In this document: in pieces, positions 1 through 64,000 of the stretch
Numbering within the stretch: position 1 is the stretch's first letter
Layout of the letters: each line of letters opens with the position of its first letter
Source of the DNA: a virus
Taxonomy: Duplodnaviria; Caudoviricetes
Reading direction: 5' to 3' (one strand)
DNA: 64,000 nt
Virus record (IMG/VR): IMGVR_UViG_3300014204_000113
Location: 64,001 to 128,000 of that record
The notes under the pieces: model-generated
Databases searched by the model: none
The model's input: the letters and a program-made list of their open reading frames with translations, nothing else
Told to the model about the DNA's origin: nothing
Program-made: the position numbers and the translations under genes

Positions 1-202
1 ACCAGAAGAATATAAAACAGTATTTGAAAAAGAATTAGATAAATTGATATTTCAAATTGTGATGCATCAAGACAAGACTTTTCTAATTAGTAAATTAGGC
101 AGCGGTCTTGCTAATCGTTTTCACATTTGGGAAAAGGTTATCAAATTCGGACTTGTGCATTTAAAACACTATGAAAATGTAAAATTTCTATGGACGGAAT
201 AA

Positions 203-574
203 ATGAGAAATAATAGTATGAAAGACGAAAATTTAAAAGATAAGATAACAAAAGACTTTCCAGAAATTTATTCTGATTGTTTTGATTTTTCCATTGGCAA
301 AGGGTGGTACAAAATTGTTTATAAACTAACAGAAGAAATAAGGAAGGTTGACAAAAATGTAAAAGTTTTGCAAGTGAAAGAGAAGATGGGTTTTATTCGT
401 TACTACATTTCAATTCCAAAAGAAGAAGCAGTTGATAAAATTTACACATTGATTAGAAAGGCGATGGAAGAATCGGGCAAGACTTGCGAATTCTGTGGCA
501 CTAAGAAGAACATCACTACAGAAGGAAAATTTTGGATAAAAACATTATGTGATAAATGTCGAGAACAATTATGA
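203..574 (+). CDS. phage hypothetical protein with CxxC...CxxC Zn-ribbon
   Basis: GW...QVKEKMG..RYY pattern and CEFC/CDKC pairs; common phage family, function unknown. Confidence 0.6.
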   Translation: MRNNSMKDENLKDKITKDFPEIYSDCFDFSIGKGWYKIVYKLTEEIRKVDKNVKVLQVKEKMGFIRYYISIPKEEAVDKIYTLIRKAMEESGKTCEFCGTKKNITTEGKFWIKTLCDKCREQL

Positions 575-948
575 AAACTATTTACATCGTTTATGGTAGT
601 GAAGGAAATTACGACGATTATTACGAATATGACATCAAAGCGTTTATTTGCAAAGACAAAACAGAACAACTTGTCGAATTGCTGAAAGAGGAAGCGAAAA
701 GAGTTATTGAACATAACAGAAAGGTGTATGAAAAACATCCTTTTCCAAAGAATGATGGAACCTTTAGAGACAGAAGGGGGAGGGCGCATGAGGGTTGGCG
801 GGAAGAGTGGGACAGAGTAAAGAATTTGATAGAAAGTGAACTGACAGAAAACAAATATGATTCAACGACATTTCAAGATAACGTGGAATATAATATAAAA
901 GAATTGGAATTGGATGAAACATTGCATGTAGAAATAGTAGAAAATTAA
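556..948 (+). CDS. hypothetical protein
   Basis: ORF in the + strand gene run; true start probably ATG 571 overlapping the previous stop. Confidence 0.55.
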   Translation: MSRTIMKTIYIVYGSEGNYDDYYEYDIKAFICKDKTEQLVELLKEEAKRVIEHNRKVYEKHPFPKNDGTFRDRRGRAHEGWREEWDRVKNLIESELTENKYDSTTFQDNVEYNIKELELDETLHVEIVEN

Positions 949-1161
949 ATAAAACATTGGAGAATTGAAAGAAATGTTAGACTGTGAATTTAATCCTATT
1001 GAAAATCGTCCTTTGACCCTAAAGGAATATAGGGATGGTTTGTCTCATGCCAAAGCTGTGTATATGTTGGGTGGGGAAGAACAACTTGCAGTGTGTGAAC
1101 GTTGTGCTGAATTGCCTTTGTTAGTGAAGAAGTATAAAATTAAGAAGTTGATTGAGGGATA

Positions 1162-2409
1162 ATGGAAGTTTCTTACATCATAGAAAGACTTTGTGACTGC
1201 GGATACCATGCATATATAACCGGGGGCGCGGTTAGAGATGCGCTAGCAGGCTTACCGTCTAAAGATGAAGATATAGTTACTAACGCTACACCTGAAGAAA
1301 TAGAAAAAGTATTTCTTGGCCATGACGTTAAATTTGTTGGAAAACAATTTTTAGTGACATTGGTTGATGGTGTGGAAGTCGCAACATATCGCAAAGATAC
1401 TTATGGTGGTTTCTCTGACAAAAATTGCGAAGTTTCTTTTGTAGAAACTCTCGGAGAAGATTTAGGCAGAAGGGACATAACTATAAATTCCTTAGCCTAT
1501 TGTGAATATACAGGAGAAGTGATTGATTTATATGGTGGCCAAGATGATTTAAAAAAGAAAATTATCAAATTTGTAAATAATCCAAAAGAAAGAATTCATG
1601 AAGACCCAAACAGAATAATCAGAGCTTGCAGATTCCTTGCTAAGATTGATGGTAGATTTGAATGTAAAACTTTTGAAGCATTGTGTGAATATTCTCATTA
1701 TGTCCGAGATTATGTTGCGAAAGAAAGAATCAGGCTTGAAATATTAAAAGCATTAGAATTACCAAAACCTTCTTTGTTTTTCCAAGCATTGTTTGAAATT
1801 AACGCTTTGCAATACATTTTTCCAAGCATGATTCCTTGTGCCGACCATCACCATGGCAAACATCATAGAGAAGATATTTTTACTCATCTAATGATTGTTG
1901 GTGATTCTATTTCTCCTAAATATCCTTTATTAAGATTATCAGGATATTTACATGATGTTGGTAAACCAGAATCATATTCAGATGATGGTAAATTTATAAA
2001 TCATGAAAATGTTGGTGCTGAAATAATTATAAAAGAACTACAAGATTTGAGATTTTCCATAGATGAAGTTTCTAAAGTATCAAATTTGATAAAATGTCAT
2101 ATGTATTCAATTAAAGATATTTCTCCAAAATCAATTAGAAAATTATTAGTTTTTCTCAATGAATTAGGTTTGAATTATTCTGAATTTTTAAGATTAAGAA
2201 TTGCAGATAGAATTGGTAATTTAGCTAAACCAAATTTTACTTTAAAAGAAATAAAAGAAGTCTTATTGAAATTTAAAAATGTAATTAACGAAAAAACTCC
2301 ATTCAGTGTTAAAAGTTTAATGATAAATGGTGATGATGTTATGAATCTTCTTAATCTTGTTCCTGGAAAGAAAGTTGGAGAAATCTTAAAAATGTTGAAT
2401 GTTGTTTGA
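1162..2409 (+). CDS. cca: CCA-adding tRNA nucleotidyltransferase with HD domain (C-terminus frameshifted)
   Basis: GGAVRD, DEDI, RRDITINS, EDPNRIIR, ERIRLE, HDVGK motifs; 7-bp duplication at 2391-2404 cuts off the last helix. Confidence 0.9.
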   Translation: MEVSYIIERLCDCGYHAYITGGAVRDALAGLPSKDEDIVTNATPEEIEKVFLGHDVKFVGKQFLVTLVDGVEVATYRKDTYGGFSDKNCEVSFVETLGEDLGRRDITINSLAYCEYTGEVIDLYGGQDDLKKKIIKFVNNPKERIHEDPNRIIRACRFLAKIDGRFECKTFEALCEYSHYVRDYVAKERIRLEILKALELPKPSLFFQALFEINALQYIFPSMIPCADHHHGKHHREDIFTHLMIVGDSISPKYPLLRLSGYLHDVGKPESYSDDGKFINHENVGAEIIIKELQDLRFSIDEVSKVSNLIKCHMYSIKDISPKSIRKLLVFLNELGLNYSEFLRLRIADRIGNLAKPNFTLKEIKEVLLKFKNVINEKTPFSVKSLMINGDDVMNLLNLVPGKKVGEILKMLNVV

Positions 2410-2481
2410 ATACGTCCTTGAAAATGGACCTGAGTATAATACTAGAGAGAAACTGCTTGAGCAATTAAGAGAGATGGGATA

Positions 2482-3363
2482 ATGGCAAGCATTGTAGCAA
2501 ACCTCGCTAAAAGAGGATTAATCAAACCTCCTTCATATGCAATTGACACCCAGTATGAAGTTATTACTGGTAGTGTTTCGTATGGTGTGTCTTCTGGTTC
2601 TTCTGACCTTGATGTTGTTGGGTTTTGTATCCCTTCTAAAGAAATTGTATTTCCTCATCTTGCAGGAATAGTTCAAGGTTTTGGTTCTCATGGAGAAAGG
2701 TTCGATCAATTTCAACAACATCACATAGAAGATAAAGAGGGAAGGAAAGAATATGATTTAACGGTTTATAATATTGTAAAATTCTTTCAATTGTGTATGG
2801 AAAACAATCCCAATATGGTGGATGCTTTGTTCGTCTCGCAAAGATGTGTTTTACATATCACTAAAATTGGGCAAATGGTTAGAGATAACAGAAAAGAGTT
2901 TTTACATAAAGGTTGTTTTTACAAATTTCGCGGATATTCTTACAGCCAATTGCACAAAGCGAGAATCAAACAACCAACAGGGAAAAGAAAAGAAATTGTA
3001 GATAAATTGGGATTTGACCCAAAATTTCTTTATCATTGTGTAAGATTATTAGATGAAACAGAACAAATACTTATTGAAGGCGATTTAGACCTTGAAAGAA
3101 ATAAAGAATATTTAAAAGAAATTAGAAGAGGCGAAGTATCATTAGAAAGAGTTGAAGAATATTTTCAAATGAGAGAAAAATATCTTGAAGAAGTTTATCA
3201 AAAATCAACCTTGCCTCATTCGCCAGATGAACAGAAAATTAAGAACTTGCTTCTTTCTTGTCTTGAAGAATTTTATGGGAATTTAAACAATTGTATAAAA
3301 ACACTTGGAACTACAGAACAGATTATCAATGATTTGAAATTAATTGTAAATAAATATAGTTAA
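2482..3363 (+). CDS. Pol-beta-superfamily nucleotidyltransferase (phage Nuc-transf/RlaP-like)
   Basis: GSVSYG...SDLD catalytic motif, NPN, K..YH.VRL. Confidence 0.8.
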   Translation: MASIVANLAKRGLIKPPSYAIDTQYEVITGSVSYGVSSGSSDLDVVGFCIPSKEIVFPHLAGIVQGFGSHGERFDQFQQHHIEDKEGRKEYDLTVYNIVKFFQLCMENNPNMVDALFVSQRCVLHITKIGQMVRDNRKEFLHKGCFYKFRGYSYSQLHKARIKQPTGKRKEIVDKLGFDPKFLYHCVRLLDETEQILIEGDLDLERNKEYLKEIRRGEVSLERVEEYFQMREKYLEEVYQKSTLPHSPDEQKIKNLLLSCLEEFYGNLNNCIKTLGTTEQIINDLKLIVNKYS

Positions 3364-3387
3364 ACATTTCATAATGGATACATCATA

Positions 3388-3792
3388 ATGGCCATAAAAT
3401 TTAGTTGGGAGAAAATTGTTGAAGGTCGTTTTAAAATGAGTTTAGATGAAGCATGGGAACTTGAATCGGGTAAAAATAAGAATGATGAGAAAATTTGGTA
3501 TCAAAGAATAGCAATTAGACATGATGGTTATATAATTTTAAAAAGTTTAGACCCGGTTCTTTTTGAGGCATGGACACCAAAACAAAAACAAACATTAAGA
3601 ATTATAGCCAATAAATATCCAGAAATTGTAATAGATGAATATTATGAAGGACAAGAAGGGGCTATTGTTTTTCCACCAAAATATCTACATGAAGTTGCTG
3701 AAATATTAGGTGCTAAGAAGAAAAGAAAGTTGACTGAAATTAAAAAAGAGGAACTTGCAGACAGAATTAGGAAGTACAGATTTAAACCCTAG
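3388..3792 (+). CDS. hypothetical protein
   Basis: 134-aa ORF, no motif recognised. Confidence 0.55.
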   Translation: MAIKFSWEKIVEGRFKMSLDEAWELESGKNKNDEKIWYQRIAIRHDGYIILKSLDPVLFEAWTPKQKQTLRIIANKYPEIVIDEYYEGQEGAIVFPPKYLHEVAEILGAKKKRKLTEIKKEELADRIRKYRFKP

Positions 3793-3919
3793 ATTTACGC
3801 CTGAGAAAGCGTTAAAAAGGTTCAAAAACAAGAGATAATTTAAAATAGGTAGTTTGACAGGTCTTAATAAAAATTTATCAAAATCGAGGCTATTTAATTC
3901 AAGTTAGAAAGGAAAATAA

Positions 3920-4900
3920 ATGAATAAAACCAACGTTATCAAAGTGTTAGACAGTATTTCACCTATTCTTTCAGAAGATTATGACATTATTCACTTTAAT
4001 CAAGATTCAATTTACGCTGAAAACAACATGATAGGAATTTCTTGCAATCTAGATTTTGGTTTTAAGGCTTCAATTAGAGGGATTGAATTAATAAAACTTC
4101 TTAAAAAGATGTCAGGCGATGAAGTAGAATTTAAACTTACAGATAAAACTTTATCAGTCAAAGGTGGTGGTTTATCAGCCAAGTTTAAGAAATACGACAA
4201 GGAAAAAATGCCGCCAGACTTTACTGAATTGGAATTTAAGGAAATTCCAGATAATTTTATTGAAGCAATAATTGCTTGTTTGCCATCTGTATCAGACAAA
4301 GATATTCAAGGAATTTTAACTGGATTACACATTGATAATGCTTTGATGTATGGTTGTAACAATGTTTCTGTGACTGAATACGAAATACCAGATATGGATG
4401 TAACATTTACTCTTCCAAAACAAACCGCTTCTTTGTTGACCAAATTTAATCCAAAATATTATCATATCACTGATAACAAAGCCATTTTTGCCAATGAAGA
4501 TAAAACTTCATTTCTATGGTCTGTGCTTATGGCTGGTGCTTATCCTGTAGAAAACATGGTAAAGTTATTGTCTAAAGAAGGTGATATTTTTTCTTTGCCA
4601 GAAGAAATAGGCAAAAGGGCAGATATTGTAAGTCTGTTTGCTTATGATGCTCAAGATGGAAGTTCATTTATTGAAGTGGATATACAAGCGGATAAGATTG
4701 TATTGGGCGGTAACAAGTCTTTTGGGAATTTAGAAGATGTAATGGAATATAAATCAGAAGGAAGCGTAAAATTTCATGTGAATTCAAGTGCTTTGGGAAG
4801 GGCATTGACAATAAATAATAAATTTGTTTGCTGTGGAAATTATTTGGTATTTGAGGATGATAAGATTCGACATCTAATTTGTTTGGTTGACCATAGTTGA
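3920..4900 (+). CDS. DNA polymerase III beta-like sliding clamp
   Basis: 326 aa; ILTGLHID / GAYP beta-clamp-like segments; co-occurs with DnaE and clamp loader. Confidence 0.7.
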   Translation: MNKTNVIKVLDSISPILSEDYDIIHFNQDSIYAENNMIGISCNLDFGFKASIRGIELIKLLKKMSGDEVEFKLTDKTLSVKGGGLSAKFKKYDKEKMPPDFTELEFKEIPDNFIEAIIACLPSVSDKDIQGILTGLHIDNALMYGCNNVSVTEYEIPDMDVTFTLPKQTASLLTKFNPKYYHITDNKAIFANEDKTSFLWSVLMAGAYPVENMVKLLSKEGDIFSLPEEIGKRADIVSLFAYDAQDGSSFIEVDIQADKIVLGGNKSFGNLEDVMEYKSEGSVKFHVNSSALGRALTINNKFVCCGNYLVFEDDKIRHLICLVDHS

Positions 4901-4926
4901 TAATATGGGAATATTTGATAAAATAT

Positions 4927-4991
4927 GGTGAGGTAAGGTAAGGTTTGGTACGGTTAGGTTGGGTGGGGTAAGGTAGGGTGTGGTATGGTAA
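4927..4991 (+). ncRNA. GGT-NN pentamer array A1 (13 units), putative guide RNA
   Basis: NN = GA AA AA TT AC TA TG GG AA AG GT AT AA; perfect 5-nt period; followed by a 12-bp hairpin. Confidence 0.85.
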
Positions 4992-4993
4992 GG

Positions 4994-5021
4994 GTGCAAG
5001 TCTAAAGAATTAGACTTGCAC
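4994..5021 (+). terminator. perfect 12-bp hairpin closing array A1 (terminator or 3' handle)
   Basis: GTGCAAGTCTAA-AGAA-TTAGACTTGCAC. Confidence 0.7.
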
Positions 5022-5054
5022 AGTTTCAAAGAATTAAAAAAGGAGAAATAAACA

Positions 5055-5309
5055 ATGTTAATGACACCACAGAATGAAGATTGGAATGAATTTTGCGCTA
5101 TTCTTGAAGGGCCAGAAGGCTGCGATTTTAAGAAAGATGAAAACGACAAAATCGTATGGAAGTGTGATAGTAGTATGGATAGACCGCTTGCCAATAAAAT
5201 TCTCGCTGAATATTTTCCAGAGATAGACATTGAAGGTTCGTTAGAATATTTCGATGAACATGGAGGCCTCTGTGATTGTGAAATTCTGTTTAATGTAGGT
5301 GATGAATAA
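5055..5309 (+). CDS. DUF2695-like hypothetical protein
   Basis: C-terminal HGGLCDCEILFN motif. Confidence 0.6.
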   Translation: MLMTPQNEDWNEFCAILEGPEGCDFKKDENDKIVWKCDSSMDRPLANKILAEYFPEIDIEGSLEYFDEHGGLCDCEILFNVGDE

Positions 5310-5716
5310 AAAGGGAGATAATTATGGATTGTTTTAACAGAGTAAGGTTTGGTGCGTGTCCTTATAGATTATCAAATCCAAATTACAGTTCTGTTAATGC
5401 TGCTGCTTGTTTAAAAACAGATTGTTTGGCTTTCGCGATAAAACATGAAATTAATGAACGATCAGGAAGAACCAGAGAAAGACCTTTTTGCCAAGCCCTT
5501 AAAATTTATTTGGATTAAAAAAGGAGAAACAAAATGGGTCCAAAAACTTGTTATGAATGCAACAACAAAGATTTGTGCGCTATCCTTTTTGTTTTTCAAA
5601 AGGCGATGGAAGAAAGTCCTACGCTTCCTGTAGTGGACAGTGATGATTTTGAACATAGGCTATATGAACTGCTTGGTCAAGACTGTTTGTATTATAATTA
5701 AAGGGAGACAAATAAA

Positions 5717-5992
5717 ATGCCTACAATTAAAATTCCAGCAGAATTGGCAAGAGATATCATTTATGATGACACGGACGAAGGAGAATTGGTTGAAGAAGAA
5801 ATTTTTGATAGTGGCAGATGGTCTATCACTTATAAAGCTATAATTAAATATCAGGATAAATTTTACAAAACATTTTATAGAGTAGGCGCTACTGAAGCAC
5901 AAGAAGAAAGACCGTGGGAATATGATGATGAAGCAGAGTTGGTTGAGGTTAAGCAAGTAGAGAAAATGGTTAAAGTTTGGGAAAAAGTTTAA
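5717..5992 (+). CDS. phage hypothetical protein
   Basis: RW...GATEAQE pattern common in phages; GGGAG RBS. Confidence 0.6.
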   Translation: MPTIKIPAELARDIIYDDTDEGELVEEEIFDSGRWSITYKAIIKYQDKFYKTFYRVGATEAQEERPWEYDDEAELVEVKQVEKMVKVWEKV

Positions 5993-5993
5993 A

Positions 5994-6302
5994 ATGCAGT
6001 TTGATCTAATATCTCACATACAACGACAGAAAGATTTTTCTCTCAAAACCTTTGGTCCTGGTTTTCGCACTCAAGGTATTCTTGACCATATCAAAAAAGA
6101 ATTGAAAGAAATTGAAGAAGAACCATATTCCATGGAATGGTTGGATGTGGTGATTTTGGCTCTTGATGGAGCGTGGAGAGCAGGTTTCACTCCAGAAGAA
6201 ATTGTTAAAGTGATAGAAGATAAACAAACTAAAAATGAAAATAGAAAATGGCCAGATTGGAAATTATTTGGTCAAGATGAAGTGATTGAACATATAAAGT
6301 AG
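5994..6302 (+). CDS. dATP/dGTP pyrophosphohydrolase-like protein (DUF550, MazG-like)
   Basis: TFGPG...HIKKELKEI...EWLDV...KQTKNENRKWPDW. Confidence 0.75.
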   Translation: MQFDLISHIQRQKDFSLKTFGPGFRTQGILDHIKKELKEIEEEPYSMEWLDVVILALDGAWRAGFTPEEIVKVIEDKQTKNENRKWPDWKLFGQDEVIEHIK

Positions 6303-6310
6303 GAGGATAG

Positions 6311-6769
6311 ATGGCAGATTTTGACAATAATAGATTTGCATCAAAAAATCAAGAATGGGAAACACCAACAGAACTTTTCAATATTTTAAATGAAGAATTT
6401 AATTTCAATTTTGATGTGTGTGCTGATGAAAACAATAAGAAAGTAAATGATTATTTTTCAGAACAAGACGATGCTTTGAGCAGAGAATGGAAGGGTATAT
6501 GTTGGATGAATCCTCCATATAAAGATTTAAAATTGTGGGTCAAGAAAGCCTATCTTGAAAGTAGACACAAAGATTGTGTTGTTGTTTGTCTTGTTCCCGC
6601 TAGAACTAATACTAATTGGTTCTATGAATATTGCATGAAAGGCGAAATAAGATTTATTAAAGGCAGACCTAAATTTAAAGGGTGTGAACACGGCTTGCCA
6701 CAACCACTTGCAATAATCGTATTTGGATTAGATTATCAAAATAATTATAAATCTGTAAAGTTGAAATAA
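6311..6769 (+). CDS. phage DNA N6-adenine methyltransferase
   Basis: EWETP, FDVCA, WMNPPY, LVPART. Confidence 0.9.
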   Translation: MADFDNNRFASKNQEWETPTELFNILNEEFNFNFDVCADENNKKVNDYFSEQDDALSREWKGICWMNPPYKDLKLWVKKAYLESRHKDCVVVCLVPARTNTNWFYEYCMKGEIRFIKGRPKFKGCEHGLPQPLAIIVFGLDYQNNYKSVKLK

Positions 6770-6771
6770 TT

Positions 6772-9700
6772 ATGGCCTTTGTCCACCTCCACACCCATAC
6801 AGATCGCAGTTTGCTCGATGGTGCTGCTAAAATTTCAGACTACATTGTTGAAGTTGTTCGACACAATCAAAGTCATTTGGCGATAACAGACCATGGAAAT
6901 TGTGATTGCTTCCTTGAATTTCAGAAAGAGGCTTTGAAACAATCTATAACCCCAATCTTTGGTGTGGAATTCTACATCGTCCCAGACATCACTAAAAAAG
7001 AAAAATACGAAAAGAAATATCATATAACAGTTTTAGTTCAAAATAAGGTTGGGTTTACCAATGTCCTAAAAATGCTCACCATAGCCAATCTAGAAGGTCA
7101 TTATTATAGACCACAAATTGATCCATCTATATTGCTTAAAAATTATGAAGGTCTAGTTTTTATGACTGCTTGTGTGTCATCTTTTATTAATATGGAAGGA
7201 GGAATTGAATTATTATTAGAATTAAATAAAAAAGCACCAACCTATCTTGAATTGATGCCGCACAATTATCCCATCCAAAAAGAAATCAATTTAAAGAAAT
7301 TGGAATTGGGAAAGAAGTATAATATTCAATTTTCAGCAAGTAATGATGCGCACTACGCAAAACCAGAACATGCCCAAGCGCAGGAAATGTTGCTTGCCAT
7401 CCAGAAGAAGGCTAAATGGGATGACCCAAAAAGATGGAAGTTTGATTTTGGAGGTTTATATTTAAAGTCTGAACAAGAAATGGAACAAGCGTTTATAGAA
7501 CAAAATTGTGTTCCTAAAGAAATTTGGCGTCCAGCAATGGACAACACCATGGAAATCGCCAAACTATGCGAAAACTTCAAGATAAGAAAAAGAAAAGTTT
7601 CTTTGCCAAAAGTCTATGGATATGAGCACAGAGATGAAACAGAGTTGATGAGGGAAATTATTGAAAGCGGATTAAAAGAAAGAAAAATAGGAGATTACGA
7701 TACATATAGAAATAGAATAGAAGAAGAATTTGAAATAATTTGTAAATTGAATTTTCAAAGATACTTCCTTATAGTATGGGAATTGATAGATTGGTGTAAG
7801 AAGAATGGGATTGGTGTCGGTCCTTGTCGTGGGTCATCAGGCGGAAGTTTAATCTGTTATTTAATGCATATTACAGATATAGACCCAATAAAATATGGTC
7901 TTATCTTTGCTCGTTTTATTTCTATCGAACGCAACGATCTGCCAGATATTGATGTTGATTACGAAGATATAAAAAGAGAAGAAGTAAAAAAACATTTAAG
8001 AGATTGTTATGGAGAATACAATGTAGCAGGAATATCAACATTTTTAACATTAAAAGGGAGAGGGGCATTACGAGATGTAGCAAGGGTTTTTGATTTACCA
8101 TTAAGAGAAGTTGATTTAGTTGCAAAGGAGATAGAAACAAAATTAGACGGGGATAAACTTTGCGGACATACAATTGAAGAAGCATGTAAAAAATCTGAAA
8201 TTGTCGCTTCATTTAAAAAGAAATATCCAGAAACAGTTCAACTTGCAATAGATTTAGAAGGGCAGACGAAAGCTGTCGGCCAACATGCGGCTGGAGTAGT
8301 TGTTTCTTCTGATGATTTAAGGAAAGGGGAAAGATGTAATCTTTGTATTAGAAGTGGAGAAATTGTAGTTAATTGGGACAAAGAAAATGCAGAACAAATG
8401 GGGTTAATGAAACTTGATGTTCTTGGTTTAACTTCATTGACTATTATTAATTCTTCTAAGAAGTTTATTAAAGAGAATTATGATATTGATATAGAATTAG
8501 ATAAACTTACATTAGATGACAAAGAAATATATGAAGAAATTTCTAAAGGAAATAATGTAGGTTTATTTCAATTGAATTCACATGGTTTAACTGGCTTATG
8601 TAAAGAGATGGGAGTAAAAGAATTTAATGACATCGTTCTTGCAACTGCCATCTTTCGTCCAGGTGTGCTCGGAAGTGGAATGGCAGATGAATATATCAAA
8701 AGAAGGAAAAATAAAAAGGAAATAAAATATATTCATCCAAAGTTAAAAAAATATACAAAAGACACGCTTGGAATTGTTTTATATCAAGAACAAGTAATGT
8801 GGGTAATGTATGAACTTGCTGGCTTACCTTGGTCTATTTGTGATAAAGTAAGAAAAGTAATGGGTAAATCTCAAGGAGACGCAAAGTTTCAAAAATTTAA
8901 ACAACAATTTATTGATGGTTGTAAAAATAATAAGACGTTATCAGAAAAAGAAGCAGATAAAGTTTGGGATACATTAGCTTCATTCTCAAAATATGGATTC
9001 AACTTAAGTCACGCCACTGCTTATTCTATGATAACTTATTATTGTGCCTATCTCAAATATTACTACCCTAAAGAATTTCTCTGCGCTTGTTTAACTTATG
9101 GTGGCGAAGATAAGAAAGCAGAATATGTCAATGAAGCAAGAAGGTTGGGTTTGGAAGTAAGCCTACCAAAAATAGATAAATCACTTGCAGATGTTTGGTA
9201 TCCGAATAAAGACAGTAATATCATCTATGCGCCATTGACTGAAATAAAAGGTGTAGGGAAAACACAAGCAGAAAAGATAATTGAGCAAGGTTCAAATAAG
9301 AAAGTTGGTTTTTTCACTATCATGGATCAATCTGTTGTGCCTACCAATTCTACTGATGAATTATTGAATAAAGTAGGATTTTATAAGAAAACTTCTTTGA
9401 CACAAAAAGAGTTGATGAAAGCTAGACAATATCTTAATTTTAATCCATTGACTGGTATGAATAGATTTAGTAGATTACCAAAAGATTTTGATTATTCAGA
9501 CGATGATATTATTAAATGCAATTTGGAAGGATTTGAAGGTAATCTTATTGAAATAAAGAAATATGGAAAGAAGATAGAATGTGATAAATGCGAGTTGAGG
9601 AGAGAAGCAAAACAGATTGTTTTCCCATCTTTTGGACGCTATAATATAATGGCAATCGGGGAAGCACCCGGATCACGAGAAAATGAAGAAGGAATTGGGT

Positions 9701-10257
9701 TTGTAGGTGATGCAGGAAAAGATATTCTTTGGCCAGAATTGAAGAAGCATAATTTAGTTAGAGACATGTTTCACCTAAGCAACATCTGCAAATGCTTCCC
9801 TGGGAAGAAAATCAAAACGCCAACTAAAAATCATATAAAAATTTGTTCTGAACATATTATAGATGAAATTAATAATTTAAAACCAATAATGATTCTTGCT
9901 TTTGGTAATACTAATGTTAAATTTTTCAAAGAACAAGATGGTGGAATTACCGCTTTGAATGGAACTACTGAATGGTCAGATAAATTCCAATGTTGGATTT
10001 CATTTTGTGTGCATCCAGCATCATGTCTCTATCAACCATCAAATAAAGAACTATTTGAGAAAGGAATAAAGAATTTCGCAGATAAAATAAATATGATTGG
10101 TGGTAATTGGTTAAGGAAAAATAAAGAACAGAAATCCAACAGAAAATGTCCTTATGGTGGTAAATTTGGGATAGATAACAACGAGTATGAGGAATGTGAA
10201 GTATGTAATATTTGGCTTGATTGCACTAAAATTGCTATGAATGATGATTTTAAATGA
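6772..10257 (+). CDS. dnaE: DNA polymerase III alpha (DnaE) fused to a family-4 uracil-DNA glycosylase domain and a C-terminal Cys motif
   Basis: PHP HLHTH/TDHG, RGSSGGS, PDIDVD, HAAG, KLDVLGL, YGFN.SH; then CDKC, GEAPG..E...G.GFVG.AG, HPA. Confidence 0.92.
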   Translation: MAFVHLHTHTDRSLLDGAAKISDYIVEVVRHNQSHLAITDHGNCDCFLEFQKEALKQSITPIFGVEFYIVPDITKKEKYEKKYHITVLVQNKVGFTNVLKMLTIANLEGHYYRPQIDPSILLKNYEGLVFMTACVSSFINMEGGIELLLELNKKAPTYLELMPHNYPIQKEINLKKLELGKKYNIQFSASNDAHYAKPEHAQAQEMLLAIQKKAKWDDPKRWKFDFGGLYLKSEQEMEQAFIEQNCVPKEIWRPAMDNTMEIAKLCENFKIRKRKVSLPKVYGYEHRDETELMREIIESGLKERKIGDYDTYRNRIEEEFEIICKLNFQRYFLIVWELIDWCKKNGIGVGPCRGSSGGSLICYLMHITDIDPIKYGLIFARFISIERNDLPDIDVDYEDIKREEVKKHLRDCYGEYNVAGISTFLTLKGRGALRDVARVFDLPLREVDLVAKEIETKLDGDKLCGHTIEEACKKSEIVASFKKKYPETVQLAIDLEGQTKAVGQHAAGVVVSSDDLRKGERCNLCIRSGEIVVNWDKENAEQMGLMKLDVLGLTSLTIINSSKKFIKENYDIDIELDKLTLDDKEIYEEISKGNNVGLFQLNSHGLTGLCKEMGVKEFNDIVLATAIFRPGVLGSGMADEYIKRRKNKKEIKYIHPKLKKYTKDTLGIVLYQEQVMWVMYELAGLPWSICDKVRKVMGKSQGDAKFQKFKQQFIDGCKNNKTLSEKEADKVWDTLASFSKYGFNLSHATAYSMITYYCAYLKYYYPKEFLCACLTYGGEDKKAEYVNEARRLGLEVSLPKIDKSLADVWYPNKDSNIIYAPLTEIKGVGKTQAEKIIEQGSNKKVGFFTIMDQSVVPTNSTDELLNKVGFYKKTSLTQKELMKARQYLNFNPLTGMNRFSRLPKDFDYSDDDIIKCNLEGFEGNLIEIKKYGKKIECDKCELRREAKQIVFPSFGRYNIMAIGEAPGSRENEEGIGFVGDAGKDILWPELKKHNLVRDMFHLSNICKCFPGKKIKTPTKNHIKICSEHIIDEINNLKPIMILAFGNTNVKFFKEQDGGITALNGTTEWSDKFQCWISFCVHPASCLYQPSNKELFEKGIKNFADKINMIGGNWLRKNKEQKSNRKCPYGGKFGIDNNEYEECEVCNIWLDCTKIAMNDDFK

Positions 10258-10724
10258 ACATATACTTTGCAGCGCCGCTATTCACAATGGCAGAAAAGGA
10301 ATGGAATAAGAAACTTGCAACTGCCATAGAAGAAAAAGATAAAGACATCAACATCTTTCTACCACAAGAAAATTCTGTATTTGATGAATATGGCGAATTT
10401 CTTTCAAAAGAAACATTTGATTCTGATTTGAAGGCCATAAACAAATCCGATTTGGTATTGGCGATTCTTGATGGTTCTGATGCTGATTCTGGCACTTGCT
10501 ATGAATGTGGTTATGCTTATGCCAGTGGAGTAAAAATTCTAGGTATAAGAACAGATTTTAGGTCTGGTGAAGAAGAAGGTCTGAATGTAATGTTAAAACA
10601 CGGAGTTGACGATTTAATATTCTACCCTTGTAATAATAATCCACATTTGAACCCACCAGATATTGATTATTTAGCATGGATGATAATTGAAAGAATAAAT
10701 AGTTTGTTTGGAGAAAAGTTATGA
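10254..10724 (+). CDS. nucleoside 2-deoxyribosyltransferase / nucleotide N-hydrolase family
   Basis: IYFAAPLF, FLPQE, D.DSGT.YECGYA. Confidence 0.85.
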   Translation: MNIYFAAPLFTMAEKEWNKKLATAIEEKDKDINIFLPQENSVFDEYGEFLSKETFDSDLKAINKSDLVLAILDGSDADSGTCYECGYAYASGVKILGIRTDFRSGEEEGLNVMLKHGVDDLIFYPCNNNPHLNPPDIDYLAWMIIERINSLFGEKL

Positions 10725-11312
10725 CCAAAGAGAAAGTACAAGAAGTTATAAAGAAGTATAGAAATTTATTTGATACTCTTAGAGAACACGACCATTCTTG
10801 GGAACATCTACATTGGATGACTTATCAAATGGAAGATATGTTATTTGAAGAAGATAACATGGAAAAAGTCATGAGATGGCTTGATTTTTTGCAAGGTGTA
10901 CTTTTTTGTAAAGGAGTTTATACAATCGAACAATTGAAAGAACACAATAGGAATAAGAAATGACTTATGTGTAGAAATATTATAATTTTGATAAATGTCA
11001 TAGGATTTTTAATTACTTTTGTTTGGATATGTATATTAGGATATTATGATAAAGACGAATTTAATGGTAATCTTTTAGGCATAACATTAAACGCTTTTAT
11101 TTGTAGTTTAGCTTGGCCTATCTTTATGATTATGGGACTTATTGAATTTATTGACACAAAAAATGGTTAAAAATTATGACCTATGATACTGGTTTTCAAA
11201 CTTTATGTCCAGAATGTGGTTTTTTGGCTGATAATTATCAAATAAGATGTTTTGGAAGATGTAAAGATTGTCAAGATAAGAAAGACAAAGAAAACAAAAA
11301 GGAGAAATAAAA

Positions 11313-11756
11313 ATGGCTACAACTTACACAGATGCACCAATCGAAGAAATGGCAAACAAACTGATTGAAAAGTATGAAGAACTTGAAGATTGCTTTGATG
11401 CAAAAATAAAATTTCTTTTCAAAGAAAGCGAAAAGTCTTCCTACATCGGCAAATGCAGTAAGGCGACAGGTAAATGGAAATTCTTGACAGGCGACCTTGA
11501 TTATGTAGTAGAAGTGTGGGAACCCTTTTGGAATGTGGCTACAGACAAACAAAAAGAAGCCTTGTTATATCACGAACTAAGACATATTGAAAAGAAAATC
11601 AAAGAGAATGATGATGGCGAAGAAACGGTAACATGGAAGGTTCGGAAGCATCATGAAGAAATTTTTGCAGATGAGATAGAACATTTTGGTGCATGGAATG
11701 ACGGCCTCAGCAATCTTATGGGTGCTTTCTTGGCACAAAACATTGGGAAAAGATAA
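11313..11756 (+). CDS. phage metallopeptidase
   Basis: ALLYHELRH zincin motif plus downstream RKHHEEIF. Confidence 0.7.
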   Translation: MATTYTDAPIEEMANKLIEKYEELEDCFDAKIKFLFKESEKSSYIGKCSKATGKWKFLTGDLDYVVEVWEPFWNVATDKQKEALLYHELRHIEKKIKENDDGEETVTWKVRKHHEEIFADEIEHFGAWNDGLSNLMGAFLAQNIGKR

Positions 11757-11916
11757 TGAAAATTAGATGGGAAGTTGAAGATGGTTATGTTGGCAAATCA
11801 GGACCACATTATCTTGAAATAGACGATGATGAGTTGGAAGGTTTGTCAAAAGAAGAAACAGAAAGTTATATCAACGATTCTGTTCAAGAAGAATTTGAAC
11901 AGAATGTTTATCCTGT

Positions 11917-12693
11917 GTGGGAAATTGTGAAAGAATGAAAGTTGGTTCATTGTTTTCCGGCATAGGTGGTCTCGAACTAGGCCTTGAATGGGCCGGGATG
12001 GAAGTAATTTGGCAAGTTGAATGGGATTCATTTGCCAGAAAAGTTTTGGAAAAACATTGGTTGGGAGTGCCTAAATATGAAGACATCAAAACAGTGGACT
12101 TTAAATCTTTGCCTAGGCCAGACCTCATTTGCGGAGGGTTCCCTTGTCAACCCGTGTCTTGTGCAGGGAAAAGACAAGGTGACAAAGATGAAAGGTGGCT
12201 CTGGCCGGAGTTCTATAGAGCCATTTGTGAAACTCAACCAAGATGGGTCTTGGTTGAGAATGTTCCCGGCTTACTCAATATTGACAATGGTAGATTATTC
12301 GGAAGAATACTTAAAGACTTGGCCAAAAGCGGGTATAATGCAGAATGGGATTTGCTCCCAGCAGCAGCCTTTGGTGCCCCACATTTACGGTATAGGCTCT
12401 TTCTTATTGCCTACCCCCAGAGTTTTCATGATATACAATGCTTTGAGGAAAAAGACAGAAGGGAACTGGAAAAACATTTTGAATCTGGAAGATGTGCTGC
12501 ACAGAAATGGGTTCAAGTTGCAACCAAATTTTGTGGAGTGGATGATGAAATTTCCAAAAGATTGGACAAAGACAGATTGAAATGCCTTGGAAATGCAGTT
12601 GTCCCTTCAGTTGTAGAATGGATTGGAAAAAGAATTATTGAATGTAATAATAAGATTGAAATTAATAAAGAAATAGAAATAATAAAGAAATAG
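11917..12693 (+). CDS. C5-cytosine DNA methyltransferase, large polypeptide (motifs I-VIII and X)
   Basis: SLFSGIGG, GFPCQ, ENV, RYR (motif VIII-like), LGNAV; no motif IX; likely start ATG 11935. Confidence 0.9.
   Translation: MGNCERMKVGSLFSGIGGLELGLEWAGMEVIWQVEWDSFARKVLEKHWLGVPKYEDIKTVDFKSLPRPDLICGGFPCQPVSCAGKRQGDKDERWLWPEFYRAICETQPRWVLVENVPGLLNIDNGRLFGRILKDLAKSGYNAEWDLLPAAAFGAPHLRYRLFLIAYPQSFHDIQCFEEKDRRELEKHFESGRCAAQKWVQVATKFCGVDDEISKRLDKDRLKCLGNAVVPSVVEWIGKRIIECNNKIEINKEIEIIKK
12017..12580 (+). CDS. nested alternative-frame ORF carrying the C5-MTase motif IX-like segment
   Basis: 187-codon open frame inside the MTase ending LQPNFVEWMMKFPKDWT; true start unknown. Confidence 0.65.
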   Translation: MNGIHLPEKFWKNIGWECLNMKTSKQWTLNLCLGQTSFAEGSLVNPCLVQGKDKVTKMKGGSGRSSIEPFVKLNQDGSWLRMFPAYSILTMVDYSEEYLKTWPKAGIMQNGICSQQQPLVPHIYGIGSFLLPTPRVFMIYNALRKKTEGNWKNILNLEDVLHRNGFKLQPNFVEWMMKFPKDWTKTD

Positions 12694-12962
12694 AAGTAAT
12701 AAAGGAATAAATAATGTTTGACTACAACAATATGTTAAATCTTGGTAATGGCATATCGTCTATGGCTCAACAATATGATTTGTTGCATAAACTTGATAAA
12801 TGTTTTGAATTATTAAGTGGATGGCAACAACCAGTACATAGAAGATTAACAGGAAAAGAAGAACGTCAACGAAGGTTTGATGAAATTTTTATCAAAACAT
12901 TTATCAAAGATGTTGCTATGGCTTTAACTGGTGACAGAATAGAATTTATAAAGGAATAAATA

Positions 12963-13871
12963 ATGCCACTACATTTGTCAATGCGTCCTGATTCACTACA
13001 AGGCCTTCTTGGCAACGAACATATCAAAGAAAGTTTAAAGAATATTTTTGAGAGTGAAGATAAACCAAGAACTTATTTGCTTTATGGTAAAACCGGTACA
13101 GGCAAGACGAGCCTATCTCGCATCATAGCCAAAGAACTTGGTTGCAATATGGAAATGGATTTCCAAGAATTAAATATAGCAGAAGCAAGGGGGATAGATT
13201 CTGCTCGTGCCATTATGGAAGATATGAGATATTTTCCAAGAGGTGGACCAATCAAAGTTTATGTATTGGATGAAGTTCAAGGCAGCGTGTCAGGCTTCCA
13301 AGAGGCTTTGCTTAAACCGCTTGAAGATACACCATCTCATGTAGCTTTCATCCTAACGACTACTGATCCACAAAAATTAAAGGCCACTATTCGCAATCGT
13401 TGCAGCCAATTTGAACTAATGCCTTTGCCAACAGTCTTAATCAGAAAATTACTTAATAACGTCTTGGAAAAAGAAGGCGTAGAAACATTTCCAAAAGAAG
13501 CCATTAATATAATTTCTGAATTGAGCAATGGTTGTCCAAGAGACGCTTTGCAACTTCTTAACCAAGTCATAGATATACCAACAGATGAAGGTGTCATAGC
13601 ATTTCTTAAAGAAAAGAAAGCATCTGAGGAAGCAACTGAAAGTCTTGCCAAATTATTGTTGCAGAAAGCAGATTGGAAAGAAGTATCTAAGGCGTTAAAA
13701 GCGATGAAAGAGCAAGATTCAGAAAAGACAAGAAATGCCGTATTGGGATATTGTAGTAAGGTATTGTTAGATAATGGGAATAAGAGAGCAGGGATGATCA
13801 TGGATATTTTTGCATCTCCGATGTATTCATTTAATTTATTGGTATTGGCCAGCTATAAGGTGATATTGTGA
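12963..13871 (+). CDS. clamp-loader AAA+ ATPase (DnaX/RFC-like)
   Basis: RP, GKTGTGKT Walker A, LDEVQ Walker B, ALLKPLE, TIRNRC, G.PRDAL. Confidence 0.88.
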   Translation: MPLHLSMRPDSLQGLLGNEHIKESLKNIFESEDKPRTYLLYGKTGTGKTSLSRIIAKELGCNMEMDFQELNIAEARGIDSARAIMEDMRYFPRGGPIKVYVLDEVQGSVSGFQEALLKPLEDTPSHVAFILTTTDPQKLKATIRNRCSQFELMPLPTVLIRKLLNNVLEKEGVETFPKEAINIISELSNGCPRDALQLLNQVIDIPTDEGVIAFLKEKKASEEATESLAKLLLQKADWKEVSKALKAMKEQDSEKTRNAVLGYCSKVLLDNGNKRAGMIMDIFASPMYSFNLLVLASYKVIL

Positions 13872-14350
13872 AGGATGTTCATTTTAGCTCTGAGTCTAAT
13901 GAATGGGAAACTCCAGAAAAACTTTTTGATCAATTGAATAAATTATATGGACCATTTGATTTAGACCCATGTGCTACTAATAAAAACTTTAAATGTGATA
14001 AATATTATACTAAAGAAGATGATGGATTGACCAAAACTTGGTTTGGTAAAGTATTTATGAATCCACCTTATGGGAATCAAATTAGTAAATGGATTGAAAA
14101 AGCATATAATGAAAGTTTAAGAGGTATTGAAATTGTTTGTTTAATACCAGCAAGAACTGACACTTCATATTTTCATAAATTTTGTCTTAGATACGGAACC
14201 ATAATTTTTTTAAAAGGAAGAATAAAGTTTAAAAATAGAAATTTTAAAATTAATTCAGCACCATTTCCTTCTATGATTGTGATTTTTCCAAAAATAGAAA
14301 TTAAAGAAAACCCAAAATTTTATCAACTAACTTTGAAAGATTTATCTTAA
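13868..14350 (+). CDS. phage DNA N6-adenine methyltransferase (paralog of 6311)
   Basis: EWETP, LDPCA, FMNPPY, LIPARTDT. Confidence 0.9.
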   Translation: MKDVHFSSESNEWETPEKLFDQLNKLYGPFDLDPCATNKNFKCDKYYTKEDDGLTKTWFGKVFMNPPYGNQISKWIEKAYNESLRGIEIVCLIPARTDTSYFHKFCLRYGTIIFLKGRIKFKNRNFKINSAPFPSMIVIFPKIEIKENPKFYQLTLKDLS

Positions 14351-14355
14351 ATCAA

Positions 14356-14431
14356 GCGGGAATAGCTCAATTGGTAGAGCGCAGACCTTCCCGGTCTGAG
14401 GTTGAGTGTTCAAACCACTCTCCCTGCTCCA
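14356..14431 (+). tRNA. tRNA-Gly(TCC), atypical
   Basis: cloverleaf GCGGGAA...TCCCTGC-T-CCA; anticodon stem CAGAC/GTCTG, loop CT-TCC-CG; T-arm GAGTG-TTCAAAC-CACTC. Confidence 0.8.
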
Positions 14432-14485
14432 ATTTCAAGAGTTTAAAAATTCTGCCTCTAGAGTACAAAAAATTGAACTTTTCAC

Positions 14486-14514
14486 TTGCGCTCACCTTCC
14501 AGAAATTCTATAAT
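14486..14514 (+). promoter_or_regulatory. sigma70-type promoter
   Basis: TTGCGC-17-TATAAT; AAATTCTAYAAT shared with the 17374 and 39588 promoters. Confidence 0.65.
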
Positions 14515-14536
14515 ATAGTCAGGAGAAAGAAACACC

Positions 14537-14818
14537 TTGAAACTTCTAATCAAGCATTTCCCACAAATTCCCTGCAAGCCGTTTGAAGTCCCAGTAGAAA
14601 GCATTGAAGAAGCAGTCAGAATTATGGATATCTTGGCTGATTATGACTTGTTCCAATTCTACAATAAAATCAAACCAGACTATGCGAATATTACTGGTCT
14701 TTATATGTGGAATGATGAGGAAAAAGATTGGGAAGATTGGTATATTGAATTAGATGGTAATTACTTTGATGATCCACAGGAATATCTGGAATATTTAGAA
14801 AATAAAAAGGAGGAATAA
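14537..14818 (+). CDS. superinfection-exclusion-like protein (P22 gp17-like)
   Basis: PQIPCKPF.V.V...YDLFQ...IKPDYAN..GL resembles that family from memory. Confidence 0.5.
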   Translation: MKLLIKHFPQIPCKPFEVPVESIEEAVRIMDILADYDLFQFYNKIKPDYANITGLYMWNDEEKDWEDWYIELDGNYFDDPQEYLEYLENKKEE

Positions 14819-15296
14819 ACATGTTGGGCTCCTATTTCGACCCAGAGTTTTTCTGCCCTTCTTGTGATTGGGTTGGGGAATGGGAAGAAACTATTCAAGA
14901 AAATAAAGTTTTGAAAATTGGTATTTCTAAAATTAATAAGTGTCCACAATGTCTTACAGAAGTTAGAGAAATAAATCCAAAAGACAACAAAAGATACATA
15001 GAAGATATATAAAAACTTTAACTATATAACAGGAGAAATTAATTAATGCCTAAATTTAAAGTGCGCCATTTGATGTTTGTTCCTTATTGGGTCTATACCG
15101 AAGTTGAAGCAAAAAGTGTAGATGATGCCATTGAAGAATGGAACGAATCAGAAGAGCCAGGAGAAATTGATTTTGACAATATGCCAGAAGATATTGATTT
15201 TGTTTATGACTTTGACGCGGCTGAAATAGAAATAAATGGTGAGTTTTGTCCTATCTATGAGTCTGAAGATGATGAAGATGGAATTGTGGGGAATGC

Positions 15297-15839
15297 GTGA
15301 TGGAAAACGATTATGCTAAAGATATTTTTATTGATGAAAACGATCTTGTAGGTGAGTGGTTGGATCACGGAAATAGAGTTTATCATTATAATAAACTTTC
15401 TGCCAACGCCAATGATGAACGCGATAGGGCTAAAGAAAAATTAAGTGTTGTTGAATCGGAACTACTACTCAAAGTGAAAAGTGATCCTGAAAAATTTATT
15501 CCAAATATTGCTATTAATAAGATAAGCGAAGCTACATATTCTGCTTGGATAAAAACACAACCGGAATATAAAGAAGCATTGGAAGATTATCTTAAGAAAA
15601 AACACAATAGCAGCATCTTGGGCGGGGCAGTAAACGTTTTTGATTCACATAGAAAATACGCCTTGAGCAACCTTGTCAATATGTTGCTTGCGGGATTTTT
15701 TTCTGTTCCAAGAGTGAAAGATGAATTCAAGAAAGAGGTTGAAGAAGATTGCAGAAAGGTTCAACTTGAAGGACTAAAAGATATGGGACCACAACTAAAA
15801 ACATTGAAAAGGAAGAAGAGAGATGCAGGAGCAAATTAA
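15297..15839 (+). CDS. UvsY-like recombination mediator (putative)
   Basis: helical protein with IDE..L..E pattern located upstream of SSB and RecA. Confidence 0.5.
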   Translation: MMENDYAKDIFIDENDLVGEWLDHGNRVYHYNKLSANANDERDRAKEKLSVVESELLLKVKSDPEKFIPNIAINKISEATYSAWIKTQPEYKEALEDYLKKKHNSSILGGAVNVFDSHRKYALSNLVNMLLAGFFSVPRVKDEFKKEVEEDCRKVQLEGLKDMGPQLKTLKRKKRDAGAN

Positions 15840-16329
15840 TTTAATAATTAATCAAATAGTTGATGTTGTTGAAAACATCGGCGAAAACGAAAAGTTGTGG
15901 ACTTCGCTCACCAAAATAATGAATAGAGCGAAGAGCAGTGCAATTGAAGTTGGTGCTACAAACAAAGAAGCAATCGCTTTTGCTTTAAGACTTGGTGAAC
16001 AATTTCAAATTGCTAAACCAACATAATTGATTATGAAACACATAGACTATTCAATTATGCAACAAAACGGAATGGTGGAATATCCAGATGGCGAATGTTC
16101 GCATGGTTATCCAGAAGACATAGATTGCCCAGATTGCATTGAAGACAAATATAATGACGAAATTATAGCCTTAGAGGAGGAATTAAACAATAGAGATAAA
16201 TTACTTTTAAAAATAAAGGATTTCTTATTTGGTTTATCTACTTCAACAAAAGCAATTGGTTTATGGGAAGAAATAGAAGATTTGCTTCCTGAAGACGAGA
16301 GGGAACTTTAAATTTTAAGGAGAAGAAGC

Positions 16330-17349
16330 ATGAGTTTATCAGAAGAACAAAGAAAGAAATTGTATGATGACCACTCTATGGACGGAGCACACCAACAATC
16401 TTACAACAGCAGGGATGCAGGTGGTTTCAAAGGTATCTTTGACAGGGAAAAATGTCAGAAGTATGGAGTCAATTTTTGGAAGCCACAAGCGGGTGAACAT
16501 TTAATTGACATTCTTCCATATCTGTCTGGTGAAAATGCGCCTTATGTGGATGGGGTAAAAGCTAAACCCGACTCTCCAGCTTATGTAGTGGACATCTATG
16601 TGCATCAACGGGTCAATGTAAACAATGACCAGTATATTTGTCTTACCAAGTCATATCGCAAGCCTTGTCCTATTTGTGAAGCGATGGAAAAAGGCGATTA
16701 TTCCGCGGAAGAATTGGATGAAATGCGTCCTAAACGCAGAACCATTTACGCCATTATGGATTTGGACGCTACTTCTAAAGGAATTCAAATTTGGGAATTG
16801 GCTCACTGGTTCATGGAAAAGAAATTGCAGTATCGGGCCAAAAGACCTCGCGGCGGCGGATATGTAAACTACTCTCATGCCAAAAACGGAAAGTCAATTG
16901 CTTTTTCTATTACTGGAAGTGGGTTGAAAAAAGCGTTTGAAGGCCACGACTTCATTGATAGGGACGGACCCATTGACGAAGAAATTCTAGCTAAAGTTCC
17001 TTGCCTAGATGACTTGCTTCATATCCCGGAATATGATGAAGTCAAGAGAGCGTTTGAAAGTATGCAAGAAGAAGAACCGGAAGAAAGACAAGAAAGAGAA
17101 CCAGAACCAGAAAGAACAATGAAGTATGCGCCAGAACCAGAACATGAATATCCTGGTGATAAGAAAGAAGTAAAAGAAGCTGCAACAAATGAAAGCAATA
17201 AATGTCCAATTGGGGTGACATTTGGGGCGGACTTTGACCAATACGAAGATTGTGATGAGTGCATTGTCCGCATTGAATGTAAACGAGAAAAAGAAGGACC
17301 GCCTAAAGATAATGTAACACCGATGCCGCGGCGCAGAAAGAAAGAATAA
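16330..17349 (+). CDS. single-stranded DNA-binding protein (gp32-like) with C-terminal Cys motif
   Basis: FWKP, ILPY, H...C..CPIC Zn site, acidic linker, position before recA. Confidence 0.65.
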   Translation: MSLSEEQRKKLYDDHSMDGAHQQSYNSRDAGGFKGIFDREKCQKYGVNFWKPQAGEHLIDILPYLSGENAPYVDGVKAKPDSPAYVVDIYVHQRVNVNNDQYICLTKSYRKPCPICEAMEKGDYSAEELDEMRPKRRTIYAIMDLDATSKGIQIWELAHWFMEKKLQYRAKRPRGGGYVNYSHAKNGKSIAFSITGSGLKKAFEGHDFIDRDGPIDEEILAKVPCLDDLLHIPEYDEVKRAFESMQEEEPEERQEREPEPERTMKYAPEPEHEYPGDKKEVKEAATNESNKCPIGVTFGADFDQYEDCDECIVRIECKREKEGPPKDNVTPMPRRRKKE

Positions 17350-17373
17350 AGAGAAACTTTTTCTACTGACCTA

Positions 17374-17402
17374 TTGACAAATTTTGGGAAAAATTCTACA
17401 AT
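17374..17402 (+). promoter_or_regulatory. sigma70-type promoter upstream of recA
   Basis: TTGACA-17-TACAAT. Confidence 0.7.
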
Positions 17403-17482
17403 AAAGGTAGTCAAAATTTCCATTTCCCATCCTCCTAAACCCCTAACCCTGTCCCATCTGAAAATGGTGGGGCAGGAACTTT

Positions 17483-18586
17483 ATGGAGTTTATAATGCCA
17501 CCAAGAAAGAAAACAGATGATGTTGTAAATCAAATCAAAGAAGTTGCAAATAGTCCTGTGAGAAAAGATGATGAACGAGTTGAGTTTTTGAACAGTGGTT
17601 CAACTTTATTAAATTTAGCTGCTTCACAAAAAGGTAAAGATGGTGGATGGGCGCGAGGGAGAGTAATTAATTTGGTTGGTGATTCTAGTTCTGGGAAAAG
17701 CGCCCTTGCATTAGAAGTTTGTGCTCAAAGTCTTTACAATATTAAAAATATAGAATCTAAAATATATCCAAAACCTCAAAAGGTTTCAATAGTTTACAAC
17801 AATGTTGAAGGCGTAATGGATTTTCCAATTTCACAAATGTTCGGTGAGAAATTTAATAATGAAATCGAATGGATACAAACACCAACTTGTGAAGGTTTTG
17901 GTAAAGATTATCAACAAAGAGTCCGTAATTTAAAATCTGGAGAATTTCTTTTATATATTTTAGATTCAATTGATGCTTTAACAACAGAAGCTTCTTCAGA
18001 AAGAATGGATCAACTTTTAACCGATAAAAAAGTTGGTGGTTCTTATGGTTTAGAAAAACCAAAATTTTTTTCAAGTGAATTTTTCAATCATTTATGTGGA
18101 ATAATGAAAGGAAAAGATTCAACACTAGTTTGTATCAGTCAAGTTAGACAAAATATTGGCATAATGTTTGGGGAAAAACTTACAAGAACTGGTGGGAAAG
18201 CTCTAGATTTTTATGCACATCAAGTTTGTTGGTTGGCAACCATTGAAAAAATGAAGAAAACTTTTCGTAATCAAGATAGAATTTATGGAGTAAAAATAAG
18301 AGCACGTTTTAAAAAAAATAAAACAGCAATACCTTATAGAGAATGTGATTTTAGTATTATTTTCAATTTTGGAATTGATGATGTCAATTCAATGTTAGAT
18401 TTTTGTTTTGGTCCAAAAAGCAAGGAAATGACTTGGAATGACCAAGAAATGAAACGAGGAGATTTAGTAGAATTAATTGACAACTCAAAGGAGGATTATT
18501 TACTGCTACAAGAACTGACTGAAAAAATTTGGCATGAAATAGAGGAGGGAATAAAACCACGAAGAAAAAACAGGTTTATTGATTGA
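17483..18586 (+). CDS. recA: RecA/UvsX-like recombinase
   Basis: GDSSSGKS Walker A, LDSIDAL, ISQVR, GGKALDFYA, KNK. Confidence 0.9.
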   Translation: MEFIMPPRKKTDDVVNQIKEVANSPVRKDDERVEFLNSGSTLLNLAASQKGKDGGWARGRVINLVGDSSSGKSALALEVCAQSLYNIKNIESKIYPKPQKVSIVYNNVEGVMDFPISQMFGEKFNNEIEWIQTPTCEGFGKDYQQRVRNLKSGEFLLYILDSIDALTTEASSERMDQLLTDKKVGGSYGLEKPKFFSSEFFNHLCGIMKGKDSTLVCISQVRQNIGIMFGEKLTRTGGKALDFYAHQVCWLATIEKMKKTFRNQDRIYGVKIRARFKKNKTAIPYRECDFSIIFNFGIDDVNSMLDFCFGPKSKEMTWNDQEMKRGDLVELIDNSKEDYLLLQELTEKIWHEIEEGIKPRRKNRFID

Positions 18587-18706
18587 GGTTAGGTTTGGTT
18601 AGGTGGGGTCCGGTAAGGTGAGGTAAGGTGAGGTGTGATGAGGTTGGGTAAGGTGGGGTGAGGTAAGGTATGGTAAGGTACGGTATGGTAGGCTAGGGTG
18701 AGGTAT
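18587..18706 (+). ncRNA. GGT-NN pentamer array A2 (24 units), putative guide RNA
   Basis: starts at the base after the recA stop; NN = TA TT TA GG CC AA GA AA GA GT GA TG AA GG GA AA AT AA AC AT AG AG GA AT. Confidence 0.88.
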
Positions 18707-18711
18707 GGATT

Positions 18712-19026
18712 TTGCGACTTAAATTTGAAAGTTGTTTTGAAACTCAATTTCGGGAAGAACTTGAAAGTCGTGGATTCATAAAGAATAAAGATTTCATACA
18801 AGAATTTCCAGTTCGGTATCCAACCCGAATAATCGACTTTGTATTTTATGACAAAAAGGTTGGTGTTGAATTGGATGGTCCACATCACATTGGTAAGAAA
18901 AAGTATGTTGACAAGTGGAAAGATGAAAAAGCAATAAAACAAGGATGGGTTATTGTAAGATTTGATTTGGAGCAAATGAAAGATATCAAGAATTGTGTTG
19001 ATATGGCTTTAAGTTTGATTAAATGA
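18712..19026 (+). CDS. DUF559/Vsr-like PD-(D/E)XK endonuclease
   Basis: E...QEFPV...IIDF...VELDGPHH...D..KD.....GW.IVRF; TTG start with GAGGT RBS inside the array. Confidence 0.8.
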   Translation: MRLKFESCFETQFREELESRGFIKNKDFIQEFPVRYPTRIIDFVFYDKKVGVELDGPHHIGKKKYVDKWKDEKAIKQGWVIVRFDLEQMKDIKNCVDMALSLIK

Positions 19027-19033
19027 ATTTTAT

Positions 19034-19093
19034 GGTGCGGTTGGGTCTGGTGTGGTACGGTTTGGTCAGGTATGGTCAGGTAGGGTAAGGTAT
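19034..19093 (+). ncRNA. GGT-NN pentamer array A3 (12 units)
   Basis: NN = GC TG CT GT AC TT CA AT CA AG AA AT; directly upstream of the RAMP-like gene. Confidence 0.85.
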
Positions 19094-19122
19094 GGGTTTT
19101 TCTATACTCAAATTAAAACAAG

Positions 19123-19653
19123 ATGGAGAAACAAATCATGGAGTTGACAAGAATTAAAGTAACAGTTCATGGAACAAAACCTCTTTTGGTGCATCGTTTT
19201 GCGGAAGAAGAAAGCGGCAAATCCAGGAAGAAAGCAACTGAGGATTCAAAAACGCAGGCAGAAAAGGCTCTTTACACAAATGCAGATGGACCTTATGCAC
19301 CATCTTCTTGGTTTGAAGGAGCTATGGTTAAAGCCGGTGTAAATTTCTCGTTGCGCGGCAAGAAAACTTACAAAGATTTGGTTAAAAGTGCGGTTGTGGT
19401 GACACCAGAAGAAATTCCTCTACGCAACGAATGGGAAGTAGATTCTCGTCCTGTTGTGATTAGCGGCAGGATTATGCGCCATCGTCCTAAATTTAAAGAA
19501 TGGTCGGCAGAATTCACAGTTGAAATTACAGACCCGCAATTACCAGCAAATGTCTTGCAAGACATTTTGAAAGATGCAGGACAATATTGTGGCGTGGGTG
19601 ACTACAGACCCAAGTTTGGTACTTTTGAAATTGTTGAATTTAAAGAAATTTAA
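19123..19653 (+). CDS. stand-alone RAMP/Cas7-like protein, paralog 1 (GGT arrays)
   Basis: VHGTKPLL, PSS, DSRPVV...RIMRHRPKF..W, C-terminal G-loop AG..CGVGDYRPKFGTF. Confidence 0.8.
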   Translation: MEKQIMELTRIKVTVHGTKPLLVHRFAEEESGKSRKKATEDSKTQAEKALYTNADGPYAPSSWFEGAMVKAGVNFSLRGKKTYKDLVKSAVVVTPEEIPLRNEWEVDSRPVVISGRIMRHRPKFKEWSAEFTVEITDPQLPANVLQDILKDAGQYCGVGDYRPKFGTFEIVEFKEI

Positions 19654-19690
19654 TTGATAATTTATGTAGCAATAAAATTTAATTATTCTA

Positions 19691-19987
19691 TTGCTACATA
19701 AAAACAAGGTGGGCAGATTAATGTACAAAATATACAAATACCCGTTTGAAATCAAAGATGAATTCATCATTGAGATGCCTTATGATTCAAAGATTCTCAA
19801 CGCCTTTTGCCAAAATGATATTCCTTGTATGTGGGCATTAGTTAATCCACAAAGAAAATTACAAAAACGTAAATTCACCATTATAGGTACAGGGCATCCA
19901 ATTGAAGAAACTTACAATTTAGAACATATTTCAACTTTTTCACAATCTGATGGCAAATTCATCTGGCACCTTTTTGAGATAGTCTAA
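19691..19987 (+). CDS. phage hypothetical protein
   Basis: IYKYP...WALVNP...GTGH...WHLFE pattern; likely start ATG 19721. Confidence 0.6.
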   Translation: MLHKNKVGRLMYKIYKYPFEIKDEFIIEMPYDSKILNAFCQNDIPCMWALVNPQRKLQKRKFTIIGTGHPIEETYNLEHISTFSQSDGKFIWHLFEIV

Positions 19988-20394
19988 TGCCAGAAGATGA
20001 CAACAAGAAATTTGAAACCATAGCGATTTCAGCGGATTTGATAGCTGAACAATTATTAATCGGTTTTGGAACTATGGATGTTGATGCAGCAAGCAGTTTG
20101 CAATTGGGAATGGTCAAGGCTTTGGCTGTGATGTGGGCAGCTTGTTCCAATGGTGATTCCAATGAAATATTTCATAAAATAATGGAAGCGATGCCGCCAT
20201 TAGCAAATTTAAAACAAGCAGGGTGGGTGCAATAATATGGATAAATTAAAAAAGATTTTTTCAGAAATTGAACCGAAAAAGATTCCTCCAATCCCAAAAC
20301 ACATAAGAAAAATATTGGATGATTATTCTGATATGGTGGACAACGCATTAAAGAAAGGTGAAGAATATAGAAAAAATTCAAAGGACAGATTCTA

Positions 20395-20934
20395 ATGGAT
20401 TACGAATATTATTTTTCGATGTGCGACAAAGTAGCGGAAAAAAGCAAATGTTTCAGTCGTAAAATTGGTGTTCTTGTAATGACACCAGACCTTAGTATTA
20501 TAAATACAGCGTATAATGGCCCAGCACGAAAAGTAAGTCATTGTGATAGTCAAGAACGATTACAATGGCTTGAAAAACAATTGAAAGATACCCATGTTGG
20601 AGCGGTAGATTTATATTTATTGGACAATGGCTATGGAACAAAGTGTCCTCGTCAAATATTAAAATTTAAAAGTGGAGAAGGATTACATCTATGTCAGGCT
20701 GCACATGCGGAAAGAAATGCAATTGCAAACTGCGCTAGAGAAGGAATAAAAACAAAAAATAACTGGATGTTGATGAATTGTAGCCTTCCTTGTCAAGAAT
20801 GTTCCAAAGGAATTATTGGTGCAGGTTTTTCAAAAATAATATGTGTTGAAGGTGATGATTATGACAAAGGAAGCCGGTGGATTTTAGATCAAGCTGGAAT
20901 TGAAATAGTTCAAATAAAAAGACAAAAAATATAA
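20395..20934 (+). CDS. dCMP deaminase
   Basis: S.C..RKIG, YNG, HAERNAI, PCQEC. Confidence 0.88.
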   Translation: MDYEYYFSMCDKVAEKSKCFSRKIGVLVMTPDLSIINTAYNGPARKVSHCDSQERLQWLEKQLKDTHVGAVDLYLLDNGYGTKCPRQILKFKSGEGLHLCQAAHAERNAIANCAREGIKTKNNWMLMNCSLPCQECSKGIIGAGFSKIICVEGDDYDKGSRWILDQAGIEIVQIKRQKI

Positions 20935-21261
20935 AAAGAGAGGAATAAACAAATGAATTTTACGCCTGAAGAAATTAAAGAATTGGAAGAGGCGGTTGGT
21001 GTTTATCTTGAAATGGCCAAAGTTGTCAAACCAGTAGCAGAAGATATCGTTGATAGTATTTTGCAGTATGGACCTGTTTTAAGAAAATTGTTTGATGCCA
21101 TCATAGATTATCAAAACGAAAGAACCATTGCGACTATCAAACAATTTAAAGAAGCCGGTCTTGAACTTCACAACGATCAGATTCTTGCTTTGGTTCTTGG
21201 AAATAAAATGAGTTTTACTGACGTGTTGAAAAATATCAATTTTCAAAAATAAGGAGGAATA

Positions 21262-21690
21262 ATGAACATTTCCAAAGGCAGCAAATGGTATAAAATATTC
21301 ATGTGGTCATTGAGTATTTGTGAATCGTTTACTGGAAAACATTTATCATACAAATACCAAAATGGAACAAACCTTTGCCATATGATGCGAACCATATTTG
21401 TTTACATACCGTTGATCTTTTTGTCCCAGTTGTTGGTGTTGGGCGCGGCATTTTCGGTTTTAATTTACGTGCCGTTTAAATGGTTCGGAGCATTAACTTG
21501 GCTTGGTTTGATATTGGCAATAGTAGTTGGGTTTATTCTATTGTTTTCTCTTTTCATGGGTGGAGACAAACTTAAAAACAAGTTTGAAAGATGGTGTGAT
21601 GAAAAAGAACCAAGTCTTGTTTGGGAATGGATCAAAGCAAAGAAACATAAAATTTGTCCGTTGATCCAGTGGGAGAACAATCATGAGTAA
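21262..21690 (+). CDS. membrane protein
   Basis: two long hydrophobic segments; K.KICP C-terminus. Confidence 0.6.
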   Translation: MNISKGSKWYKIFMWSLSICESFTGKHLSYKYQNGTNLCHMMRTIFVYIPLIFLSQLLVLGAAFSVLIYVPFKWFGALTWLGLILAIVVGFILLFSLFMGGDKLKNKFERWCDEKEPSLVWEWIKAKKHKICPLIQWENNHE

Positions 21691-21996
21691 ATGGATAATG
21701 CCTCTTCCGGCTGTCGGAATCGCTCTCTTTGTAATCCCTTTTATCTTCGCGATTCAATTTGCTGTCCATCAAGATTATAAAATTTATGAAGGTCCGTGCT
21801 CATTTGTTGAATGGTCAACAGACAGTTTTAGATTGAAAATGAAGGTTAAATTTGACAATGGCAAAGAAGGAGAAACCTCTGACAAGAAAGCCTATCTACT
21901 TTTGGAAAAAGGTAAAACCATGATTGGTGAGTTGAAAATTTCTGGCGATGTTGATTTGAAAGAGCCTAAAGAAGAAAAGATTAAAGGATAATTAAT

Positions 21997-22437
21997 ATGC
22001 TACCAAGAAGCGGTTATCAACCAGAAGAAGAACTTGATTTGACGAATCCACCACAAGGTGATTCTGGTATTGATTGGCAAGAAATATTTTCCCAAACAGA
22101 AAAGAGGTCTCCTAAATTTTTTCAGATGTTGGTCAAGGCGGCTGACATCCACAATCGAAAAAACGCAAATTACGCAGGTTTGGGAAACGACCCGTTTGCC
22201 AATTTCAGAGAAGCGGAAAAATACGCTTGCCCTTCTTGCGGTGAAAAAATTCCAGCATGGCTCGGAGTAGCCATACGTATTTCGGACAAAACCAGTAGAA
22301 TCAACAACTTGCTTGGTGGTATTCCAGATATGGTTGGAGAAAGCCTTCTTGACACCTACACAGATTTAGGGGTTTATTCCAAAATTTTCTGCATTCTTTA
22401 CGAAGAATGGGAAGAGAAAAAGAAGAAAAAACTCTAA
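21997..22437 (+). CDS. DUF1599 / nucleotide-modification-associated domain protein
   Basis: RKNANYA...DPFANF...RISDK..RI...ESL.DT..DL.VY. Confidence 0.7.
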   Translation: MLPRSGYQPEEELDLTNPPQGDSGIDWQEIFSQTEKRSPKFFQMLVKAADIHNRKNANYAGLGNDPFANFREAEKYACPSCGEKIPAWLGVAIRISDKTSRINNLLGGIPDMVGESLLDTYTDLGVYSKIFCILYEEWEEKKKKKL

Positions 22438-22444
22438 AAATTTC

Positions 22445-22472
22445 TTGACAACCCGATTCTAAGGTTTATAAT
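22445..22472 (+). promoter_or_regulatory. sigma70-type promoter
   Basis: TTGACA-16-TATAAT upstream of a GGAGG RBS and gene 22504. Confidence 0.65.
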
Positions 22473-22503
22473 AGAGGCAAATCTTTGAAGGAGGAACCTG
22501 AAA

Positions 22504-22758
22504 ATGAAAACCCTATTCCTGATTTTGCTTCTATGTCTGCTTGCAAGTCCCGCATGGCCCAGAGACCACAACAATTATGTAATCAGAGACAAGAATTATA
22601 CTGTCAAAAATTATGTCAAAGATGGAAAAATTTATGATAAGAATTACCGTCTTGAAGGTTACATAAGTCCTAATGGCACTATCAGAGATAGAAATTATAA
22701 AACTGAAGGTTATCTTGACAGGAATAGAAGTGGCGGTCGCAAAGGGCGAAACAAATGA
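22504..22758 (+). CDS. secreted protein with three IxD(K/R)NY...Y repeats
   Basis: signal peptide MKTLFLILLLCLLASPAWP; repeats IRDKNY, IYDKNY, IRDRNY. Confidence 0.7.
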   Translation: MKTLFLILLLCLLASPAWPRDHNNYVIRDKNYTVKNYVKDGKIYDKNYRLEGYISPNGTIRDRNYKTEGYLDRNRSGGRKGRNK

Positions 22759-22928
22759 GAATTTCTGCTTACATTGTCATAATCGGTTTTGTCCTTGTAC
22801 TGGGTGGATGGATTTGGTTGGTGAATGATGTAGAATCCAAAAAACCAAGAGGTTTGAGTCCAAATCAGCAAGTAATGCTTGATAATGAAATATCAATCAA
22901 GAAAAAGATTTATGGTGATAGGAGATAA
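22755..22928 (+). CDS. small membrane protein (57 aa, below the ORF-track cutoff)
   Basis: ATGA overlap with the previous stop; N-terminal hydrophobic stretch. Confidence 0.55.
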   Translation: MRISAYIVIIGFVLVLGGWIWLVNDVESKKPRGLSPNQQVMLDNEISIKKKIYGDRR

Positions 22929-22929
22929 A

Positions 22930-22947
22930 TTATGATTAATCTTTACA
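22930..22947 (+). repeat. 18-bp direct repeat, left copy
   Basis: TTATGATTAATCTTTACA, identical at 24678-24695. Confidence 0.8.
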
Positions 22948-22983
22948 TTACCAAATGCCATTAGAAGAGAATAAAAAGTTTAC

Positions 22984-23058
22984 AGCATGGTTAGGCGAGT
23001 CCGGGCGATGCTAGGTAGGGCATGGCCAGGCGGGTCTAGGTGTGGCAGGTTGTGGCGA
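22984..23058 (+). ncRNA. GGC-NN pentamer array B1 (15 units)
   Basis: NN = AT TA GA CG GA TA AG AT CA GG TA GT AG GT GA; triplet mostly GGC/GGT with variants. Confidence 0.85.
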
Positions 23059-23106
23059 GGATTTAAAAAACGAAAAATCTAACACAAATAAAAGGAGGAA
23101 CAACAA

Positions 23107-23661
23107 ATGAACTTGGTACTGTGTAAATACAAAATTACTGGCTTATTTCCACTTTTAACCCACAGTCCTGCTGGAATGAGGCAAGCGGCCAATGCGCCAA
23201 AAGTCAAGAAGATTCCATCGCCAGAAGATGAAGCACAAGCTGGTTTGTATATTGATAATGATGGAAATTATTGCATCCCGTCTATTGCTTTTCGTTCAGC
23301 TTTATTGAATGGATTGAAAGGGAAAAAGATTGGCAAGGTGGGTGCAATTTCAGTGTTTCAAGCTGCGGTTTTTAACGTGGACGAATTGAGTCCATTAGTT
23401 GACCCTGAAACTGGGCGAGCATTAAGGGAATATACGATCGACACTCGTAGAGCTATCGTGCAAAGACAAGGAATTTTAAGAAACCGTCCAAGATTTGAAA
23501 AATGGGGATGTAATGTTTTTCTTCAAATCGACTTGGAAATAACCACACCTGAGCAAGTAGAAGAAGCATTGAATACGGCTGGTCAAATCATTGGCGTGGG
23601 TGATTTCCGTATTGAAAAGAGAGGAATGTTCGGTAAGTTTCAAGCCGAATTGGTTGAATAA
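23107..23661 (+). CDS. stand-alone RAMP/Cas7-like protein, paralog 2 (GGC arrays)
   Basis: ITGLFPLL, IPS, DTRRAIV...ILRNRPRF..W, AG..IGVGDFR....GMFGKF. Confidence 0.8.
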   Translation: MNLVLCKYKITGLFPLLTHSPAGMRQAANAPKVKKIPSPEDEAQAGLYIDNDGNYCIPSIAFRSALLNGLKGKKIGKVGAISVFQAAVFNVDELSPLVDPETGRALREYTIDTRRAIVQRQGILRNRPRFEKWGCNVFLQIDLEITTPEQVEEALNTAGQIIGVGDFRIEKRGMFGKFQAELVE

Positions 23662-23679
23662 AAGATTTTAAAGATTTGT

Positions 23680-23744
23680 GGCAAGGCGAGGCTGGGCTAG
23701 GCGGGGCTAGGCGGGGCTAGGCGGGGCTAGGTATGTCAAGGCGA
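23680..23744 (+). ncRNA. GGC-NN pentamer array B2 (13 units)
   Basis: NN = AA GA TG TA GG TA GG TA GG TA AT AA GA; internal (GGCGGGGCTA)x3. Confidence 0.8.
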
Positions 23745-23789
23745 GGTTTGAAAAAGAAATTAAGAACAAGAAATATAATGATTTTTCGC

Positions 23790-23839
23790 GGCGGGGTGGG
23801 GCGATGCCCGGCCCGGCATGGTAAGGCAAGTTAAGGCGA
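23790..23839 (+). ncRNA. GGC-NN pentamer array B3 (10 units)
   Basis: NN = GG GG GA CC CC AT AA AA AA GA. Confidence 0.8.
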
Positions 23840-23870
23840 GGGTTTTCAAACAAAACAAAGGAGAATAAAT

Positions 23871-24548
23871 ATGCTAATCAAAGCAGCAGAATTGATTGAG
23901 GATTTCAGTTTATATCCACGTTCCCAAGTGGACACAACACATGTAAGAAATATTGCAGAAGCAATGATGGCAGGAGAAAAATTTCCGTCTATCATCATTG
24001 ATGAACAAAATAGGATTATTGATGGCTTCCATCGGAAAAGAGCTACATTGAGGGTTTTTGGAGATGAGGCTGATATTGAAGTAGAAGTTCGACAATATGT
24101 TAACGATAAAGAAAGATTTCTTGATGCTTTGAGATATAATTCAAGACACGGTAAGGGAATAACTGGAGTTGAACAGACAGGAGCTATTTTGAAGGCTCAA
24201 GGTTTCAAGATTGACCCTAAATTTATCGCTTCTGCTTTGGGAATCAGCCAAGAAAGAGTCAAAGAAATCGTGCAATGTAAAGTCGGGAACATTCGCCAAG
24301 GTACGACTGCTCATGGAGACCCAGTTCCTCTAAAACGCTCTATGCAGCATTTTGCTGGGAAAGAAATGACTGTTGAGCAAGTTAAGGTGAATGATATGGC
24401 TCCCGGCACGCCACAATCTCTTCTTATCAATCAACTTATCGGATTTATTGAAAGCGGTAGTTTACAACTGGAAAATGAAAAGATTGTTAATGGACTCATC
24501 CATTTGAAGGAACTTTTAAATGGATTGGTTTTGGAAAAAGCGGTTTGA
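23871..24548 (+). CDS. ParB/Srx N-terminal domain protein inside the GGC module
   Basis: YPR, FPSIII, IIDGFHRKRA, N..HG, followed by a possible HTH (IASALGIS). Confidence 0.75.
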   Translation: MLIKAAELIEDFSLYPRSQVDTTHVRNIAEAMMAGEKFPSIIIDEQNRIIDGFHRKRATLRVFGDEADIEVEVRQYVNDKERFLDALRYNSRHGKGITGVEQTGAILKAQGFKIDPKFIASALGISQERVKEIVQCKVGNIRQGTTAHGDPVPLKRSMQHFAGKEMTVEQVKVNDMAPGTPQSLLINQLIGFIESGSLQLENEKIVNGLIHLKELLNGLVLEKAV

Positions 24549-24563
24549 AATAATTAAAGATTT

Positions 24564-24623
24564 GGCTCGGCTTGGTTGGGCGCGGCTAGGCTATGCGCGG
24601 CTTTGCGTGGCAGGGCAAGGCGT
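24564..24623 (+). ncRNA. GGC-NN pentamer array B4 (12 units)
   Basis: NN = TC TT TG GC TA TA GC TT GT AG AA GT. Confidence 0.8.
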
Positions 24624-24677
24624 GGATTTATCATCACAAAGAACAAATTTGAATTAAGTGAAACAGGAGGAGGTAAT

Positions 24678-24695
24678 TTATGATTAATCTTTACA
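24678..24695 (+). repeat. 18-bp direct repeat, right copy
   Basis: TTATGATTAATCTTTACA. Confidence 0.8.
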
Positions 24696-24723
24696 CGAGG
24701 TTGGCCTATGTTAGACGACCCGA

Positions 24724-25230
24724 GTGAGATGGACACTAAAGCTGACGGCCTTCTTATGGCTGATTTTAACAATAACCCTTTACCCGATGGCAACCTCCAG
24801 CCAACCTTTAAAAGAAACGACTATGTTGCCAACTCGGAAGTATCAAAAGCAGGAACCTTCAATTATTGTGATTAAGGCTTTGATTTGCGCTTCTGCAATT
24901 AAACATAAAGTTAAGCCAGAGGAATTAATGGCATTAGCTCACATTGAATCTCGCAAAGGTAAAAAAGAATTTCGTGTGGGATTAACTGGTAGATACTATT
25001 TGCCGATGGGTATATACAAAGGGTGTAAAACCGAAGATGACAAATCAACTTTAAGTGGCAATATTGAAATTGGAGCAAAAACATTGTCTAGACTTATCCA
25101 CAGAAGAGGAAGTCTAAAAAAGGCGCTTCAAAAATACAATGCCAGTTTCAATTCCAGTTATTGGAACGAAGTAAGAAGAGCATCCAAGAAATATAAACAT
25201 GAACTTAAACATGGATTTTTAACCCAATAA
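24724..25230 (+). CDS. lytic transglycosylase (SLT)-like protein with N-terminal signal/anchor
   Basis: ALAHIES catalytic motif, NI.IGA..L, AL.KYN. Confidence 0.65.
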   Translation: MRWTLKLTAFLWLILTITLYPMATSSQPLKETTMLPTRKYQKQEPSIIVIKALICASAIKHKVKPEELMALAHIESRKGKKEFRVGLTGRYYLPMGIYKGCKTEDDKSTLSGNIEIGAKTLSRLIHRRGSLKKALQKYNASFNSSYWNEVRRASKKYKHELKHGFLTQ

Positions 25231-25244
25231 AGGAGGAATAAGAA

Positions 25245-25559
25245 ATGAAGAAAATGGTTGAAGGTCTTTTGGTGGAAACTTTTCCCAACGAACAAATTAG
25301 GGCTTGGTGTACAAGAAGTCGTCTATGTGGTCAGGGATCGGATGGTAATTGTTTTGAATTTGACGACCCAGACAAAAGAAATTTATCTAAAAATACTAAA
25401 TCTTTAATAAAAGAACTTTGTTTTATCAATGGAATCAAAAAAGCGAGTTGTTGGCCTTATGAAATAAGAATTGAAAAGGCTAAAACCTATACTTGGGAAG
25501 AACTTGAACCAATCATCTTATATCTGATGGTTAAATATGAGGTTTATGCTGAGAGGTAG
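25245..25559 (+). CDS. NifU/Nfu N-terminal-like protein
   Basis: ETFPN...LIKEL..INGI......I.IEK....WEELEP.I. Confidence 0.55.
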   Translation: MKKMVEGLLVETFPNEQIRAWCTRSRLCGQGSDGNCFEFDDPDKRNLSKNTKSLIKELCFINGIKKASCWPYEIRIEKAKTYTWEELEPIILYLMVKYEVYAER

Positions 25560-25565
25560 ATAAAA

Positions 25566-25652
25566 ATCGGTGTGGCGGAATGGTAAAGGCAATAGATTGC
25601 TAATCTATCTGGTGTCAAAGCCGCGAAGGTTCGAATCCTTCACTTACCACCA
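25566..25652 (+). tRNA. degenerate tRNA-Ser(GCT)-like (possible pseudo-tRNA)
   Basis: ATAGA-TTGCTAA-TCTAT anticodon arm, long variable arm, GAAGG-TTCGAAT-CCTTC, CCA; acceptor stem pairs poorly. Confidence 0.6.
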
Positions 25653-25663
25653 TTTTAAAATGT

Positions 25664-25739
25664 GGACTCGTAATTCAGTTGGTAGAAGCCTCAACTCATA
25701 ATTGAGTAGTCTCCCGTTCGAGCCGGGACGAGTCCACCA
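25664..25739 (+). tRNA. tRNA with CAT anticodon (elongator Met or Ile2)
   Basis: GGACTCG/CGAGTCC acceptor, CTCAA-CTCATAA-TTGAG, TCCCG-TTCGAGC-CGGGA, ACCA. Confidence 0.88.
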
Positions 25740-26046
25740 TAAATAAAAGGAGGTTTGATATGGGAGATAGGTATGAATTCAGTTTAAACTGCACAAGATG
25801 TTTATATAACAACCAAGTTTATTATGCGCCATCTTCTGGTTTCACTACATTTAAATGTGAGATGTGTGGACAATTTCATAGGATACAATTAGGATTTACT
25901 GCTATTCCTATAACCGAAGAAGAATATAATAATCCAATATGTGAGGAATAACTTATCTCGAATCTACATTTATTGGTTAAACAAAACCAACAAGAAGTTT
26001 TTAAATTTTGATTATGTTTAATGAAATTTAAAAAAGGAGAAATCTA

Positions 26047-26736
26047 ATGAGAGATAAAATCTGTGTAGCCCTTGATGTTCCAAGTCCCGAAGCAATTCAG
26101 TTAATAGAAAAATTAAATGGTAAAGTAGGATGGTGCAAGATCGGTCCTGCTCTTTTGACTACGGAAGATGGTCTACGATTGGCAGTTTTTGCTAAAGATC
26201 ATGGATTTAAAACCTTTCTTGATTTCAAATTTAAAGACATCCCTTCTGTGGTTACTAAGGGTATCAAAAATCTACACGGTATTGCCGATTTGATCACTGT
26301 TCATATTGATGGTGGAATTACTATGTTGAAAGAAGCAAAACAAGCAGCAGGTGATAATATCAAAATAATTGGTGTTACCTTACTCACTAGTCTTGGGAGA
26401 CAAGATTTGGAAGATTTTGGCTATGACAATTCCAGAACCTCAGAAGTCCAAGTTATTCAAATGACCCATCTTGCAATTAAATCTGGTATCGATGGTATAG
26501 TTTGTTCTGCTCAAGAATTAGGTAGGGTGAAGGCAAATAATTCACAATTGTTTTGTGTAACTCCAGGCTTAAAAATGCCTCAAGGAGATGATCATGAAGA
26601 CCAAGCGAGAACTGGCAACCCTCGTTGGGCCTACCAGCAAGGAAGTGATTTATTGGTTATGGGTCGAGATATTTATGAAGCCAAAGACCCTGTAAAACAA
26701 GTGGAGTCTATTGTAAAATTGTGTTTAGGGAATTAA
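26047..26736 (+). CDS. pyrF: orotidine-5'-phosphate decarboxylase
   Basis: ALD, KIG, DFKFKDIP, VTLLTS, DGIVCS, TPG, DQAR, VMGR. Confidence 0.92.
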   Translation: MRDKICVALDVPSPEAIQLIEKLNGKVGWCKIGPALLTTEDGLRLAVFAKDHGFKTFLDFKFKDIPSVVTKGIKNLHGIADLITVHIDGGITMLKEAKQAAGDNIKIIGVTLLTSLGRQDLEDFGYDNSRTSEVQVIQMTHLAIKSGIDGIVCSAQELGRVKANNSQLFCVTPGLKMPQGDDHEDQARTGNPRWAYQQGSDLLVMGRDIYEAKDPVKQVESIVKLCLGN

Positions 26737-27586
26737 ATAATTTTATAATAAATCATATGTCTTACTAAGGAGGACTTAACACAAAGGAGATTTACCATGA
26801 TCGGAGCAAGACTATTCATGGCTAATAAAATTGCAGAAAAAGTATGGTGGAAGTATCATGGAGAAGATTATCAGCATTGGGAATATGGAGACCCTTGGTT
26901 TTGCAATCGCATAGTTAATACTTTCACATTTCCACCTGTTGGAATATACAGAAAAACAAGAGTATTTTGTAGCAGTCCTTGGTGTTGCGGCAATCCAAGA
27001 AGGAAAAAGAAAGGTAAAGACAGATTGACTTTGCAAGAAAGGAGGATGATATGAAGCCGGAAGAAAAGTTGGAATTGATTAAAAAATGGCCATTAGGAGT
27101 CGGAGATCGTTTTACTTTTATTCCAACAGAAAAACAACAAAACGACCATAAATTTTTATCACTCGTGAAAGAAATAGAAAAAAGTAGAAGAGGTGATGTT
27201 TAATTCTAAATGGAGAAAATTAAATGGAACCAGAAGAAAAACTTGAACTGATTAAAGAAGCATTGAAAGATTGGAGGAATGGAAGTTTACATGAAACTTC
27301 TTGCCTTATTGCTATTGATGGAATAGTTAATGGTCTTGGAAAAATTACAAAAGAAGATATTGAATGGGGAAAGAAATCTATTAAAGAAATGGAAGAAAGA
27401 TGAGAACTATGAGTGAAATAAATTGCGTAAACAGCGGGCATAGATTAAGTCCAGTTGCTTATCACTATGTAAATAAAAATACTATGGTGCCAATTGTAGT
27501 TTGTTATGATTGTAACTGTTTGTTACCACATAAAGATATAATAATTTCTGTAATCATAAAAACAAATCAAAAGTGAAGGAGATAAA

Positions 27587-28327
27587 ATGCTCAACCCGGT
27601 ATTTATAAAAGCTACAGACTTGAATGATACGTGGCATCAAGTTTTGTTTGCTCTTTTAGACAAGGGTAGAAGATTTAAAATAGACAAAGGAAGTTATGCA
27701 GGAGAAACTCGTCTTGAATTTGATTATTTAACTATTCAAATTACTCATCCTGGTGCAAGACCATTGGAACCGCAAATTCCTCAACATTTAGGAATTCCTA
27801 ATCCTGTAGAACTAGGATATATTCTTGGAGACCATCCAAGTTTTAAAGGAAAACCATATATTGAATATCTGATGTCTCCAATTAAAGAAAAAGGAGAAGA
27901 TTATACTTACGGAAGTCGGATATCTGGTTATGATTATTTAGTATGTGATATGGAAGAAAGAATAGATTGTCATTATGCTACATTGAATCAAATAGAGAAA
28001 ATTATTTACACATTCAAAAATTTCGGTTACAGAAACAATCAAATGGTTTTGCAGATAGCGAGGCCGGAAGATTTGATGTTGGAAGACCCTCCTTGCTTAC
28101 GTCACATTCAATGTCGAATACAAGACAACAAATTGCATTTCATGGTCTATTTTCGGAGTTGGGATATGTTCTCCGGCGCTCCTAGTAATCTTGCTGCTAT
28201 ACAAATTTTGAAAGAATACATGGGAGGAGAAATAGGAGTTGAAGACGGTGAAATTATAGCCGCATCTGCTGGAGCACATATCTATGGATATGTTGAAGAA
28301 ATTGCTAAATTAAGAAGGGGTTATTAA
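27587..28327 (+). CDS. thyA: thymidylate synthase-family enzyme
   Basis: YTYG.R, PPCL, FRSWD, G.PSN, AHIY. Confidence 0.8.
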   Translation: MLNPVFIKATDLNDTWHQVLFALLDKGRRFKIDKGSYAGETRLEFDYLTIQITHPGARPLEPQIPQHLGIPNPVELGYILGDHPSFKGKPYIEYLMSPIKEKGEDYTYGSRISGYDYLVCDMEERIDCHYATLNQIEKIIYTFKNFGYRNNQMVLQIARPEDLMLEDPPCLRHIQCRIQDNKLHFMVYFRSWDMFSGAPSNLAAIQILKEYMGGEIGVEDGEIIAASAGAHIYGYVEEIAKLRRGY

Positions 28328-29499
28328 TAATGCTCTCTTTCCAATGTGCTAAATGCAAGAAACTTAGCAATAATATATTTGGTGGTCAATGCGTCATTGA
28401 AAAAGATGGTGTTCAACTTGAAGTTTGTGTAAAATGTTCTGAAAAACTTCAAAAGAAGGGTTGGAAAGAAATTTCCAGAGCTAGATGAGGTAAAAGAACT
28501 ATGTCATATCCAAAAGAAAGTGAAAGAAAACCCTTCTTTGATAAATGCCCATATTGTGGAGCAAAAATTCATCCAACTTATTATCATAGTGAAGGAGGGA
28601 TAGAAATAACAAGAATGTTTTTATGTGGAACTGTGCAAAAACGAAAACAAGAATATTTTGATTCAAAGTGGACTTCAACTTGTAGGGAACAAGGCTATAA
28701 TGGAGTAATGTAATCAATGCCAAAAATAACTTGTAATGAATGCAGGAAAAATGTAGTTAAAGACCTAGAATACCCAGCTTGGCTTTCACTTATGAATTTC
28801 CTTTCATTTCTTTATTATGAAGAACAGATTACTAAATTAACTTATGAAACTATGCAAAACGATTTGATGATGTTAAAACCATGGAGAACTTCACAAGAAG
28901 AAGAGTTGGAAGGCATCGTAGAAAATCTTGAAAAGAGAGATATTACTATTGAGGATGTAATTAAAAAACTAAAGAGAGATTATTACAATGAAGAAGATTA
29001 ATCCTGTTGTTATTGATAAAGTGAAAAGTTTTTTAGATTATGATGGTTATGCCTTCTTTCTTATGTGCAAAGAAGAATATCGAACCGTATCACCAACTTG
29101 GGTAGAAGGCAAAGGTAGGAATAAAACTACTCATTCAGTACAACTTAGAGAAGGTATGGAAGTAAAAAACTTCATGCGTGGTCTTGGTCTTTTGAACGAT
29201 TGGACAGATAAAGATTTTGACAAAGGATGGATAAAAGCCATTGAAATAATCTTGGAAGACATGGATAAAGAACCGATACCAGAAAATTTGATGCCAAAAG
29301 AAAAAATACAAAAAACTTTGCCGAAGATAATTAAAATTGAAGACAGGATGGATGATTAAACTCTTAACTTAAGGAGAATTATTAATGTCTTTTCAATGCG
29401 AACGCTGTGGAAAAACTATTGACAAAATTACTTACAAAATTGTCAAGGCAGAACCAAAAGAAGTCAAAGGATTGTGTTCATATTGTGAAATGACGATAG

Positions 29500-29859
29500 A
29501 TGTCAGAAAAAACCTTCTTTTGGGTGCAAACCTATATAGATACCTTTATAATAATGAATAAACCTCATTTCAATAAACTATCTAATGCTGAATTGGAACG
29601 TCTTGCTTGTCTCGCTGAAGAATGCGGAGAAGTAATTCAAATGGTGAATAAGACAATAAGACACGGTTTTGATAATTCTCATCTAAAATATGGTAATAAA
29701 ACTTGCAGAGAATTGTTAGAACAAGAAATTGCTGACCTATTTGTAATTTTTGAATTGATGAATGGAAATGAAGATTTCGATGAAGATCGTTTGTATGAAT
29801 GTAAAATGTTTAAGAAAAGTAAAATAAACAAAAGTCTTAGATATAATGAGGTTTCATAA
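29500..29859 (+). CDS. MazG-like NTP pyrophosphohydrolase
   Basis: LAEECGEVIQ...K..RHG...EIADL. Confidence 0.75.
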   Translation: MSEKTFFWVQTYIDTFIIMNKPHFNKLSNAELERLACLAEECGEVIQMVNKTIRHGFDNSHLKYGNKTCRELLEQEIADLFVIFELMNGNEDFDEDRLYECKMFKKSKINKSLRYNEVS

Positions 29860-31082
29860 TGTCTTTAAAACAAGTTTACAATATTGTAGAATCAATCGCA
29901 GCAACTCCCTCTTTGAATGAAAAAGAAAGAATTATTCAGAATTCCTTAGATATTCCATACTTCAGAAAAGTAGCCTATTATGCTCTAAATACTTTGATGA
30001 AATATAAAATCACAGAAGTTAAATATGCTGGTTCAATGATAGCAGAAGATGAAGATAAGGCAACTAATAATATCTTTGAATTTCTTTATTTTCTTTCAAA
30101 TAAGTCTGGTGCTACGGATGAAGATAGGCAAAAGTTATCATTCATGTCGTCTTTAGACCAGCCAACTAATGTTATTGTAAATAGAATATTGAAAGGAGAT
30201 TTGCGTTGTGGCGCTAGTATTAAATTGTTCAGAAAATATATTCCAGAAATTCCTATTCACGAACCAATGCTCTGTGGTAAAGACTTCAATAAATTTATGA
30301 AATTGGCAGGTTCTTTTGATAATGTAGTAACTTCAATTAAGTTAGATGGCGTCAGAGTTTGGTGTATCGTTACAGAATCAAATGTGAAGTATTTGTCACG
30401 TAACGGTAAAGAATATTCTAATTTTAATATATTTAATGAAGATTTAATTGAAATATGTAAAGAAATGGATTTGCCTTATCCAATCATATTGGATGGCGAA
30501 ATAACTACCAAAGACAAGAAATTCCAGAAACTTTTGACTCAATTTAGAAGAATAACAGAAGTGGATGAAGATTCATTTGAATTGACATTGTTTGACATAG
30601 TTTTAAACAAACCATTTTATGAAAGGTATGAGAAATTAAAAGAACATTTCACTTTGGATTATGAAAAGATAAATAGAATTTCCTTATTGTATCATTCAAC
30701 TAATTTTAATACAGAACAAAAGATATTTGATTTTTTGAATCAAGTTGCTAAAGAAGGAAAAGAAGGATTAGTTCTTAAAACCTTGAATGGTCCTTATGAA
30801 TTCAAAAGGTCTAATCATTGGGTTAAGTTAAAGAAATTTTATGAAGAAGACTTGCCGGTTATTGGTTTTGAAATGGGAACTGGTAAATATTCTGATATGT
30901 TAGGCGCTTTAATATGTGATTATAATGGAGTAGAAGTAAAGGTTGGGTCTGGATTTACAGATGAAGAAAGGATTGAATTTTTGGAAAATATTCCAGAATT
31001 GATAGAAGTGAAATTCCAATCTCTTACAGAAGATAAATCACTTCGTTTCCCTATTTTCTTGAGGATAAGGGAGGATAAATAA
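29859..31082 (+). CDS. ATP-dependent DNA ligase
   Basis: KLDGVR, SRNGK, LDGE, FDI, EGLVLK, WVKLK, VGSGF, SLRFP. Confidence 0.93.
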   Translation: MSLKQVYNIVESIAATPSLNEKERIIQNSLDIPYFRKVAYYALNTLMKYKITEVKYAGSMIAEDEDKATNNIFEFLYFLSNKSGATDEDRQKLSFMSSLDQPTNVIVNRILKGDLRCGASIKLFRKYIPEIPIHEPMLCGKDFNKFMKLAGSFDNVVTSIKLDGVRVWCIVTESNVKYLSRNGKEYSNFNIFNEDLIEICKEMDLPYPIILDGEITTKDKKFQKLLTQFRRITEVDEDSFELTLFDIVLNKPFYERYEKLKEHFTLDYEKINRISLLYHSTNFNTEQKIFDFLNQVAKEGKEGLVLKTLNGPYEFKRSNHWVKLKKFYEEDLPVIGFEMGTGKYSDMLGALICDYNGVEVKVGSGFTDEERIEFLENIPELIEVKFQSLTEDKSLRFPIFLRIREDK

Positions 31083-31936
31083 TGTGTGCTGCTCCTAAAG
31101 GTCAAATTCCTTGGAATAAGGGTAAAAAAGGTTATCATCTTACAGAGGAATCTCTAAAAAAGAGAAAAGAAAAAATAGGTGATTGGTCTGGCGAAAATAA
31201 CCCAAACTATGGTAAACGTTGGTCAGATGAACAAAGAAGAATAGCAAGTGAATCTCATATTGGAATATCTCCTTCTGAAGAAACTAAAAAAAAGATTAGC
31301 ATTACATTAACTGGAATTAAAAGAGGTCCTCAATCTGATGAACACAAACAGAAGAACAGAGAATCACATTTAGGAAAACCATCTCCAAATAAAGGCAAGA
31401 CGGGAGAAAAAAGTGGTGTATGGAAAGGTGGTTATGGAGAAGTTCCTTTGTATGATACTCATATTTATCATATACAACCAATAGAAGAATGCAGAAGAAA
31501 TAAAGAAGACCCAAATATATTAGAAGTAAAATGTACTTATTGTGGTAAATGGTTTGTACCAACTCTTGAGACTGTATATGCAAGAAGAGTTGGAATTAAT
31601 TGTAATGATAGAAATAGATTTTATTGTTCTAAAGAATGCAAATCAAATTGTCCGATCTATAATCAGCGAAAATATCCTAAAGGTTTTAAAGAAGCAACAT
31701 CTAGAGAAGTTCAACCAGAATTAAGACAAATGCGTTTTGCTTTGGATAACTATACATGTCAAAAATGTGAACAACATGGCGGTTCACTTCATTGTCATCA
31801 TTATGAAGGTATTTGGATTAATCCTATAGAATCTGCTGACTTGGATATGTGTGTGACTTTATGTGTTGATTGTCATATGGAGGCTCATGAAGAAATCGGG
31901 TGTAGAAGAATAGATTTAAGAAATAAATGTCATTAA
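31082..31936 (+). CDS. free-standing homing endonuclease (NUMOD3-like repeats plus HNH-like C-terminus)
   Basis: PWNKG, SEETKKKIS-type repeats, DNYTCQKC...LHCHH...TLCVDCH. Confidence 0.75.
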   Translation: MCAAPKGQIPWNKGKKGYHLTEESLKKRKEKIGDWSGENNPNYGKRWSDEQRRIASESHIGISPSEETKKKISITLTGIKRGPQSDEHKQKNRESHLGKPSPNKGKTGEKSGVWKGGYGEVPLYDTHIYHIQPIEECRRNKEDPNILEVKCTYCGKWFVPTLETVYARRVGINCNDRNRFYCSKECKSNCPIYNQRKYPKGFKEATSREVQPELRQMRFALDNYTCQKCEQHGGSLHCHHYEGIWINPIESADLDMCVTLCVDCHMEAHEEIGCRRIDLRNKCH

Positions 31937-32217
31937 TGGTGGACAAATAATGTTAATAACCAAAGAATGGATAGACAAAGTTTGTCCTAAACATGGCAGG
32001 ACTTCTTGCAGTGATGAGAAGATATATAATGGTTTTGGCGGGTGGAATGGAAAATACGATGCGGATACTGGCGCTAAAATAATCAAATATCCTAGATGCA
32101 ATAGGTGCTATTTATTGGATAATCTTGGAATGGATACTGAAAACTTGGAATTTAAGATATATACTGAAACTACTCTTTCATATAAAATTAAGAATTAAAT
32201 AGATAGGATAGAAGGAG

Positions 32218-33141
32218 TTGAAAAATAGTATTATGTGGATTGATGATATTATAGAAAAACGTCCAGATTTAAGAATTGGAACAAATTATTTTAAAGATGC
32301 TATTTTCTTTAAGCTACCTTCTGATATTATTACTGAAAAAGACATAAATAAAGTACATTTAGAATTAAAAGATTATTGTAAAAAGAATTCTAAAATAGAC
32401 CAACCTTTAAATATTCCAACTGACAAAATAATATCTTATTATGATTTATCTATACCTCCATATAATAATACAATTTATTATTTTAATTTTGATAATAAAT
32501 TAATGGTTTATTGGATAATTAAATTCGATTCCATATTTTATAATGATATAGATTATTATGGATATATTTTCTCTCCATTTATAGTAAAAAATAATAATGT
32601 TTTACCTTGGGTTAATTATAATCCATTATCTAATATTGATGATATATACCCTAAGAAAACTGGTTATAGAATAGATTTTTTACAAAACAAAATGGATTTT
32701 TCTGTAAATGTTGGTCATATTGAATTGAAATATTTTCAGACTGGTTCTCATGTTATATGTGATGAAGAAACCGATATAAATAAATATACTTTTGTTTCTA
32801 ATTTATTAAAAATAAACTCTTTATTAAATTGTGTTAATGTAGTGAAAATAAAGAATAATCATTCAACAAAATTACAAAAAACTAGAATTAAAAAAGGAAA
32901 ATTACCATTACAATCTTATTATACTTTACAACTTAAAGGAGTTTCTAAAAAATATGAAAATTTAATGACTGGTTTAGACCCTCAATGGACAAATCGAATT
33001 CATCTTTGTAGAGGGCATTTTAAAAGATATACTGAAGACAATCCACTATTTGGGAAATATACTGGATTGTGGTGGTGGCAACCTGCGGTTAGAGGGAAGA
33101 ATAAAAAGGGTATCATTTTCAAAGATTATGAACTAGTCTAA
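32218..33141 (+). CDS. phage hypothetical protein
   Basis: C-terminal H.CRGHF...WW.P..RG motif; very AT-rich. Confidence 0.55.
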   Translation: MKNSIMWIDDIIEKRPDLRIGTNYFKDAIFFKLPSDIITEKDINKVHLELKDYCKKNSKIDQPLNIPTDKIISYYDLSIPPYNNTIYYFNFDNKLMVYWIIKFDSIFYNDIDYYGYIFSPFIVKNNNVLPWVNYNPLSNIDDIYPKKTGYRIDFLQNKMDFSVNVGHIELKYFQTGSHVICDEETDINKYTFVSNLLKINSLLNCVNVVKIKNNHSTKLQKTRIKKGKLPLQSYYTLQLKGVSKKYENLMTGLDPQWTNRIHLCRGHFKRYTEDNPLFGKYTGLWWWQPAVRGKNKKGIIFKDYELV

Positions 33142-33151
33142 GGAGACATTA

Positions 33152-35392
33152 ATGGAATTAAGTGAAAAATGGGATACAATCGAAAAATATTTAATCGAAA
33201 CTCGCTATGCTTTAAGAAATAAAGACGGAGAACCGTTAGAACACAATTATTATGATGTTCTAAATAGAATTTCTAGTCATTTAGATTATTTAGAAACAAC
33301 AGAAGATAAACCTTCAAAATTTTTTGATATTGAATCTATTAAAAAAGCATTATATAATAAATATATAATTCCAGCTTCCCCTTGTCTTATCTCTTTTGGA
33401 AATAATTCAACTAGAAGAAAAGGGTACTTTTCTTGCTTTCCATTAGGAAAAGTACCTGATGAAATGGAAGGAATAAACGAATGGTGTTATAAAATGGAAA
33501 GTATTTATAAATGTGGCGGCGGTGCAGGAATTGATATCTCTGGTTTAAGAAAAAAAGGCTCCCCTGTTGATGGAGGTCAAGGGGTTGCTTCTGGTCCTTG
33601 TGGTTTTTTACCCAGATTTGATGCGATAACAAGCACCACTAATCAAGGAGGGAGAAGAAGGGGCGCTCTGTTAGTTCAATTGGATTGGAACCATCCAGAT
33701 ATTATCGATTTTATTAATTCTAAATATGTTGCTTCTAAAGTAGCTTATTTTCTTTCTACATTACCACCTGAAATAAAACCACATCAAAATCCAATATTAA
33801 GTAATATGAATATTTCGGTAAATGTTGATGATGATTTTTTTAAAAATGAAAAATTATTGAATTTAATAATTAATAATATGTGGGAAACTGGAGACCCAGG
33901 ATTATTATTTATTAACAATATGATTAAAAATAGTCCATTTAAAGAGGAAGCCAGATTTTCGAACCCTTGCGGGGAGTATCTAAGTCCAGAAAATTTAGCT
34001 TGTAATTTAATTACAATAAATGTTGCTAAGTTAGCAAATGAATCTATTGTAAATCCAGATTTAGATAATTATGAATTTGATAATGATAAATTTTTATCTG
34101 AAATTCAAAAATATGCTGAATTAGCTTGTAGGTTTGGTAATTTTCTTATAACTTTAGATGAAGGTTATCCAGTTGAAGAAATAAGAATTCAAACTCAAAA
34201 ATTTAGACCAGTAGGAGTAGGCATGAGCGGTTTTCATACTGCTCTTATTTTATCTACTAAAGCAGAAGTCCCTTATGGAAGTGAAGAGGCTTGTAAGATT
34301 GCTAAAAATGTACAAGCTAACTTGACTTATGGAACTTTGATTGCTTCTGCTAATCTGTCATTTGAAAATGAAATAAGTTATCAAGGAGATATTGATTATT
34401 GGAAAACACATATAAATAATTTAGAAAAACATAATTTAGATGTTTCTCTTTTAAGAAAATGTATTAAAAAATATGGGGGTTTTTATAATTGTATTACGAC
34501 TAGTCAACCACCTACGGGAAGTGTTTCACAACTATTAAGAAATGTTGACACTGGAATAGAGCCATTTTCTCATTATGAAACGACAAGAAGAGTGAGAGAT
34601 TTTGAAGTTGGATGGAAAGAATTTACATTATATCCAGAAGCACTTTATCCTTTTTTATCTGAACCAACAATGAAAGAAAAATTAGAATCACAAACTTCAA
34701 TGAATATTTCATCAAAAGGGCAATTACAAATGCTTTCTGCCTTTCAAGAATATATCCATACAGGAGTAAGCAAGACGGTTAATGTTCCGTATGAAACTTC
34801 TAAGGAGCAAATAAAAGAAATTATTCTAGACGCTTCTAAATTAAAATTAAAAGGATTTACAATATTCAGAGATAAATGTAGAGAAGGAGTTATAAGCCAA
34901 ACTGTTCTTCAAAATAAATATGAAGAAAAAGATGAATTAGAACTTTCACCAATGAGGCAAGGAACGATTTTTGAAGTATCTGGCCCTGTTACAGCTTATG
35001 TAACAGTTAGTAGAGATAAACTATCTCGTCCTAGAGAAGTTTTTGTTCAAGTTGGGCCAGCAGGGACTATGTTAAATTCAATGCTTAGTGCTTTTGGTAG
35101 GGTTATTTCAGTAGCATTAAGAGAAAATCCAGAATTGATAGATAGGTTTATATATACTTTAAAATGTATAGAATCTAGCGAATTGTACAATTGTATTGAT
35201 GATTCTATGCAATTGCATTTAAGAAGTAATAGTTTGCCTGCTATTCTTTCTCAAATATTTGAATATATGAAAGGTGAAGGAATGAGCCAAGAAGTTTCAT
35301 TAGGAGATATATGTCCAAGTTGTGGAAAACTTTCTTTATTTCGTAAAGGTGGTTGTAAAAGTTGTGATTTTTGTGGTTTTACAAATTGTTAA
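33152..35392 (+). CDS. nrdJ: class II (B12-dependent) ribonucleotide reductase
   Basis: PASP, SCF, GGGAG, RRGA, NPCGE, ACNL, PTGS, C-terminal Zn-finger. Confidence 0.88.
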   Translation: MELSEKWDTIEKYLIETRYALRNKDGEPLEHNYYDVLNRISSHLDYLETTEDKPSKFFDIESIKKALYNKYIIPASPCLISFGNNSTRRKGYFSCFPLGKVPDEMEGINEWCYKMESIYKCGGGAGIDISGLRKKGSPVDGGQGVASGPCGFLPRFDAITSTTNQGGRRRGALLVQLDWNHPDIIDFINSKYVASKVAYFLSTLPPEIKPHQNPILSNMNISVNVDDDFFKNEKLLNLIINNMWETGDPGLLFINNMIKNSPFKEEARFSNPCGEYLSPENLACNLITINVAKLANESIVNPDLDNYEFDNDKFLSEIQKYAELACRFGNFLITLDEGYPVEEIRIQTQKFRPVGVGMSGFHTALILSTKAEVPYGSEEACKIAKNVQANLTYGTLIASANLSFENEISYQGDIDYWKTHINNLEKHNLDVSLLRKCIKKYGGFYNCITTSQPPTGSVSQLLRNVDTGIEPFSHYETTRRVRDFEVGWKEFTLYPEALYPFLSEPTMKEKLESQTSMNISSKGQLQMLSAFQEYIHTGVSKTVNVPYETSKEQIKEIILDASKLKLKGFTIFRDKCREGVISQTVLQNKYEEKDELELSPMRQGTIFEVSGPVTAYVTVSRDKLSRPREVFVQVGPAGTMLNSMLSAFGRVISVALRENPELIDRFIYTLKCIESSELYNCIDDSMQLHLRSNSLPAILSQIFEYMKGEGMSQEVSLGDICPSCGKLSLFRKGGCKSCDFCGFTNC

Positions 35393-36237
35393 ATAAGATG
35401 TAGATAGTTAAATCACATTAAGGAAATCAATTATGCATCAAGAAGACTTTAAAACCATGGATGACAAAAATCGAAAATCAATCATCGGACAAGTCAAGAA
35501 ATACAAAAACACATTGGTCTTGTTTTCTTTCGAAGTTTGCGAACTGCTTGATTGGGTTGACGGAGAAGACGACTATTATTGGGTGGTAAACACCAACAGG
35601 GAAATAATCTGGAGTAGTTGTGTTGGCGGTTTCATTCCATTGATAGAATATCTTCCTAAAAATCTGTATGACGGCTTGAAGAAAACTTGGGATTACAATG
35701 ATTCTTTTAAGTGGGATGGTGGTGAAAGACTTAAACAAATAAAAGCCAATGGTTGGGTTGATGAAGAATACAGAAGCAGGATTAATGAAGAATATGAAAA
35801 TAGTGTTTTAAAAGAGATATTTAATAAGGAGGGATAGATGAAAGGTTTGTGGAATAAAATAAAAAATTCAATTCCAATTAAGGTAATTAAAAAAGAAAAT
35901 CTGAAATCAATATGCGATGAAGTTGATAAACAAATTAAAAGAAATTATAATTTGCAATATGATAATGAACAATCAATAAAAAGAATCAAATTGCTTGAAG
36001 AAAAGATAATTCCAGCAATGCCTATGATTTATGGTTTAAAATCACAATTGGATTATAAAGACAGATTGCTTTATTTCACCGTCACATTAGATTCTGAAAT
36101 ATTTTATCGAATGCCACAAGTAAATGGAGGTATTGATTATATTGCAGATTACATTTGCCATTCAATCAGAAGAGAATTGTCCATGATAAATATTTCCAGA
36201 TTGCCTGATTATTGCAGAAAAATAAAAAGGGATAGAT

Positions 36238-36783
36238 ATGACCAGAAAGAAATCAAAGCAAACCTCTACACAAGCGGTAAAATTGAAGAAAGATGATTTG
36301 TTAGATGAATTATTAAATTCTTTGGATGACAAACATTGGGAAACTATATGCAAATTATTAGGAAGGGAAATATCTGAATCAAAGACGACTAGGAAGAACT
36401 TGCTTGGCAAACTATTTAAAAAGACCATAAAAGTTTCTTCTAGAAAGGGACGTGGACGCGATTTACAGAATTGGGTAGCAGAGCAGATAAGTATTTTGAC
36501 TGACACTCCTTGGGGAAAGGATGAAGAAATAACGAGTCGGGAGATGGGGCAGAGCGGCGACGATGTGAGAATTTCGCCTAGAATAAGACGATTATTTAAT
36601 TTTTGTGTGGAGTGTAAGAATTGCGAGACATGGAATCTTGGCGCATTTGTAGAACAAAGCAAGAGGAATTGTTTACAAGATTCTAATTGGATAGTATTTC
36701 TTAAAAAGAATGGTATGGAAGAATTAGCTGTCTTGGATGCTAGAGCCTTCTTTTCTATAATGAAAAAGGTCATTGCAAAATGA
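36238..36783 (+). CDS. Holliday junction resolvase-like PD-(D/E)XK nuclease
   Basis: KGRG..LQ, MGQSGDD, VECKN. Confidence 0.75.
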   Translation: MTRKKSKQTSTQAVKLKKDDLLDELLNSLDDKHWETICKLLGREISESKTTRKNLLGKLFKKTIKVSSRKGRGRDLQNWVAEQISILTDTPWGKDEEITSREMGQSGDDVRISPRIRRLFNFCVECKNCETWNLGAFVEQSKRNCLQDSNWIVFLKKNGMEELAVLDARAFFSIMKKVIAK

Positions 36784-37155
36784 GCAAACTTCTTTTTCTT
36801 CATATTAAAAGTTGCGAAGAATGTCCTTATTTAGAAGATTATGATAGAAATTCTGTATATTGTGGTCATCCAGAATCGCCAAGATATTCTGAAGCAATCA
36901 TAAACAATGTTTATAAATTTCCAAATTGGTGTCCATTAACAAACAACGAACCGCATGATGTGGATGATATGTATAAGGACTAGAAATGACAAGAGAATAT
37001 GAATTAGAAATAGTTAAAGATGGAAAAGTGGTTCGTATAATAGAAGAATCCAACCATGATTCACAACGCATTAGAGAAATGGAATGGGATGGTCATAAAT
37101 TTGACATGACTGAATTATATAAAAAAGTAAAAAAGAAAAATGAATAGGTGTTAAA

Positions 37156-37539
37156 ATGTCTAGACAGTTTCTTTTTTCTGTAACTAAAGATGATTTGGAA
37201 GTTCAGACCTTTAGATGTGGTGGGCATGGTGGTCAAAAGGTCAACAAAACTTCCAGCGGAGTAAGGATAATCCACAAAGAATCTGGCGCGGTTGGTGAAT
37301 CAAGAGAGGAAAGAAGTCAGTGGCAAAACAAGAAAATAGCCTTGAGAAGATTAGCAGAACATCCCAAATTCAAAGTATGGCTTAACAAGAAATATTATGA
37401 ATTGAAAATAGGAAAAACTATTGATCAAATTGTGGATGAAATGATGGATTTGAGTAATATTAAAATGGAAGTTAGGGACGAAAAAGGAAGGTGGGTTATC
37501 TATGAGGAGAAAGAAGATGCCACGACTCTATTGTCTTAA
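37156..37539 (+). CDS. GGQ peptide-release-factor-like protein (ArfB/RF domain)
   Basis: FRCGGHGGQKVNKTSSGVRIIH...ERSQWQNK. Confidence 0.85.
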   Translation: MSRQFLFSVTKDDLEVQTFRCGGHGGQKVNKTSSGVRIIHKESGAVGESREERSQWQNKKIALRRLAEHPKFKVWLNKKYYELKIGKTIDQIVDEMMDLSNIKMEVRDEKGRWVIYEEKEDATTLLS

Positions 37540-37703
37540 ATGCAAATCGGAATGGAAGTCAACCAACCCATTGTCAACTTGTGAATTTTGTGGAACTAAA
37601 GGGCACCTCTTGGAAGAGAATGCCCCTTTTGAGAAATCATTTGGTGAAAACACAAAAGATGCCATTAAAATAACTAAGAATTATTTAAATCAAAGATAAA
37701 TAA

Positions 37704-38801
37704 ATGACCATCAATTCAGCAGAACTTTCATATTTTCAAAGTCATCAGAAGACAGTACTAGAATTGCATGAATCAGTTAATGCTATCATAGGCATTAGCG
37801 ATAGTGGAAAATCAGCAATAAAAAGAGCAATAAAATGGAATGTTGAGAATAGACCAAGTGGTGAAGAATTCAAATCTGATTTCGCCCCAGATGAAGAAAC
37901 TAGAGTTTCATTATTTGTAGAAACAGAAGTTAGAAGAGGTCGCTCTAAAGACTCCAATTATTATTGGATGGATGGAATAAGATATGAAGCATTTGGTCAA
38001 GATGTACCACAACCGATAAAAGATAAATTGAATCTAGGTAGTCTCAATATTCAAAATCAGTTTGACCCACCTTTCCTTCTTTCAGAATCCCCAGGCGCAG
38101 TTGCTAGATACCTTAATCAAGTAGTTGATTTAGATGACATAGATGAATCAATAAAAAATGTCAATACCCTTTTGAAAAAGACAGAAGGACAATTATCTAA
38201 CAATAAAGAAAGATTGGAGAAACTTGATTCTGAAATTTTAACTTATCCAGATTTCAATAAGTTAGATAAACTTATTATTGAAGCTGAAAAACTAAACAAG
38301 ACGCTGCAAGAAAATAAATATACTTCACAACTTCTTCTACAAACCATATCTGAAATAAAAGAATCTCAGAAAATACTTGATTCCATAATAATTCCAAAAA
38401 TTGACATTGGAGAAATTGAATTTCTTTTAAAATCATATGAAGAAAAATCTGATGTTGTAAATAAATTAGAATTTACTATAAACAAGGTTAATGAATCAGA
38501 AAAAATAATAAAATTAATTAACATACCAAATATAAATGTTTTAGAATTAGAAAAAATTATTGATGAATATGAATTCTTGAATCAAAAAATTAAAGGGCTT
38601 CAATCTTTAATCAGAACAATTGATGATATTGAAAAAACCATACTTGAGACTGGAAAGGAGATAATTGAATGGGGGAAGAAATTACAGGAACAGATGGGGG
38701 ATCGTTGCAAACTGTGCGGACAATCGGTGTCGCAGCACTCTCTATTATTGGAAAGTGCTCATGGTGTGGCAAGGAGAAAGAAGAAGGAGATAAATGGGTG
38801 A
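37704..38801 (+). CDS. sbcC: SbcC/Rad50-like ATPase, N-terminal half
   Basis: FQSH, GISDSGKS Walker A, Q-loop region, coiled coil ending at CKLC hook. Confidence 0.8.
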   Translation: MTINSAELSYFQSHQKTVLELHESVNAIIGISDSGKSAIKRAIKWNVENRPSGEEFKSDFAPDEETRVSLFVETEVRRGRSKDSNYYWMDGIRYEAFGQDVPQPIKDKLNLGSLNIQNQFDPPFLLSESPGAVARYLNQVVDLDDIDESIKNVNTLLKKTEGQLSNNKERLEKLDSEILTYPDFNKLDKLIIEAEKLNKTLQENKYTSQLLLQTISEIKESQKILDSIIIPKIDIGEIEFLLKSYEEKSDVVNKLEFTINKVNESEKIIKLINIPNINVLELEKIIDEYEFLNQKIKGLQSLIRTIDDIEKTILETGKEIIEWGKKLQEQMGDRCKLCGQSVSQHSLLLESAHGVARRKKKEING

Positions 38802-39587
38802 CATGGTGTTGCAAAGGGCATTGCTATTTGGGGAATAGAGAACTTAAAAAACAGAAAGAAAAAGAAGAAGAAAGATTAAGACCTAAACCTAAACGTCATT
38901 GTCTTATGTGTGGTAAGAAAGATATTGAAGAATGGTTTTGTCCAATTTGCAAACCAATTAAGAACAATTTAAGTAGTATTTATGCAGATGAAGCATTGGG
39001 GATTGCAAGTTTTGGTTTTTCGATTGTCGAAATGAACCGGGAATGGGGAAGTGGGAATAAACTATAAAAAGGAATAAATATGAAATTTTATGTTAAAGAA
39101 CATGATGAAAAAGTAGATGCGATTACCATTCCCAATTCTCAAGAAGATGACCCATATTGGTTTGCACATGAAGCAGCTAAATATTTTTACCAAGAATGTG
39201 ATGGTTGGGAAGTTGAATGGCCATTAACCTTTATTGTTTTAAAAGATAGCAAAGAGTATGAATTTGAAATTGACTTAGATTTTGAACCTACTTTTTATGT
39301 TATGGAGAAAAATTAAATGGAAAATCTTGAAGAAATTTTGAAAGACGAAGATGACGAAATCCAAGAAGAACTTTCTGTAATTCTTACTAAAAAAGGGAAG
39401 GTCTATTTCATAACACCAGAGACCACCAAAGATGGCATTAACAACACAGCCAAACTCATAGCCCACTTGATTATAAATTGGGCGCATGGCATAGGGGAAA
39501 AATTAGGCTCCTTTGAAAATTCTTCTATTGTAGTCCCGACCTTGGAACTCGGGCTGCCAAAAAAATTCAAGTAGAGGTACTTTTCTA

Positions 39588-39616
39588 TTGCGCGACCAGC
39601 CTAAAAATTCTATAAT
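39588..39616 (+). promoter_or_regulatory. sigma70-type promoter
   Basis: TTGCGC-17-TATAAT. Confidence 0.65.
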
Positions 39617-40204
39617 AAAGGAAGAGTGGTTAGGAGTAAAATATGGACAAAAAGAAAATTGCAGAAATAATGTTTGAAGGGGAAAGAGCTAAAATAGCTT
39701 TAGAAGGTTCTCTTTTTGATACTGGAGTTCCATTTGAAGAACTTGGATTTGATGATTATGATTGTTCTTTAGAACTTTTTGATGTTGATGATGAATATTG
39801 TTTATCAGTAGAAGCACAAAAACTTATTTACGATGCAGGCTTTATAAAAGTCTATATGAACCATAAAAATAAGTGGGAAACACATTATACTTTTCTTTCT
39901 GCTCCATTTGAAGAAGTTGAAGGCTGGAGAGTAAGTTATCCATCTAAAAGAGGAAAAGAAGAGAAAGGTATTTGGGTAGAAAAGATAGTAGATGGTTGGC
40001 CAAAAGATTGGTTAGAAACAGGATATGTAATTGTAAAAAGTTAAATAAAATGATGGGTTGGCGTATAAAACTCAAGAATGGCTACGAATATGATGTCACT
40101 TCAAGAAAATGGCGTCATTGGCTTTGTTATATGGGTCGTGCTGGAGTTTCTTCTGCAATCAAAAGACAGATGAGAAAAAGGTTAAGAAGATTGAATAGGA
40201 AAAT

Positions 40205-41119
40205 TTGCAGGAAGGAAATATGATTTTTTGCGCGGATATTCACGCAAGGTATTCAAGGCCGAAAGCAAGAAAAGACAATTATCTTGAAACACAAGATAGG
40301 AAATTAAGATTTCTTTGCCAATTGGCTCAAGAATCTCCTCCTTGGTTAATTTCAGGAGACTTGCTTGACAAAGCCAATTCTAACCAATGGCTTGAACAAT
40401 ACTTGATAAGTCTTTTCAAAGAATATAAAATTAGACCAGTAATATGTTTAGGTCAACATGATTTGGTAAATCACAGTATGGAATTGTTTGATAACAGCAG
40501 TATTTCAGTTCTTCTCGCTGCCGAAGTGATTAGAATTGTCAAAGAAGGAAAAACGTTTTTTACCGATGATTATTGTATATACGGAGCATCTTATGGGGAA
40601 GAACCAAATTTAGGCGTTACAATAAATGGCAAAAAGAATATCCTCCTTTGGCATAAGATGGTAGTACAAGACGATCCATTATGGGTCAATCAATCTGCCG
40701 ATACTGGCGAAAAGATTCTAAGAAAATATAAACAATTTGATATTATTTGCACAGGAGACAATCACAACACCTTTGTTTGTCAAAGCAAGAATCGTTTTCT
40801 TGTGAACAGTGGAAGTATGATGCGTTTAAAAACCAATCAGAAAGATCATAAGCCTTGCGTTTTCAGATGGGATAAAGGTAATTTAGAACAAATCTTTTTA
40901 CCTATAGAAGAAGACGTTTTTGACGACAGCCATATACTTGAAAAAGAAGAAAAAGAAAATAGATTAGATGGATTTATAACTAAATTGAACGAAATACGCC
41001 CAGAACTTAATGAAAATTCATCTGTTTCATTTAAAGGGAATTTGAAGAATTTCTTTCAAGTAAATAAAGACATGAGAGATGTGGAAGAAATCACATGGAG
41101 ATGTGTACCAAAAGGATAG
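40205..41119 (+). CDS. sbcD: SbcD/Mre11-like metallophosphoesterase nuclease
   Basis: ADIH, GDL, GQHD, H, GDNH, NSGS; likely start ATG 40220. Confidence 0.82.
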   Translation: MQEGNMIFCADIHARYSRPKARKDNYLETQDRKLRFLCQLAQESPPWLISGDLLDKANSNQWLEQYLISLFKEYKIRPVICLGQHDLVNHSMELFDNSSISVLLAAEVIRIVKEGKTFFTDDYCIYGASYGEEPNLGVTINGKKNILLWHKMVVQDDPLWVNQSADTGEKILRKYKQFDIICTGDNHNTFVCQSKNRFLVNSGSMMRLKTNQKDHKPCVFRWDKGNLEQIFLPIEEDVFDDSHILEKEEKENRLDGFITKLNEIRPELNENSSVSFKGNLKNFFQVNKDMRDVEEITWRCVPKG

Positions 41120-41492
41120 GAAATGAGAAATATAACAACTTTTTATGGAGAGCCTATTGATTTTTGGATTGAATTAAAAAGACAATCAGAAAAAATGAAT
41201 TTTTGCCATTTAATAAAGGAAATTGCAGAATTAAGGTCTAAAGTTAATTTCTATGAATCAAGGATAAAGGAATTGTCAAAATTTATGGAAATTAAAGGAA
41301 TAAACAAATGATTGTAACTTCATTTAGGACTGAAAAAATTCATTATAGAAATATAGAAGAATTAAATAGAAAATTAGCAAAACTTGAAGCAAAACAAATA
41401 ATTAGAATTGAAAGTTGTCTTCCAGAAGAAACAAATACAAACGTCTATTGTGTTGAATTATTTCTTGAATATTATTATGGAGGAACTGCATT

Positions 41493-41735
41493 TTGACCCA
41501 ACTATACGAACAAGATATCTTTAAAATTAAAGAAACCTATGATGAAAGAATAAACAAAAAAGCCAGGGCCGAAGGGGAACTTACGGCCCAAACAAAAAGA
41601 TTGAATGAGGAATTCAATTGCAAGGATTTAAAAGAAGCAAATGAATTTTTGGAAGAACTTCAAGAAGAAAGAGATGAAATTAAAGTTAAACTTGAACATA
41701 AAGTGAAAGAAGCTAAGGAATTGTTAGGAGAATAA
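41493..41735 (+). CDS. short coiled-coil protein (possibly part of the split SbcC)
   Basis: heptad-rich 80 aa between sbcD and the SbcC C-half. Confidence 0.5.
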   Translation: MTQLYEQDIFKIKETYDERINKKARAEGELTAQTKRLNEEFNCKDLKEANEFLEELQEERDEIKVKLEHKVKEAKELLGE

Positions 41736-52343: not shown

Positions 52344-52413
52344 GGTCCGGTATGGTTTGGTGAGGTATGGTGAGGTGCGGTAAGGTGAGGTCAGGTTTGG
52401 TGGGGTAAGGTAT
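52344..52413 (+). ncRNA. GGT-NN pentamer array A5 (14 units)
   Basis: NN = CC AT TT GA AT GA GC AA GA CA TT GG AA AT; same leader and tail as A3. Confidence 0.85.
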
Positions 52414-52445
52414 GGGTTTCAACTATCTTCAAAGTTTTGCTTTTT

Positions 52446-52520
52446 GGTATGGTCAGGTATGGTTAGGTAAGGTATGGTACGGTTCGGCGGGGTTTGGTTC
52501 GGTAAGGTAAGGTATGGTAA
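52446..52520 (+). ncRNA. GGT-NN pentamer array A6 (15 units)
   Basis: NN = AT CA AT TA AA AT AC TC GG TT TC AA AA AT AA. Confidence 0.88.
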
Positions 52521-52522
52521 GG

Positions 52523-52549
52523 TAGATGGGAGAGTCTATCTCCCATCTA
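52523..52549 (+). terminator. 11-bp hairpin closing array A6
   Basis: TAGATGGGAGA-GTCTA-TCTCCCATCTA. Confidence 0.7.
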
Positions 52550-52568
52550 AATTTTAAACGGAGGAATA

Positions 52569-54179
52569 ATGCGCGTTCTTTTTGTGAATGAAAAATGGGT
52601 CCGCAACGATCCGACTTTACGAGAGGCAAGAGGCACAGTAGAAAGCTACCTAGAAAGCGGTTTTGGCACGGCATCAGAATTTCATTGCGATGAATATTTT
52701 TATAACTACAAGAGGGATTGGAATTTTCCTCTGATAGAAAAGATAATTGAAGAAAGACCAGATGCGATTTTTTTTATGTGGATTAACAGCCAGTACAATC
52801 CTTCATTAGATGTATTTTCTATTATTCATAAAATGGGAATACCCATAGTTTGTTGGTGGGGAGATTTTTCGTTTGAAGGTTCTGTAAGAAACGCTCAAAA
52901 TTTATCTCCATTTATATCCACACATTTGATTGCAGACACTCCAATTGCTTTAACAAATGATGTCCATATAGAAAAATACAAACATATTTGGCCTACACCA
53001 ATTAACCAATTCTTTTTTAAAGGAGAAGAAAAAGACAGAATTATTCCAGTGTCTTTTCCAGGTGGAACTATTGAAGGTGGAAATAAAGGACCAAGAGAAA
53101 AGTACATAAAATATTTAATTGAAAATGGAGTAGGTGTTTTTGTGGGAGGAACAAGAAAAGAAGAAACAACTATGCAATATGCTGATACGCTTAGAAAATC
53201 TCAAATAGTCATAAACTTTTCACCTCTAGGTCAATATGGTTGCCCGTTGAAAGGAAGGTCTTTTGAAGCGATATGGTGTGGCTCTTTATTGATGGAGCCG
53301 TCTGGTTCCTTTCTTGAATACCATTTTACACCATATTCTGATTATATTCCTTATGATAATGAAAATGATTTATTAAATAAGATCAGATATTTTAGCGCAA
53401 ATAAGGAAGAAAGAGAATCAATCGCAAATCGTGGACATGAAAGAGCAATTCAAAAATACAACCCATTTTCTTTTTGGAATAAAATATTTAATGATTATTT
53501 AATTCCATATGATTTACATCTTGATATGCAGAATATACGCGGATTATTGGATTTCTTCATCTCTAAAAAGAAAGAAGTCTTTTGTAATGATTTTGTTTTC
53601 ATTAAAGAAATTTCATATTTAATTGAAAACTTGAATATCAAAGAATTTTGGGAAACTGGAAGTTATTTGGGTCATTCAACTGATTTCATCAAAAGTTTAT
53701 TCCCAAAATTGGACGTGTTCAGTTGCGACATTCACGAAGGCTATCTTGAAACAGCAAAAAATAATTGTCCTTTGGTAGATTACAAACTAATTGATTCTGT
53801 TAATTTTCTAAAAGAAAGAATTGACAATTATTCTGTCCCAACTTTTGTTTTTCTCGATGCACATGGTCATGGTGGTGGTTTGCCATTAGAAAAAGAATTG
53901 CAACTGATAGGGAATTCTGAAAAGAAATATGTACTATGTATTCATGATTGCAGACTTCCGAAAAGACCTATTTTTGGATGGGATAATTATAATGGAGTTG
54001 ATATTTCTGTTGAACTAATAGAAAAGGTTTTGAAGAAAACTGATTGTATTTTTGATATCTTTATACCATCAAATATTTATAATCATGACCCGCTAAGAGG
54101 AAGATGTTATGTTTTCGTAAATTGGTTTGAAAATTATACTATTGATTCTAAACTATTTACAAAATTGGAGGATATTTAA
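52569..54179 (+). CDS. GT-B (CgeB/Glyco_trans_1_2-like) glycosyltransferase fused to a SAM-methyltransferase-like domain
   Basis: KGRSFEAIWCG, HF.P..DY; C-terminal ETGSYLG, FLDAH, IHD. Confidence 0.75.
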   Translation: MRVLFVNEKWVRNDPTLREARGTVESYLESGFGTASEFHCDEYFYNYKRDWNFPLIEKIIEERPDAIFFMWINSQYNPSLDVFSIIHKMGIPIVCWWGDFSFEGSVRNAQNLSPFISTHLIADTPIALTNDVHIEKYKHIWPTPINQFFFKGEEKDRIIPVSFPGGTIEGGNKGPREKYIKYLIENGVGVFVGGTRKEETTMQYADTLRKSQIVINFSPLGQYGCPLKGRSFEAIWCGSLLMEPSGSFLEYHFTPYSDYIPYDNENDLLNKIRYFSANKEERESIANRGHERAIQKYNPFSFWNKIFNDYLIPYDLHLDMQNIRGLLDFFISKKKEVFCNDFVFIKEISYLIENLNIKEFWETGSYLGHSTDFIKSLFPKLDVFSCDIHEGYLETAKNNCPLVDYKLIDSVNFLKERIDNYSVPTFVFLDAHGHGGGLPLEKELQLIGNSEKKYVLCIHDCRLPKRPIFGWDNYNGVDISVELIEKVLKKTDCIFDIFIPSNIYNHDPLRGRCYVFVNWFENYTIDSKLFTKLEDI

Positions 54180-55156
54180 TGATTGGCGTTTTTATACCCA
54201 CTTGCAATAGGCCAGAGTTTTTGCAAAGAGCATTATTGTATTATAATAGCAAATCTGAATTCTTACAAAATGTAGTTTTTCATCTATATGATGGTTCTAG
54301 TAAAGAATCTTATAACTTAAATAAAAAAGAAGTTAGAAAATACAAAAATTTAAACATAAACCATGTATGGTATGAAAATCAGAAAAATGAATTTCACAGA
54401 CTTATAGAATCGACTAAAAACATTCAAGAAGAGTATATTTTACAAGTAGGTGATGATGATTTTATAATTGTTGAAAGTCTTAAACCAGCACAGATATTTT
54501 TAGACTCAAATAAAGATTATGTTGCTTGTAGTGGTTTAAGAATGTCTTTTGTATTGGAAAATCCTGATGAAAAACAAACCAAAGGAACTAACCTTCACAT
54601 AACAAGGTCTGTACCAGGACCATATTGGCCTGTTAATGACCCTATAGGATGTTTTAGGTCGTATATGAGAAGTGGAATTCCAATGCAACACTTTCTTGTC
54701 AGAAATGAAGTATATAAGAAAATGTATGCGCATTTGGAAAGAGAAGAATTTAAAACGCCATTACTATCCCAAGATTTGCTTCCTTGCGCGATTCTGTCTT
54801 TAAGCGGCAATATCAAAAGATTGGATTTTGTTTTTTCATTTGCGCGCCAAGAAAGCAACTTGTCTACATATAAATATTTAGACGAGATAATGACTGATGA
54901 TAGTTTTTCTAATAACTTTGTGTTGACTAAAGAATTATTAGTAGATAAGATTAAAGATTTTGTAGGATTGGATGAAGCAAAAAAGATAGTTGATGGCGAA
55001 TTTGTAATAAGATTTATTCAATTGCTAGAATGGACTAGAGATGTAAAATATAAACCGCAAGGAAGGTATCCATTAGAAGGGCATGATTTTATTCCTTCTA
55101 CCCAAGTTTATTATCACAATATAATTAAAGAATTATTTCAATTGTGTAAGAGGTAA
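54179..55156 (+). CDS. GT-A glycosyltransferase (TIGR00180-like), paralog 2
   Basis: IPTCNR, DGS, GDDDF. Confidence 0.8.
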   Translation: MIGVFIPTCNRPEFLQRALLYYNSKSEFLQNVVFHLYDGSSKESYNLNKKEVRKYKNLNINHVWYENQKNEFHRLIESTKNIQEEYILQVGDDDFIIVESLKPAQIFLDSNKDYVACSGLRMSFVLENPDEKQTKGTNLHITRSVPGPYWPVNDPIGCFRSYMRSGIPMQHFLVRNEVYKKMYAHLEREEFKTPLLSQDLLPCAILSLSGNIKRLDFVFSFARQESNLSTYKYLDEIMTDDSFSNNFVLTKELLVDKIKDFVGLDEAKKIVDGEFVIRFIQLLEWTRDVKYKPQGRYPLEGHDFIPSTQVYYHNIIKELFQLCKR

Positions 55157-55162
55157 TTTATT

Positions 55163-56518
55163 TTGTTAAATGTATTATTGATAAATCCACAAACACCCAA
55201 TTATATATCTAACAAAGAATACATAATGCCTCCTTCTTTGTTGCATTTGTCTCATCATTTGCAATCCACCATGACTGCGAATGTGGATATATTGGATTAC
55301 AATACTTGGAGAGCAGCGCCTTTACATTCCATAGATAATTTTGATGAATATGATTATGTTGGAATAACTAATCTATTTTCTGGACATTTCCAATCAACAA
55401 TGGAAATTGCCAAAACAATCAAAGAAAAAAGTCCCAAAACAAAGATTGTTGTTGGCGGAATACATCCAACTATTTTTCATAAAGACATTATAGATAATTG
55501 CGAATATATAGATTATGTTATTATAGGCGAAGGCGAATATTCATTCAGAAAATTATTGACTAACGAATCTACTGATGGTATTTGTTATAGAGTTGGCAAG
55601 AAAACTTTTGTAGAACCAAAAACTTGTTTCATAGAAGATATTAATACTGTAGCTCCTCCAATATTGGGTTATCAAAGTATTGATTTTAACGACTATGCTT
55701 ATAGTAGAAATTTTTGGTATAATCCAAAAGGCTTTGATTTAACACATTCTGTCGAAGTACCGATTTTAACTAGCAGAAGTTGTCCAAACAGGTGTAATTT
55801 TTGTTCTATGTTTTTGGTGATGGGACCAAAAATAAGATTGAGAAATCCATATATAGTAGTTAATGAAATAGAATGGCTGTATAGAGAACATGGTGTTGTG
55901 ATGTTCACCATGATGGATGACAATATCACTTTGGTTAAATCACATATTACGACTATCTGTAAAGAAATAATAAAGCGAAAATTAGATATATCTTGGCAAA
56001 CACCAAATGGGTTGATGATAAGAACATTAACACCAGATGTGATAGACCTTATGGTGAGTAGTGGATGGTATCGTTCAATGATTGCTATTGAGTCTGGTAA
56101 TAGTTATATCAGAAACGAAGTGATGGGCAAGAGGGTTTCTGATAAAGACATTTATAAAGTGGTGGAATATATAAAGAAAAAACATAATCATGTTTTTCTT
56201 CGTGGCCTTTATATCATGGGGATGGCTGAAGACGATGGGACAACACTGCAAGACTCATTGGACATGATAAAAAACTTACAAACTAATACTGATTCAGTTG
56301 CTAATATCATGCCATTTCCAAAAACGAAAGTATTTGAACAAGCGGTGAGAGACAATTTATTTTTTGAAGATGTAGATATTAAAAATTTGTGGCGAGAAGA
56401 AAGGCTTGATTACAATGACAATAAAAAGTTTATAATAAAACCCTATAAAATGACTTTAGAAGAATTAAAAGATTGGAGGGTTAAATTTGATACAGCAATT
56501 AAAAATAAAAGCAAATGA
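55163..56518 (+). CDS. B12-binding radical SAM enzyme (class B methyltransferase-like)
   Basis: VGGIHPT, GEGE, TSRSCPNRCNFC, IESG. Confidence 0.88.
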   Translation: MLNVLLINPQTPNYISNKEYIMPPSLLHLSHHLQSTMTANVDILDYNTWRAAPLHSIDNFDEYDYVGITNLFSGHFQSTMEIAKTIKEKSPKTKIVVGGIHPTIFHKDIIDNCEYIDYVIIGEGEYSFRKLLTNESTDGICYRVGKKTFVEPKTCFIEDINTVAPPILGYQSIDFNDYAYSRNFWYNPKGFDLTHSVEVPILTSRSCPNRCNFCSMFLVMGPKIRLRNPYIVVNEIEWLYREHGVVMFTMMDDNITLVKSHITTICKEIIKRKLDISWQTPNGLMIRTLTPDVIDLMVSSGWYRSMIAIESGNSYIRNEVMGKRVSDKDIYKVVEYIKKKHNHVFLRGLYIMGMAEDDGTTLQDSLDMIKNLQTNTDSVANIMPFPKTKVFEQAVRDNLFFEDVDIKNLWREERLDYNDNKKFIIKPYKMTLEELKDWRVKFDTAIKNKSK

Positions 56519-57215
56519 AGTTCGAAAACAAGTTCTTGAAAATTGCTATCTATACAAAAACAGCCATTTGTCATCCTGTCTCTCTGTGGTGGACATTATT
56601 TCAACATTATATTTTGGTGACTTTATTGGTGAAGGACTTGGGAAGTTAATTCTCTCTAAAGGCCATGCCAATGAAACTTTATCTACTGTTTTAGAAATGA
56701 TGGGGATGCAAGGAGTAAGACATAGCGATCATCCAGAATTTGGAAATATTGGGATCGAAACAACAACAGGCTCATTGGGTCAAGGACTTGGAATTGCTTG
56801 CGGGATAGCCTTAGCTAATAAAATTAATAATTCCAATGAAAGAGTTTATGTTCTTTGTGGAGACGGGGAAATGATGGAAGGTCTCAGCCAAGAAGCCATC
56901 CACTCTATTTATGATTTAGATTTACCTATTAAAGTATTGATAGACAAAAATTGGTATGCTTCTGAAAGACAACCAAGTTCTTTGTTATTTGGAACGGTAT
57001 TAAAAACAATGATAGATGGGCATGATATAGAAGAAATATATGATGCCTTACAAACAGATGAAAAAGTCATTATATGCGACACTACAAAAGCGTTTGGACT
57101 TCATCGGATACACGATATAAATATAATAAATTGGGATATGATCCACTATTTAACCCCTAGCGAGAAAAATATAAATGAATTTAGGAAACAATTAAATGAC
57201 TACTCAAAGAGATAG
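56487..57215 (+). CDS. transketolase N-terminal (TPP-binding) subunit
   Basis: LSKGH, TGSLGQG, GDGE. Confidence 0.88.
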   Translation: MIQQLKIKANEVRKQVLENCYLYKNSHLSSCLSVVDIISTLYFGDFIGEGLGKLILSKGHANETLSTVLEMMGMQGVRHSDHPEFGNIGIETTTGSLGQGLGIACGIALANKINNSNERVYVLCGDGEMMEGLSQEAIHSIYDLDLPIKVLIDKNWYASERQPSSLLFGTVLKTMIDGHDIEEIYDALQTDEKVIICDTTKAFGLHRIHDINIINWDMIHYLTPSEKNINEFRKQLNDYSKR

Positions 57216-58032
57216 ATTTTTCCAAACGATAGGTAACGCGTATAATTCCGGCAGGAATGATTTAGTAATTCTAACTGCTGATATGGGAGCAAAAGCCCTA
57301 AACAAATTTAAAAAAGACCCAAACTTTCTTATCAATACAGGGCCTTGTGAGCAGTTAGTAATCTCTATGGGGGCTGGATTAGCATTACAGAAAAAACATC
57401 CTTATTGTTATGGCATCACACCATTTATTTCTTTAAGAGCATTAGAACAAATAAGAATAATGTGTTCTATGAATTTACCTGTAACTATAGTAGGAGTAGG
57501 AGCAGGCTTATCATATGACACGGCAGGGTTGACTCATCATGCGACAGAAGATTTGAACATAATTCGTTGCATCCCAAATATAACTATTTGTAATGTTTCT
57601 TCTTTAGAGATGGCGGAATATTATGCAAAAGTTTCTTTGGATTTTGACAAACCTCTGTATATCAGGCTCGATAAATATTCCACACACCTTGATAATGTAA
57701 CTGATTATGGTTGGAAGATAATCAAATATCCTAAGAAGAATTATCCATTTGTTGTTGCCACAGGTACTATTGTTGATTATTTATGGAGAAACTTGTCATA
57801 TGATTATGGTTTCATGGAGATATTTCAATTTCCTATTGATGAAAGAGTGGTCTCTTGTATCTTAAAGAATTTTGATGTTATTTCCGTTGAAGAAGGGTAC
57901 AAAGTAGGAGGATTGGGTGATTCGTTATCTTTTCTTCCTGATGTAAAGAAAATTGGTTTCAATAACTTCTGTGAAGCTAAACCAAGAGAAGAGTATTGGA
58001 AAATTTTACTAAGAGAGGTATTAAATGCTTAA
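57196..58032 (+). CDS. transketolase C-terminal subunit
   Basis: TADMG, G.CEQ, RALEQIR, THHATED, YIRL. Confidence 0.88.
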   Translation: MTTQRDRFFQTIGNAYNSGRNDLVILTADMGAKALNKFKKDPNFLINTGPCEQLVISMGAGLALQKKHPYCYGITPFISLRALEQIRIMCSMNLPVTIVGVGAGLSYDTAGLTHHATEDLNIIRCIPNITICNVSSLEMAEYYAKVSLDFDKPLYIRLDKYSTHLDNVTDYGWKIIKYPKKNYPFVVATGTIVDYLWRNLSYDYGFMEIFQFPIDERVVSCILKNFDVISVEEGYKVGGLGDSLSFLPDVKKIGFNNFCEAKPREEYWKILLREVLNA

Positions 58033-59674
58033 AGACTCATTGACTCTTTACATTCCTACAATGAATCGCTCACAATTTCTCAATCGTTCCTTAAAATATT
58101 ATAATAACGTGAAATTTGATGGTACGATTCTCATTGGTGACAGCAGCAACAAAGAAGAAAAAAAGTTAAACGAAGAAGTAATAAATAAATATCCAGATTT
58201 AGATATTAATTACCATCATTTAAAACTCCCATCTGACCATCACGACGCATTAAAGACAAACCGACTTTTGGATAAAATTAAAACGCCATATATAACTTTT
58301 GCTGGCGATGATGATTTTCAAATACCTAACGGTCTTAAAATGTGTACTGAATTTCTTAATTATTCACCAGATTATGTTGCAGCACATGGTCATAGATTAA
58401 ATTTTACGATAGATAATACAGTAAATGGAAATGTTATAGCCTTGGATTCACACCCAGGATATGATTGGACTAATGAAGATGACCCAATTAAAAGATGGCA
58501 AGAATATCTGAGATGTGGAGTAGCTACTACATATTATGTACATAGGACAGAAAATTGGAAAAAGTATTATTCCTATTCACATCTAGCTAAAAGCAATTAC
58601 ATTGGTAATGAATTGATTCCATGTTCTTTATGTGTCTTGTCTGGTAAAATTAAAAGAATTGAATGTTTATCCACGGCATTTCAAAGAGATAATCCTATTA
58701 GAGAATTTTCATTTGTTAAGACTACTTTATGGGATTTGATTAATGGCGAATATTGGAGAGATTCTGTAAGGTTTTTTGAAGAAGCAGTTACGTCTATATT
58801 GTCTGATAAATTTGAAGTTAAACAAATTAAAGAATTGTTTTATCAAGAATTTTGGTATCACTGTCTGTTGATTATGAATGGGCAATTCAATGGCAGATAT
58901 GGTGAAAAAAAAGATGAACCAACTACACGAATTTTAGACTTATCTACCATGAGTGAAGATGACGATTTCTATCCGATCCATCAAGTTTTGATAGAAAATT
59001 CTAATGCTGAAATTCTTAGTAATTATTTGAAGAAGATACAAAAATTGGATATAAGAGAAGGTTCAACAAATGACGATTTTATGACATTAATAAACTTAGC
59101 AAAATCTGTGGAAAAGAATGGGATACAAGCAGTGGAAATTGGTTCTTGGAAAGGTGGGACTGCTGGCGCAATAGGACAAGTGGTTAAGGAAAATAAAGGT
59201 AAGTTGTATTGTTGCGACCCTTGGGCGAACGAAACTTGCGATGCAGACCATTCAGATATATTGGAAATATTTAAAAAGAATATCTCTGAATTAGAGTTAG
59301 AAGACAATGTTGTTATTATAAGAGAGCCATCACGAGAAGCGTTTAAACATTTTGAAGATGAATCTCTTGATATTGTGTTTCTGGATGGGCTTCATATGTA
59401 TCCATATATTTATCCTGATGTTGAAAACTTCTATCCTAAAGTCAAGAAAGGCGGAATAATTGCTGGACATGATTTAAATGTACGATATGAAACTCTTAAT
59501 AGTGAACAATGGAAAGAAATAGATGAAAATATAAATGTTAATTGTGTCACTGTTAAATCATTAGGTAGACAAGTCCATTGCGGAGTAGCAAGGGCTGTTT
59601 ATGACTACTTTGGCAGTGATTATAATTCTTCTGACAACCCAATGAACGCGGTTTGGTGGGTGGTAAAAGAATAA
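58025..59674 (+). CDS. GT-A glycosyltransferase (paralog 3) fused to a Methyltransf_24 domain
   Basis: IPTMNR, GDDDF; VEIGSWKG, FLDGLH, GGIIAGHD. Confidence 0.82.
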   Translation: MLKDSLTLYIPTMNRSQFLNRSLKYYNNVKFDGTILIGDSSNKEEKKLNEEVINKYPDLDINYHHLKLPSDHHDALKTNRLLDKIKTPYITFAGDDDFQIPNGLKMCTEFLNYSPDYVAAHGHRLNFTIDNTVNGNVIALDSHPGYDWTNEDDPIKRWQEYLRCGVATTYYVHRTENWKKYYSYSHLAKSNYIGNELIPCSLCVLSGKIKRIECLSTAFQRDNPIREFSFVKTTLWDLINGEYWRDSVRFFEEAVTSILSDKFEVKQIKELFYQEFWYHCLLIMNGQFNGRYGEKKDEPTTRILDLSTMSEDDDFYPIHQVLIENSNAEILSNYLKKIQKLDIREGSTNDDFMTLINLAKSVEKNGIQAVEIGSWKGGTAGAIGQVVKENKGKLYCCDPWANETCDADHSDILEIFKKNISELELEDNVVIIREPSREAFKHFEDESLDIVFLDGLHMYPYIYPDVENFYPKVKKGGIIAGHDLNVRYETLNSEQWKEIDENINVNCVTVKSLGRQVHCGVARAVYDYFGSDYNSSDNPMNAVWWVVKE

Positions 59675-59886
59675 ATGAACACTTATATATTTTTTAGAGA
59701 ATTAAATAAATATATATTTAATGAAAAGTGCGATGAAAAAAGATCATGTAAAGATTGTGATTATCAACAATGTTGTTTCTATACTAAATGTTTGAGAAGA
59801 TATAGCAACAAACATATTTTAGAAACATTTAAAATTGTATATGATTTATAAAAAATTATTTCTAATCTACTAAGAAGGAATTATTA

Positions 59887-61272
59887 ATGATTGATTTTTT
59901 GTTTATCAAACCTGGAAATCAAAAAGTCTTATATGCAGAAACTTCTGCTTTTAATTTAACGGCAATTGAGCCTCCATTTTGGCCACTACTTCTTGCATCG
60001 TTTCTCACAAGACAAAACATTCCTTCTAGAATTATAGACTTGGAAGTCCAAAGCATTGATTCTTTGAATCACATGTTAATAGACAACAAACCAAAATTTA
60101 CAGTAATTTGTGTCAGCGGGCATAATCCAAACGCGAGTATCATGAGCATGGCTGGTTTAGATGATTTATGCAAAAATATAAAAGATGTTTGTGCAACTAC
60201 TAAAATCATTCTTCATGGTTTATATCCCTCTTCTTGTCCAACAAAAGTTTTAGAAAAACATAAATTGGTAGATGAAATTCTAATGAAGGAGGGTTTTTTA
60301 AGTCTAGGTCATTTGATGGGCTACAAAAGAACAGAACCTATATCAATAAATGATATAGGAAAAATTAATTGGTCTTTAATAGACATAGCTAAATACCGCG
60401 CTCATAATTGGCATCTGTTTGGAAACATTCACAATAGGTCTCCATATGGAATTGCTTTCACTTCTTTTGGTTGTCCTCACAATTGCGATTTTTGTTGTGT
60501 AAATTTAATGTATAGTAAAGTACAATTAAGAGATATAGATTTGGTATTCCAAGACATTAAAAATCTATATGATAGAGGCGTAAAAAATTTTAAATTTATG
60601 GACGAGTTGTTTTTAATGCACAAGGGTAGGGTACAACAATTATGCTCAATGTTAATTGCTAATAAAATGCAAGACATCAATGGTTGGGCTTACGCTAGAA
60701 CAGATTCTATAGATGAAGATATAATTACACTAATGAAAAATGCTGGAGTGAAATGGCTAGGGCTGGGTTATGAGAGTGGTTCGCAATTAATATTAGATTC
60801 TTCTGATAAAAAACAAAGTTTAAAAAAAGCATATCAAGCTACAGAAATATGCAAAAAGGTTGGGATGAATATTTGTGGTAATTTCGTATTTGGGTTGGCA
60901 GATGATAATTATGAAACCATGGAAGCCACTTCTAAATTAGCTATTGACTTACAACCAGAATGGGCTAATTATAATGTGGTTTTTGCTTTTCCTAGGACGA
61001 AGTTATATGATAAGGTGAAAAATGAGCCTTGGTTTAATGAACCAACTGAGTATGAGCAGTATTCTCAACATGGCTATTCCTGCACACCAATGGGAACAAA
61101 ATATCTTAGCCCAAAAGAAGTCTTGGAATTTAAGGATGAAGCATTCAGAGAATTTTACCAGAACGAGAATTATCTGAGGATGTTAGAGGTAAAATTTGGG
61201 GTTGAAACCAGAGAATATGTAGCAAATTCACTAATTTACTATCCAAAAAGAAAACTTTATGATTTGACCTAA
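59887..61272 (+). CDS. B12-binding radical SAM enzyme
   Basis: TSFGCPHNCDFC, GYESG, N-terminal Rossmann-like domain. Confidence 0.85.
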   Translation: MIDFLFIKPGNQKVLYAETSAFNLTAIEPPFWPLLLASFLTRQNIPSRIIDLEVQSIDSLNHMLIDNKPKFTVICVSGHNPNASIMSMAGLDDLCKNIKDVCATTKIILHGLYPSSCPTKVLEKHKLVDEILMKEGFLSLGHLMGYKRTEPISINDIGKINWSLIDIAKYRAHNWHLFGNIHNRSPYGIAFTSFGCPHNCDFCCVNLMYSKVQLRDIDLVFQDIKNLYDRGVKNFKFMDELFLMHKGRVQQLCSMLIANKMQDINGWAYARTDSIDEDIITLMKNAGVKWLGLGYESGSQLILDSSDKKQSLKKAYQATEICKKVGMNICGNFVFGLADDNYETMEATSKLAIDLQPEWANYNVVFAFPRTKLYDKVKNEPWFNEPTEYEQYSQHGYSCTPMGTKYLSPKEVLEFKDEAFREFYQNENYLRMLEVKFGVETREYVANSLIYYPKRKLYDLT

Positions 61273-61278
61273 AAGGAC

Positions 61279-61307
61279 TTGCTGGCCAAGAAATTTTGAA
61301 GTATAAT
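61279..61307 (+). promoter_or_regulatory. sigma70-type promoter
   Basis: TTGCTG-17-TATAAT. Confidence 0.5.
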
Positions 61308-61708
61308 CTTAATAAGGAGAAGAAATTTGACAGAAAAATTAATTTCAATGAAGGGTGGTAACAAACCTTCAATAACAAGAGAAACAATAAGATTAATGAA
61401 AGAGGAATTACCATACATCCTTGAATATTTTCCTATTTATGCTGAAATGACAAAAGCTAAATTTGAGGCTTTAAAAGAGAAAGGGTTTACTGAAATTCAG
61501 GCATTAGAATTGTGCAAGGGTTTTATGTTATAAGGAGAAATTATGGGTGATTATGCTTTGCCTTCTATTTATGAAAGATGCGGCTGGAAAAAAGACGAGG
61601 TTTATCTTCATTCCTTGCTTGAAAGATGTGCAGAAGGACTTGCAGCAGCAACTCAATATGGCGCAGGTAATTGGTCTGAACTAATTAAAGAAATTTATAG
61701 GGTGATAA

Positions 61709-62410
61709 ATGTCCAAGAAGACTAAATCCAAGAAACCTAAAGGTATCTCTCCAGAAGAATTCTTAAAAAACCTTAACACTCTAGATTTGTTGGATGGGAA
61801 TTTTTCTGATAATGATGCCTTAGCTCTTATGAAATTAGCTAAAGAATCAATCAAAGATAAAAGTGGACCTTTTAATTTTTTAGAAATTGGAACATGGAAG
61901 GGGAAATCACTTATTTGTCTCTCTGTTATAATAAGTAAATTCCCAGAAAGTAAAATTTTTGCTATAGACCATTTTAAAGGTACATTTGGAACAAACGAAG
62001 AACAACTTGCTAAAACTAATGACATATTGACAACTTGTAAAAATAATTTAAAAATAGTAAATGCTAGTGATATTGTTTGTCTATTAAATATGAATTACTT
62101 TGATGCAATCAAAATATTAAAGCAAAAATTTTTTGACTTTATATATATTGATATGGACAATAGTTATCAAGTAATGAAAAGTGTTTTGTGTGATTCTAGA
62201 AATTTAATTAAAAGTGGAGGAATGATATGTGGAAGAAATTTAATTGCAGATTATCTAGATGTAAAAGAAATTATAGACTCTAATCTTAATAAAGAATATT
62301 TAGAAGAATCAAAAATGCATCCTGGAATTATACGATCTGTCTATGATGTTTTTGCAAATAAATATCAAAAAATGGATAATAGTTCTTTTTGGTATTGGAT
62401 TAATAATTAA
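61709..62410 (+). CDS. class I SAM methyltransferase (Methyltransf_24)
   Basis: LEIGTWKGKS, AIDHF, FIYID, GGMICG. Confidence 0.82.
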   Translation: MSKKTKSKKPKGISPEEFLKNLNTLDLLDGNFSDNDALALMKLAKESIKDKSGPFNFLEIGTWKGKSLICLSVIISKFPESKIFAIDHFKGTFGTNEEQLAKTNDILTTCKNNLKIVNASDIVCLLNMNYFDAIKILKQKFFDFIYIDMDNSYQVMKSVLCDSRNLIKSGGMICGRNLIADYLDVKEIIDSNLNKEYLEESKMHPGIIRSVYDVFANKYQKMDNSSFWYWINN

Positions 62411-62438
62411 TAATATTTGGTAATATCCAACTGGATAT

Positions 62439-62528
62439 TGTGTTGTAATGTTCTGTGTTGTGTGGCGCTGTAGTGTAATGTTAAGTCCTGTAGTGTGGCG
62501 TAGTGTGTTGTTATGTGTTCTATTCTAA
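62439..62528 (+). ncRNA. TGT-NN pentamer array C1 (18 units)
   Basis: NN = GT AA TC GT GT GC AG AA TA CC AG GG AG GT TA GT AT AA; flanked by hairpins AATATCCA/TGGATATT and GGATTC/GAATCC. Confidence 0.82.
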
Positions 62529-62574
62529 GGGGATTCTGTATTGAATCCAAAATAAATTTAAGGAGAATTAAATA

Positions 62575-63141
62575 ATGAAAATTAAAGTTACAATTCAAGG
62601 AACAGTTCCAATTTTATTTAATCGTTTTGCAGAAGAGAATGAAGTTAAAGTTGCTTCTGGAATTAATCCAGTTCAAGGAGGACAAAGAGGAACGCCTAGA
62701 GAACAAGCAGAAAAGAAACTATATCAAGACGTGGATGGGAATTTGTTTCTTCCAAGTCCTATGTTATTTTCTTGTTTAGTAGATGCTGGTAAATTCCATA
62801 AAGTGGGAAGAAATAAAGTTACGACTCAGAAGACTTCTTTAGTTCCTGCCGGTATATCTGTTGAAGAATTAATCATTCCGTTTAATACTAAAGATTGGGA
62901 AATTGATTCTAGAAGCGTTGTGATACCATCTACTGGTGGTAGAATCATGTGTCACAGACCCCGGCTTGATGAGTGGCAATTAACTTTCACTTTGGATGTT
63001 GATACAACAATGTTTGATCCTAAGTTTGTTAGGACTCTTATGGATGATGCAGGCAAGAAATGTGGCTTGGGTGATTATAGACCTAATCGTAAAGGGCCAT
63101 TTGGTAAATTTGTTGTGATTAATTGGGAAGAAGAAAAATAA
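62575..63141 (+). CDS. stand-alone RAMP/Cas7-like protein, paralog 3 (TGT array)
   Basis: IQGTVPIL, LPS, DSRSVVI...RIMCHRPRL..W, AG..CGLGDYRP..KGPFGKF. Confidence 0.8.
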   Translation: MKIKVTIQGTVPILFNRFAEENEVKVASGINPVQGGQRGTPREQAEKKLYQDVDGNLFLPSPMLFSCLVDAGKFHKVGRNKVTTQKTSLVPAGISVEELIIPFNTKDWEIDSRSVVIPSTGGRIMCHRPRLDEWQLTFTLDVDTTMFDPKFVRTLMDDAGKKCGLGDYRPNRKGPFGKFVVINWEEEK

Positions 63142-63169
63142 TAAAAAATAAGATCAAGGATGGAGAATT

Positions 63170-63475
63170 ATGAAATTTGAATTAATGAAAGAATTAAACG
63201 AATTAATTCTTTCTATTGACAACCCGGTTGAAACAGCAACAGATTGGCTTTTTGATTATCAAACCTATAGTTATAATTATATAAGCGCAGAAACAAAAAA
63301 TAGAGTTGATAAACAAGAAGAATGGTTAAATTTACATCAACAACCTATTCTTTTAGGCGAGGAAATACAAACTGAAGAAGAAACGCTTGAGGAAATACTT
63401 GATGAACTTGAATCTTGGCTTCCTGCTCTTCAATCTGCTATTTGGGCAGTAAAAGAACTAAAGAAGGAATATTGA
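63170..63475 (+). CDS. hypothetical protein
   Basis: acidic 101-aa ORF directly after RAMP paralog 3. Confidence 0.5.
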   Translation: MKFELMKELNELILSIDNPVETATDWLFDYQTYSYNYISAETKNRVDKQEEWLNLHQQPILLGEEIQTEEETLEEILDELESWLPALQSAIWAVKELKKEY

Positions 63476-63485
63476 GGGTAAATAG

Positions 63486-64000
63486 ATGACAGTATGGTTC
63501 AGTGGAGACCAGCATCTTTCGCATGACTCTAAACATGGAGGAATAATCCAATATTGTAATCGTCCATTTGTAAGTTTGAAAGAAATGAATTCAGTAATTA
63601 TTGATAGAATGTTAGAAAAAGTTCATAAAGGAGATACATTATATTCTTTAGGCGATTTAACTTTCAAAAAAGATGTTGCTTTAAAGTTTGTTGAAATAAT
63701 TAAAAAAAATAACATCAATTTAATTTATATAAGAGGGAATCACGATAAAAATATCCTTCCTATTTTGAACACAGAAGGAATAAAAGTATATGATTTATTA
63801 ACAATAAATATTGCAAAACAACCTATAGTTTTGTGCCACTATGCGATGAGGACTTGGGACAATGGAGTTGCCATAACTCTTGGCAACTCCATTGTCACAG
63901 TCACCACACACTATCTCCGCAAGGTAAACAACTAGATTGTGGGGTGGATGGATTTGATTTTTATCCAGTTTCTTATGATACGGTAAGAAACATTATGAAG
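63486..64000 (+). pseudogene. calcineurin-like phosphoesterase with a frameshift near 63860, running off the window
   Basis: GDQH, LGD, GNHD, CHY in frame 1; WQLHCHSH...DCGVD continues in another frame. Confidence 0.7.

What the first reader, a model, noticed from the sequence alone, without database searches (positions are those of the whole stretch)
4814..5021. Orphan array A1 encodes a foreign allele of the sliding-clamp C-terminus
NN GA AA AA TT AC TA TG GG AA AG GT AT reads D/E-N-K-F-T-Y-C-G-N-R/S-V-I against resident N-N-K-F-V-C-C-G-N-Y-L-V (AAT AAT AAA TTT GTT TGC TGT GGA AAT TAT TTG GTA, 4814-4849). That is 6 exact and 4 half dinucleotide matches (16/24 nt), ~80 nt upstream. The array is 14 kb from the nearest RAMP gene and ends in a perfect 12-bp hairpin, so it would act in trans.
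Basis: partly seen in the sequence, partly recalled or inferred. Interest (0 to 1): 0.85.

Follow-up and report, generated by a model that had tools for sequence, protein, structure and literature searches.

The report
VIPR guide aimed at rivals' clamp gene
This five-base repeat tract beside a phage's DNA sliding-clamp gene is a guide RNA of the recently described CRISPR-like VIPR system.

Summary
Observation confirmed and interpretation supported. Array A1 (window 4924-4996, 13 GGT units plus a terminal GGG, then a perfect 12-bp hairpin at 4994-5021) is a vrRNA gene of a VIPR system. VIPR was described in bioRxiv preprints of April to October 2026.

- **System present:** the 188-kb phage encodes three Vipr paralogues. 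Paralogue 1 matches the solved SUSP1 Vipr at E=1.9e-14.
- **Self match:** under the published one-base-skip rule, A1 matches the resident clamp at 4814-4849 with 16/24, as stated. Alone that is not significant.
- **Foreign match:** the predicted foreign allele exists. In the only close relative genome and in two further metagenome contigs, the homologous clamp codons match A1 units 1-10 at 20/20. A fourth allele gives 18/20 and self gives 16/20, the worst of five.
- **Chance control:** none of 1000 random guides reached 20/20, and other skip rules gave 16 or less.
- **Reciprocal targeting:** the relative carries a different guide at the same site that matches our clamp's last codons (23/26; its own allele 19/26).
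- **Local divergence:** codon positions 1-2 differ at 28% in the last 111 nt of the clamp gene, against 3% in the rest.

The kind of system is already in print. A guide sitting beside its own recoded target is not, although this scan has noted the same arrangement in other genomes.

The parts
3920..4900 (+). Sliding-clamp (DNA polymerase processivity factor) gene, 326 aa. Its last 37 codons are the battleground.
   Evidence: PHROG 947 E=9e-22. Against the relative: 8 aa differences in residues 1-289 and 15 in residues 290-326 (Fisher p=1e-10).
4811..4852 (+). Resident near-target of A1 (self, presumably immune). The first 10 codons (4811-4840) score 16/20, and all 14 score 18/28.
   Evidence: Self differs from the common allele by Asp>Asn, Thr>Val and Tyr>Cys. 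The last two changes are seen only in this genome.
4862..4900 (+). Site in the resident clamp (last 12 codons plus stop) matched by the relative's own clamp-side guide.
   Evidence: The guide at G001:136845-136929 scores 23/26 here, 24/26 on L023 and 19/26 on its own allele.
4887..4924 (+). Two overlapping sigma-70-like promoter candidates just upstream of the array. Unverified and not clearly conserved in the relative.
   Evidence: 10/12 and 9/12 consensus matches. The first repeat starts at 4924, so only the upstream candidate could give a transcript holding all units. This is inference.
4924..4974 (+). A1 guide portion: repeat units 1-10. The variable dinucleotides lie at 4925-26, 4930-31 and so on to 4970-71.
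   Evidence: 20/20 match to the clamp alleles of G001, L022 and L023 under the 1-nt skip rule.
4975..4996 (+). A1 3'-terminal units 11-14 and the closing GGG. Semi-conserved and probably scaffold rather than guide.
   Evidence: These units match no allele (pattern 0-1-1-0). Across 21 arrays the last 4 positions have entropy 1.8-2.7 bits against 3.0-3.4 inside, using only AA/AT/AG/GA/GT.
4994..5021 (+). 3' tail: perfect 12-bp hairpin with a 4-nt loop.
   Evidence: The relative's tail keeps the stem through one compensatory C-G to U-A change and one G-U pair.
5055..5309 (+). DUF2695 gene, the downstream neighbour. It marks the insertion point.
   Evidence: Pfam PF10905. In L022 the clamp stop codon is only 20 nt from this gene, with no array.
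18712..19026 (+). DUF559 (Vsr-like endonuclease family) gene directly upstream of vipr paralogue 1. Candidate accessory gene.
   Evidence: Pfam PF04480 E=4.5e-8. The order DUF559-vipr-DUF7352 is kept in three other contigs, L029-L031.
19123..19653 (+). Vipr paralogue 1 (176 aa). The nearest candidate protein partner of A1.
   Evidence: PDB 36pp 'SUSP1 Vipr protein' E=1.9e-14, with the G-loop Asp-aromatic-Arg and the thumb Arg conserved. PHROG 4652.
23107..23661 (+). Vipr paralogue 2 (184 aa), surrounded by GGC-class arrays.
62575..63141 (+). Vipr paralogue 3 (188 aa). Its G-loop resembles paralogue 1, so it is a second candidate partner of A1.

Best explanation
A1 is a stand-alone guide-RNA (vrRNA) gene of the phage's own VIPR system. 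Its RNA would be coated by Vipr protomers, one per GGT unit. Paralogue 1 or 3 is the likely partner, supplied in trans from 14 kb or more away. The filament presents the variable dinucleotides of units 1-10. These pair with the template strand of the clamp gene, reading codon positions 1-2 and skipping the wobble base. The sequence so specified is the common allele of clamp residues 298-307 carried by sister phages, not the resident one. In a co-infection the complex would bind the rival's clamp gene and block its expression, as shown for the SUSP1 system. It might also obstruct the replication-gene operon behind it. The resident allele, 75 nt upstream of the guide, escapes through three amino-acid-changing codon differences, which give four mismatches in 20 read positions. 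Guide and immune allele lie close enough to be inherited together, like a poison-antidote pair.

Shown here: the repeat anatomy, the Vipr homology, the perfect match to foreign alleles, the worst match to self, the reciprocal guide in the relative, and the local excess of non-synonymous divergence.

Inferred: expression, loading by a particular paralogue, silencing as the outcome, and sufficiency of four mismatches for immunity.
For: - **Anatomy and homology:** the repeat anatomy and tail are. Vipr homology to a solved structure is, and the three paralogues.
- **The rule and mechanism in print:** bioRxiv 10.64898/2026.04.26.720920 and 10.64898/2026.04.26.720927.
- **Match to foreign alleles:** A1 units 1-10 score 20/20 on three independent non-self alleles whose wobble bases differ, 18/20 on a fourth, and 16/20 on self.
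- **Uniqueness:** there is a single 20/20 hit in the relative genome with the next best at 16. None of 1000 random guides reached 20, and skip rules 0, 2 and 3 gave 16 or less.
- **Strand:** the match is on the sense strand, so the RNA cannot act as an antisense to the mRNA. DNA is the target.
- **Reciprocal guide:** the relative's guide at the same locus matches our allele.
- **Divergence:** codon positions 1+2 differ at 21/74 in the last 111 nt against 18/580 before.
- **Same arrangement elsewhere in these phages:** a relative's guide that is an insertion absent here matches window 53931-53969 at 26/26. Guides beside recA in contigs L029 and L031 match recA of this phage (26/26) and of the relative (22/22).
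- **Self-adjacent near-matches:** for three arrays of this genome, the single best same-strand hit genome-wide lies within 600 nt of the array, in frame.
Against:
- Over all 14 units the foreign match is 22/28 (79%), just under the 80% threshold used in the preprint. The perfect part is the first 10 units.
- The self site scores 16/20 (80%) over those same units, and mismatch tolerance of VIPR is not published. Self-immunity is therefore inferred.
- A rival's silenced clamp could be complemented in trans by the attacker's own clamp, so the fitness effect of pure silencing is unclear.
- The host is unknown, and co-infection of these phages has not been shown.
- No conserved promoter was found.
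Confidence: 0.78

Rival explanations
1. Drive-like selfish module. The guide directs a nuclease, for example the DUF559 endonuclease-family protein conserved next to vipr paralogue 1, to cut the rival allele. Repair from the co-infecting attacker genome then copies the immune allele together with the adjacent guide. This is RNA-guided marker exclusion or homing. It extends the best explanation rather than excluding it.
For: - Guides are insertions right beside their targets. The relative's guide G001:1116-1200 is absent here, and array M (G000:C1:167541-167630) is absent in the relative.
- L022, L023 and L024 have no array after the clamp gene.
- Around array H, which both genomes share, identity rises to 98-100% over roughly 300-400 nt and falls to 65-85% on both sides. 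That looks like a recent co-conversion tract.
- The order DUF559-vipr-DUF7352 is kept in four contigs.
- RecA is encoded next door.
- The preprint says some VIPR types carry predicted nucleases.
Against: - The characterised VIPR systems silence and do not cut.
- No link between DUF559 and Vipr beyond gene order was tested.
- At the A1 locus itself the two genomes carry different guides and show a divergence trough, not an identity peak.
- Close linkage is also explained without cleavage, because a guide separated from its immune allele is suicidal.
Confidence: 0.3
2. Self-regulation. A1 binds the resident clamp gene through its partial match and tunes expression of the phage's own replication genes.
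For: The self site is adjacent, in frame, and scores 16/20 over the guide portion, at the 80% line used in the preprint.
Against: Self is the worst match of the five alleles, while three foreign alleles are perfect. The two codon changes unique to this genome fall inside the footprint. The preprint reports no self hits at 80% or more for natural guides.
Confidence: 0.07
3. Not a guide at all: a G-rich repeat acting as a two-tier G-quadruplex tract or as a binding site for a ring-shaped RNA-binding protein (TRAP-like), with the match to the clamp gene arising by chance.
For: GG every 5 nt could form G-quadruplexes. A triplet with a two-base spacer resembles TRAP sites. This was my first idea, before the literature search.
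Against: The variable dinucleotides carry specific information: 20/20 against foreign alleles, against 0 of 1000 random guides. Vipr homologues are present. The same decoding works for several other arrays.
Confidence: 0.02

Closest known systems
VIPR systems (Vipr protein plus vrRNA), exemplar Escherichia phage SUSP1 type II; bioRxiv 10.64898/2026.04.26.720920 and cryo-EM 10.64898/2026.04.26.720927
   Same: GGY/NN pentamer repeats in strict register. A minimal RAMP protein with the same G-loop and thumb residues. The one-base-skip code aligned to codon wobble positions. Targets in competing phages. No self hit above threshold.
   Different: Here there are three Vipr paralogues, with GGT-, GGC- and TGT-type arrays. 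At least 12 single guides are scattered over 100 kb rather than clustered at the vipr locus. The tail is a plain hairpin, not a pseudoknot. Targets are core replication and recombination genes of sister phages, not satellites or lysogeny regulators. Each guide sits beside the resident, recoded copy of its own target.
Solo (orphan) vrRNAs of VIPR-null phages and F5 satellites; bioRxiv 10.64898/2026.10.15.759431
   Same: A guide gene without an adjacent vipr-vap that must work in trans. Self-match scores are lower than scores on rivals.
   Different: Those elements lack vipr and borrow a rival's protein, aiming at vipr, other vrRNAs or decoy sites. This phage has its own Vipr genes, and the guide aims at the allele of its neighbouring gene. 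The relative G001 does lack orthologues of all three vipr genes here, so its guides may be closer to that published case.
Free-standing homing endonucleases of T4-like phages (seg/mob genes; e.g. SegB, PMC2330249)
   Same: A selfish element sits next to the gene it attacks in related phages. The resident allele is resistant through sequence differences. There is presence/absence polymorphism among close relatives, with local sequence disturbance around the site.
   Different: Recognition here is by a trans-acting RNA-protein filament, not by an encoded nuclease. Cleavage has not been shown.
RNA-guided retention or homing by TnpB/IscB omega-RNA elements, and phage-borne CRISPR-Cas used against rival elements (own knowledge, not tested here)
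   Same: A mobile-element-borne guide RNA is used in conflicts between mobile elements. The guide is linked to the element it favours.
   Different: The protein family and the code differ. Those guides read a contiguous sequence and the effectors cut DNA.

Membership tests
VIPR vrRNA (guide RNA gene) | Nine or more tandem YNNGG units with invariant GGY and freely variable NN, with no indels | tested here: met
   14 units (13 GGT plus GGG) in strict 5-nt register. Interior NN entropy across arrays is 3.0-3.4 bits.
VIPR vrRNA (guide RNA gene) | Structured, conserved 3' tail capping the repeat tract | tested here: met
   A 12-bp hairpin, kept in the relative with one compensatory change and one G-U pair. 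It is a simple hairpin, not the SUSP1 pseudoknot.
VIPR vrRNA (guide RNA gene) | Natural target found under the 1-nt skip rule at 80% NN match or more, with the skipped base on the wobble position | tested here: met
   20/20 over units 1-10 and 20/22 over units 1-11 on three alleles, in frame. Over all 14 units the score is 22/28 = 79%, just under the line. Other skip rules fail.
VIPR vrRNA (guide RNA gene) | Expressed as a roughly 100-nt RNA that co-purifies with Vipr | not testable with these tools
Vipr protein (minimal RAMP) | Homology to characterised Vipr, with the G-loop Asp-aromatic-Arg and the thumb Arg that hold the GGY bases | tested here: met
   Paralogue 1 against PDB 36pp SUSP1 Vipr: E=1.9e-14, with the motif and thumb aligned. 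All three paralogues fall in PHROG 4652 and share the motif.
Solo vrRNA of a VIPR-null element | The carrier genome lacks vipr | tested here: not met
   There are three vipr genes in the same genome. A1 is dispersed, not solo in the published sense.
Homing / drive-like selfish element | The element lies next to its target site, the resident allele differs at the site, and presence/absence is polymorphic among relatives | tested here: met
Homing / drive-like selfish element | Cleavage of the sensitive allele and co-conversion of flanks | tested here: inconclusive
   Cleavage cannot be tested here. An identity peak of 98-100% surrounds the shared array H, but the A1 locus shows a divergence trough.

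The most novel reading that the evidence does not exclude
In this phage lineage, VIPR guides are selfish poison-antidote modules. Each single guide is inserted beside a recoded, immune copy of the essential gene it attacks in sister phages (clamp, recA and others). The pair then spreads between genomes by recombination in mixed infections, possibly helped by the conserved DUF559 nuclease-family partner. That would be a natural RNA-guided gene drive, or marker exclusion, among viruses.
Probability: 0.35. Interest if true: 0.9.

Novelty: new variant of a known kind. Interest (0 to 1): 0.72.

Why it matters
VIPR was described only in 2026, and its known natural targets are satellites, prophage regulators and rival VIPR loci. 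Here a blind prediction from the code alone (that a clamp allele of a stated form should exist) was borne out in independent metagenomes.

- **A calibration set.** The data give a natural guide / sensitive allele / escape allele trio, plus the reciprocal guide in the sister phage. This is the material needed to measure how many mismatches VIPR tolerates.
- **A test of wobble-skipping.** It can show whether skipping the wobble base really forces escape through amino-acid changes. Here it did: divergence at codon positions 1-2 is about nine-fold higher in the targeted 111 nt.
- **A new view of guides.** The tight linkage of a guide to its own recoded target, repeated at several loci and in several contigs, suggests that guides behave as selfish linked pairs. 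That bears on how guide repertoires arise without a Cas1-like adaptation machine.

Tried and rejected
- **First idea:** TRAP-like protein-binding repeats or G-quadruplex tracts. I dropped it once the literature search found VIPR and the decoding proved specific.
- **The self match taken alone** is not significant. I do not rest anything on it.
- **Clamp searches.** IMG/VR and JGI metagenome scans with the clamp protein or alignment returned only one relative, which is the same contig in both collections. An exact-pattern scan of IMG/VR for the A1 target found only that relative. Further alleles came from the 90%-identity protein cluster.
- **Array H scan.** An IMG/VR scan with nine units of array H gave two hits that do not extend and lie in unrelated genes, so they are chance. 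No perfect target was found for arrays B-K in the genomes at hand.
- **Promoters.** Two sigma-70-like sites lie upstream of A1, but they are not clearly kept in the relative. I leave the origin of the transcript open. No intrinsic terminator passed the scan, because the hairpin lacks a long U run.
- **Other look-ups.** Rfam found no ribozyme or known RNA at A1. Looking up the window's own clamp for its sample of origin found nothing on record.

Full report
**What is there.** The window belongs to a complete 187,988-bp virus record with terminal repeats, at 34% G+C. Between the stop codon of ORF 3920-4900 and the next gene at 5055 lies a tract of fourteen 5-nt units: 13 GGT plus a closing GGG, each followed by two variable bases. 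A perfect 12-bp hairpin at 4994-5021 runs straight on from it. It is one of twelve such arrays in the genome. All are intergenic and all lie on the transcribed strand. They fall into GGT and GGC classes, with a TGT-type array at 62436-62530.

**Checking the observation.** The dinucleotides score 16/24 against 4814-4849, in frame with the ORF. The nearest RAMP-like gene is 14.1 kb away. ORF 3920-4900 is a processivity factor by PHROG 947, with no Pfam hit. On its own the 16/24 is weak. The plus strand of the genome holds 29 sites at least as good, and an equal 18/28 site lies elsewhere in the same gene.

**What kind of thing it is.**
- A full-text search found the 2026 preprints that describe VIPR systems. 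These pair a minimal RAMP protein (Vipr) with vrRNAs made of GGY/NN repeats and a 3' tail.
- The filament reads double-stranded DNA by pairing only the NN bases and skipping one target base per unit, usually the codon wobble position.
- Paralogue 1 (19123-19653) matches the solved SUSP1 Vipr at E=1.9e-14. The G-loop Asp-aromatic-Arg and the thumb Arg are aligned.
- Two further paralogues (23107-23661 and 62575-63141) share PHROG 4652 and the same motif.

- The only close relative in IMG/VR is a 189,632-bp contig, here G001/L009. It is about 85% identical in DNA and has a clamp 93% identical in protein.
- At the homologous codons, the relative's clamp matches A1 units 1-10 at 20/20.
- The 90%-identity protein cluster yielded three more alleles on independent contigs. 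Two of them (L022, L023) are also 20/20, although their wobble bases differ. L024 is 18/20. Self is 16/20, the worst of the five.
- In G001 the site is the single 20/20 hit among about 379,000 positions, with the next best at 16. None of 1000 random guides drawn from the pooled dinucleotides reached 20. Skip rules 0, 2 and 3 gave 16 or less.
- The resident allele differs by Asp>Asn, Thr>Val and Tyr>Cys. The last two changes are unique to the genome that carries A1.
- The last four units match no allele. Across 21 arrays the last three or four units are low in entropy and drawn from five purine-rich dinucleotides, so they look like scaffold.

**Context that strengthens the reading.**
- *Reciprocity.* The relative carries a different guide at the same site. 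It matches the last codons and stop of our clamp at 23/26, L023 at 24/26 and its own allele at 19/26.
- *Localised divergence.* The two clamps differ at 8 of 289 residues, then at 15 of the last 37 (p=1e-10). Codon positions 1+2 differ at 3% in the first 870 nt and at 28% in the last 111 nt. DNA identity drops to about 60% in the 120 nt before the array, against 85-93% around it.
- *Array-less relatives.* L022, L023 and L024 have no array after the clamp. In L022 only 20 nt separate the stop codon from the DUF2695 gene.
- *The pattern repeats at other loci.* A guide that is an insertion in the relative and absent here matches window 53931-53969 at 26/26, while its own allele scores 17/26. Array M (G000:C1:167541-167630, minus strand, outside the window) is an insertion absent in the relative, and its best hit there abuts the junction.
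- *recA is targeted too.* Guides next to recA in contigs L029 and L031 match recA of this phage (26/26, opposite strand) and of the relative (22/22).
- *Self-adjacent near-matches.* For arrays D, H and M, the unique best same-strand hit in the whole genome lies within 600 nt of the array and in frame. The local p is about 0.006 each.

**How it most likely works.** The match is on the sense strand, so the RNA cannot pair with the mRNA. The template DNA strand is the target. By analogy with SUSP1, Vipr protomers coat the repeats and the filament forms a gapped R-loop on the rival's clamp gene, blocking transcription. Paralogue 1 or 3 is the likely partner. Both have a Cys-Gly-[Val/Leu]-Gly-Asp-Tyr-Arg loop and sit among GGT arrays, whereas paralogue 2 sits among GGC arrays. 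This assignment is inference from position only. The resident allele would escape through four mismatches in 20 read positions. That is also inferred, because mismatch tolerance is not published.

**A bolder reading.** The guide-plus-immune-allele pair may spread as a selfish unit. Three lines support this. Guides are indels beside their targets. An identity peak of 98-100% surrounds the shared array H in genomes otherwise about 83% identical there. A DUF559 endonuclease-family gene stays glued to vipr paralogue 1 in four contigs. Cleavage is untested.

**Comparison with what is known.** The system itself is in print as preprints. So are solo guides on phages and satellites, and self scores lower than rival scores. 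None of the three papers mentions guides placed beside their own recoded target, alleles or homing. This scan has noted the same arrangement before in other genomes. I therefore rate this a new variant of a known kind.

**Limits.** There are no expression data. The host is unknown. Only five clamp alleles were recovered. The foreign match over all 14 units is 79%, just under the published 80% line.

Noticed in passing
window 53931-53969 (in ORF 52569-54179): This phage is itself a perfect target. A guide of the relative (G001:1116-1200, an insertion absent here) matches these 13 codons at 26/26, while the relative's own allele scores 17/26.
   Followed up: yes
window 17483-18586 (recA); loci L029:226-310, L031:529-603 and L031:629-718: Guides lying beside recA in three other contigs match recA of this phage (26/26 on the opposite strand; 28/36 at the N-terminal region) and recA of the relative (22/22). 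Recombination genes are targeted as well as the clamp.
   Followed up: partly
window 48595-48768 (array H and the end of the upstream gene): Array H is shared almost unit for unit with the relative. It sits in a 98-100% identity peak that decays to 65-85% on both sides, which looks like a recent exchange of the guide with its flanks. Its best match (29/42) is the last codons of the adjacent gene in both genomes. No perfect target was found in IMG/VR.
   Followed up: partly
window 22989-24628: Four GGC-class arrays surround Vipr paralogue 2 (23107-23661) and a ParB-like gene (23871-24548; PHROG 1033). The G-loop of paralogue 2 has Ile where paralogues 1 and 3 have Cys, a possible basis for preferring C over T at the third repeat base.
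   Followed up: no
window 62436-62530: An array with mostly TGT instead of GGT triplets lies directly upstream of Vipr paralogue 3. This would be a third repeat dialect in one genome.
   Followed up: no
G001 (relative), about 155040-155650 and downstream: The relative lacks orthologues of all three vipr genes, DUF559 and the ParB-like gene of this phage. It has only a Vipr-like ORF at 22% identity with a different G-loop. Its ten GGT-class guides may depend on a rival's Vipr, as published for VIPR-null phages.
   Followed up: partly
G001:115584-115622 and array G001:115703-115767: One guide of the relative matches its own adjacent gene at 21/26 (81%), with nine perfect units in a row. That is above the published threshold for a natural target, although the preprint reports no self hits at that level. 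Unexplained.
   Followed up: no
window 44601-44822: Rfam HEARO RNA (the RNA partner of IscB-type HNH endonucleases), 136 bits. A second, unrelated RNA-guided system appears to be present in the same phage.
   Followed up: no
window 18712-19987: The gene order DUF559 endonuclease-family gene, vipr paralogue 1, DUF7352 gene is conserved in three other contigs (L029, L030, L031). These are candidate accessory (vap-like) genes.
   Followed up: partly
window 14356-14428, 25569-25649, 25664-25736: Three tRNA genes (Rfam).
   Followed up: no

Follow-up and report, generated by a model that had tools for sequence, protein, structure and literature searches.

Arrays and Vipr proteins at the locus

The window analysed here is a stretch of 64,000 nucleotides, bases 64,001–128,000 of the complete 188-kb genome of an uncultured T4-like phage; the features described below lie on its + strand unless marked otherwise. 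We have found, using an exact and a tolerant period-5 scan, 11 arrays with a strict 5-nt period, the number claimed in an earlier sequence-only reading. All are on the + strand and consist of 10–24 units, each a fixed triplet with a variable dinucleotide (NN). The triplet is GGT in A1–A3 and A8–A10, predominantly GGC in A4–A7 and TGT in A11. The whole genome adds two arrays outside the window: A12, which lies shortly beyond its end, and A13, which is encoded on the minus strand. TRF, run over the whole window, found no CRISPR-type repeat-spacer array (period ~ 60–80 nt), as had been stated, and neither cas1 nor cas2 occurs among the ~ 30 neighbour genes scanned.

Three paralogous proteins with 28–41% identity and a common G-loop motif are encoded by genes that each begin 30–57 nt downstream of an array, in agreement with the earlier description: vipr1 (176 aa, 19123–19653), vipr2 (184 aa, 23107–23661) and vipr3 (188 aa, 62575–63141). 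There is no fourth copy elsewhere in the genome. Their proposed RAMP/Cas7 character is borne out by the AF2 model (pLDDT 92), which has a Cas7-like fold, and by 126 PDB matches at E ≤ 1e-3, headed by Csm3, type VII Cas7, Cmr4 and Cas7-11. The suggested resemblance to VIPR proved correct. VIPR systems comprise a Vipr RAMP protein, a vrRNA and vap (bioRxiv 10.64898/2026.04.26.720920, plus further 2026 preprints), and Type II is described from Escherichia phage SUSP1 and a P. fulva prophage (bioRxiv 10.64898/2026.04.26.720920). The family profile matches the SUSP1 Vipr structure (10.64898/2026.04.26.720927; PDB 36pp, 'SUSP1 Vipr protein') with E 3.6e-36, as do vipr1 (E 1.9e-14), vipr2 (E 6.1e-6) and vipr3 (E 1.2e-6) taken singly, and tblastn aligns vipr1 to phiSUSP1 Vipr with E 2e-15 over 97% coverage.

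In the SUSP1 protein the GGY triplet is bound by H17, R138, D177, W178 and R179. The alignment shows R138, D177, an aromatic residue at 178 (Y/F/Y) and R179 to be kept in all three proteins, whilst H17 is kept in vipr1 and vipr2 and is N in vipr3, the protein associated with TGT arrays. The Vipr of a sister phage, whose genome is collinear with this one, has Q/E/G at positions 17/177/178, so these residues do not simply predict the repeat type. The three paralogs belong to three different clades of the family, each located in a small cassette missing from the sister phage and each with its own repeat flavour beside the gene (GGU for vipr1, GGC for vipr2 and UGU for vipr3). On homology and structure prediction, all three proteins are members of the Vipr family with the RAMP/Cas7 fold.

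The vipr cassettes and the dispersed modules

The vipr1 cassette follows a UvsX-like gene. The array A2 (18587–18706, GGT-type, 24 units) begins directly behind the stop codon of this gene, with no base between them, and A3 (19034–19093, GGT-type, 12 units) lies immediately upstream of vipr1. Between the two, straight after the recA-like gene and straight before vipr1, is a 104-aa ORF (18712–19026) encoding a stand-alone Vsr/EDxHD-type endonuclease catalytic domain, with a match to Pfam DUF559 (E 4.5e-8) that exceeds the Pfam cut-off. It keeps the family invariants D42, E53, D55, G56 and H59; E53, D55, H59 and D67 fall in invariant or near-invariant columns. The best PDB match of its AF2 model (pLDDT 85) is the catalytic domain of I-Bth0305I (3r3p, TM 0.69–0.75, rmsd 3.1 Å). 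The architecture of the EDxHD family includes a NUMOD DNA-binding part (PMC3239194), and the N-terminal NUMOD/HTH DNA-binding region is absent from this ORF; since only the catalytic domain is present, we do not class it as a complete homing endonuclease. The ORF may be the accessory (vap-like) gene of this cassette, and the presence of a stand-alone catalytic domain there makes RNA-guided cutting or homing possible, as judged from sequence.

In the vipr2 cassette, the GGC-dominant array A4 (22989–23058, 14 units) is upstream of vipr2, and the period-5 scan located three further GGC-type arrays, A5 (23680–23749, 14 units, with an internal 10-nt period), A6 (23790–23839, 10 units) and A7 (24564–24623, 12 units). 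A 225-aa ParB-like protein (23871–24548; phrog_1033, E 1.7e-12) is encoded within the cassette and is a candidate for its DNA-binding accessory gene; the sister phage lacks it and vipr2 together. Upstream of vipr3 is the TGT-type array A11 (62439–62518), in which 13 of the 16 units have TGT. No accessory-gene candidate was found beside vipr3, and no homolog of SUSP1 vap1, itself without a Pfam family, was identified.

The dispersed GGT arrays A1, A2, A8 and A10 form compact modules 0–27 nt past a gene stop codon, the A9–A10 tandem pair being placed at 13 nt. The order within a module is variable units, a semi-constant block of 3–4 units, a hairpin and a T-run, A2 being an exception without the hairpin. 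The tails run GGGU, a stem of 11–16 bp and ACA(A/G)UUUU (z − 4 to − 8); a stable structured tail is absent from A2, A3 and the GGC arrays, and the sequences upstream of the arrays show no general promoter. A1 (4927–4991, 13 units) is 27 nt past the stop codon of a clamp-like gene, and its terminator-like tail (4992–5026) has GGGU, a 12-bp stem-loop and ACAGUUU (− 17.8 kcal/mol, z − 6.4). A8 (48664–48763, 20 units) is 3 nt past the stop codon of an NDP-sugar epimerase gene and also ends in a terminator-like tail (48764–48816), a 16-bp stem-loop with a T-run (z − 5.4). The tandem pair consists of A9 (52344–52413, 14 units, from the period-5 scan) and A10 (52446–52525, 16 units), the latter with a tail hairpin at 52526–52556 (z − 4.1).

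Matching of guides to neighbouring genes

The sequence-only reading held that in 6 of the 11 arrays the NN string, read with one base skipped per unit, aligns to a neighbouring gene. Comparison with shuffled guides reduces this to 4–5 of the 11 window arrays, with a match to a gene within ~ 400 bp. With 1000 order-shuffles per guide against ± 600-bp flanks in the phage's own genome, A2 (p = 0.010), A4 (p = 0.031), A8 (p = 0.001) and A10 (p = 0.002) match better than their shuffles, whereas six (A3, A5, A6, A7, A9 and A11) are at chance level with no target found. Against its own genome A1 does not reach significance; it matches the sister allele at 18/18. A clear neighbour-directed layout is confined to the dispersed GGT arrays: the variable units of A1, A2, A8 and A10 match a site in the flanking gene within ~ 260 bp and in codon register, whilst among the vipr-flanking arrays A3, A5, A6, A7 and A11 are without a neighbour match and only A4 has a weak in-frame one, to 22633–22673.

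The proposed design of fixed triplet and variable NN with a one-base skip is upheld. The matching is a genuine effect: the skipped base is codon position 3 in 11/11 footprints examined, including three antisense ones. When skips of 0, 1, 2 and 3 nt were compared, 7 of 23 guides scored ≥ 27 against the other phage's genome with a skip of 1 and none with a skip of 0 or 2. Of 46 guide-by-genome tests, 18 gave a genome-wide top match no more than 700 bp from the guide or from its syntenic position, compared with ~ 0.35 expected, and adjacency in 9 of 18 array families gives a binomial P of ~ 5e-15.

The earlier suggestion that the guides fit a homologous allele better than the resident one is confirmed by the sister phage. 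The first nine units of A1 match the sister clamp allele in frame at 18/18 NN positions, compared with 14/18 on the resident allele (4814–4840), which is putatively resistant because it is mismatched. Conversely, the clamp-side guide of the sister phage matches the last 11 codons of the clamp-like gene in this phage (4865–4897) at 20/22 and its own allele at 17/22, both mismatches to this phage being Leu codon-family switches. By sequence match, targeting at the clamp gene is reciprocal. Units 1–19 of A2 match the sister UvsX allele at 31/38 and the resident allele (18401–18457, codon register 1-2-skip) at 25/38. In the opposite direction, sister guide 1116, which is missing from this phage, matches a site in a 536-aa gene here (53934–53969) at 24/24 and its own allele at 16/24; it is a ~ 160-bp insertion at a junction where two genes of this phage overlap. 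Another sister guide has an antisense footprint (51394–51426, − strand) in the gene at 51311–52330, with 19/22.

A8 is found as the same array in the sister phage. The full guide matches the resident epimerase allele (48598–48651, codons 20 to 3 before the stop) in frame at 28/40, with differences that include Arg AGA against CGx, and it spells a mosaic of residues known from homologs. The A9 site is occupied in the sister phage by a completely different guide. The footprint of A10 is antisense (52748–52783, − strand, wobble base skipped) in the 5′ part of the downstream 536-aa gene, within an 80-bp run identical in both phages. For A8 and A10 the match is equally good in the resident genome and in that of the sister. 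Matches to resident alleles are at 65–78%. Because a single sister genome is available, perfect or near-perfect targets are limited to A1 and two sister guides, and the matches of A2 (31/38), A8 (28/40) and A10 (22/32) are imperfect.

Around these sites the two genomes show an identity island of ~ 270 bp over the shared A8 module and a divergence island over the rival A1 modules. The vipr cassettes are clean indels between the phages. Guide modules are polymorphic, their presence or absence coinciding exactly with gene junctions, and the two versions of an orthologous array differ through insertion of units and through substitutions. Ten arrays of the GGT type occur in the sister phage, yet it has no Vipr1-like gene.

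Interpretation

The guides with their mismatched resident alleles look like linked modules for conflict between sister phages, a term that suits the data better than the 'anti-phage' role first proposed. We consider it probable, from the matches above and their statistics, that the window holds three VIPR systems together with dispersed solo guides, and that each such guide, with its linked resistant allele, is aimed at sister phages. During co-infection, Vipr1 would be led by the guide to the allele that the rival carries of a replication gene or some other gene, and would block it. Tight linkage to the mismatched resident allele would prevent self-targeting upon recombination between these phages, and guide and resistant allele would therefore act as one unit of weapon plus immunity. 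Two observations sit less easily with this: most of the targets occupy the 3′ ends of genes, positions at which blocking transcription would do less evident harm, and the sister phage carries GGT guides without a Vipr1-like protein to load them.

A possible but unlikely alternative is RNA-guided homing, in which the Vipr1–guide complex would recruit a nuclease, the EDxHD/Vsr domain or a different one, that cuts or nicks the sister allele beside the place where the guide is inserted. Recombinational repair would then copy the guide module and flanking resistant allele into the rival genome, in the manner of the free-standing homing endonucleases of T4-like phages. The nuclease ORF retains its catalytic residues and has as its nearest structure the catalytic domain of a homing endonuclease; lacking the NUMOD part, it would need a targeting partner; and it follows directly on a recA-like gene, the gene family in which I-Bth0305I homes. 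The distance of the targets from the guide insertion points (within ~ 260 bp), the presence or absence of guide modules at exact junctions and the A8 identity island, which covers footprint, array and tail as a co-conversion tract would, are also in keeping with homing. However, published phage-borne VIPRs silence and do not cut, nuclease-linked types being reported only in host defence islands, and the sister vipr cassette has no recognisable nuclease, its sole DUF559 match lying far from its vipr. The ORF may also have no connection with vipr1 other than its position, as an unrelated homing endonuclease or one in decay, and linkage by itself accounts for the adjacency with no need for cutting. 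Were homing to operate, the attacked allele would be a few dozen to ~ 250 bp from the guide, the break would be repaired from the genome that bears the guide, and the whole would act as a gene drive between sister phages, with a VIPR silencer and the catalytic core of a homing endonuclease as its components.

We think it improbable that the matches are a historical residue without a role in conflict, left by arrays that were templated from, or recombined with, local sequence and then drifted. The imperfect matches to resident alleles (65–70%), the variation of orthologous arrays by unit insertions and substitutions, and the fact that no acquisition mechanism is known for vrRNAs would suit such an origin. 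Drift from a local template predicts, however, that the resident allele is matched best, and instead the other phage is matched perfectly (18/18 and 24/24) and the resident allele is not; some of the mismatches are Leu and Arg codon-family switches, which leave the protein unchanged and break NN pairing, and targeting at the clamp gene is reciprocal. Self-regulation, with dispersed vrRNAs pairing in part with their own flanking genes to tune transcription or termination in long same-strand operons, accords with the position of the arrays at gene 3′ ends with terminator-like hairpins and with the equal matches of A8 and A10 to both genomes, but is highly improbable given that resident matches fall short of the published threshold (≥ 80% NN match), that the published system loses silencing once NN pairing is perturbed, and that it would leave unexplained both the perfect rival-allele matches and the guide which the sister phage carries against a gene found here.

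Comparison with known systems

The earlier reading as an RNA-guided system is right in kind. The kind is already published as VIPR, and the locus is thus not a candidate new system; the linked layout is the interesting part. Nor is the TGT variant new, being covered by published repeat classes that include 'YNNNG' and 'WGT/NN, TGH/NN' units. Full-text searching of the VIPR papers returned nothing relevant on a guide beside its target, and this layout may be new to the literature.

In the published SUSP1 system one Vipr protomer binds each pentamer, hiding the fixed triplet and presenting NN, and the filament pairs with dsDNA, skipping every third base, and silences transcription. Published vrRNAs are tandem pentamers of a fixed GGY (or related) triplet and hypervariable NN, 9–16 units long, and the tract is closed by a conserved 3′ structure, which is a pseudoknot in SUSP1. 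The systems described here share with those of SUSP1 and P. fulva a homologous Vipr whose contact residues in the G-loop and thumb are the same, GGY/NN arrays on both sides of vipr, a 1-nt skip on the codon wobble with targets on either strand (here from sequence), and a phage-encoded system apparently aimed at competing mobile elements. They differ in that a single genome carries three Vipr paralogs, which belong to different clades and have separate repeat flavours, in proteins that are shorter and lack two insertions, in a tail formed not by a pseudoknot but by a plain hairpin with a T-run, preceded by a semi-constant block, and in two arrays, A8 and A2, that at 20 and 24 units exceed the published range. 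Most guides here, moreover, are up to tens of kb from any vipr and beside their own mismatched target, and in place of vap1 the accessory candidates are a nuclease domain of the Vsr/EDxHD type and a ParB-like protein.

Solo vrRNAs are known from VIPR-null SUSP1-like phages and F5 satellites (bioRxiv 10.64898/2026.10.15.759431). As in that case, guide genes occur here with no adjoining vipr, appear to be aimed at close relatives and match self below non-self, a means of avoiding autoimmunity; the idea put forward there, that a guide may use the rival's Vipr, fits the sister phage with its GGT guides and no Vipr1. Solo vrRNAs, however, occupy the former vipr–vap1 locus and target vipr, other vrRNAs or satellites, whereas the guides here are spread genome-wide, lying at the 3′ ends of clamp-like, UvsX-like, epimerase and other core genes, and their predicted target is the rival allele of the flanking gene, reciprocally so at the clamp gene.

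The arrangement also recalls the free-standing seg and mob homing endonucleases of T4-like phages and marker exclusion, in that a selfish element lies between conserved genes, is present or absent at exact gene junctions, and targets the neighbouring gene's allele in relatives without it, the resident allele being resistant. The adjacency of an EDxHD-type catalytic domain to a recA-like gene resembles that of I-Bth0305I (PMC3239194). Recognition here would be by guide RNA and Vipr and not by a protein DNA-binding domain; the nuclease ORF is a catalytic domain alone and cutting is only putative. Finally, the Vipr proteins resemble the Cas7 backbone of class 1 CRISPR-Cas (Csm3, Cmr4 and type VII Cas7) in the RRM/RAMP fold, the G-loop, the thumb and an RNA period of fixed length for each protomer. 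They differ in that this period is 5 nt with two pairing bases in place of 6 nt with five, and in that the guide, unlike that of CRISPR, is encoded directly as a repeat tract.

Vipr proteins and guide arrays

The three Cas7-like RAMP proteins encoded by vipr1 (19123-19653), vipr2 (23107-23661) and vipr3 (62575-63141), of 176, 184 and 188 residues, are paralogs with 28-41% identity. They have the motif AG..xG(V/L)GD(Y/F)R..FG.F in common, and each gene starts 30-57 nt downstream of an array. The profile of the Vipr family matches PDB 36pp, 'SUSP1 Vipr protein', with E = 3.6e-36, each of the three paralogs also matches on its own, and tblastn of vipr1 against the SUSP1 Vipr gene gives E = 2e-15 at 97% coverage. 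The best PDB matches of the AlphaFold model (pLDDT 92) are Cas7-family RAMPs. Of the residues with which SUSP1 Vipr holds G1, G2 and Y3, R138, D177, the aromatic residue at 178 and R179 are conserved, and H17 is replaced by N in vipr3. The membership of the window proteins in VIPR is firm, and the likeness to this system noted in the sequence-only reading is borne out by the homology to SUSP1 Vipr. In a quick tree the three paralogs fall in three clades and are therefore not recent local duplicates. An ORF of similar size (20395-20934), considered as a fourth paralog, is a dCMP deaminase.

Exact and tolerant scans for a 5-nt period located 11 intergenic arrays in the window, every one on the + strand, and two more elsewhere in the genome. 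Arrays A1-A3 and A8-A10 are of the GGT type, A4-A7 are GGC-dominant and A11 is of the TGT type. The TGT variant, taken at first as possibly new, is already covered by published units: YNNNG repeats are given in the first VIPR paper (10.64898/2026.04.26.720920) and WGT/NN and TGH/NN units in a later VIPR preprint. Two arrays, A2 with 24 units (18587-18706) and A8 with 20 (48664-48763), lie outside the published range of 9-16; each behaves as a single long guide, since its target alignments stay in register across a lone degenerate unit (GATGA, TGTAG). The A5 array (23680-23749) has an internal 10-nt period, with GGCTAGGCGG occurring ~4 times, so that the target of its guide would have a hexamer period, (TAxGGx)n; none was found.

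The sister phage

The viral record, of which the window is bases 64,001-128,000, is a complete genome of 187,988 bp with direct terminal repeats. The window has a G+C content of ~33%, all its called genes are on the + strand, and they include T4-like replication genes (DNA polymerase, clamp-like processivity factor, UvsX-like recombinase, ribonucleotide reductase and dCMP deaminase); three tRNA genes were identified with Rfam (14356-14428, 25569-25649 and 25664-25736). DNA comparison found no close cultured phage. A sister phage of 189,632 bp is collinear, with ~84% nucleotide identity across 59% of the genome. Alignment of the clamp returned this phage only, and single-protein locus searches that started from the epimerase and the UvsX-like gene gave nothing. 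The first of two metagenome scans gave no match; the second was dominated by distant epimerases, the best locus being just 58% identical.

Two differences from the sister lie outside the arrays. The 1161-residue DNA polymerase (6772-10257) is matched in the sister over only 780 residues, and the sister has ~3.3 kb of additional DNA upstream of the match; one of the genes may carry an insertion or intein. A complete IscB/OMEGA unit (44601-46121) consists of a HEARO (IscB omega-RNA) match of 136 bits followed by a 425-residue RRXRR+HNH protein. Its sister ortholog, 86% identical, is at a non-syntenic position, and the unit is therefore apparently mobile.

All three vipr cassettes are missing from the sister, each as a clean indel. 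The first (18587-19690) holds A2, a 104-residue ORF, A3 and vipr1, the second (22989-24700) A4, vipr2, A5, A6, a ParB-like gene and A7, and the third (62439-63141) A11 and vipr3. The sister has a single, very divergent Vipr (Q17/E177/G178) at a different site (L092:14992-16380, equivalent to sister G001:154992-156380), followed by ~680 bp of non-coding DNA of 47% G+C with a degenerate 5-nt period, in which, as in the published NNNNG class, the units mostly end in G. A link between the change of H17 to N in vipr3 and the TGT repeat was rejected on the strength of these sister residues, an argument limited in that the sister protein may serve degenerate NNNNG-like arrays of its own. As this only Vipr is so divergent, the ten GGT arrays of the sister are left without a Vipr1-like partner in cis; they may borrow the Vipr protein of a rival, as proposed for solo vrRNAs.

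Some guides match the genes beside them

When full-length guides were compared with their own genome as a whole, only A8 exceeded shuffles. A local test, in which a local-segment score over flanks of +-600 bp was set against 1000 order-shuffles per guide, gave p values of 0.010 for A2, 0.031 for A4, 0.001 for A8 and 0.002 for A10, and 0.001 for A13, outside the window; the remaining arrays were at chance. The matching to neighbours that the sequence-only reading had described for six of the 11 arrays thus outlasts shuffling of NN at four of them in the window and fails to do so at the others. The adjacency signal emerges clearly only when local segments are scored and the sister genome is used: of 46 guide-by-genome tests, 18 place the genome-wide top match <700 bp from the guide or from its syntenic position, where ~0.35 are expected (9/18 when independent array families are counted; P ~5e-15).

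The skip rule is seen directly in these alignments. Such matches are given by 7 of 23 guides with a 1-nt skip and by none with a skip of 0 or 2; those with a skip of 3 are merely orthologous arrays matching each other. The skipped base is codon position 3 in 11/11 footprints, three of them antisense. No targets were found for six of the window arrays. Scans for the exact gapped pattern gave 0 matches in viral contigs (A3, A4, A7 and A11) and 0 in prokaryote genomes (A3 and A12), both weak negatives, as exactness over 10-11 units is strict.

Some guides discriminate between alleles

In GGT arrays the last 3-4 units are semi-constant (~AA/GT/AA/GA, then GGG) and do not match the target; it is the variable units that match, and in A1, A2 and two sister guides they fit the other phage's allele better than the resident one. 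A1, behind the clamp-like gene, matches the sister clamp allele at 18/18 positions and its own at 14/18. The sister's guide at this site scores 20/22 on the last 11 clamp codons of the window phage, both mismatches being Leu CTA/TTG codon-family switches, and 17/22 on its own allele, so that targeting is reciprocal between the sisters at one gene. A2 matches the sister UvsX-like allele at 31/38 and its own at 25/38. Another sister guide, absent from the window phage, has a 24/24 match at positions 53934-53969 of the window against 16/24 on its own allele; it forms a ~160-bp insertion in the sister, at the junction of two genes that overlap in the window phage.

The A8 guide spells V-K-A-C-E-M-I-Q-M-L-N-Y-G-R-S-E-F-K, a mosaic of residues found at the C-terminus of epimerase homologs. 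The corresponding stretch of the resident epimerase is I-E-V-C-C-M-I-Q-M-M-N-Y-G-R-N-Q-F-K, its Arg encoded by AGA rather than CGN. No database homolog fits this guide perfectly. The footprints were tested for an excess of codon-family switches at Leu, Arg and Ser, but the test was underpowered (1/4 mapped); by eye, and post hoc, 4/6 conserved Leu codons switch family against a background of 15.5%.

Divergence around the arrays takes two forms. At A8, a module common to both phages, an island of near-identity of ~270 bp (48576-48850) covers the end of the epimerase gene with its footprint, the array and the tail; the gene outside it is 55-90% identical to the sister, and wobble divergence is 0 in the footprint vs 0.36 in the rest of the gene. 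The island suggests that the module was recently exchanged as a whole. At A1, where the modules are rivals, the final ~150 bp of the gene are only 52-70% identical, with flanks at 85-95% on either side, and in rival-module footprints divergence at codon positions 1-2 is 4x that of the rest of the gene.

Module anatomy and expression signals

Arrays begin 0-27 nt past the upstream stop codon. Hairpin tails follow A1, A8 and A10 (three of the four neighbour-directed window arrays), A12, which lies just past the window end, and five sister arrays. Each consists of GGGU (AUGGG at A10 and its sister ortholog), a perfect stem of 8-16 bp of unrelated sequence, and ACA(A/G)UUUU or a similar U-run. All 8 tails folded were stable (z -4 to -8), and that of A8 scored as terminator-like; folding gave no stable tail at A2 or A3, and no hairpin was seen by eye after the GGC arrays. 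Upstream of the arrays, sigma-70 promoter sites were no more frequent than in shuffles and a GAT(T/A)AAAT element was present at only 4 of 23. With no general promoter found, transcription of the arrays may come by read-through from the preceding gene, followed by processing. A3 and A9 are each directly preceded by the identical 17-nt leader TTGATTAAATGAATTTT (19015-19031 and 52325-52341). Its frame relative to the stop codon upstream differs between the two sites, as though the leader belonged to a mobile array module.

The ORF between A2 and A3 (18712-19026, 104 residues) matches DUF559 above the Pfam cut-off, has a homolog of the same length at 89% identity and keeps all the family invariants. 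The structure closest to its model (pLDDT 85) is the catalytic domain of the homing endonuclease I-Bth0305I (TM 0.69-0.75), which homes in a phage recA gene and carries an N-terminal DNA-binding region (PMC3239194) that the ORF lacks. We offer homing as a hypothesis on these features of the ORF. Nucleases are reported only from host-borne VIPR types (10.64898/2026.04.26.720920). A nuclease core adjoining vipr1 makes it worth asking if a phage-borne VIPR might cut.

Proposed mechanism and relation to known systems

VIPR, published in 2026, is a transcriptional silencer in which a minimal RAMP protein, Vipr, acts with vrRNAs of GGY/NN pentamers; their recognition of double-stranded DNA skips one base (10.64898/2026.04.26.720920). 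Cryo-EM shows one protomer per repeat (10.64898/2026.04.26.720927), and in SUSP1 the Vipr filaments expose NN, bind double-stranded DNA and block transcription (10.64898/2026.04.26.720920). By analogy, during co-infection the dispersed guides would steer Vipr1 onto the rival's allele. A block near the 3' end of a gene would give transcripts without a stop codon and would also halt read-through into the downstream genes of long same-strand operons, and self-targeting recombinants would be prevented by the close linkage between guide and mismatched allele. The natural pairs, 18/18 vs 14/18 and 24/24 vs 16/24, could gauge the number of NN mismatches needed for protection, and the coexistence in one genome of three Vipr paralogs, with GGU, GGC and UGU repeats, offers a natural test of orthogonality.

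The observations of the sequence-only reading largely hold, and its candidate RNA-guided anti-phage system is right in kind and, VIPR having been published, not new as such. Phages use VIPR against satellites, prophages and the VIPR loci of rivals. Solo vrRNAs (10.64898/2026.10.15.759431) likewise spare self and hit relatives, but they lie where vipr used to be and are aimed at vipr, other vrRNAs or satellites. Full-text searches of the VIPR papers turned up no account of dispersed guides that are linked to resistant forms of the core genes flanking them. If it holds, this layout would be a further use of VIPR, in which many short guide genes are spread across a large T4-like genome, every one of them closely linked to the phage's own mismatched version of the target and perfect on the sister's core-gene allele; its population logic would be that of homing endonucleases and poison-antidote systems, executed by a guide RNA.

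Follow-up and report, generated by a model that had tools for sequence, protein, structure and literature searches.

The closest described relatives of the locus studied here are the VIPR systems, in which a small stand-alone RAMP protein called Vipr, with an RRM core, a thumb, and a G-loop, works with vrRNAs of about 100 nt built from GGY/NN repeats (bioRxiv 10.64898/2026.04.26.720920; 10.64898/2026.04.26.720927). The NN dinucleotides pair with double-stranded DNA, with one base skipped between them, usually the wobble base of a codon; natural targets are called at an NN identity of at least 80%, and no self hits reach 80% (bioRxiv 10.64898/2026.04.26.720920). The phage VIPRs in print are silencers, nucleases having been reported from host-borne types only (bioRxiv 10.64898/2026.04.26.720920). 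In the SUSP1 family, solo vrRNAs, about 90% of them wobble-aligned, aim at the vipr genes and vrRNAs of relatives, and the self score of a solo vrRNA, which is lower than its rival score, is interpreted as autoimmunity avoidance (bioRxiv 10.64898/2026.10.15.759431). According to the 2026 preprints, the targets described so far for VIPR guides comprise satellites, regulators of prophages, and the VIPR genes of rivals.

The array described here, A2, belongs to this kind of system, which has been known since April 2026. It lies behind the recA gene of a phage whose whole genome (187,988 bp) is present in landfill and groundwater metagenomes. The window, i.e., the whole stretch of DNA that was analysed, covers 64 kb of this genome, and coordinates are window positions unless marked "genome". 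The 188-kb genome holds one recA copy (tblastn), and the gene order from there is recA, A2, the DUF559 gene, A3, and vipr1. The features of this region are as follows.

17374-17402, plus strand: sigma-70-like promoter (TTGACA, 17 nt, TACAAT; 11/12 matches)
17483-18586, plus strand: recA-like recombinase gene, 367 aa (Pfam RecA, E 1.2e-26)
18401-18457, plus strand: self near-target of A2, codons 307-325 of the resident recA, matched at 25 of 38 NN positions (66%)
18587-18706, plus strand: A2 array, 24 GGT/NN pentamers in strict register without indels
18587-18681, plus strand: guide part of A2, 19 GGT/NN units, with GAT in unit 11
18682-18713, plus strand: 3' tail of A2, units 20-24 (AT, AG, GCT-AG, GA, AT), then GGATTTT
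18712-19026, plus strand: DUF559 gene, 104 aa, Vsr-like endonuclease fold (Pfam DUF559, E 4.5e-8)
19034-19098, plus strand: A3 array, 12 GGT/NN units and a GGG end, just 5' of vipr1
19123-19653, plus strand: vipr1, a 176-aa Vipr (stand-alone RAMP), starting about 440 nt 3' of A2
19664-19699, plus strand: stem-loop after vipr1 with a perfect 11-bp stem, read from the sequence and not called by the terminator scan
19701-19721, plus strand: 3'-end remnant of an older recA (K-T-R-W-A-D-stop) at the right cassette edge

A2 can be assigned as a vrRNA of a VIPR system because the Vipr gene downstream of it matches the solved Vipr of SUSP1. In a phmmer search, residues 32-170 of Vipr1 matched PDB entry 36pp, "SUSP1 Vipr protein", with an E value of 1.9e-14, and the G-loop GVGDYRPKFG of Vipr1 aligned to GVGDWRPRFG of SUSP1 Vipr. 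Vipr1 has 84 homologues, which are without Pfam families, and PADLOC holds no family for the three Vipr proteins of this phage or for the DUF559 protein. Rfam likewise has no family at the arrays. Ideas of TRAP-like RNA-binding sites, Shine-Dalgarno-like arrays, two-tetrad G-quadruplexes, and primase or Chi clusters were dropped since the Vipr homology and the VIPR preprints explain the 5-nt period. The resemblance to the type II VIPR of SUSP1 extends to a Vipr homologue, GGY/NN guide pentamers, and an apparent 1-nt-skip reading with the wobble base skipped; as in SUSP1, the system is phage-borne, seems to be aimed at another mobile element, and has a self score below 80%. A more distant likeness is to the Cas7 backbone of Class 1 CRISPR-Cas, where a RAMP-fold protein also polymerises on a guide RNA and the pairing is broken periodically. 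Unlike Class 1 CRISPR-Cas, this locus has no repeat-spacer array, two of every five guide bases would be read, and the target period is 3 nt. Tandem and pattern scans of the A2 locus found no array of 24-48 nt repeats and spacers, only arrays with a 5-nt period, and five Pfam scans near the locus found no cas1, cas2, or other cas families.

The anatomy of A2 is directly observed. Its first base (18587) follows immediately on the recA stop codon TGA (18584-18586), and its triplet is GGT in 22 of the 24 units, the exceptions being GAT in unit 11 and GCT in unit 22. On re-reading the sequence, the NN string given for A2 in a preliminary description of this DNA proved exact. Array-end comparison showed that units 20-24, including the GCT unit, recur almost unchanged at the end of another array of the same phage (genome 167543-167630); because this five-unit block is common to both arrays, we regard it as a constant tail rather than as guide, and it has no match to the foreign target described below. 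The last GAGGT of the tail doubles as the ribosome-binding site of the gene that starts with TTG at 18712. With 19 guide units and five repeat-like tail units, A2 is longer than the vrRNAs of the SUSP1 and P. fulva clades (9-16 repeats), and the tail of the SUSP1 clade is a pseudoknot instead of repeat-like units.

The guide part of A2 finds a near-perfect natural match in the recA of a related phage lineage. RecA homologues were aligned (n = 120), and their residues 307-325 were inspected; in the RecA protein P0004, which is 63% identical to the resident RecA, these residues are YFYGPKEKEVEWNGEQIKT, almost identical to the peptide spelt by A2. At the DNA level, P0004 recA agrees with the NN letters of A2 at 30/30 positions over units 1-15, 35/36 over units 1-18, 37/38 over units 1-19, and 38/40 over units 1-20. 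Over all 24 units the agreement is 39/48 (81%), whereas the guide alone reaches 97%. The footprint lies on the sense strand, begins at the first base of the orthologous codon 307, and skips the wobble base. P0004-type recA occurs on 10 contigs from several samples, and the DNA of five of these was retrieved. In a scan of 3.3 Mb of retrieved DNA, shuffled A2 guides scored at most 24/30 and 28/38. Exact searches were equally selective, returning the P0004 lineage only, both for units 1-15 (IMG/VR) and for units 4-15 (JGI metagenomes). Among 80 IMG/VR recA loci, 38/40 was reached in the P0004 lineage only, the next best locus had 32/40, and the resident allele had 25/40. No allele that fits units 8-19 and has AA at unit 16 turned up in an exact metagenome search. 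The preliminary description had proposed from the sequence that A2 decodes to a non-self recA allele, and a search of its NN string against phage recA genes has now located such an allele in nature, agreeing at 35/36 over the 18 units described. The decoding it used is the same as the published 1-nt-skip rule of VIPR (bioRxiv 10.64898/2026.04.26.720920).

We therefore favour, at a probability of roughly 85%, the reading that A2 is a vrRNA directing Vipr1 to P0004-type recA, with the resident allele escaping via 13 mismatches. A2 probably lies within the recA transcript since the sole strong promoter-like site of the cassette region sits upstream of recA and the scan found no plus-strand terminator-like site before 19800. 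From the promoter at 17374, recA, A2, the DUF559 gene, A3, and vipr1 are probably transcribed together, and the stem-loop at 19664-19699 is the probable end of this transcript. The datasets listed for the locus include no RNA run. A Vipr1 filament would then coat the A2 RNA along its GGT triplets and display the 19 variable NN dinucleotides, which would pair with double-stranded DNA with every third base skipped. The sequence specified in this way would be codons 307-325 of P0004-lineage recA at positions 1 and 2, and because only these two positions would be read, synonymous changes could not hide the target. In a cell containing both phages, the complex would bind the rival recA and, by analogy with SUSP1 VIPR, block its transcription; cutting at the target may follow if the DUF559 protein cooperates. 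What we infer from the sequence is that A2 is expressed and processed, that Vipr1 binds it, that the rival is affected, and that the phage itself is immune.

The recA gene and the cassette behind it appear to have been exchanged together. In a 189.6-kb relative (G001), the recA stop codon overlaps the start of a DUF7352 gene and the cassette is missing, so that 1.1 kb is inserted between recA and the DUF7352 gene in our phage compared with G001. The leader 5' of recA is about 95% identical to that of G001 through 17482, followed by total divergence at the recA start, and the flanking genes encode proteins that are 82-100% identical, versus 62% for RecA. At the right edge, the stop of the older recA remnant and the start codon of the DUF7352 gene overlap in the sequence TAATG, an arrangement identical to that at the end of recA in G001 (K-P-R-W-T-D-stop). 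The break in the leader, the divergence of RecA, and the remnant indicate that recA and the cassette came in as one swapped module over an older recA, whose last codons were left behind. Co-inheritance of the guide with its recA allele is thus a direct observation. In G001, this leader runs instead into another gene, which is weakly Vipr-like, and then into about 1.1 kb of G-rich non-coding DNA, after which the recA allele of G001 begins, and because of this different Vipr-like insert the surroundings of recA appear, from the sequence, to form a hotspot for such cassettes. A 219-aa protein encoded upstream of recA in G001 had no PDB match by sequence. An array within 3 kb of recA was found at 0 of 80 recA loci.

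Two further contigs, L211 and L212, provide a second, independent case. Their Vipr is 74% identical to Vipr1, their gene order is recA, array, DUF559 gene, array, vipr, and directly after vipr they carry a 17-codon remnant of a recA end (DWAEIEAAVVPERKKRW-stop). The first guide of L211 (12 units without the tail) scores at least 20/24 against the antisense strand of the conserved recA motif RTGGKALDFY at 32 sites in the retrieved loci, compared with 0.01 expected, a count that includes the recA of our window (20/24). Against the recA of L211 itself, in which the motif is HRVGGKSLDFY, the same guide scores 17/24.

The DUF559 gene stands between two arrays both here and in L211/L212 and is absent beside more distant Vipr homologues. 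In SUSP1, the corresponding neighbour is the DNA-binding vap1, and the DUF559 gene is a candidate for a vap-like accessory gene on account of its position. The DUF559 protein has no solved homologue by sequence, and DUF559 is unnamed in the main text of the VIPR preprint.

Our phage carries more of this machinery than SUSP1: it encodes three Vipr paralogues, and its arrays, at least 12 in number, are spread over 188 kb. Six GGT arrays and several GGC-rich arrays, all on the plus strand, lie in the window. Apart from the recA cassette, the following features were recorded.

4927-4993, plus strand: A1, 13 GGT/NN units
22989-23056, 23680-23747, 23790-23837, and 24564-24621, plus strand: GGC-rich arrays at the vipr2 locus
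23095-23661, plus strand: vipr2 (PDB SUSP1 Vipr, E 6.5e-6), in a second VIPR locus spanning 22989-24621
48664-48766, plus strand: A4, a solo GGT/NN array of 20 units, kept in G001 with one unit fewer
52344-52523, plus strand: A5 and A6, GGT/NN arrays of 14 and 16 units
62572-63135, plus strand: vipr3, the third Vipr paralogue (PDB SUSP1 Vipr, E 1.2e-6)

Several of these arrays resemble A2 in matching a gene next door. For 12 arrays, the best local NNx match within 600 nt was compared with that in windows of equal size across the genome, and the neighbouring match was unusually good for five of them, always wobble-aligned and in an adjoining gene. For three of the five (A4, A6, and the array at genome 167543), the genome-wide best match lies next door, with a fraction of windows as good of 0.007 each; for A2 and array D the fraction is about 0.04. 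The top match of A4 is to the last 20 codons of the gene directly upstream (48598-48657; 28/40), and in G001 A4 is accompanied by the same self allele. The top match of A6 lies 290 nt downstream, antisense within the next gene. Searches of 1.64 Mb of retrieved loci revealed no convincing target for arrays other than A2, A3 included, and neither the core of A4 nor that of the array at genome 167543 had an exact match in IMG/VR. The adjacency of guides and near-targets could also be left over from the process by which new vrRNA guides originate.

As a clean natural VIPR guide with a nameable target, a core recombination gene in a related phage, A2 most likely serves as a weapon against that rival. 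SUSP1 differs in aiming at a satellite or prophage regulator and in not having, as our phage has, the guide in the 3' UTR of a self gene orthologous to the target. The solo vrRNAs of the SUSP1 family are closer in that they also set phage against related phage with a self match below the rival match; they hit rival VIPR machinery, whereas A2 seems to hit the rival allele of the gene beside the guide, and in contrast to them the A2 guide and the resistant allele are inherited as a single module. Compared with the texts of the VIPR preprints, this locus thus adds a core-gene target that can be assigned to a related phage, the placement of a guide in the 3' UTR of the self orthologue, the joint inheritance of guide, Vipr, and resistant allele as a module that left a remnant at its junction, DUF559 as a neighbour, and a long guide. 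This module was swapped as one unit, and several other guides of the same genome also adjoin the self version of their apparent target. If such linkage is general, it would reflect a population-genetic rule that, where genomes recombine freely, a guide has to remain coupled to a resistant allele, or alternatively an RNA-guided form of homing. Either way, the locus is a concrete place to study the acquisition and spread of vrRNA guides, which the preprints leave open.

Homing deserves separate consideration. T-even phages carry free-standing homing endonuclease genes (seg, mob), and the recA cassette resembles them in being present or absent between conserved genes (the recA/DUF7352 junction of G001 lacks it), in having its target in the adjoining conserved gene of cassette-free relatives with its own allele diverged at the site, and in holding a nuclease-fold gene, DUF559. 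In a homing-like or allele-exclusion element, the guide would attack cassette-free recA alleles, and repair or selection would spread the resistant allele together with the cassette. Such an element would depart from the favoured reading in its outcome, i.e., cis action on DNA and spread of the cassette; the identity of A2 is the same in both. The attacker's own RecA could complement in trans a rival recA that is merely silenced, which makes a benefit from pure silencing doubtful; this complementation, the short distance of the target from the cassette (only 130-190 bp), and the endonuclease-fold gene found within the cassette in both lineages make a cis effect on the rival DNA a serious alternative, if a rather unlikely one. 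It would also account for the island-like exchange of recA with the cassette, the lack of the cassette in syntenic G001 and at 80 other recA loci, the older recA-end remnant at the right junction in two lineages, and the five arrays with near-targets next door. The nearness of the target, the recA-end remnants, and the mosaic make-up of the recA allele would be indirect signs of cutting at the cassette-free allele followed by copying through repair. However, T-even homing consists of cleavage and conversion performed by a nuclease that recognises the site itself, whereas recognition here would be RNA-guided via Vipr, and phage VIPRs are so far known as silencers, with DUF559 tied to VIPR by position alone. 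The target phage is not syntenic directly 3' of recA, and the right-hand homology for a clean conversion is therefore missing. A P0004-type genome with the cassette was not found. Moreover, linkage of the guide to a resistant allele is expected even without drive, since a recombinant in which the guide had come to lie with a sensitive allele would damage its own genome's fitness. Extended to this whole phage group, the same idea would turn VIPR guides into RNA-guided elements of allele exclusion or homing, located next to a resistant self allele of whichever gene they attack in relatives; we put this forward only tentatively. In that case, the recA module would spread by recombination once the rival allele is bound or cut, and such solo guides as A4, A6, and the array at genome 167543 would represent minimal selfish forms that rely on Vipr in trans.

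Compared with the weapon reading, it is improbable that A2 is an inactive relic or serves only the Vipr of another element, as a decoy or a "solo vrRNA" like those of SUSP1 satellites. Solo vrRNAs that redirect a foreign Vipr are known; yet the same cassette contains an intact vipr, recA and A2 are identical in two further samples, and so close a match to an allele that still exists points to current selection.

The weaker match of A2 to the resident recA, 186 nt upstream, was the starting point of the preliminary description, whose count was re-obtained at codon positions 1 and 2 of 18401-18454 (9 exact, 7 half, and 2 mismatched units, i.e., 25/36). Over the full self footprint, 13 of the 38 positions are mismatched, distributed over 10 of the 19 units. 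Units 19-24 add just 1/12 to the self match, and the self score is 25/40 over 20 units and 26/48 over 24 units. The site has the top score among 127,894 window positions on both strands, the runner-up being 24 at 50467; this ranking holds for the total-match score and not for a local score with a harsh mismatch penalty. The permutation test across the window that had been suggested gave a borderline result, with a window-wide maximum of at least 25 in 5.75% of 2000 shuffles of the 18-NN order (p about 0.06). Own and target recA share 72% identity at codon positions 1 and 2, and the self score thus amounts to ordinary orthologue similarity. By itself, the self match is suggestive, not decisive; the decisive signal is the match to the foreign P0004 allele.

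Weak binding of A2 to its own recA, tuning recA or the downstream cassette, is predicted by a self-regulatory reading, and the location of the window's best match in the adjacent recA fits it. The best self match of A2 (66%) falls under the 80% criterion for natural targets, a level at which the published sets are without self hits, and a far better foreign match exists. In addition, the self allele is extra-diverged at the footprint, the opposite of what self-regulation predicts: resident RecA residues ~286-330, which contain the footprint, have a similarity ratio of 0.68-0.70, the lowest in the gene, versus about 1.0 elsewhere (resident versus its 8 closest homologues, relative to the similarity among those homologues). 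We consider self-regulation highly improbable on these grounds. The divergence is a single observation that fits selection for mismatch to the phage's own guide or to the guides of rivals. Under the favoured reading, the resident allele is presumably not bound by the A2 complex, being spared via its 13/38 mismatches, as the preliminary description had supposed, although a self identity of 66% may not be wholly silent for Vipr1.

A chance resemblance, arising from A/G-rich composition and the many positions and readings available, would be compatible with the self match alone, whose shuffle p of about 0.06 precedes any correction for the choice of array, length, and reading, but it can practically be dismissed because the guide matches 37/38 positions at the orthologous codons of a natural homologue, compared with the shuffled maximum of 28/38 in 3.3 Mb, and the decoded peptide is a genuine RecA segment.

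Matches to the array pattern in the window number 85, compared with 0.06 expected, and arrays of the GGT type close with GGTATGG, after which comes G or a run of T. Their NN letters vary between arrays and between strains. At the same locus, the L211 and L212 arrays differ in their NN letters and share a constant tail, and in a variant strain represented in two other samples, 161 different letters replace positions 19031-19064 at A3.

The phage genome encodes three Vipr paralogues, at window positions 19123-19653 (vipr1), 23095-23661 (vipr2) and 62572-63135 (vipr3), of which the remaining two are 37% and 30% identical to vipr1. Each paralogue has nearby guide arrays with a fixed triplet of its own: for vipr1 this is GGT, for vipr2 mainly GGC. 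These distinct triplets beside the paralogues suggest that one genome carries three parallel guide/protein pairings.

The guide array upstream of vipr varies from strain to strain, as seen in the following stretch of A3, a GGT/NN array:

19031-19064, variable stretch of A3, in which two other samples have 32 bases exchanged for 161 other letters

The DUF559 and vipr genes of the strain with this exchange are ~93% identical to those of the window, and recA and A2, the array behind it, are unchanged in the same two samples. The 17-mer TTGATTAAATGAATTTT occurs identically at 19017-19033 and 52327-52343, immediately 5' of A3 and A5 (a further GGT/NN array), and may serve some vrRNAs as a common 5' leader or as a signal for processing.

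Judging from guide-to-gene matches, this phage may in turn be targeted by a relative: the recA-adjacent array 1 of contig L211, which has the same gene order, matches the resident recA (17483-18586) in antisense at 20/24 (83%), over the RTGGKALDFY motif. A match within the genome itself involves an array outside the window:

genome 167543-167630 (window coordinate about 103543), - strand, array

Units 1-12 agree at 20/24 (83%) with the opening codons of the gene 25 nt downstream. Since this self match lies at the published target threshold, the guide may be self-regulating, or the difference between alleles may be very recent.

In the close relative G001 (L129 5497-8000), the same hotspot at recA may be occupied by another type of VIPR. 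After the recA promoter and leader common with the window comes a weakly Vipr-like gene of 219 aa (tblastn to vipr3, E 8e-6; no match in a PDB search by sequence). About 1.1 kb of non-coding, G-rich DNA, in which GGCAGG motifs recur, then separates this gene from a recA 62% identical to the resident one. Two other genes are much further from their G001 homologues than their neighbours are (82-100%), and may be additional swapped alleles:

20395-20934, dCMP deaminase, 60% to G001 homologue
15297-15839, 180-aa gene, 59% to G001 homologue

The same phage also carries what looks like an IscB-type OMEGA system, comprising a HEARO RNA and the adjoining ORF, and three tRNA genes:

44601-44822, + strand, HEARO RNA (Rfam, 136 bits, E 3.9e-28)
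about 44844-46079, + strand, ORF just 3' of the HEARO RNA, whose G001 homologue has RRXRR and HNH domains
14356-14428, 25569-25649 and 25664-25736, tRNA genes (Rfam)

Follow-up and report, generated by a model that had tools for sequence, protein, structure and literature searches.

A VIPR cassette with a Vsr-like nuclease gene downstream of a phage recA gene, and the match of its guide to the recA genes of related phages

Organization of the locus downstream of recA

The cassette lies in an uncultured, 188-kb phage-like contig that encodes a gp32-like SSB, a RecA/UvsX-like recombinase, and a dCMP deaminase. The 64-kb stretch of this genome that was analyzed is referred to here as the window, and the promoter, cassette, and flanking features described below are all on its plus strand. 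Directly 3' of recA, about 1.1 kb of DNA is laid out as an array (A1), a gene for a 104-amino-acid nuclease, a second array (A2), a RAMP gene (vipr1), and a hairpin. A preliminary description had proposed a module of array, nuclease, array, and RAMP gene at this site, and all of the parts were found in that order. The recombinase gene on the left flank (positions 17483 to 18586) was identified by Pfam RecA (E value, 1.2e-26) and by phrog_97 (UvsX-like), and the nearest relatives of its product are 62 to 64% identical. A promoter-like site 5' of recA, TTGACA-17-TACAAT (17374 to 17402), agrees with the consensus at 11 of 12 positions and is a candidate by consensus match only. It was the sole strong promoter candidate for recA and the cassette; immediately 5' of the arrays, nothing similar is present.

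Array A1 (18587 to 18709) consists of 24 full NN-GGT pentamers and a terminal GGA in a single 5-nt register, with GAT and GCT in two of the units. Its guide comprises units 1 to 19 (18587 to 18681), and the remainder is a conserved, nonguide 3' end made up of the last five units and GGAUUUU. These 3' units and the GGRTTT end are shared with other arrays of the genome and are kept in a sister phage, L002. Array A2 (19034 to 19096) has 12 pentamers and a terminal GGG in strict register, comprising nine guide units and a conserved 3' end (AG AA AT GGGUUUUU). The whole 188-kb genome contains 13 arrays of this type, 12 of them on the plus strand, and some have hairpins directly 3'; within the window, the minus strand yielded none.

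The nuclease gene (18712 to 19026) lies between the two arrays, 97 nt upstream of vipr1. It starts with TTG, and a GAGGT Shine-Dalgarno-like site, read from the sequence, is located 7 nt upstream, inside the last A1 units (18700 to 18704); the context and the TTG start are identical in L002. The preliminary description had suggested that RAMP coating of the array could autoregulate translation of the nuclease. The underlying overlap between ribosome-binding site and last array units holds for the window, L002, and L003, but it is absent from L014 and L024, in which the nuclease start lies 30 to 65 nt beyond the array. The autoregulation idea takes its whole argument from the position of this putative site and must be regarded as unsupported. 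The next gene, vipr1 (19123 to 19653), encodes a 176-amino-acid Vipr (ancestral RAMP) protein of GGT-type arrays (phrog_4652; E value, 8e-26; PDB 36pp). The right end of the cassette is a hairpin (19664 to 19699), read from the sequence as a 10-bp perfect inverted repeat (ATGTAGCAAT...ATTGCTACAT), that may serve as a terminator; the terminator scan did not call it, its stem being poor in G-C pairs and no run of T residues being present. No Rfam family, hammerhead included, was found in the cassette.

Membership in the VIPR family

A profile built from 29 relatives of Vipr1 matched PDB entry 36pp, "SUSP1 Vipr protein," over residues 1 to 173 with an E value of 2e-37. Escherichia phage SUSP1, a type II system, is the reference member of VIPR, the Viral Interference Programmable Repeat (bioRxiv 10.64898/2026.04.26.720920). 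By tblastn, Vipr1 is about 30% identical to the protein of the SUSP1/SUSP2 locus, and it falls in a separate clade. The C-terminal G-rich motif, G.G.GDYRP..FG.F, is conserved. Two Vipr1 paralogues are encoded in the window, at 23107 to 23661 and 62575 to 63141, and arrays occur within 1.5 kb of vipr in 26 of 33 related Vipr lineages. By these sequence relationships, the combination of RAMP gene and arrays is a member of the VIPR family and not a new kind of system. The preliminary description had not named it as the published VIPR system.

VIPR consists of Vipr, a vrRNA, and vap genes (bioRxiv 10.64898/2026.04.26.720920); structures have been reported (bioRxiv 10.64898/2026.04.26.720927), as has a part in phage-satellite competition (bioRxiv 10.64898/2026.10.15.759431). 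Vipr is a minimal RAMP with an RRM core, a G-loop, and a thumb, placed outside Cas5/6/7, and the vrRNA is a series of tandem GGY-NN pentamers in which NN reads the target and one base, usually the codon wobble position, is skipped per unit (bioRxiv 10.64898/2026.04.26.720920). All VIPR activities demonstrated to date are transcriptional silencing, with no nuclease involved (bioRxiv 10.64898/2026.04.26.720920). As in these systems, the cassette has one small RAMP-like Vipr, its vipr gene is flanked by GGY-NN pentamer arrays on the same strand, and its carrier is a phage. It differs in lacking a vap1-like DNA-binding gene and in having a Vsr-like nuclease gene between the vrRNAs instead. Published vrRNAs have 9 to 16 repeats, and those of the SUSP1 clade carry a 3' pseudoknot tail (bioRxiv 10.64898/2026.04.26.720920), whereas A1 has 24 units (19 of them guide) and ends in a few conserved units and a U run. 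Folding of A1 with its flanks was no better than that of shuffled sequences (z score, 0.41), and no pseudoknot-like structure was seen. Unlike the repeat-spacer arrays of CRISPR-Cas, those of the cassette have a 5-nt period only, and no cas family was among the matches of the seven flanking proteins scanned.

A catalytic core of the Vsr-like type, linked to vipr and arrays

The 104-amino-acid protein scores 33.4 bits against Pfam DUF559 (PF04480), for which the cutoff is 20.6, and has significant sequence matches in the PDB to 3hrl (E value, 1.1e-7) and 3r3p (5.1e-7). An AlphaFold2 model (pLDDT, 72.6) gave 3r3p (TM score, 0.72 to 0.75) and 3hrl as the best Foldseek matches, with 1vsr also among the matches. 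Across six nuclease sequences, down to 27% identity, D42, E53, D55, G56, and H58 are invariant, and alignment places the acidic and histidine residues among them in the predicted Vsr-type active site. A dN/dS ratio of 0.084 indicates strong purifying selection.

The best structural match, 3r3p, is I-Bth0305I, one of the "EDxHD" Vsr-like homing endonucleases, and the catalytic cores also match significantly in sequence. I-Bth0305I has 266 residues, is encoded inside a group I intron of a phage recA gene, targets recA, and requires a separate N-terminal DNA-binding domain with NUMOD/HTH modules (PMC3239194). Both enzymes are phage-borne, and I-Bth0305I targets recA, the gene that guide A1 matches. 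The window protein, however, covers just the catalytic C terminus in the alignment (residues 167 to 266 of I-Bth0305I) and has no DNA-binding domain. It is a bare core, encoded free-standing between guide arrays and not in an intron with a NUMOD/HTH region, and its choice of target must therefore come from elsewhere.

The genomic neighborhoods of homologous nucleases point to the arrays and Vipr. In about 770 kb of Vipr loci, all eight nuclease homologues found are encoded within 350 nt of vipr. They represent at least 5 of the 34 Vipr lineages, more than any other neighbor gene. Arrays bracket the nuclease gene in L002, L003, L014, and L024, and vipr may lie to either side of it. When 1.84 billion representatives were searched without regard to context, the four nearest relatives were all flanked by GGY-NN arrays, and one of them overlaps a vipr gene. 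The preliminary description had tied the nuclease to these RAMP genes, and co-conservation was indeed found in other lineages. The protein belongs to a Vsr-like subfamily tied to VIPR and is probably a dedicated accessory of this Vipr clade. Within the clade its distribution is patchy, with at least three gains or losses and most members lacking it, and VIPR must therefore work without the nuclease. No nuclease relatives were found in cultured phages, and IMG/VR single-protein scans with the nuclease, Vipr1, and RecA returned no close relatives.

Nucleases have been predicted in VIPR before. The accessible portion of the preprint describes types III and V as having predicted nucleases, as enriched in host defense islands, and as aimed at viruses, and its authors suggest target destruction over repression (bioRxiv 10.64898/2026.04.26.720920). 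As in the window, a predicted DNA nuclease is encoded there beside vipr and vrRNAs. In that portion, HNH is the only nuclease domain named for these types, in contrast to the Vsr-like/DUF559 domain here, and the words DUF559, Vsr, and homing are absent from the accessible text of all three VIPR papers. Moreover, types III and V are host systems directed against viruses, whereas the window cassette is in a phage and is aimed at sister phages; either the census in the preprint missed this group, therefore, or the role differs.

It could be argued that the nuclease is unrelated to targeting and is either a selfish passenger, such as a decayed free-standing homing endonuclease for which noncoding arrays are a harmless insertion site, or an RNase that trims vrRNAs. 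Genes of the DUF559/Vsr-like type often travel as mobile passengers (35,614 representatives at E values of 1e-3 or lower), the nearest relative of solved structure is itself an intron-encoded homing endonuclease of a phage recA gene, and the constant embedding of the gene in arrays would fit a processing enzyme or an array-seeking element. A passenger, however, would be without a DNA-binding domain to find its own site, and neither the strong purifying selection nor the array linkage of the nearest relatives, which recurs in distant and independent contexts with vipr to the left or to the right, favors this view. At most VIPR loci vrRNAs are made without the nuclease, and we know of no Vsr-like enzyme that cuts RNA. 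We consider both variants improbable.

Guide A1 matches recA of cassette-free phages and mismatches the resident allele

Array A1 was decoded with the published one-base-skip code, two bases being read and one skipped per unit. Units 1 to 19 match recA of the cassette-free phages L093 to L096 at 37 of 38 nt and in 18 of 19 units, in codon frame and with the skips at wobble positions. The matching site lies about 185 nt (60 codons) before the recA stop, which corresponds to the insertion point. An exact gapped scan of IMG/VR with the first 24 guide bases returned only these L093 to L096 recA genes. The preliminary description had set a competitor allele, as the one to be cut, against the resident one, and the decoded guide bears out this distinction: the resident allele, at recA codons 307 to 325 (18401 to 18457), matches at only 25 of 38 nt, with 9 of 19 units perfect. 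There is no self match of 80% or more in the phage's own genome. The use of the one-base-skip code on codon positions 1 and 2, targets in rival mobile elements, and the absence of self matches at the 80% level are all shared with published VIPR. The published targets are a satellite or prophage regulator; here, the guide is matched by an essential sister-phage gene, the one next to which the cassette is inserted. The relationship extends to the sister phage L002, whose guide matches the window recA at 24 of 26 nt. Taken together, the matches suggest that guide A1 is aimed at codon positions 1 and 2 in the 3'-terminal part of related phages' recA genes and that the phage's own allele is probably too mismatched for recognition. 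The idea that the self target site has been exceptionally recoded was also considered and rejected; the own allele departs from the family consensus no more at this site than in the rest of RecA.

No comparable target was found for A2. Its 10-unit pattern and its nine-unit guide gave no IMG/VR matches, and no match of at least 16 of 18 nt was present in any Vipr-related locus compared or in the phage's own genome. Eleven metagenome matches to the nine-unit pattern were rejected as chance-like, since their open frames are short and none is homologous to this genome.

The reading that we favor, and hold to be probable, is that the locus is a VIPR cassette whose guide A1 is directed against rival recA and whose Vsr-like nuclease acts on DNA opened by Vipr and vrRNA. 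Vipr1 would polymerize on the GGU units of both vrRNAs and present the NN dinucleotides, which would read double-stranded DNA two bases on and one off. The nuclease would most likely act on the DNA opened by this filament, and its action would turn marking into nicking or cutting of the rival genome. The family memberships, the gene linkage, the guide-target match, the self mismatch, the empty sites, and the mosaic flanks are observations; formation of the ribonucleoprotein in this phage, recruitment of the nuclease, and cleavage are what we infer.

A simpler proposal is silencing alone, in which Vipr1 with A1 blocks transcription or replication at rival recA and the nuclease has another role, such as degradation of a stalled or displaced strand, or none in targeting. 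No VIPR activity other than silencing has been demonstrated, silencing does not need a nuclease, and most relatives in the same Vipr clade have none. Adjacency to recA would be explained without cutting, since a recombinant that kept the guide but lost the immune allele would target itself, and the two must therefore remain linked. The best genome-wide partial match of at least four other arrays of this genome lies right beside the array, and these solo arrays have no nuclease gene nearby. What silencing alone leaves unexplained is a subfamily of mini-nucleases that are catalytically intact by sequence, lack a DNA-binding domain, and occur next to vrRNA arrays and almost nowhere else. For silencing of recA, in addition, a site 60 codons from the stop is poorly placed. 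On balance, we think it unlikely that silencing is the whole function.

Empty sites, mosaic flanks, and possible mobility of the cassette

In related phages, recA is joined directly to the next gene, and empty sites therefore exist. The L091 and L092 loci contain recA followed directly by the DUF7352 gene, an 81-amino-acid open reading frame, and the dCMP deaminase gene, with no cassette. The preliminary description had regarded the module as inserted behind recA and proposed that relatives lacking it be looked for; L091 and L092 are such relatives, having the recA-DUF7352 junction and the gene order of the window minus the cassette. In the window, a remnant of the recA 3' end (AGGTGGGCAGATTAA; 19707 to 19721) overlaps the ATG of the DUF7352 gene and marks the right insertion junction, and 16 of 17 bases match the recA end and DUF7352 start of L091. 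The DUF7352 gene itself (19721 to 19987; Pfam E value, 1e-22) is the right flank and is syntenic in L091 and L092. It was considered as a vap gene and rejected: its linkage to vipr is confined to the closest relative, and in phages with an empty site it is simply the gene after recA.

Two backbone types, one like L091 and one like L092, are represented among the right junctions. Comparison of the window with L002 gave 89 to 97% identity for the cassette proteins but 62% for the adjoining RecA part, and nucleotide identity jumps at about position 18700. Such mosaic flanks are as would be expected for a cassette moving by recombination. JGI metagenome contigs, scanned with a RecA alignment, yielded no match.

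Free-standing homing endonuclease genes are known from T4-like phages, in which they include the seg and mob genes. They likewise sit between conserved genes, have empty-site relatives, and target a neighboring gene of insert-free genomes; the resident allele is resistant and the flanking markers are mosaic. The difference is that their specificity resides in the nuclease protein, whereas here it would lie in a linked RNA guide and Vipr.

The favored reading of a guided nuclease might be extended to RNA-guided homing, which does not exclude it and which the preliminary description had already proposed. A break about 185 nt from the insertion point would be repaired from this genome, copying the immune recA 3' end and the guide-nuclease-Vipr cassette into the rival, and the cassette would spread like a free-standing homing endonuclease gene with its specificity in RNA. 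Both flanks are common to empty-site relatives, and the A1 target is in the flanking gene, near the insertion point, in cassette-free phages. The recA-tail remnant, the conserved cassette beside a divergent RecA part, and the two junction types all fit this extension, as do the L002 guide match, by which sister phages target each other's recA, the arrays lying beside their own best partial matches, and the choice of the recA 3' end, a poor silencing target. However, direct evidence of conversion events is lacking, and ordinary recombination between coinfecting phages can also yield mosaic flanks. The best-matching rivals, L093 to L096, carry different genes 3' of recA from those of the window, so that right-flank homology for homing is lacking there. 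Guides of the nuclease-bearing cassettes in L014, L024, and L099 showed no match to their own flanks above chance. We therefore put homing forward tentatively, as a real possibility that falls short of probable. If it is correct, the cassette is an RNA-programmed homing element, sister phages re-arm it against each other's recA, and each array adjoins the gene whose foreign alleles it attacks; we hold this broader picture to be equally tentative.

Implications for VIPR biology

VIPR was published only in 2026 and has so far been shown only to silence genes. The linkage of a Vsr-like nuclease to VIPR, the empty sites, the A1-recA match, the L002 guide match, and the conservation of the cassette relative to RecA are details new here. 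If the nuclease does act as a guided effector, VIPR would have recruited a second class of nuclease, in convergence with the group that bears HNH, and a system for which cutting has been proposed only in host defense islands would have a cutting version carried by phages. Vipr and the nuclease, at about 20 kDa and 12 kDa, may also make up a very small programmable nuclease pair. The near-perfect guide against a neighboring gene, the immune resident allele, and the mosaic flanks lead to a precise prediction of RNA-guided homing or allele exclusion between sister phages, one that would link homing endonuclease biology to a proposed ancestor of CRISPR.

A nuclease gene between two vrRNA arrays behind recA

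The genome is a phage-like single contig of 187,988 bp with 33% G+C, of which the window is a part. The order of array, nuclease, array, and RAMP gene behind recA had been described accurately, and the features were located at 17483 to 19699. The RecA/UvsX-like gene (17483 to 18586, plus strand) has a promoter-like site upstream (17374 to 17402, plus strand) and runs without a spacer into array A1 (18587 to 18709, plus strand), which consists of 24 pentamers in which GGT is combined with two variable bases, followed by GGA and TTTT. Next on the plus strand are the 104-amino-acid nuclease open reading frame (ORF) with a TTG start (18712 to 19026), array A2 with 12 pentamers (19034 to 19096), and a 176-amino-acid ORF, vipr1 (19123 to 19653); a perfect 10-bp inverted repeat lies 3' of vipr1 (19664 to 19699). 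The sequence GAGGT is found 7 nt 5' of the nuclease TTG, within the last array units. Its position is consistent with control of nuclease translation by Vipr coating of the array, and such an overlap of ribosome binding site and array is not general among nuclease-bearing loci. A 17-nt string, TTGATTAAATGAATTTT, stands directly 5' of A2 (19017 to 19033), where it includes the nuclease stop codon, and an identical copy (52327 to 52343) directly precedes the array at 52344. It may be a common vrRNA leader or processing site.

The RAMP-plus-array part is a VIPR system. The 176-amino-acid protein is a member of phrog_4652, shares approximately 30% identity with a protein encoded by SUSP1 and SUSP2, two Felix O1-like phages, and, with a profile built from 29 relatives, matched PDB entry 36pp (SUSP1 Vipr protein) at an E value of 2e-37. 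Vipr has been described as a small ancestral RAMP protein that polymerizes on vrRNAs of GGY-NN repeats; through their NN bases, these vrRNAs read double-stranded DNA while skipping one base per unit, mostly at the codon wobble position (bioRxiv 10.64898/2026.04.26.720920, 10.64898/2026.04.26.720927, and 10.64898/2026.10.15.759431). Because of the profile match and the published array rules, this part belongs to a known family.

Thirteen arrays were found in the whole genome, 12 of them on the plus strand, together with three paralogs of the 176-amino-acid protein. GGT, GGC, and TGT arrays each lie nearest a different vipr paralog, which suggests three orthogonal Vipr/vrRNA sets within one genome; the VIPR literature already includes noncanonical triplets, TGH and WGT among them. 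The second and third paralogs (23107 to 23661 and 62575 to 63141) have their own array flavors in regions 22989 to 24626 and 62439 to 63141. The GGC-NN arrays at 22989, 23680, 23790, and 24564 have the conserved ends GGCGA-GGRTTT, with a ParB-like gene (23871 to 24548) among them, and a TGT-NN array is at 62439 to 62516. Rfam searches of the window also identified three tRNA genes (14356 to 14428, 25569 to 25649, and 25664 to 25736) and a HEARO RNA, the HNH endonuclease-associated, IscB-type guide RNA (44601 to 44822, plus strand, 136 bits). Therefore, an OMEGA-type RNA-guided element is also present in this phage.

The nuclease is a dedicated partner of one Vipr clade

The nuclease matched Pfam DUF559 above the cutoff, and its profile matched two PDB entries, the DUF559 protein 3hrl and the I-Bth0305I catalytic domain 3r3p. 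An AlphaFold model (pLDDT, 72.6) likewise gave 3r3p as the best Foldseek match, with a TM score of 0.72 to 0.75. I-Bth0305I is a Vsr-like homing endonuclease whose group I intron lies in the recA gene of a phage, and it is brought to its site by N-terminal NUMOD/HTH modules (PMC3239194). In contrast, the 104-amino-acid protein is the catalytic core alone, without those modules, and so it has no evident means of site choice of its own. This agrees with targeting supplied by a partner.

The co-conservation of the nuclease with RAMP genes, which had been set beforehand as the point on which the proposal could fail, held from both sides. Vipr relatives were examined in 90 loci, which at 70% identity represent 34 lineages; iterated searching of the six-frame ORFs of these loci recovered eight nuclease homologs in five lineages, all within 350 nt of vipr, and no other neighbor gene was as widely common to these loci. 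The order array-nuclease-array-vipr is found in the window, a sister phage (L002), L003, and L004, which is truncated at its upstream edge; L014 and L024 have vipr-array-nuclease-array. Arrays stand on both sides of the nuclease gene in L002, L003, L014, and L024. In L009 (5550 to 5935), a MTES_1575/DUF559-like nuclease lies upstream of, and overlaps, the start of a vipr whose product is 46% identical; the downstream arrays have GTT-NN rather than GGY-NN units and retain a AAGGTAGGGATTT-type end. In L099 (1 to 2806), the nuclease is followed by an overlapping vipr, four arrays, and an AAA_15/AAA_23 ATPase gene, a setting that looks more like a host defense island than a phage.

Searched in the other direction, 1.84 billion representatives gave 35,614 matches to the nuclease profile at E values up to 1e-3, a huge family. 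GGY-NN arrays adjoin all four of the nearest small relatives that were looked up (P0207, P0209, P0210, and P0211), and a vipr gene overlaps the 3' end of one. In a fifth relative (P0213, 127 amino acids), the annotated N terminus, VRCGLVRFGRVRFGAVRYGPVR, is the translation of a GGY-NN array; the gene caller had therefore merged the nuclease ORF with the upstream vrRNA.

The nuclease-bearing members all group together in the Vipr tree, in a single well-supported clade separate from that of SUSP1, within which the nuclease is patchy, with at least three gains or losses. Residues D42, E53, D55, G56, and H58 remain unchanged in sequences as distant as 27% identity, and dN/dS between the window and the sister phage is 0.084. 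On this linkage, patchiness, residue invariance, and dN/dS, we judge from sequence that the nuclease is a functional but optional, dedicated accessory of a single Vipr clade. It seems improbable that the nuclease is a passenger or an RNA-processing enzyme.

A1 is a guide against the recA of rival phages

Targets were decoded by the published one-base-skip rule, under which no full-length match of A1 to its own genome exceeded chance. The first 18 to 19 units align in codon frame to the 3' part of recA. The resident allele (18401 to 18457) is mismatched, at 25 of 38 nt, and the first 18 units match recA of L002, L092, and L091 at 86, 89, and 81%, respectively. With recA of four other phages (L093 to L096), 37 of 38 nt match and 18 of 19 units are perfect. 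When the first 12 units, which specify 24 bases, were searched for as an exact pattern in IMG/VR, only two contigs were returned, both with this recA type. The target-bearing phages lack the cassette and have no arrays within 5 kb. The last five A1 units do not match recA; this 3' end is common to other arrays and is kept in L002. The target is ∼185 nt 5' of the recA stop and, therefore, equally far from the cassette insertion point. Array b of L002 matches the window recA at 17615 (24 of 26 nt over its first 13 units), and thus the sister phages hold guides against each other's recA alleles. RecA residues ∼278 to 303 (window ∼18314 to 18391) show the most departures, at 8 of 19 positions in columns conserved in 44 relatives, and could be a site attacked by the guides of other phages.

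For at least four other arrays, the best genome-wide partial match is no more than 700 nt away. The best gapped matches were 15 of 22 at 22633 for the array at 22989 to 23061, 25 of 34 at 48598 for the solo array at 48664 to 48766, 19 of 24 at 52749 (minus strand) for the solo array at 52446 to 52523, and 23 of 28 at window-scale 103475 for a minus-strand solo array beyond the window (genome 167543 to 167630). The solo arrays with an adjoining best match are far from any vipr. This suggests a general rule, in which a guide is placed next to the genome's own copy of the gene that it targets; in a flank-match test, the rule was absent from the nuclease-bearing loci L014, L024, and L099.

Empty sites and mosaic flanks

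Relatives with an empty site, which the preliminary description had proposed to look for, do exist. In L091, a 189-kb relative, and in L092, recA is directly followed by DUF7352, an 81-amino-acid ORF, and dCMP deaminase, which is the window gene order minus the 1.1-kb cassette. At the right edge of the cassette, AGGTGGGCAGATTAA (19707 to 19721) overlaps the DUF7352 start codon, and the edge bases match the L091 recA end at 16 of 17 positions; therefore, a remnant of the recA terminus marks the junction. The flanks are mosaic. Compared with their L002 counterparts, Vipr of the window shows 97% identity, DUF7352 93%, and the nuclease 89%, whereas identity is 62% for the adjoining part of RecA and 48% over its last 67 residues. 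At the nucleotide level, identity steps at ∼18700 from 55 to 75% up to 83 to 98%, and L002 has a right junction of the L092 rather than the L091 type. The same cassette therefore occupies the same site in different backbones. Such differing flanks would be the outcome expected of repeated recombination at this site.

Probable guided action at rival recA and possible homing

The whole cassette is probably cotranscribed with recA from the promoter-like site. The vrRNAs would then be coated by Vipr1, the filament would open the recA of a rival, and the nuclease would nick or cut there. We consider such guided nuclease action at rival recA the probable reading. The main rival reading is silencing alone, in which guide and immune allele would stay linked for safety. 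Transcriptional silencing of rival mobile elements is the activity demonstrated in the VIPR preprints. We regard silencing alone as rather unlikely. A possible further step, which we put forward tentatively, is homing, whereby this genome would serve as the repair template and the cassette would be copied into the rival.

VIPR as a system class is already published, and nuclease-bearing types are in print. In the accessible text of the preprints, seven types are defined, of which types III to V are said to encode predicted nucleases or helicases; types III and V, found in host defense islands, are given there as the only types with predicted nucleases. HNH is the only nuclease named in that accessible text, from which the words DUF559, Vsr, and homing are absent. 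The present analysis adds a tested link between VIPR and a subfamily of Vsr-like mini-nucleases, and a concrete case of guide, target, empty site, and mosaic flanks that makes RNA-guided homing directly testable.

What the first reader, a model, noticed from the sequence alone, without database searches (positions are those of the whole stretch)
19123..63141. Three paralogs with three triplet preferences: possible orthogonal guide channels
GGT arrays flank paralog 1 and occur as four orphans. GGC-dominated arrays occur only around paralog 2, and TGT only before paralog 3. This suggests protein-RNA co-evolution to avoid guide cross-talk, and naturally orthogonal programmable tools. No acquisition enzyme is evident, so how NN pairs are written from a target is an open mechanistic question.
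Basis: inference. Interest (0 to 1): 0.78.

Follow-up and report, generated by a model that had tools for sequence, protein, structure and literature searches.

The report
Three VIPR systems in one phage
A 188-kb uncultured phage carries three different versions of the CRISPR-like VIPR protein published in 2026, each beside guide-RNA arrays with its own fixed triplet (GGU, GGC or UGU); the system is known, but whether the three work as separate, non-interfering channels is plausible and untested.

Summary
The window holds three homologous 176-188 aa genes and eleven intergenic arrays with a strict 5-base period, all on the + strand. The complete 187,988-bp genome has two more arrays. GGC arrays occur only around paralog 2 and the single TGT array only before paralog 3.

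The system is not new. The proteins are Vipr, matching PDB 36pp "SUSP1 Vipr protein" at E 3.7e-37, and the arrays are vrRNA genes of VIPR systems (bioRxiv 10.64898/2026.04.26.720920). This scan has already noted VIPR in at least 541 other genomes.

The three genes are not in-genome duplicates. They belong to three separate Vipr clades, each with closer relatives elsewhere that carry the same triplet type. Position 3 mostly follows genome GC across clades. The paralog-2 clade is the exception: it keeps C (38 C, 8 T here) although neighbouring synonymous sites are only 21-33% C. The paralog-3 clade has a relaxed first position (N/W-G-Y).

Lineage-specific triplet constraint is therefore supported, and separate loading stays an inference. 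Each array class contains a few units of the other triplet, and GGT and GGC arrays share the same 3' end motif. No Cas1, Cas2 or reverse transcriptase was found. No targets were found for the GGC or TGT guides.

The parts
19123..19653 (+). vipr paralog 1 (176 aa), GGT channel
   Evidence: PDB 36pp SUSP1 Vipr: profile E 3.7e-37, single sequence 1.9e-14. phrog_4652 8e-26. AF2 model pLDDT 92.7, with Cas7/Csm3/Cmr4 as best folds. Sits in its own clade with P0004 (75% identity), whose arrays are also GGT.
23107..23661 (+). vipr paralog 2 (184 aa), GGC channel
   Evidence: phrog_4652 5.7e-17. In a 24-row clade with 99% support. Five relatives' loci (L013, L014, L015, L026, L028) show the same layout, array-vipr-array-227/228 aa gene-array, all GGC.
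62575..63141 (+). vipr paralog 3 (188 aa), TGT (N/W-G-Y) channel
   Evidence: phrog_4652 1.1e-18. In a 7-row clade with 99% support. The closest relative, L005 (64% identity), has an upstream array with T at position 1 in 12 of 15 units.
18712..19026 (+). DUF559 (Vsr-like endonuclease fold) gene between the two GGT arrays; candidate accessory gene (vap) of paralog 1
   Evidence: PF04480 E 4.5e-8. The same recA-array-DUF559-array-vipr order occurs in L016 and L017. A weak MTES_1575 nuclease-fold gene lies upstream of the relative in L020.
23871..24548 (+). ParB-like gene (225 aa); candidate accessory gene (vap) of paralog 2
   Evidence: phrog_1033 ParB-like E 1.7e-12. A conserved 227-228 aa neighbour is present in L013-L015 and L026-L028, with a faint ParB_N hit.
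18587..18706 (+). GGT vrRNA array, 24 units, directly after recA
   Evidence: Its two-read, one-skip decoding matches the recA 3' end of relative L016 at 32 of 48 bases (maximum of 200 shuffles: 29).
19034..19093 (+). GGT vrRNA array, 12 units, ends 30 nt before vipr 1
   Evidence: In sister-phage contigs of two metagenome runs, 32 nt of it are replaced by 161 other letters while the flanks stay about 93% alike. A whole-unit 5-nt insertion is also seen.
22984..23058 (+). GGC-dominated, degenerate vrRNA array, 15 units, before vipr 2
23680..23749 (+). GGC vrRNA array, 14 units, starts 19 nt after vipr 2
23790..23839 (+). GGC vrRNA array, 10 units, before the ParB-like gene
24564..24623 (+). GGC vrRNA array, 12 units, starts 16 nt after the ParB-like gene
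62439..62518 (+). TGT vrRNA array, 16 units, before vipr 3. Position 1 is T in 13 of 16 units, position 2 is G in 16 of 16, position 3 is a pyrimidine in 16 of 16.
   Evidence: The only such array in the genome.
4927..4991 (+). orphan GGT vrRNA array, 13 units
48664..48763 (+). orphan GGT vrRNA array, 20 units, directly after an epimerase/dehydratase gene
   Evidence: Its best match in the whole genome under the one-skip rule is the last codons of that gene (48613-48650), in codon phase. Score 16 against a shuffle maximum of 11.5.
52344..52413 (+). orphan GGT vrRNA array, 14 units, between glycosyltransferase genes
52446..52525 (+). orphan GGT vrRNA array, 16 units

Best explanation
The region holds three co-resident VIPR systems of three different Vipr lineages in one complete 188-kb phage genome, together with 13 vrRNA (guide RNA) genes.

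Established for the family by the 2026 preprints: Vipr protomers polymerise along a vrRNA, one protomer per 5-nt unit. They bury the fixed triplet and present the two variable bases. The filament then binds double-stranded DNA that matches the variable pairs with one skipped base between them, and silences it.

Shown here:
- The three proteins are Vipr homologues with the RNA-contacting Arg/Asp/aromatic/Arg residues kept.
- Each has arrays of its own triplet type next to it.
- The triplet type is a property of each protein's clade. The paralog-1 clade uses GGU. The paralog-2 clade uses GGC, with C held under constraint. The paralog-3 clade has a relaxed or A/T-preferring first base, an invariant G, then a pyrimidine.

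Inferred, about even odds: the triplets act as address labels, so that guides are loaded wholly or mainly by their own Vipr. This would route them to different accessory modules: a DUF559 nuclease-fold protein with paralog 1, a ParB-like protein with paralog 2, and none with paralog 3. Insulation is most likely for the UGU array, and least certain between GGU and GGC.

How new guides are written is unknown.
For: Family identity:
- PDB 36pp SUSP1 Vipr at E 3.7e-37 with the family profile and 1.9e-14 with paralog 1 alone.
- The confident AF2 model (pLDDT 92.7) finds Cas7, Csm3 and Cmr4 as best folds.
- The residues the structure paper names as contacts (SUSP1 R138, D177, R179, and the aromatic at 178) are kept in all three paralogs.

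Arrays:
- 13 arrays of 10-24 units, against none in 20 shuffles.

Triplet follows lineage:
- The three paralogs sit in three clades with 99% support, each with closer kin elsewhere at 75, 78 and 63% identity.
- Those kin carry GGT (L016, L017, L019), GGC (L013, L014, L015, L026, L028) and T/A/N-G-Y (L005, L008, L006) arrays.

Constraint on position 3:
- The paralog-2 arrays have 38 C and 8 T. Synonymous pyrimidine sites are 21% C genome-wide and 25-33% C in vipr 2 and its neighbour (p 7e-19 and 5e-14).
- Paralog-2-clade arrays are at least 94% C in genomes whose vipr and vap synonymous sites are only 33-72% C.
- GGT arrays have 124 T and 4 C against 79% expected (p 5e-9).

Position 1:
- In SUSP1, changing GGY to AGY abolished silencing (paper 1, fig. 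S12 legend). A UGU array is therefore unlikely to serve a G1-reading Vipr.

Pocket residues:
- Residues aligned to the published position-3 pocket differ between paralogs: S/W plus C, I/A plus I, and P/M plus C.

Guides are live:
- Arrays differ between sister-phage contigs while their flanks are conserved, and they change by whole units.
- Three GGT guides match neighbouring or relatives' genes under the one-skip rule above shuffle controls.
Against: - No experiment or RNA data exists for this phage.
- The structure paper describes the position-3 pocket of both SUSP1 (mostly GGU) and P. fulva (mostly GGC) Vipr as excluding purines only.
- In type II, in the paralog-1-side clade and in the paralog-3 clade, C versus T follows genome GC. 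One relative (L021) mixes 10 T and 13 C in a single array.
- Each class here contains a few units of the other triplet.
- GGT and GGC arrays in this genome share the same 3' end motif, GG(G/A)TTT, so the tail does not separate them.
- More distant paralog-3-clade relatives use mostly G at position 1. Paralog 3 may therefore also accept GGT or GGC arrays.
- The histidine that reads G1 in SUSP1 does not track position-1 usage in my sample.
- No target was found for any GGC or TGT guide.
Confidence: 0.8

Rival explanations
1. The triplets are historical baggage and the channels are not separate. Each VIPR cassette arrived with the triplet of its donor lineage. All three Viprs accept any pyrimidine at position 3, and paralog 3 accepts any base at position 1. 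Guides are therefore shared freely among the proteins, and the spatial association only reflects cassette ancestry.
For: - The published pocket excludes purines only.
- Position 3 follows genome GC in three clades, and one relative's array mixes C and T.
- Both classes here contain minority units of the other triplet.
- GGT and GGC arrays share the same 3' end motif.
- The three genes are old lineages, not local duplicates.
Against: - C is kept at 83% in the paralog-2 arrays of a 34% GC phage whose vipr 2 and ParB-like genes have drifted to 25-33% C at synonymous pyrimidine sites.
- The same clade keeps at least 94% C in four other genomes of mixed composition.
- GGT arrays are purer in T than neutral expectation.
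- GGY to AGY abolishes function in SUSP1, which argues that the UGU array is not open to G1-reading Viprs.
Confidence: 0.35
2. Only one or two of the three systems are active. The TGT array and the degenerate first GGC array would be decaying remnants, and paralog 3 (or 2) a relic or a protein with another role.
For: - The first GGC array has only 7 of 15 exact units.
- Paralog 3 has one array and no conserved accessory gene.
- No targets were found for GGC or TGT guides.
Against: - All three reading frames are intact and keep the RNA-contact residues.
- The TGT array keeps G at position 2 and a pyrimidine at position 3 in 16 of 16 units, and T at position 1 in 13 of 16.
- The closest relative has the same T-first array in the same place.
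- The preprint reports that internal degeneracy is common in working vrRNAs.
Confidence: 0.1
3. The arrays are not guide RNAs. They would be DNA-level repeats, such as protein-binding sites, promoters or recombination sites, that happen to lie next to RAMP-like genes.
For: There is no expression data for this phage. Promoter and terminator scans are at chance level.
Against: - The proteins are clear homologues of a solved Vipr that binds exactly this kind of repeat as RNA.
- All arrays lie on the sense strand of their surroundings.
- The variable pairs decode to neighbouring or relatives' genes in codon phase.
Confidence: 0.02

Closest known systems
Type II VIPR system of Escherichia phage SUSP1 and the Pseudomonas fulva prophage (Vipr, vap1, vrRNAs; bioRxiv 10.64898/2026.04.26.720920 and .720927; PDB 36pp)
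   Same: - A small single-RRM RAMP protein with G-loop and thumb, and the same RNA-contact residues.
- Arrays of 5-nt units with a fixed triplet and two variable bases, beside the gene and as solo copies elsewhere.
- Phage-borne, with no adaptation genes.
- Guides decode with one skipped base in codon phase.
   Different: - Only 21-29% identical to SUSP1 Vipr, and in other clades.
- The arrays end in a short GG(G/A)TTT motif or plain hairpins instead of the long conserved pseudoknot tail.
- The accessory genes differ (DUF559 fold, ParB-like, or none).
- Three systems sit in one genome, whereas each of 161 cultured phage records with a hit has one.
VIPR types with an alternative repeat consensus (NNNGG, YNNNG, NNNNG) mentioned in the methods of 10.64898/2026.04.26.720920
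   Same: The TGT array and its relatives' T/A/N-G-Y arrays fit the published YNNNG description: a pyrimidine, two variable bases, a free base, then G.
   Different: The preprint's text, as held here, gives no example sequences. It does not mention co-residence with GGY systems or any preference for U at the free position. I could not assign the three paralogs to the seven published types because the type tables and figures are not held.
Solo or orphan vrRNAs of satellites and vipr-less phages (bioRxiv 10.64898/2026.10.15.759431)
   Same: vrRNA genes far from any vipr gene, loaded by a Vipr encoded elsewhere.
   Different: Here the orphans are in a phage that has its own Viprs, and all six are of the GGT type only.
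Co-resident CRISPR-Cas types with type-specific repeats (established knowledge)
   Same: Several RNA-guided systems in one genome, each with repeats matched to its own RAMP proteins. This keeps guide pools separate.
   Different: There are no CRISPR repeats or spacers and no Cas6, Cas1 or Cas2. The label is a 3-base motif repeated in every unit rather than a repeat handle.

Membership tests
VIPR system (Vipr + vrRNA) | Vipr protein: a minimal RAMP (single RRM core, G-loop, thumb) homologous to SUSP1 Vipr | tested here: met
   PDB 36pp at E 3.7e-37 (profile) and 1.9e-14 (paralog 1). All three paralogs match phrog_4652. The AF2 model finds Cas7-family folds as best matches.
VIPR system (Vipr + vrRNA) | Conserved RNA-contact residues (SUSP1 R138, D177, aromatic 178, R179) | tested here: met
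   Alignment A3. The aligned residues are R121/D160/Y161/R162 in paralog 1, R127/D166/F167/R168 in paralog 2 and R128/D167/Y168/R169 in paralog 3. The contacts are as named in the structure paper.
VIPR system (Vipr + vrRNA) | Tandem 5-nt units with a conserved GGY (or related) triplet and two hypervariable bases, next to vipr | tested here: met
   13 arrays of 10-24 units, with none in shuffles. Array content differs between sister contigs.
VIPR system (Vipr + vrRNA) | Guides match natural DNA targets under the one-skipped-base rule | tested here: inconclusive
   Three GGT guides score above shuffle controls against neighbouring or relatives' genes, in codon phase for the array at 48664. No target was found for the GGC or TGT guides. 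The one metagenome hit is best read as chance.
VIPR system (Vipr + vrRNA) | vrRNAs are expressed as roughly 100-nt RNAs and co-purify with Vipr | not testable with these tools
   No RNA run is listed for this DNA.
VIPR type II (SUSP1 clade) | Invariant structured 3' tail with a pseudoknot, and a vap1 accessory gene | tested here: not met
   The arrays end in GG(G/A)TTT or simple hairpins. The neighbours are DUF559-fold and ParB-like genes. The paralogs fall outside the SUSP1 clade.
CRISPR-Cas | Repeat-spacer array plus Cas1-Cas2 adaptation module | tested here: not met
   The genome has no Cas1 or Cas2. The arrays are 5-nt units, not repeats and spacers.

The most novel reading that the evidence does not exclude
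The three Vipr lineages of this phage are naturally orthogonal. Paralog 2 would demand C at position 3 and paralog 1 would demand U. Paralog 3 would read a non-G (U or A) first base that G1-reading Viprs reject. One cell could then run three separate guide pools, each coupled to a different accessory activity: a nuclease-fold protein, a ParB-like protein, or plain binding. This would also shield each pool from rivals' decoy guides.
Probability: 0.35. Interest if true: 0.7.

Novelty: new member of a known kind. Interest (0 to 1): 0.42.

Why it matters
VIPR is a very recent addition to the RNA-guided systems. What fixes the pairing between a Vipr and its guides has been examined only for two type II proteins.

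A single genome with three lineages and three triplet types is a natural test bed for whether the fixed triplet is an address label. If it is, it would give ready-made orthogonal parts for multiplexed programmable silencing. It would also explain how a phage can stack several VIPR systems, or resist decoy guides of the kind satellites use. If it is not, the case shows that triplet differences are mostly ancestry and base composition.

Tried and rejected
- Pfam found nothing for the three paralogs.
With paralogs 1 and 2 it found no viral contigs.
- Searching the phage's own genome with all 13 guides under skip rules of 0-2 bases gave only shuffle-level scores. The exceptions were partial matches beside two GGT arrays.
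- None of the guides matched the relatives' loci I had fetched.
- Exact-pattern scans of viral contigs found nothing for the central 10 units of the TGT guide, the full 13-unit guide at 4927, and the full GGC guide at 24564.
- The scan of metagenome contigs with the 3' 10 units of the TGT guide gave one hit. The other six units match at 1 of 12 bases, the match is out of codon phase in a MoxR-like bacterial gene, and about one chance hit is my own rough expectation for a 20-base pattern, the collection's size not being given. I reject it as chance.
- No RNA holder is listed for this DNA.
- Promoter-like and terminator-like sites around the arrays are at chance level.
- I looked for class-specific 3' tails. 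GGT and GGC arrays share GG(G/A)TTT, so this gave no support for separate channels.
- The histidine that reads G1 in SUSP1 does not track position-1 usage among relatives.
- I did not run complex prediction, because it takes no RNA and I make no protein-protein binding claim.


Full report
**What is in the sequence**

The window is part of a complete 187,988-bp virus record with terminal repeats (window = genome 64001-128000). It has about 34% GC and nearly all genes lie on the + strand.

A period-5 scan finds eleven intergenic arrays in the window, all on the + strand. Six are GGT, four are GGC-dominated and one is TGT. Two more GGT arrays lie elsewhere in the genome. No such run appears in 20 shuffles.

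They are 34-41% identical, all match phrog_4652, and they are the only three matches to the family profile in the genome.

The spatial claim holds genome-wide. GGC arrays occur only within 22984-24623, around paralog 2 and its neighbour. The TGT array occurs only at 62439-62518, before paralog 3. Two details need correcting. Both GGT arrays near paralog 1 are upstream of it and bracket a DUF559 gene. A further GGT array lies about 1 kb downstream of paralog 3, just past the window end.

**What it is**

A profile of the family hits PDB entry 36pp, "SUSP1 Vipr protein", at E 3.7e-37. Paralog 1 alone hits it at 1.9e-14. A confident AF2 model (pLDDT 92.7) finds Cas7-family RAMPs as its best structural matches: type VII Cas7, Cmr4, Csm3 and Cas7-11.

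Three 2026 preprints describe the system. VIPR consists of a Vipr protein and vrRNAs made of alternating GGY and NN segments. One protomer binds each 5-nt unit, buries the triplet and presents the NN pair. The filament recognises double-stranded DNA in which one base is skipped between successive pairs, and silences it. Solo vrRNAs far from vipr are also published.

The finding is therefore a rediscovery of VIPR. This scan has already noted VIPR in at least 541 other genomes, some with two Vipr genes (AI notes, not checked by me).

**Are the three triplets tied to the three proteins?**

A tree of 90 Vipr sequences puts the three paralogs in three separate clades. The smallest well-supported groups have 3, 24 and 7 rows, each with 99% support. 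Each paralog has closer relatives in other contigs, at 75, 78 and 63% identity. They are old lineages brought together, not local duplicates that diverged to avoid cross-talk.

The relatives carry the same triplet type:
- The closest kin of paralog 1 (L016, L017) repeat the recA-array-DUF559-array-vipr order with GGT arrays.
- Five loci of the paralog-2 clade repeat array-vipr-array-227/228 aa gene-array, always with GGC.
- The closest kin of paralog 3 (L005) has an upstream array with T at position 1 in 12 of 15 units.
- L008, also in the paralog-3 clade, has A or T there in 33 of 40 units.
- More distant members of the paralog-3 clade use mostly G at position 1.

The paralog-3 clade thus has an invariant G at position 2 and a free or A/T-leaning position 1. 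This fits the "YNNNG" alternative consensus mentioned in the preprint's methods.

**The composition confound**

Across my sample, C versus T at position 3 mostly follows genome GC. Felix O1-type phages at 39-40% GC use GGT. Pseudomonas, Mycobacterium and Gordonia phages at 61-68% GC use GGC. A 61% GC relative on the paralog-1 side mixes 10 T and 13 C in one array. This agrees with the structure paper, which describes the position-3 pocket as excluding purines only.

The paralog-2 clade is the exception. In this 34% GC phage its arrays have 38 C and 8 T. Synonymous pyrimidine sites are 21% C across the window's genes and 25-33% C in vipr 2 and the ParB-like gene (p 7e-19 and 5e-14). The clade also keeps at least 94% C in genomes whose vipr and vap genes are only 33-72% C at such sites.

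The GGT arrays have 124 T and 4 C, which is purer than the 79% T expected (p 5e-9). Two array classes in one genome therefore depart from neutrality in opposite directions. This is the best evidence here that position 3 is read differently by different lineages.

**Contact residues**

I used the contacts named for SUSP1 Vipr: G1 by H17 and D177, G2 by R138 and W178, and Y3 by E71, M72, C173, residue 175 and R179. These were mapped through alignment A3.
- The Arg, Asp, aromatic and Arg positions are kept in all three paralogs.
- The helix-1 pair aligned to E71/M72 is S/W in paralog 1, I/A in paralog 2 and P/M in paralog 3.
- The position aligned to C173 is C, I and C respectively.
- The position aligned to H17 is H, H and N. 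It does not track first-base usage among relatives, so I draw no conclusion from it.

These mappings are inference from alignment, not structure.

**Evidence for and against separate channels**

For:
- The clade-linked triplets and the constraint on position 3 described above.
- The published result that changing GGY to AGY abolishes SUSP1 silencing. This makes the UGU array an unlikely substrate for a G1-reading Vipr.
- The three lineages have different neighbours: a DUF559 nuclease-fold gene (PF04480, 4.5e-8), a ParB-like gene (phrog_1033, 1.7e-12), and no conserved neighbour. Separate guide pools would then have a functional point.

Against:
- Each class contains a few units of the other triplet.
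- GGT and GGC arrays share the 3' end motif GG(G/A)TTT, although the closest paralog-1 relative has a different tail.
- Distant paralog-3 relatives tolerate G at position 1.
- Nothing here measures loading.

I put orthogonality at roughly even odds overall. It is more likely for the UGU array than for the GGU and GGC classes.

**Are the guides live, and what do they hit?**

In two other metagenome runs, sister-phage contigs are about 93% identical across DUF559 and vipr 1. In them, 32 nt of the array at 19034 are replaced by 161 other letters, and they also carry a whole-unit insertion.

Under the one-skip rule, no guide has a strong match in the phage's own genome. Three partial matches stand out:
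- For the array at 48664, the best genome-wide match is the last codons of the gene just upstream. It is in codon phase and scores 16 against a shuffle maximum of 11.5.
- The minus-strand array at genome 167.5 kb behaves the same way.
- The array behind recA matches the recA 3' end of relative L016 at 32 of 48 bases, against a shuffle maximum of 29.

This agrees in part with earlier notes of this scan, which say that GGT guides spell sister-phage alleles of the adjacent gene. For the GGC and TGT guides I found no target. Three exact scans were empty, and the single metagenome hit looks like chance.

**Acquisition**

The genome has no Cas1, Cas2 or reverse transcriptase. The VIPR preprints describe no adaptation module either. 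How new NN pairs are written remains open. The only hints here are that arrays change by whole units and by replacement between sister strains, and that some guides sit beside the phage's own diverged copy of the matched gene.

**Verdict**

The thing is a known kind of system, and the region adds three new members of it. One arrangement I did not find in the three preprints' text is three lineages with three triplet types in one genome. Searches for paralog, orthogonal, co-occur and same genome found nothing. All 161 cultured phage records with a hit have a single copy, as do five relatives' viral records.

The orthogonality idea is a reasonable hypothesis with partial support from composition statistics, and it can be tested directly at the bench.

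Noticed in passing
window 44601-46121: A HEARO RNA (Rfam RF02033, 136 bits) lies directly upstream of a 425-aa RRXRR + HNH protein. This is an IscB-type RNA-guided nuclease with its guide RNA. The phage therefore carries another class of RNA-guided system besides the three VIPRs.
   Followed up: partly
genome 128190-128259 (190 bases beyond the window end): A 14-unit GGT array lies about 1 kb downstream of vipr 3, after a 101-aa gene and a metallophosphoesterase gene. It contains two GGC units and is followed by a hairpin. It is unclear which Vipr it serves.
   Followed up: partly
window 23680-23749: The variable pairs of this GGC array alternate TA and GG over seven units (TA four times, GG three). 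Its predicted target would itself be a 6-base tandem repeat, which is odd for a guide against a coding sequence.
   Followed up: no
window 19031-19093: In sister-phage contigs of two other metagenome runs (landfill and groundwater), the array before vipr 1 is replaced by a longer, different one. A single 5-nt unit is inserted after 19078. The flanking genes stay about 93% identical.
   Followed up: partly
L008 3566-3765: A relative of paralog 3 is followed by an uninterrupted 40-unit (200-nt) array with A or T at the first position in 33 units. This is much longer than the 9-16 units described for type II vrRNAs.
   Followed up: no
L020 3550-3920: A relative on the paralog-1 side, in a 32% GC contig filed under a Pacearchaeota assembly, is followed by arrays with mostly AGT or TGT units. 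Relaxed first positions are therefore not confined to the paralog-3 clade.
   Followed up: no
window 14356-14431, 25566-25739: Three tRNA genes are present: Gly-TCC, Ser-GCT and Met-CAT.
   Followed up: no
window 59887-62410: A radical SAM gene and a Methyltransf_24 gene lie just upstream of the TGT array. A dCMP deaminase gene (20395-20934) and a DUF7352 gene follow vipr 1.
   Followed up: no
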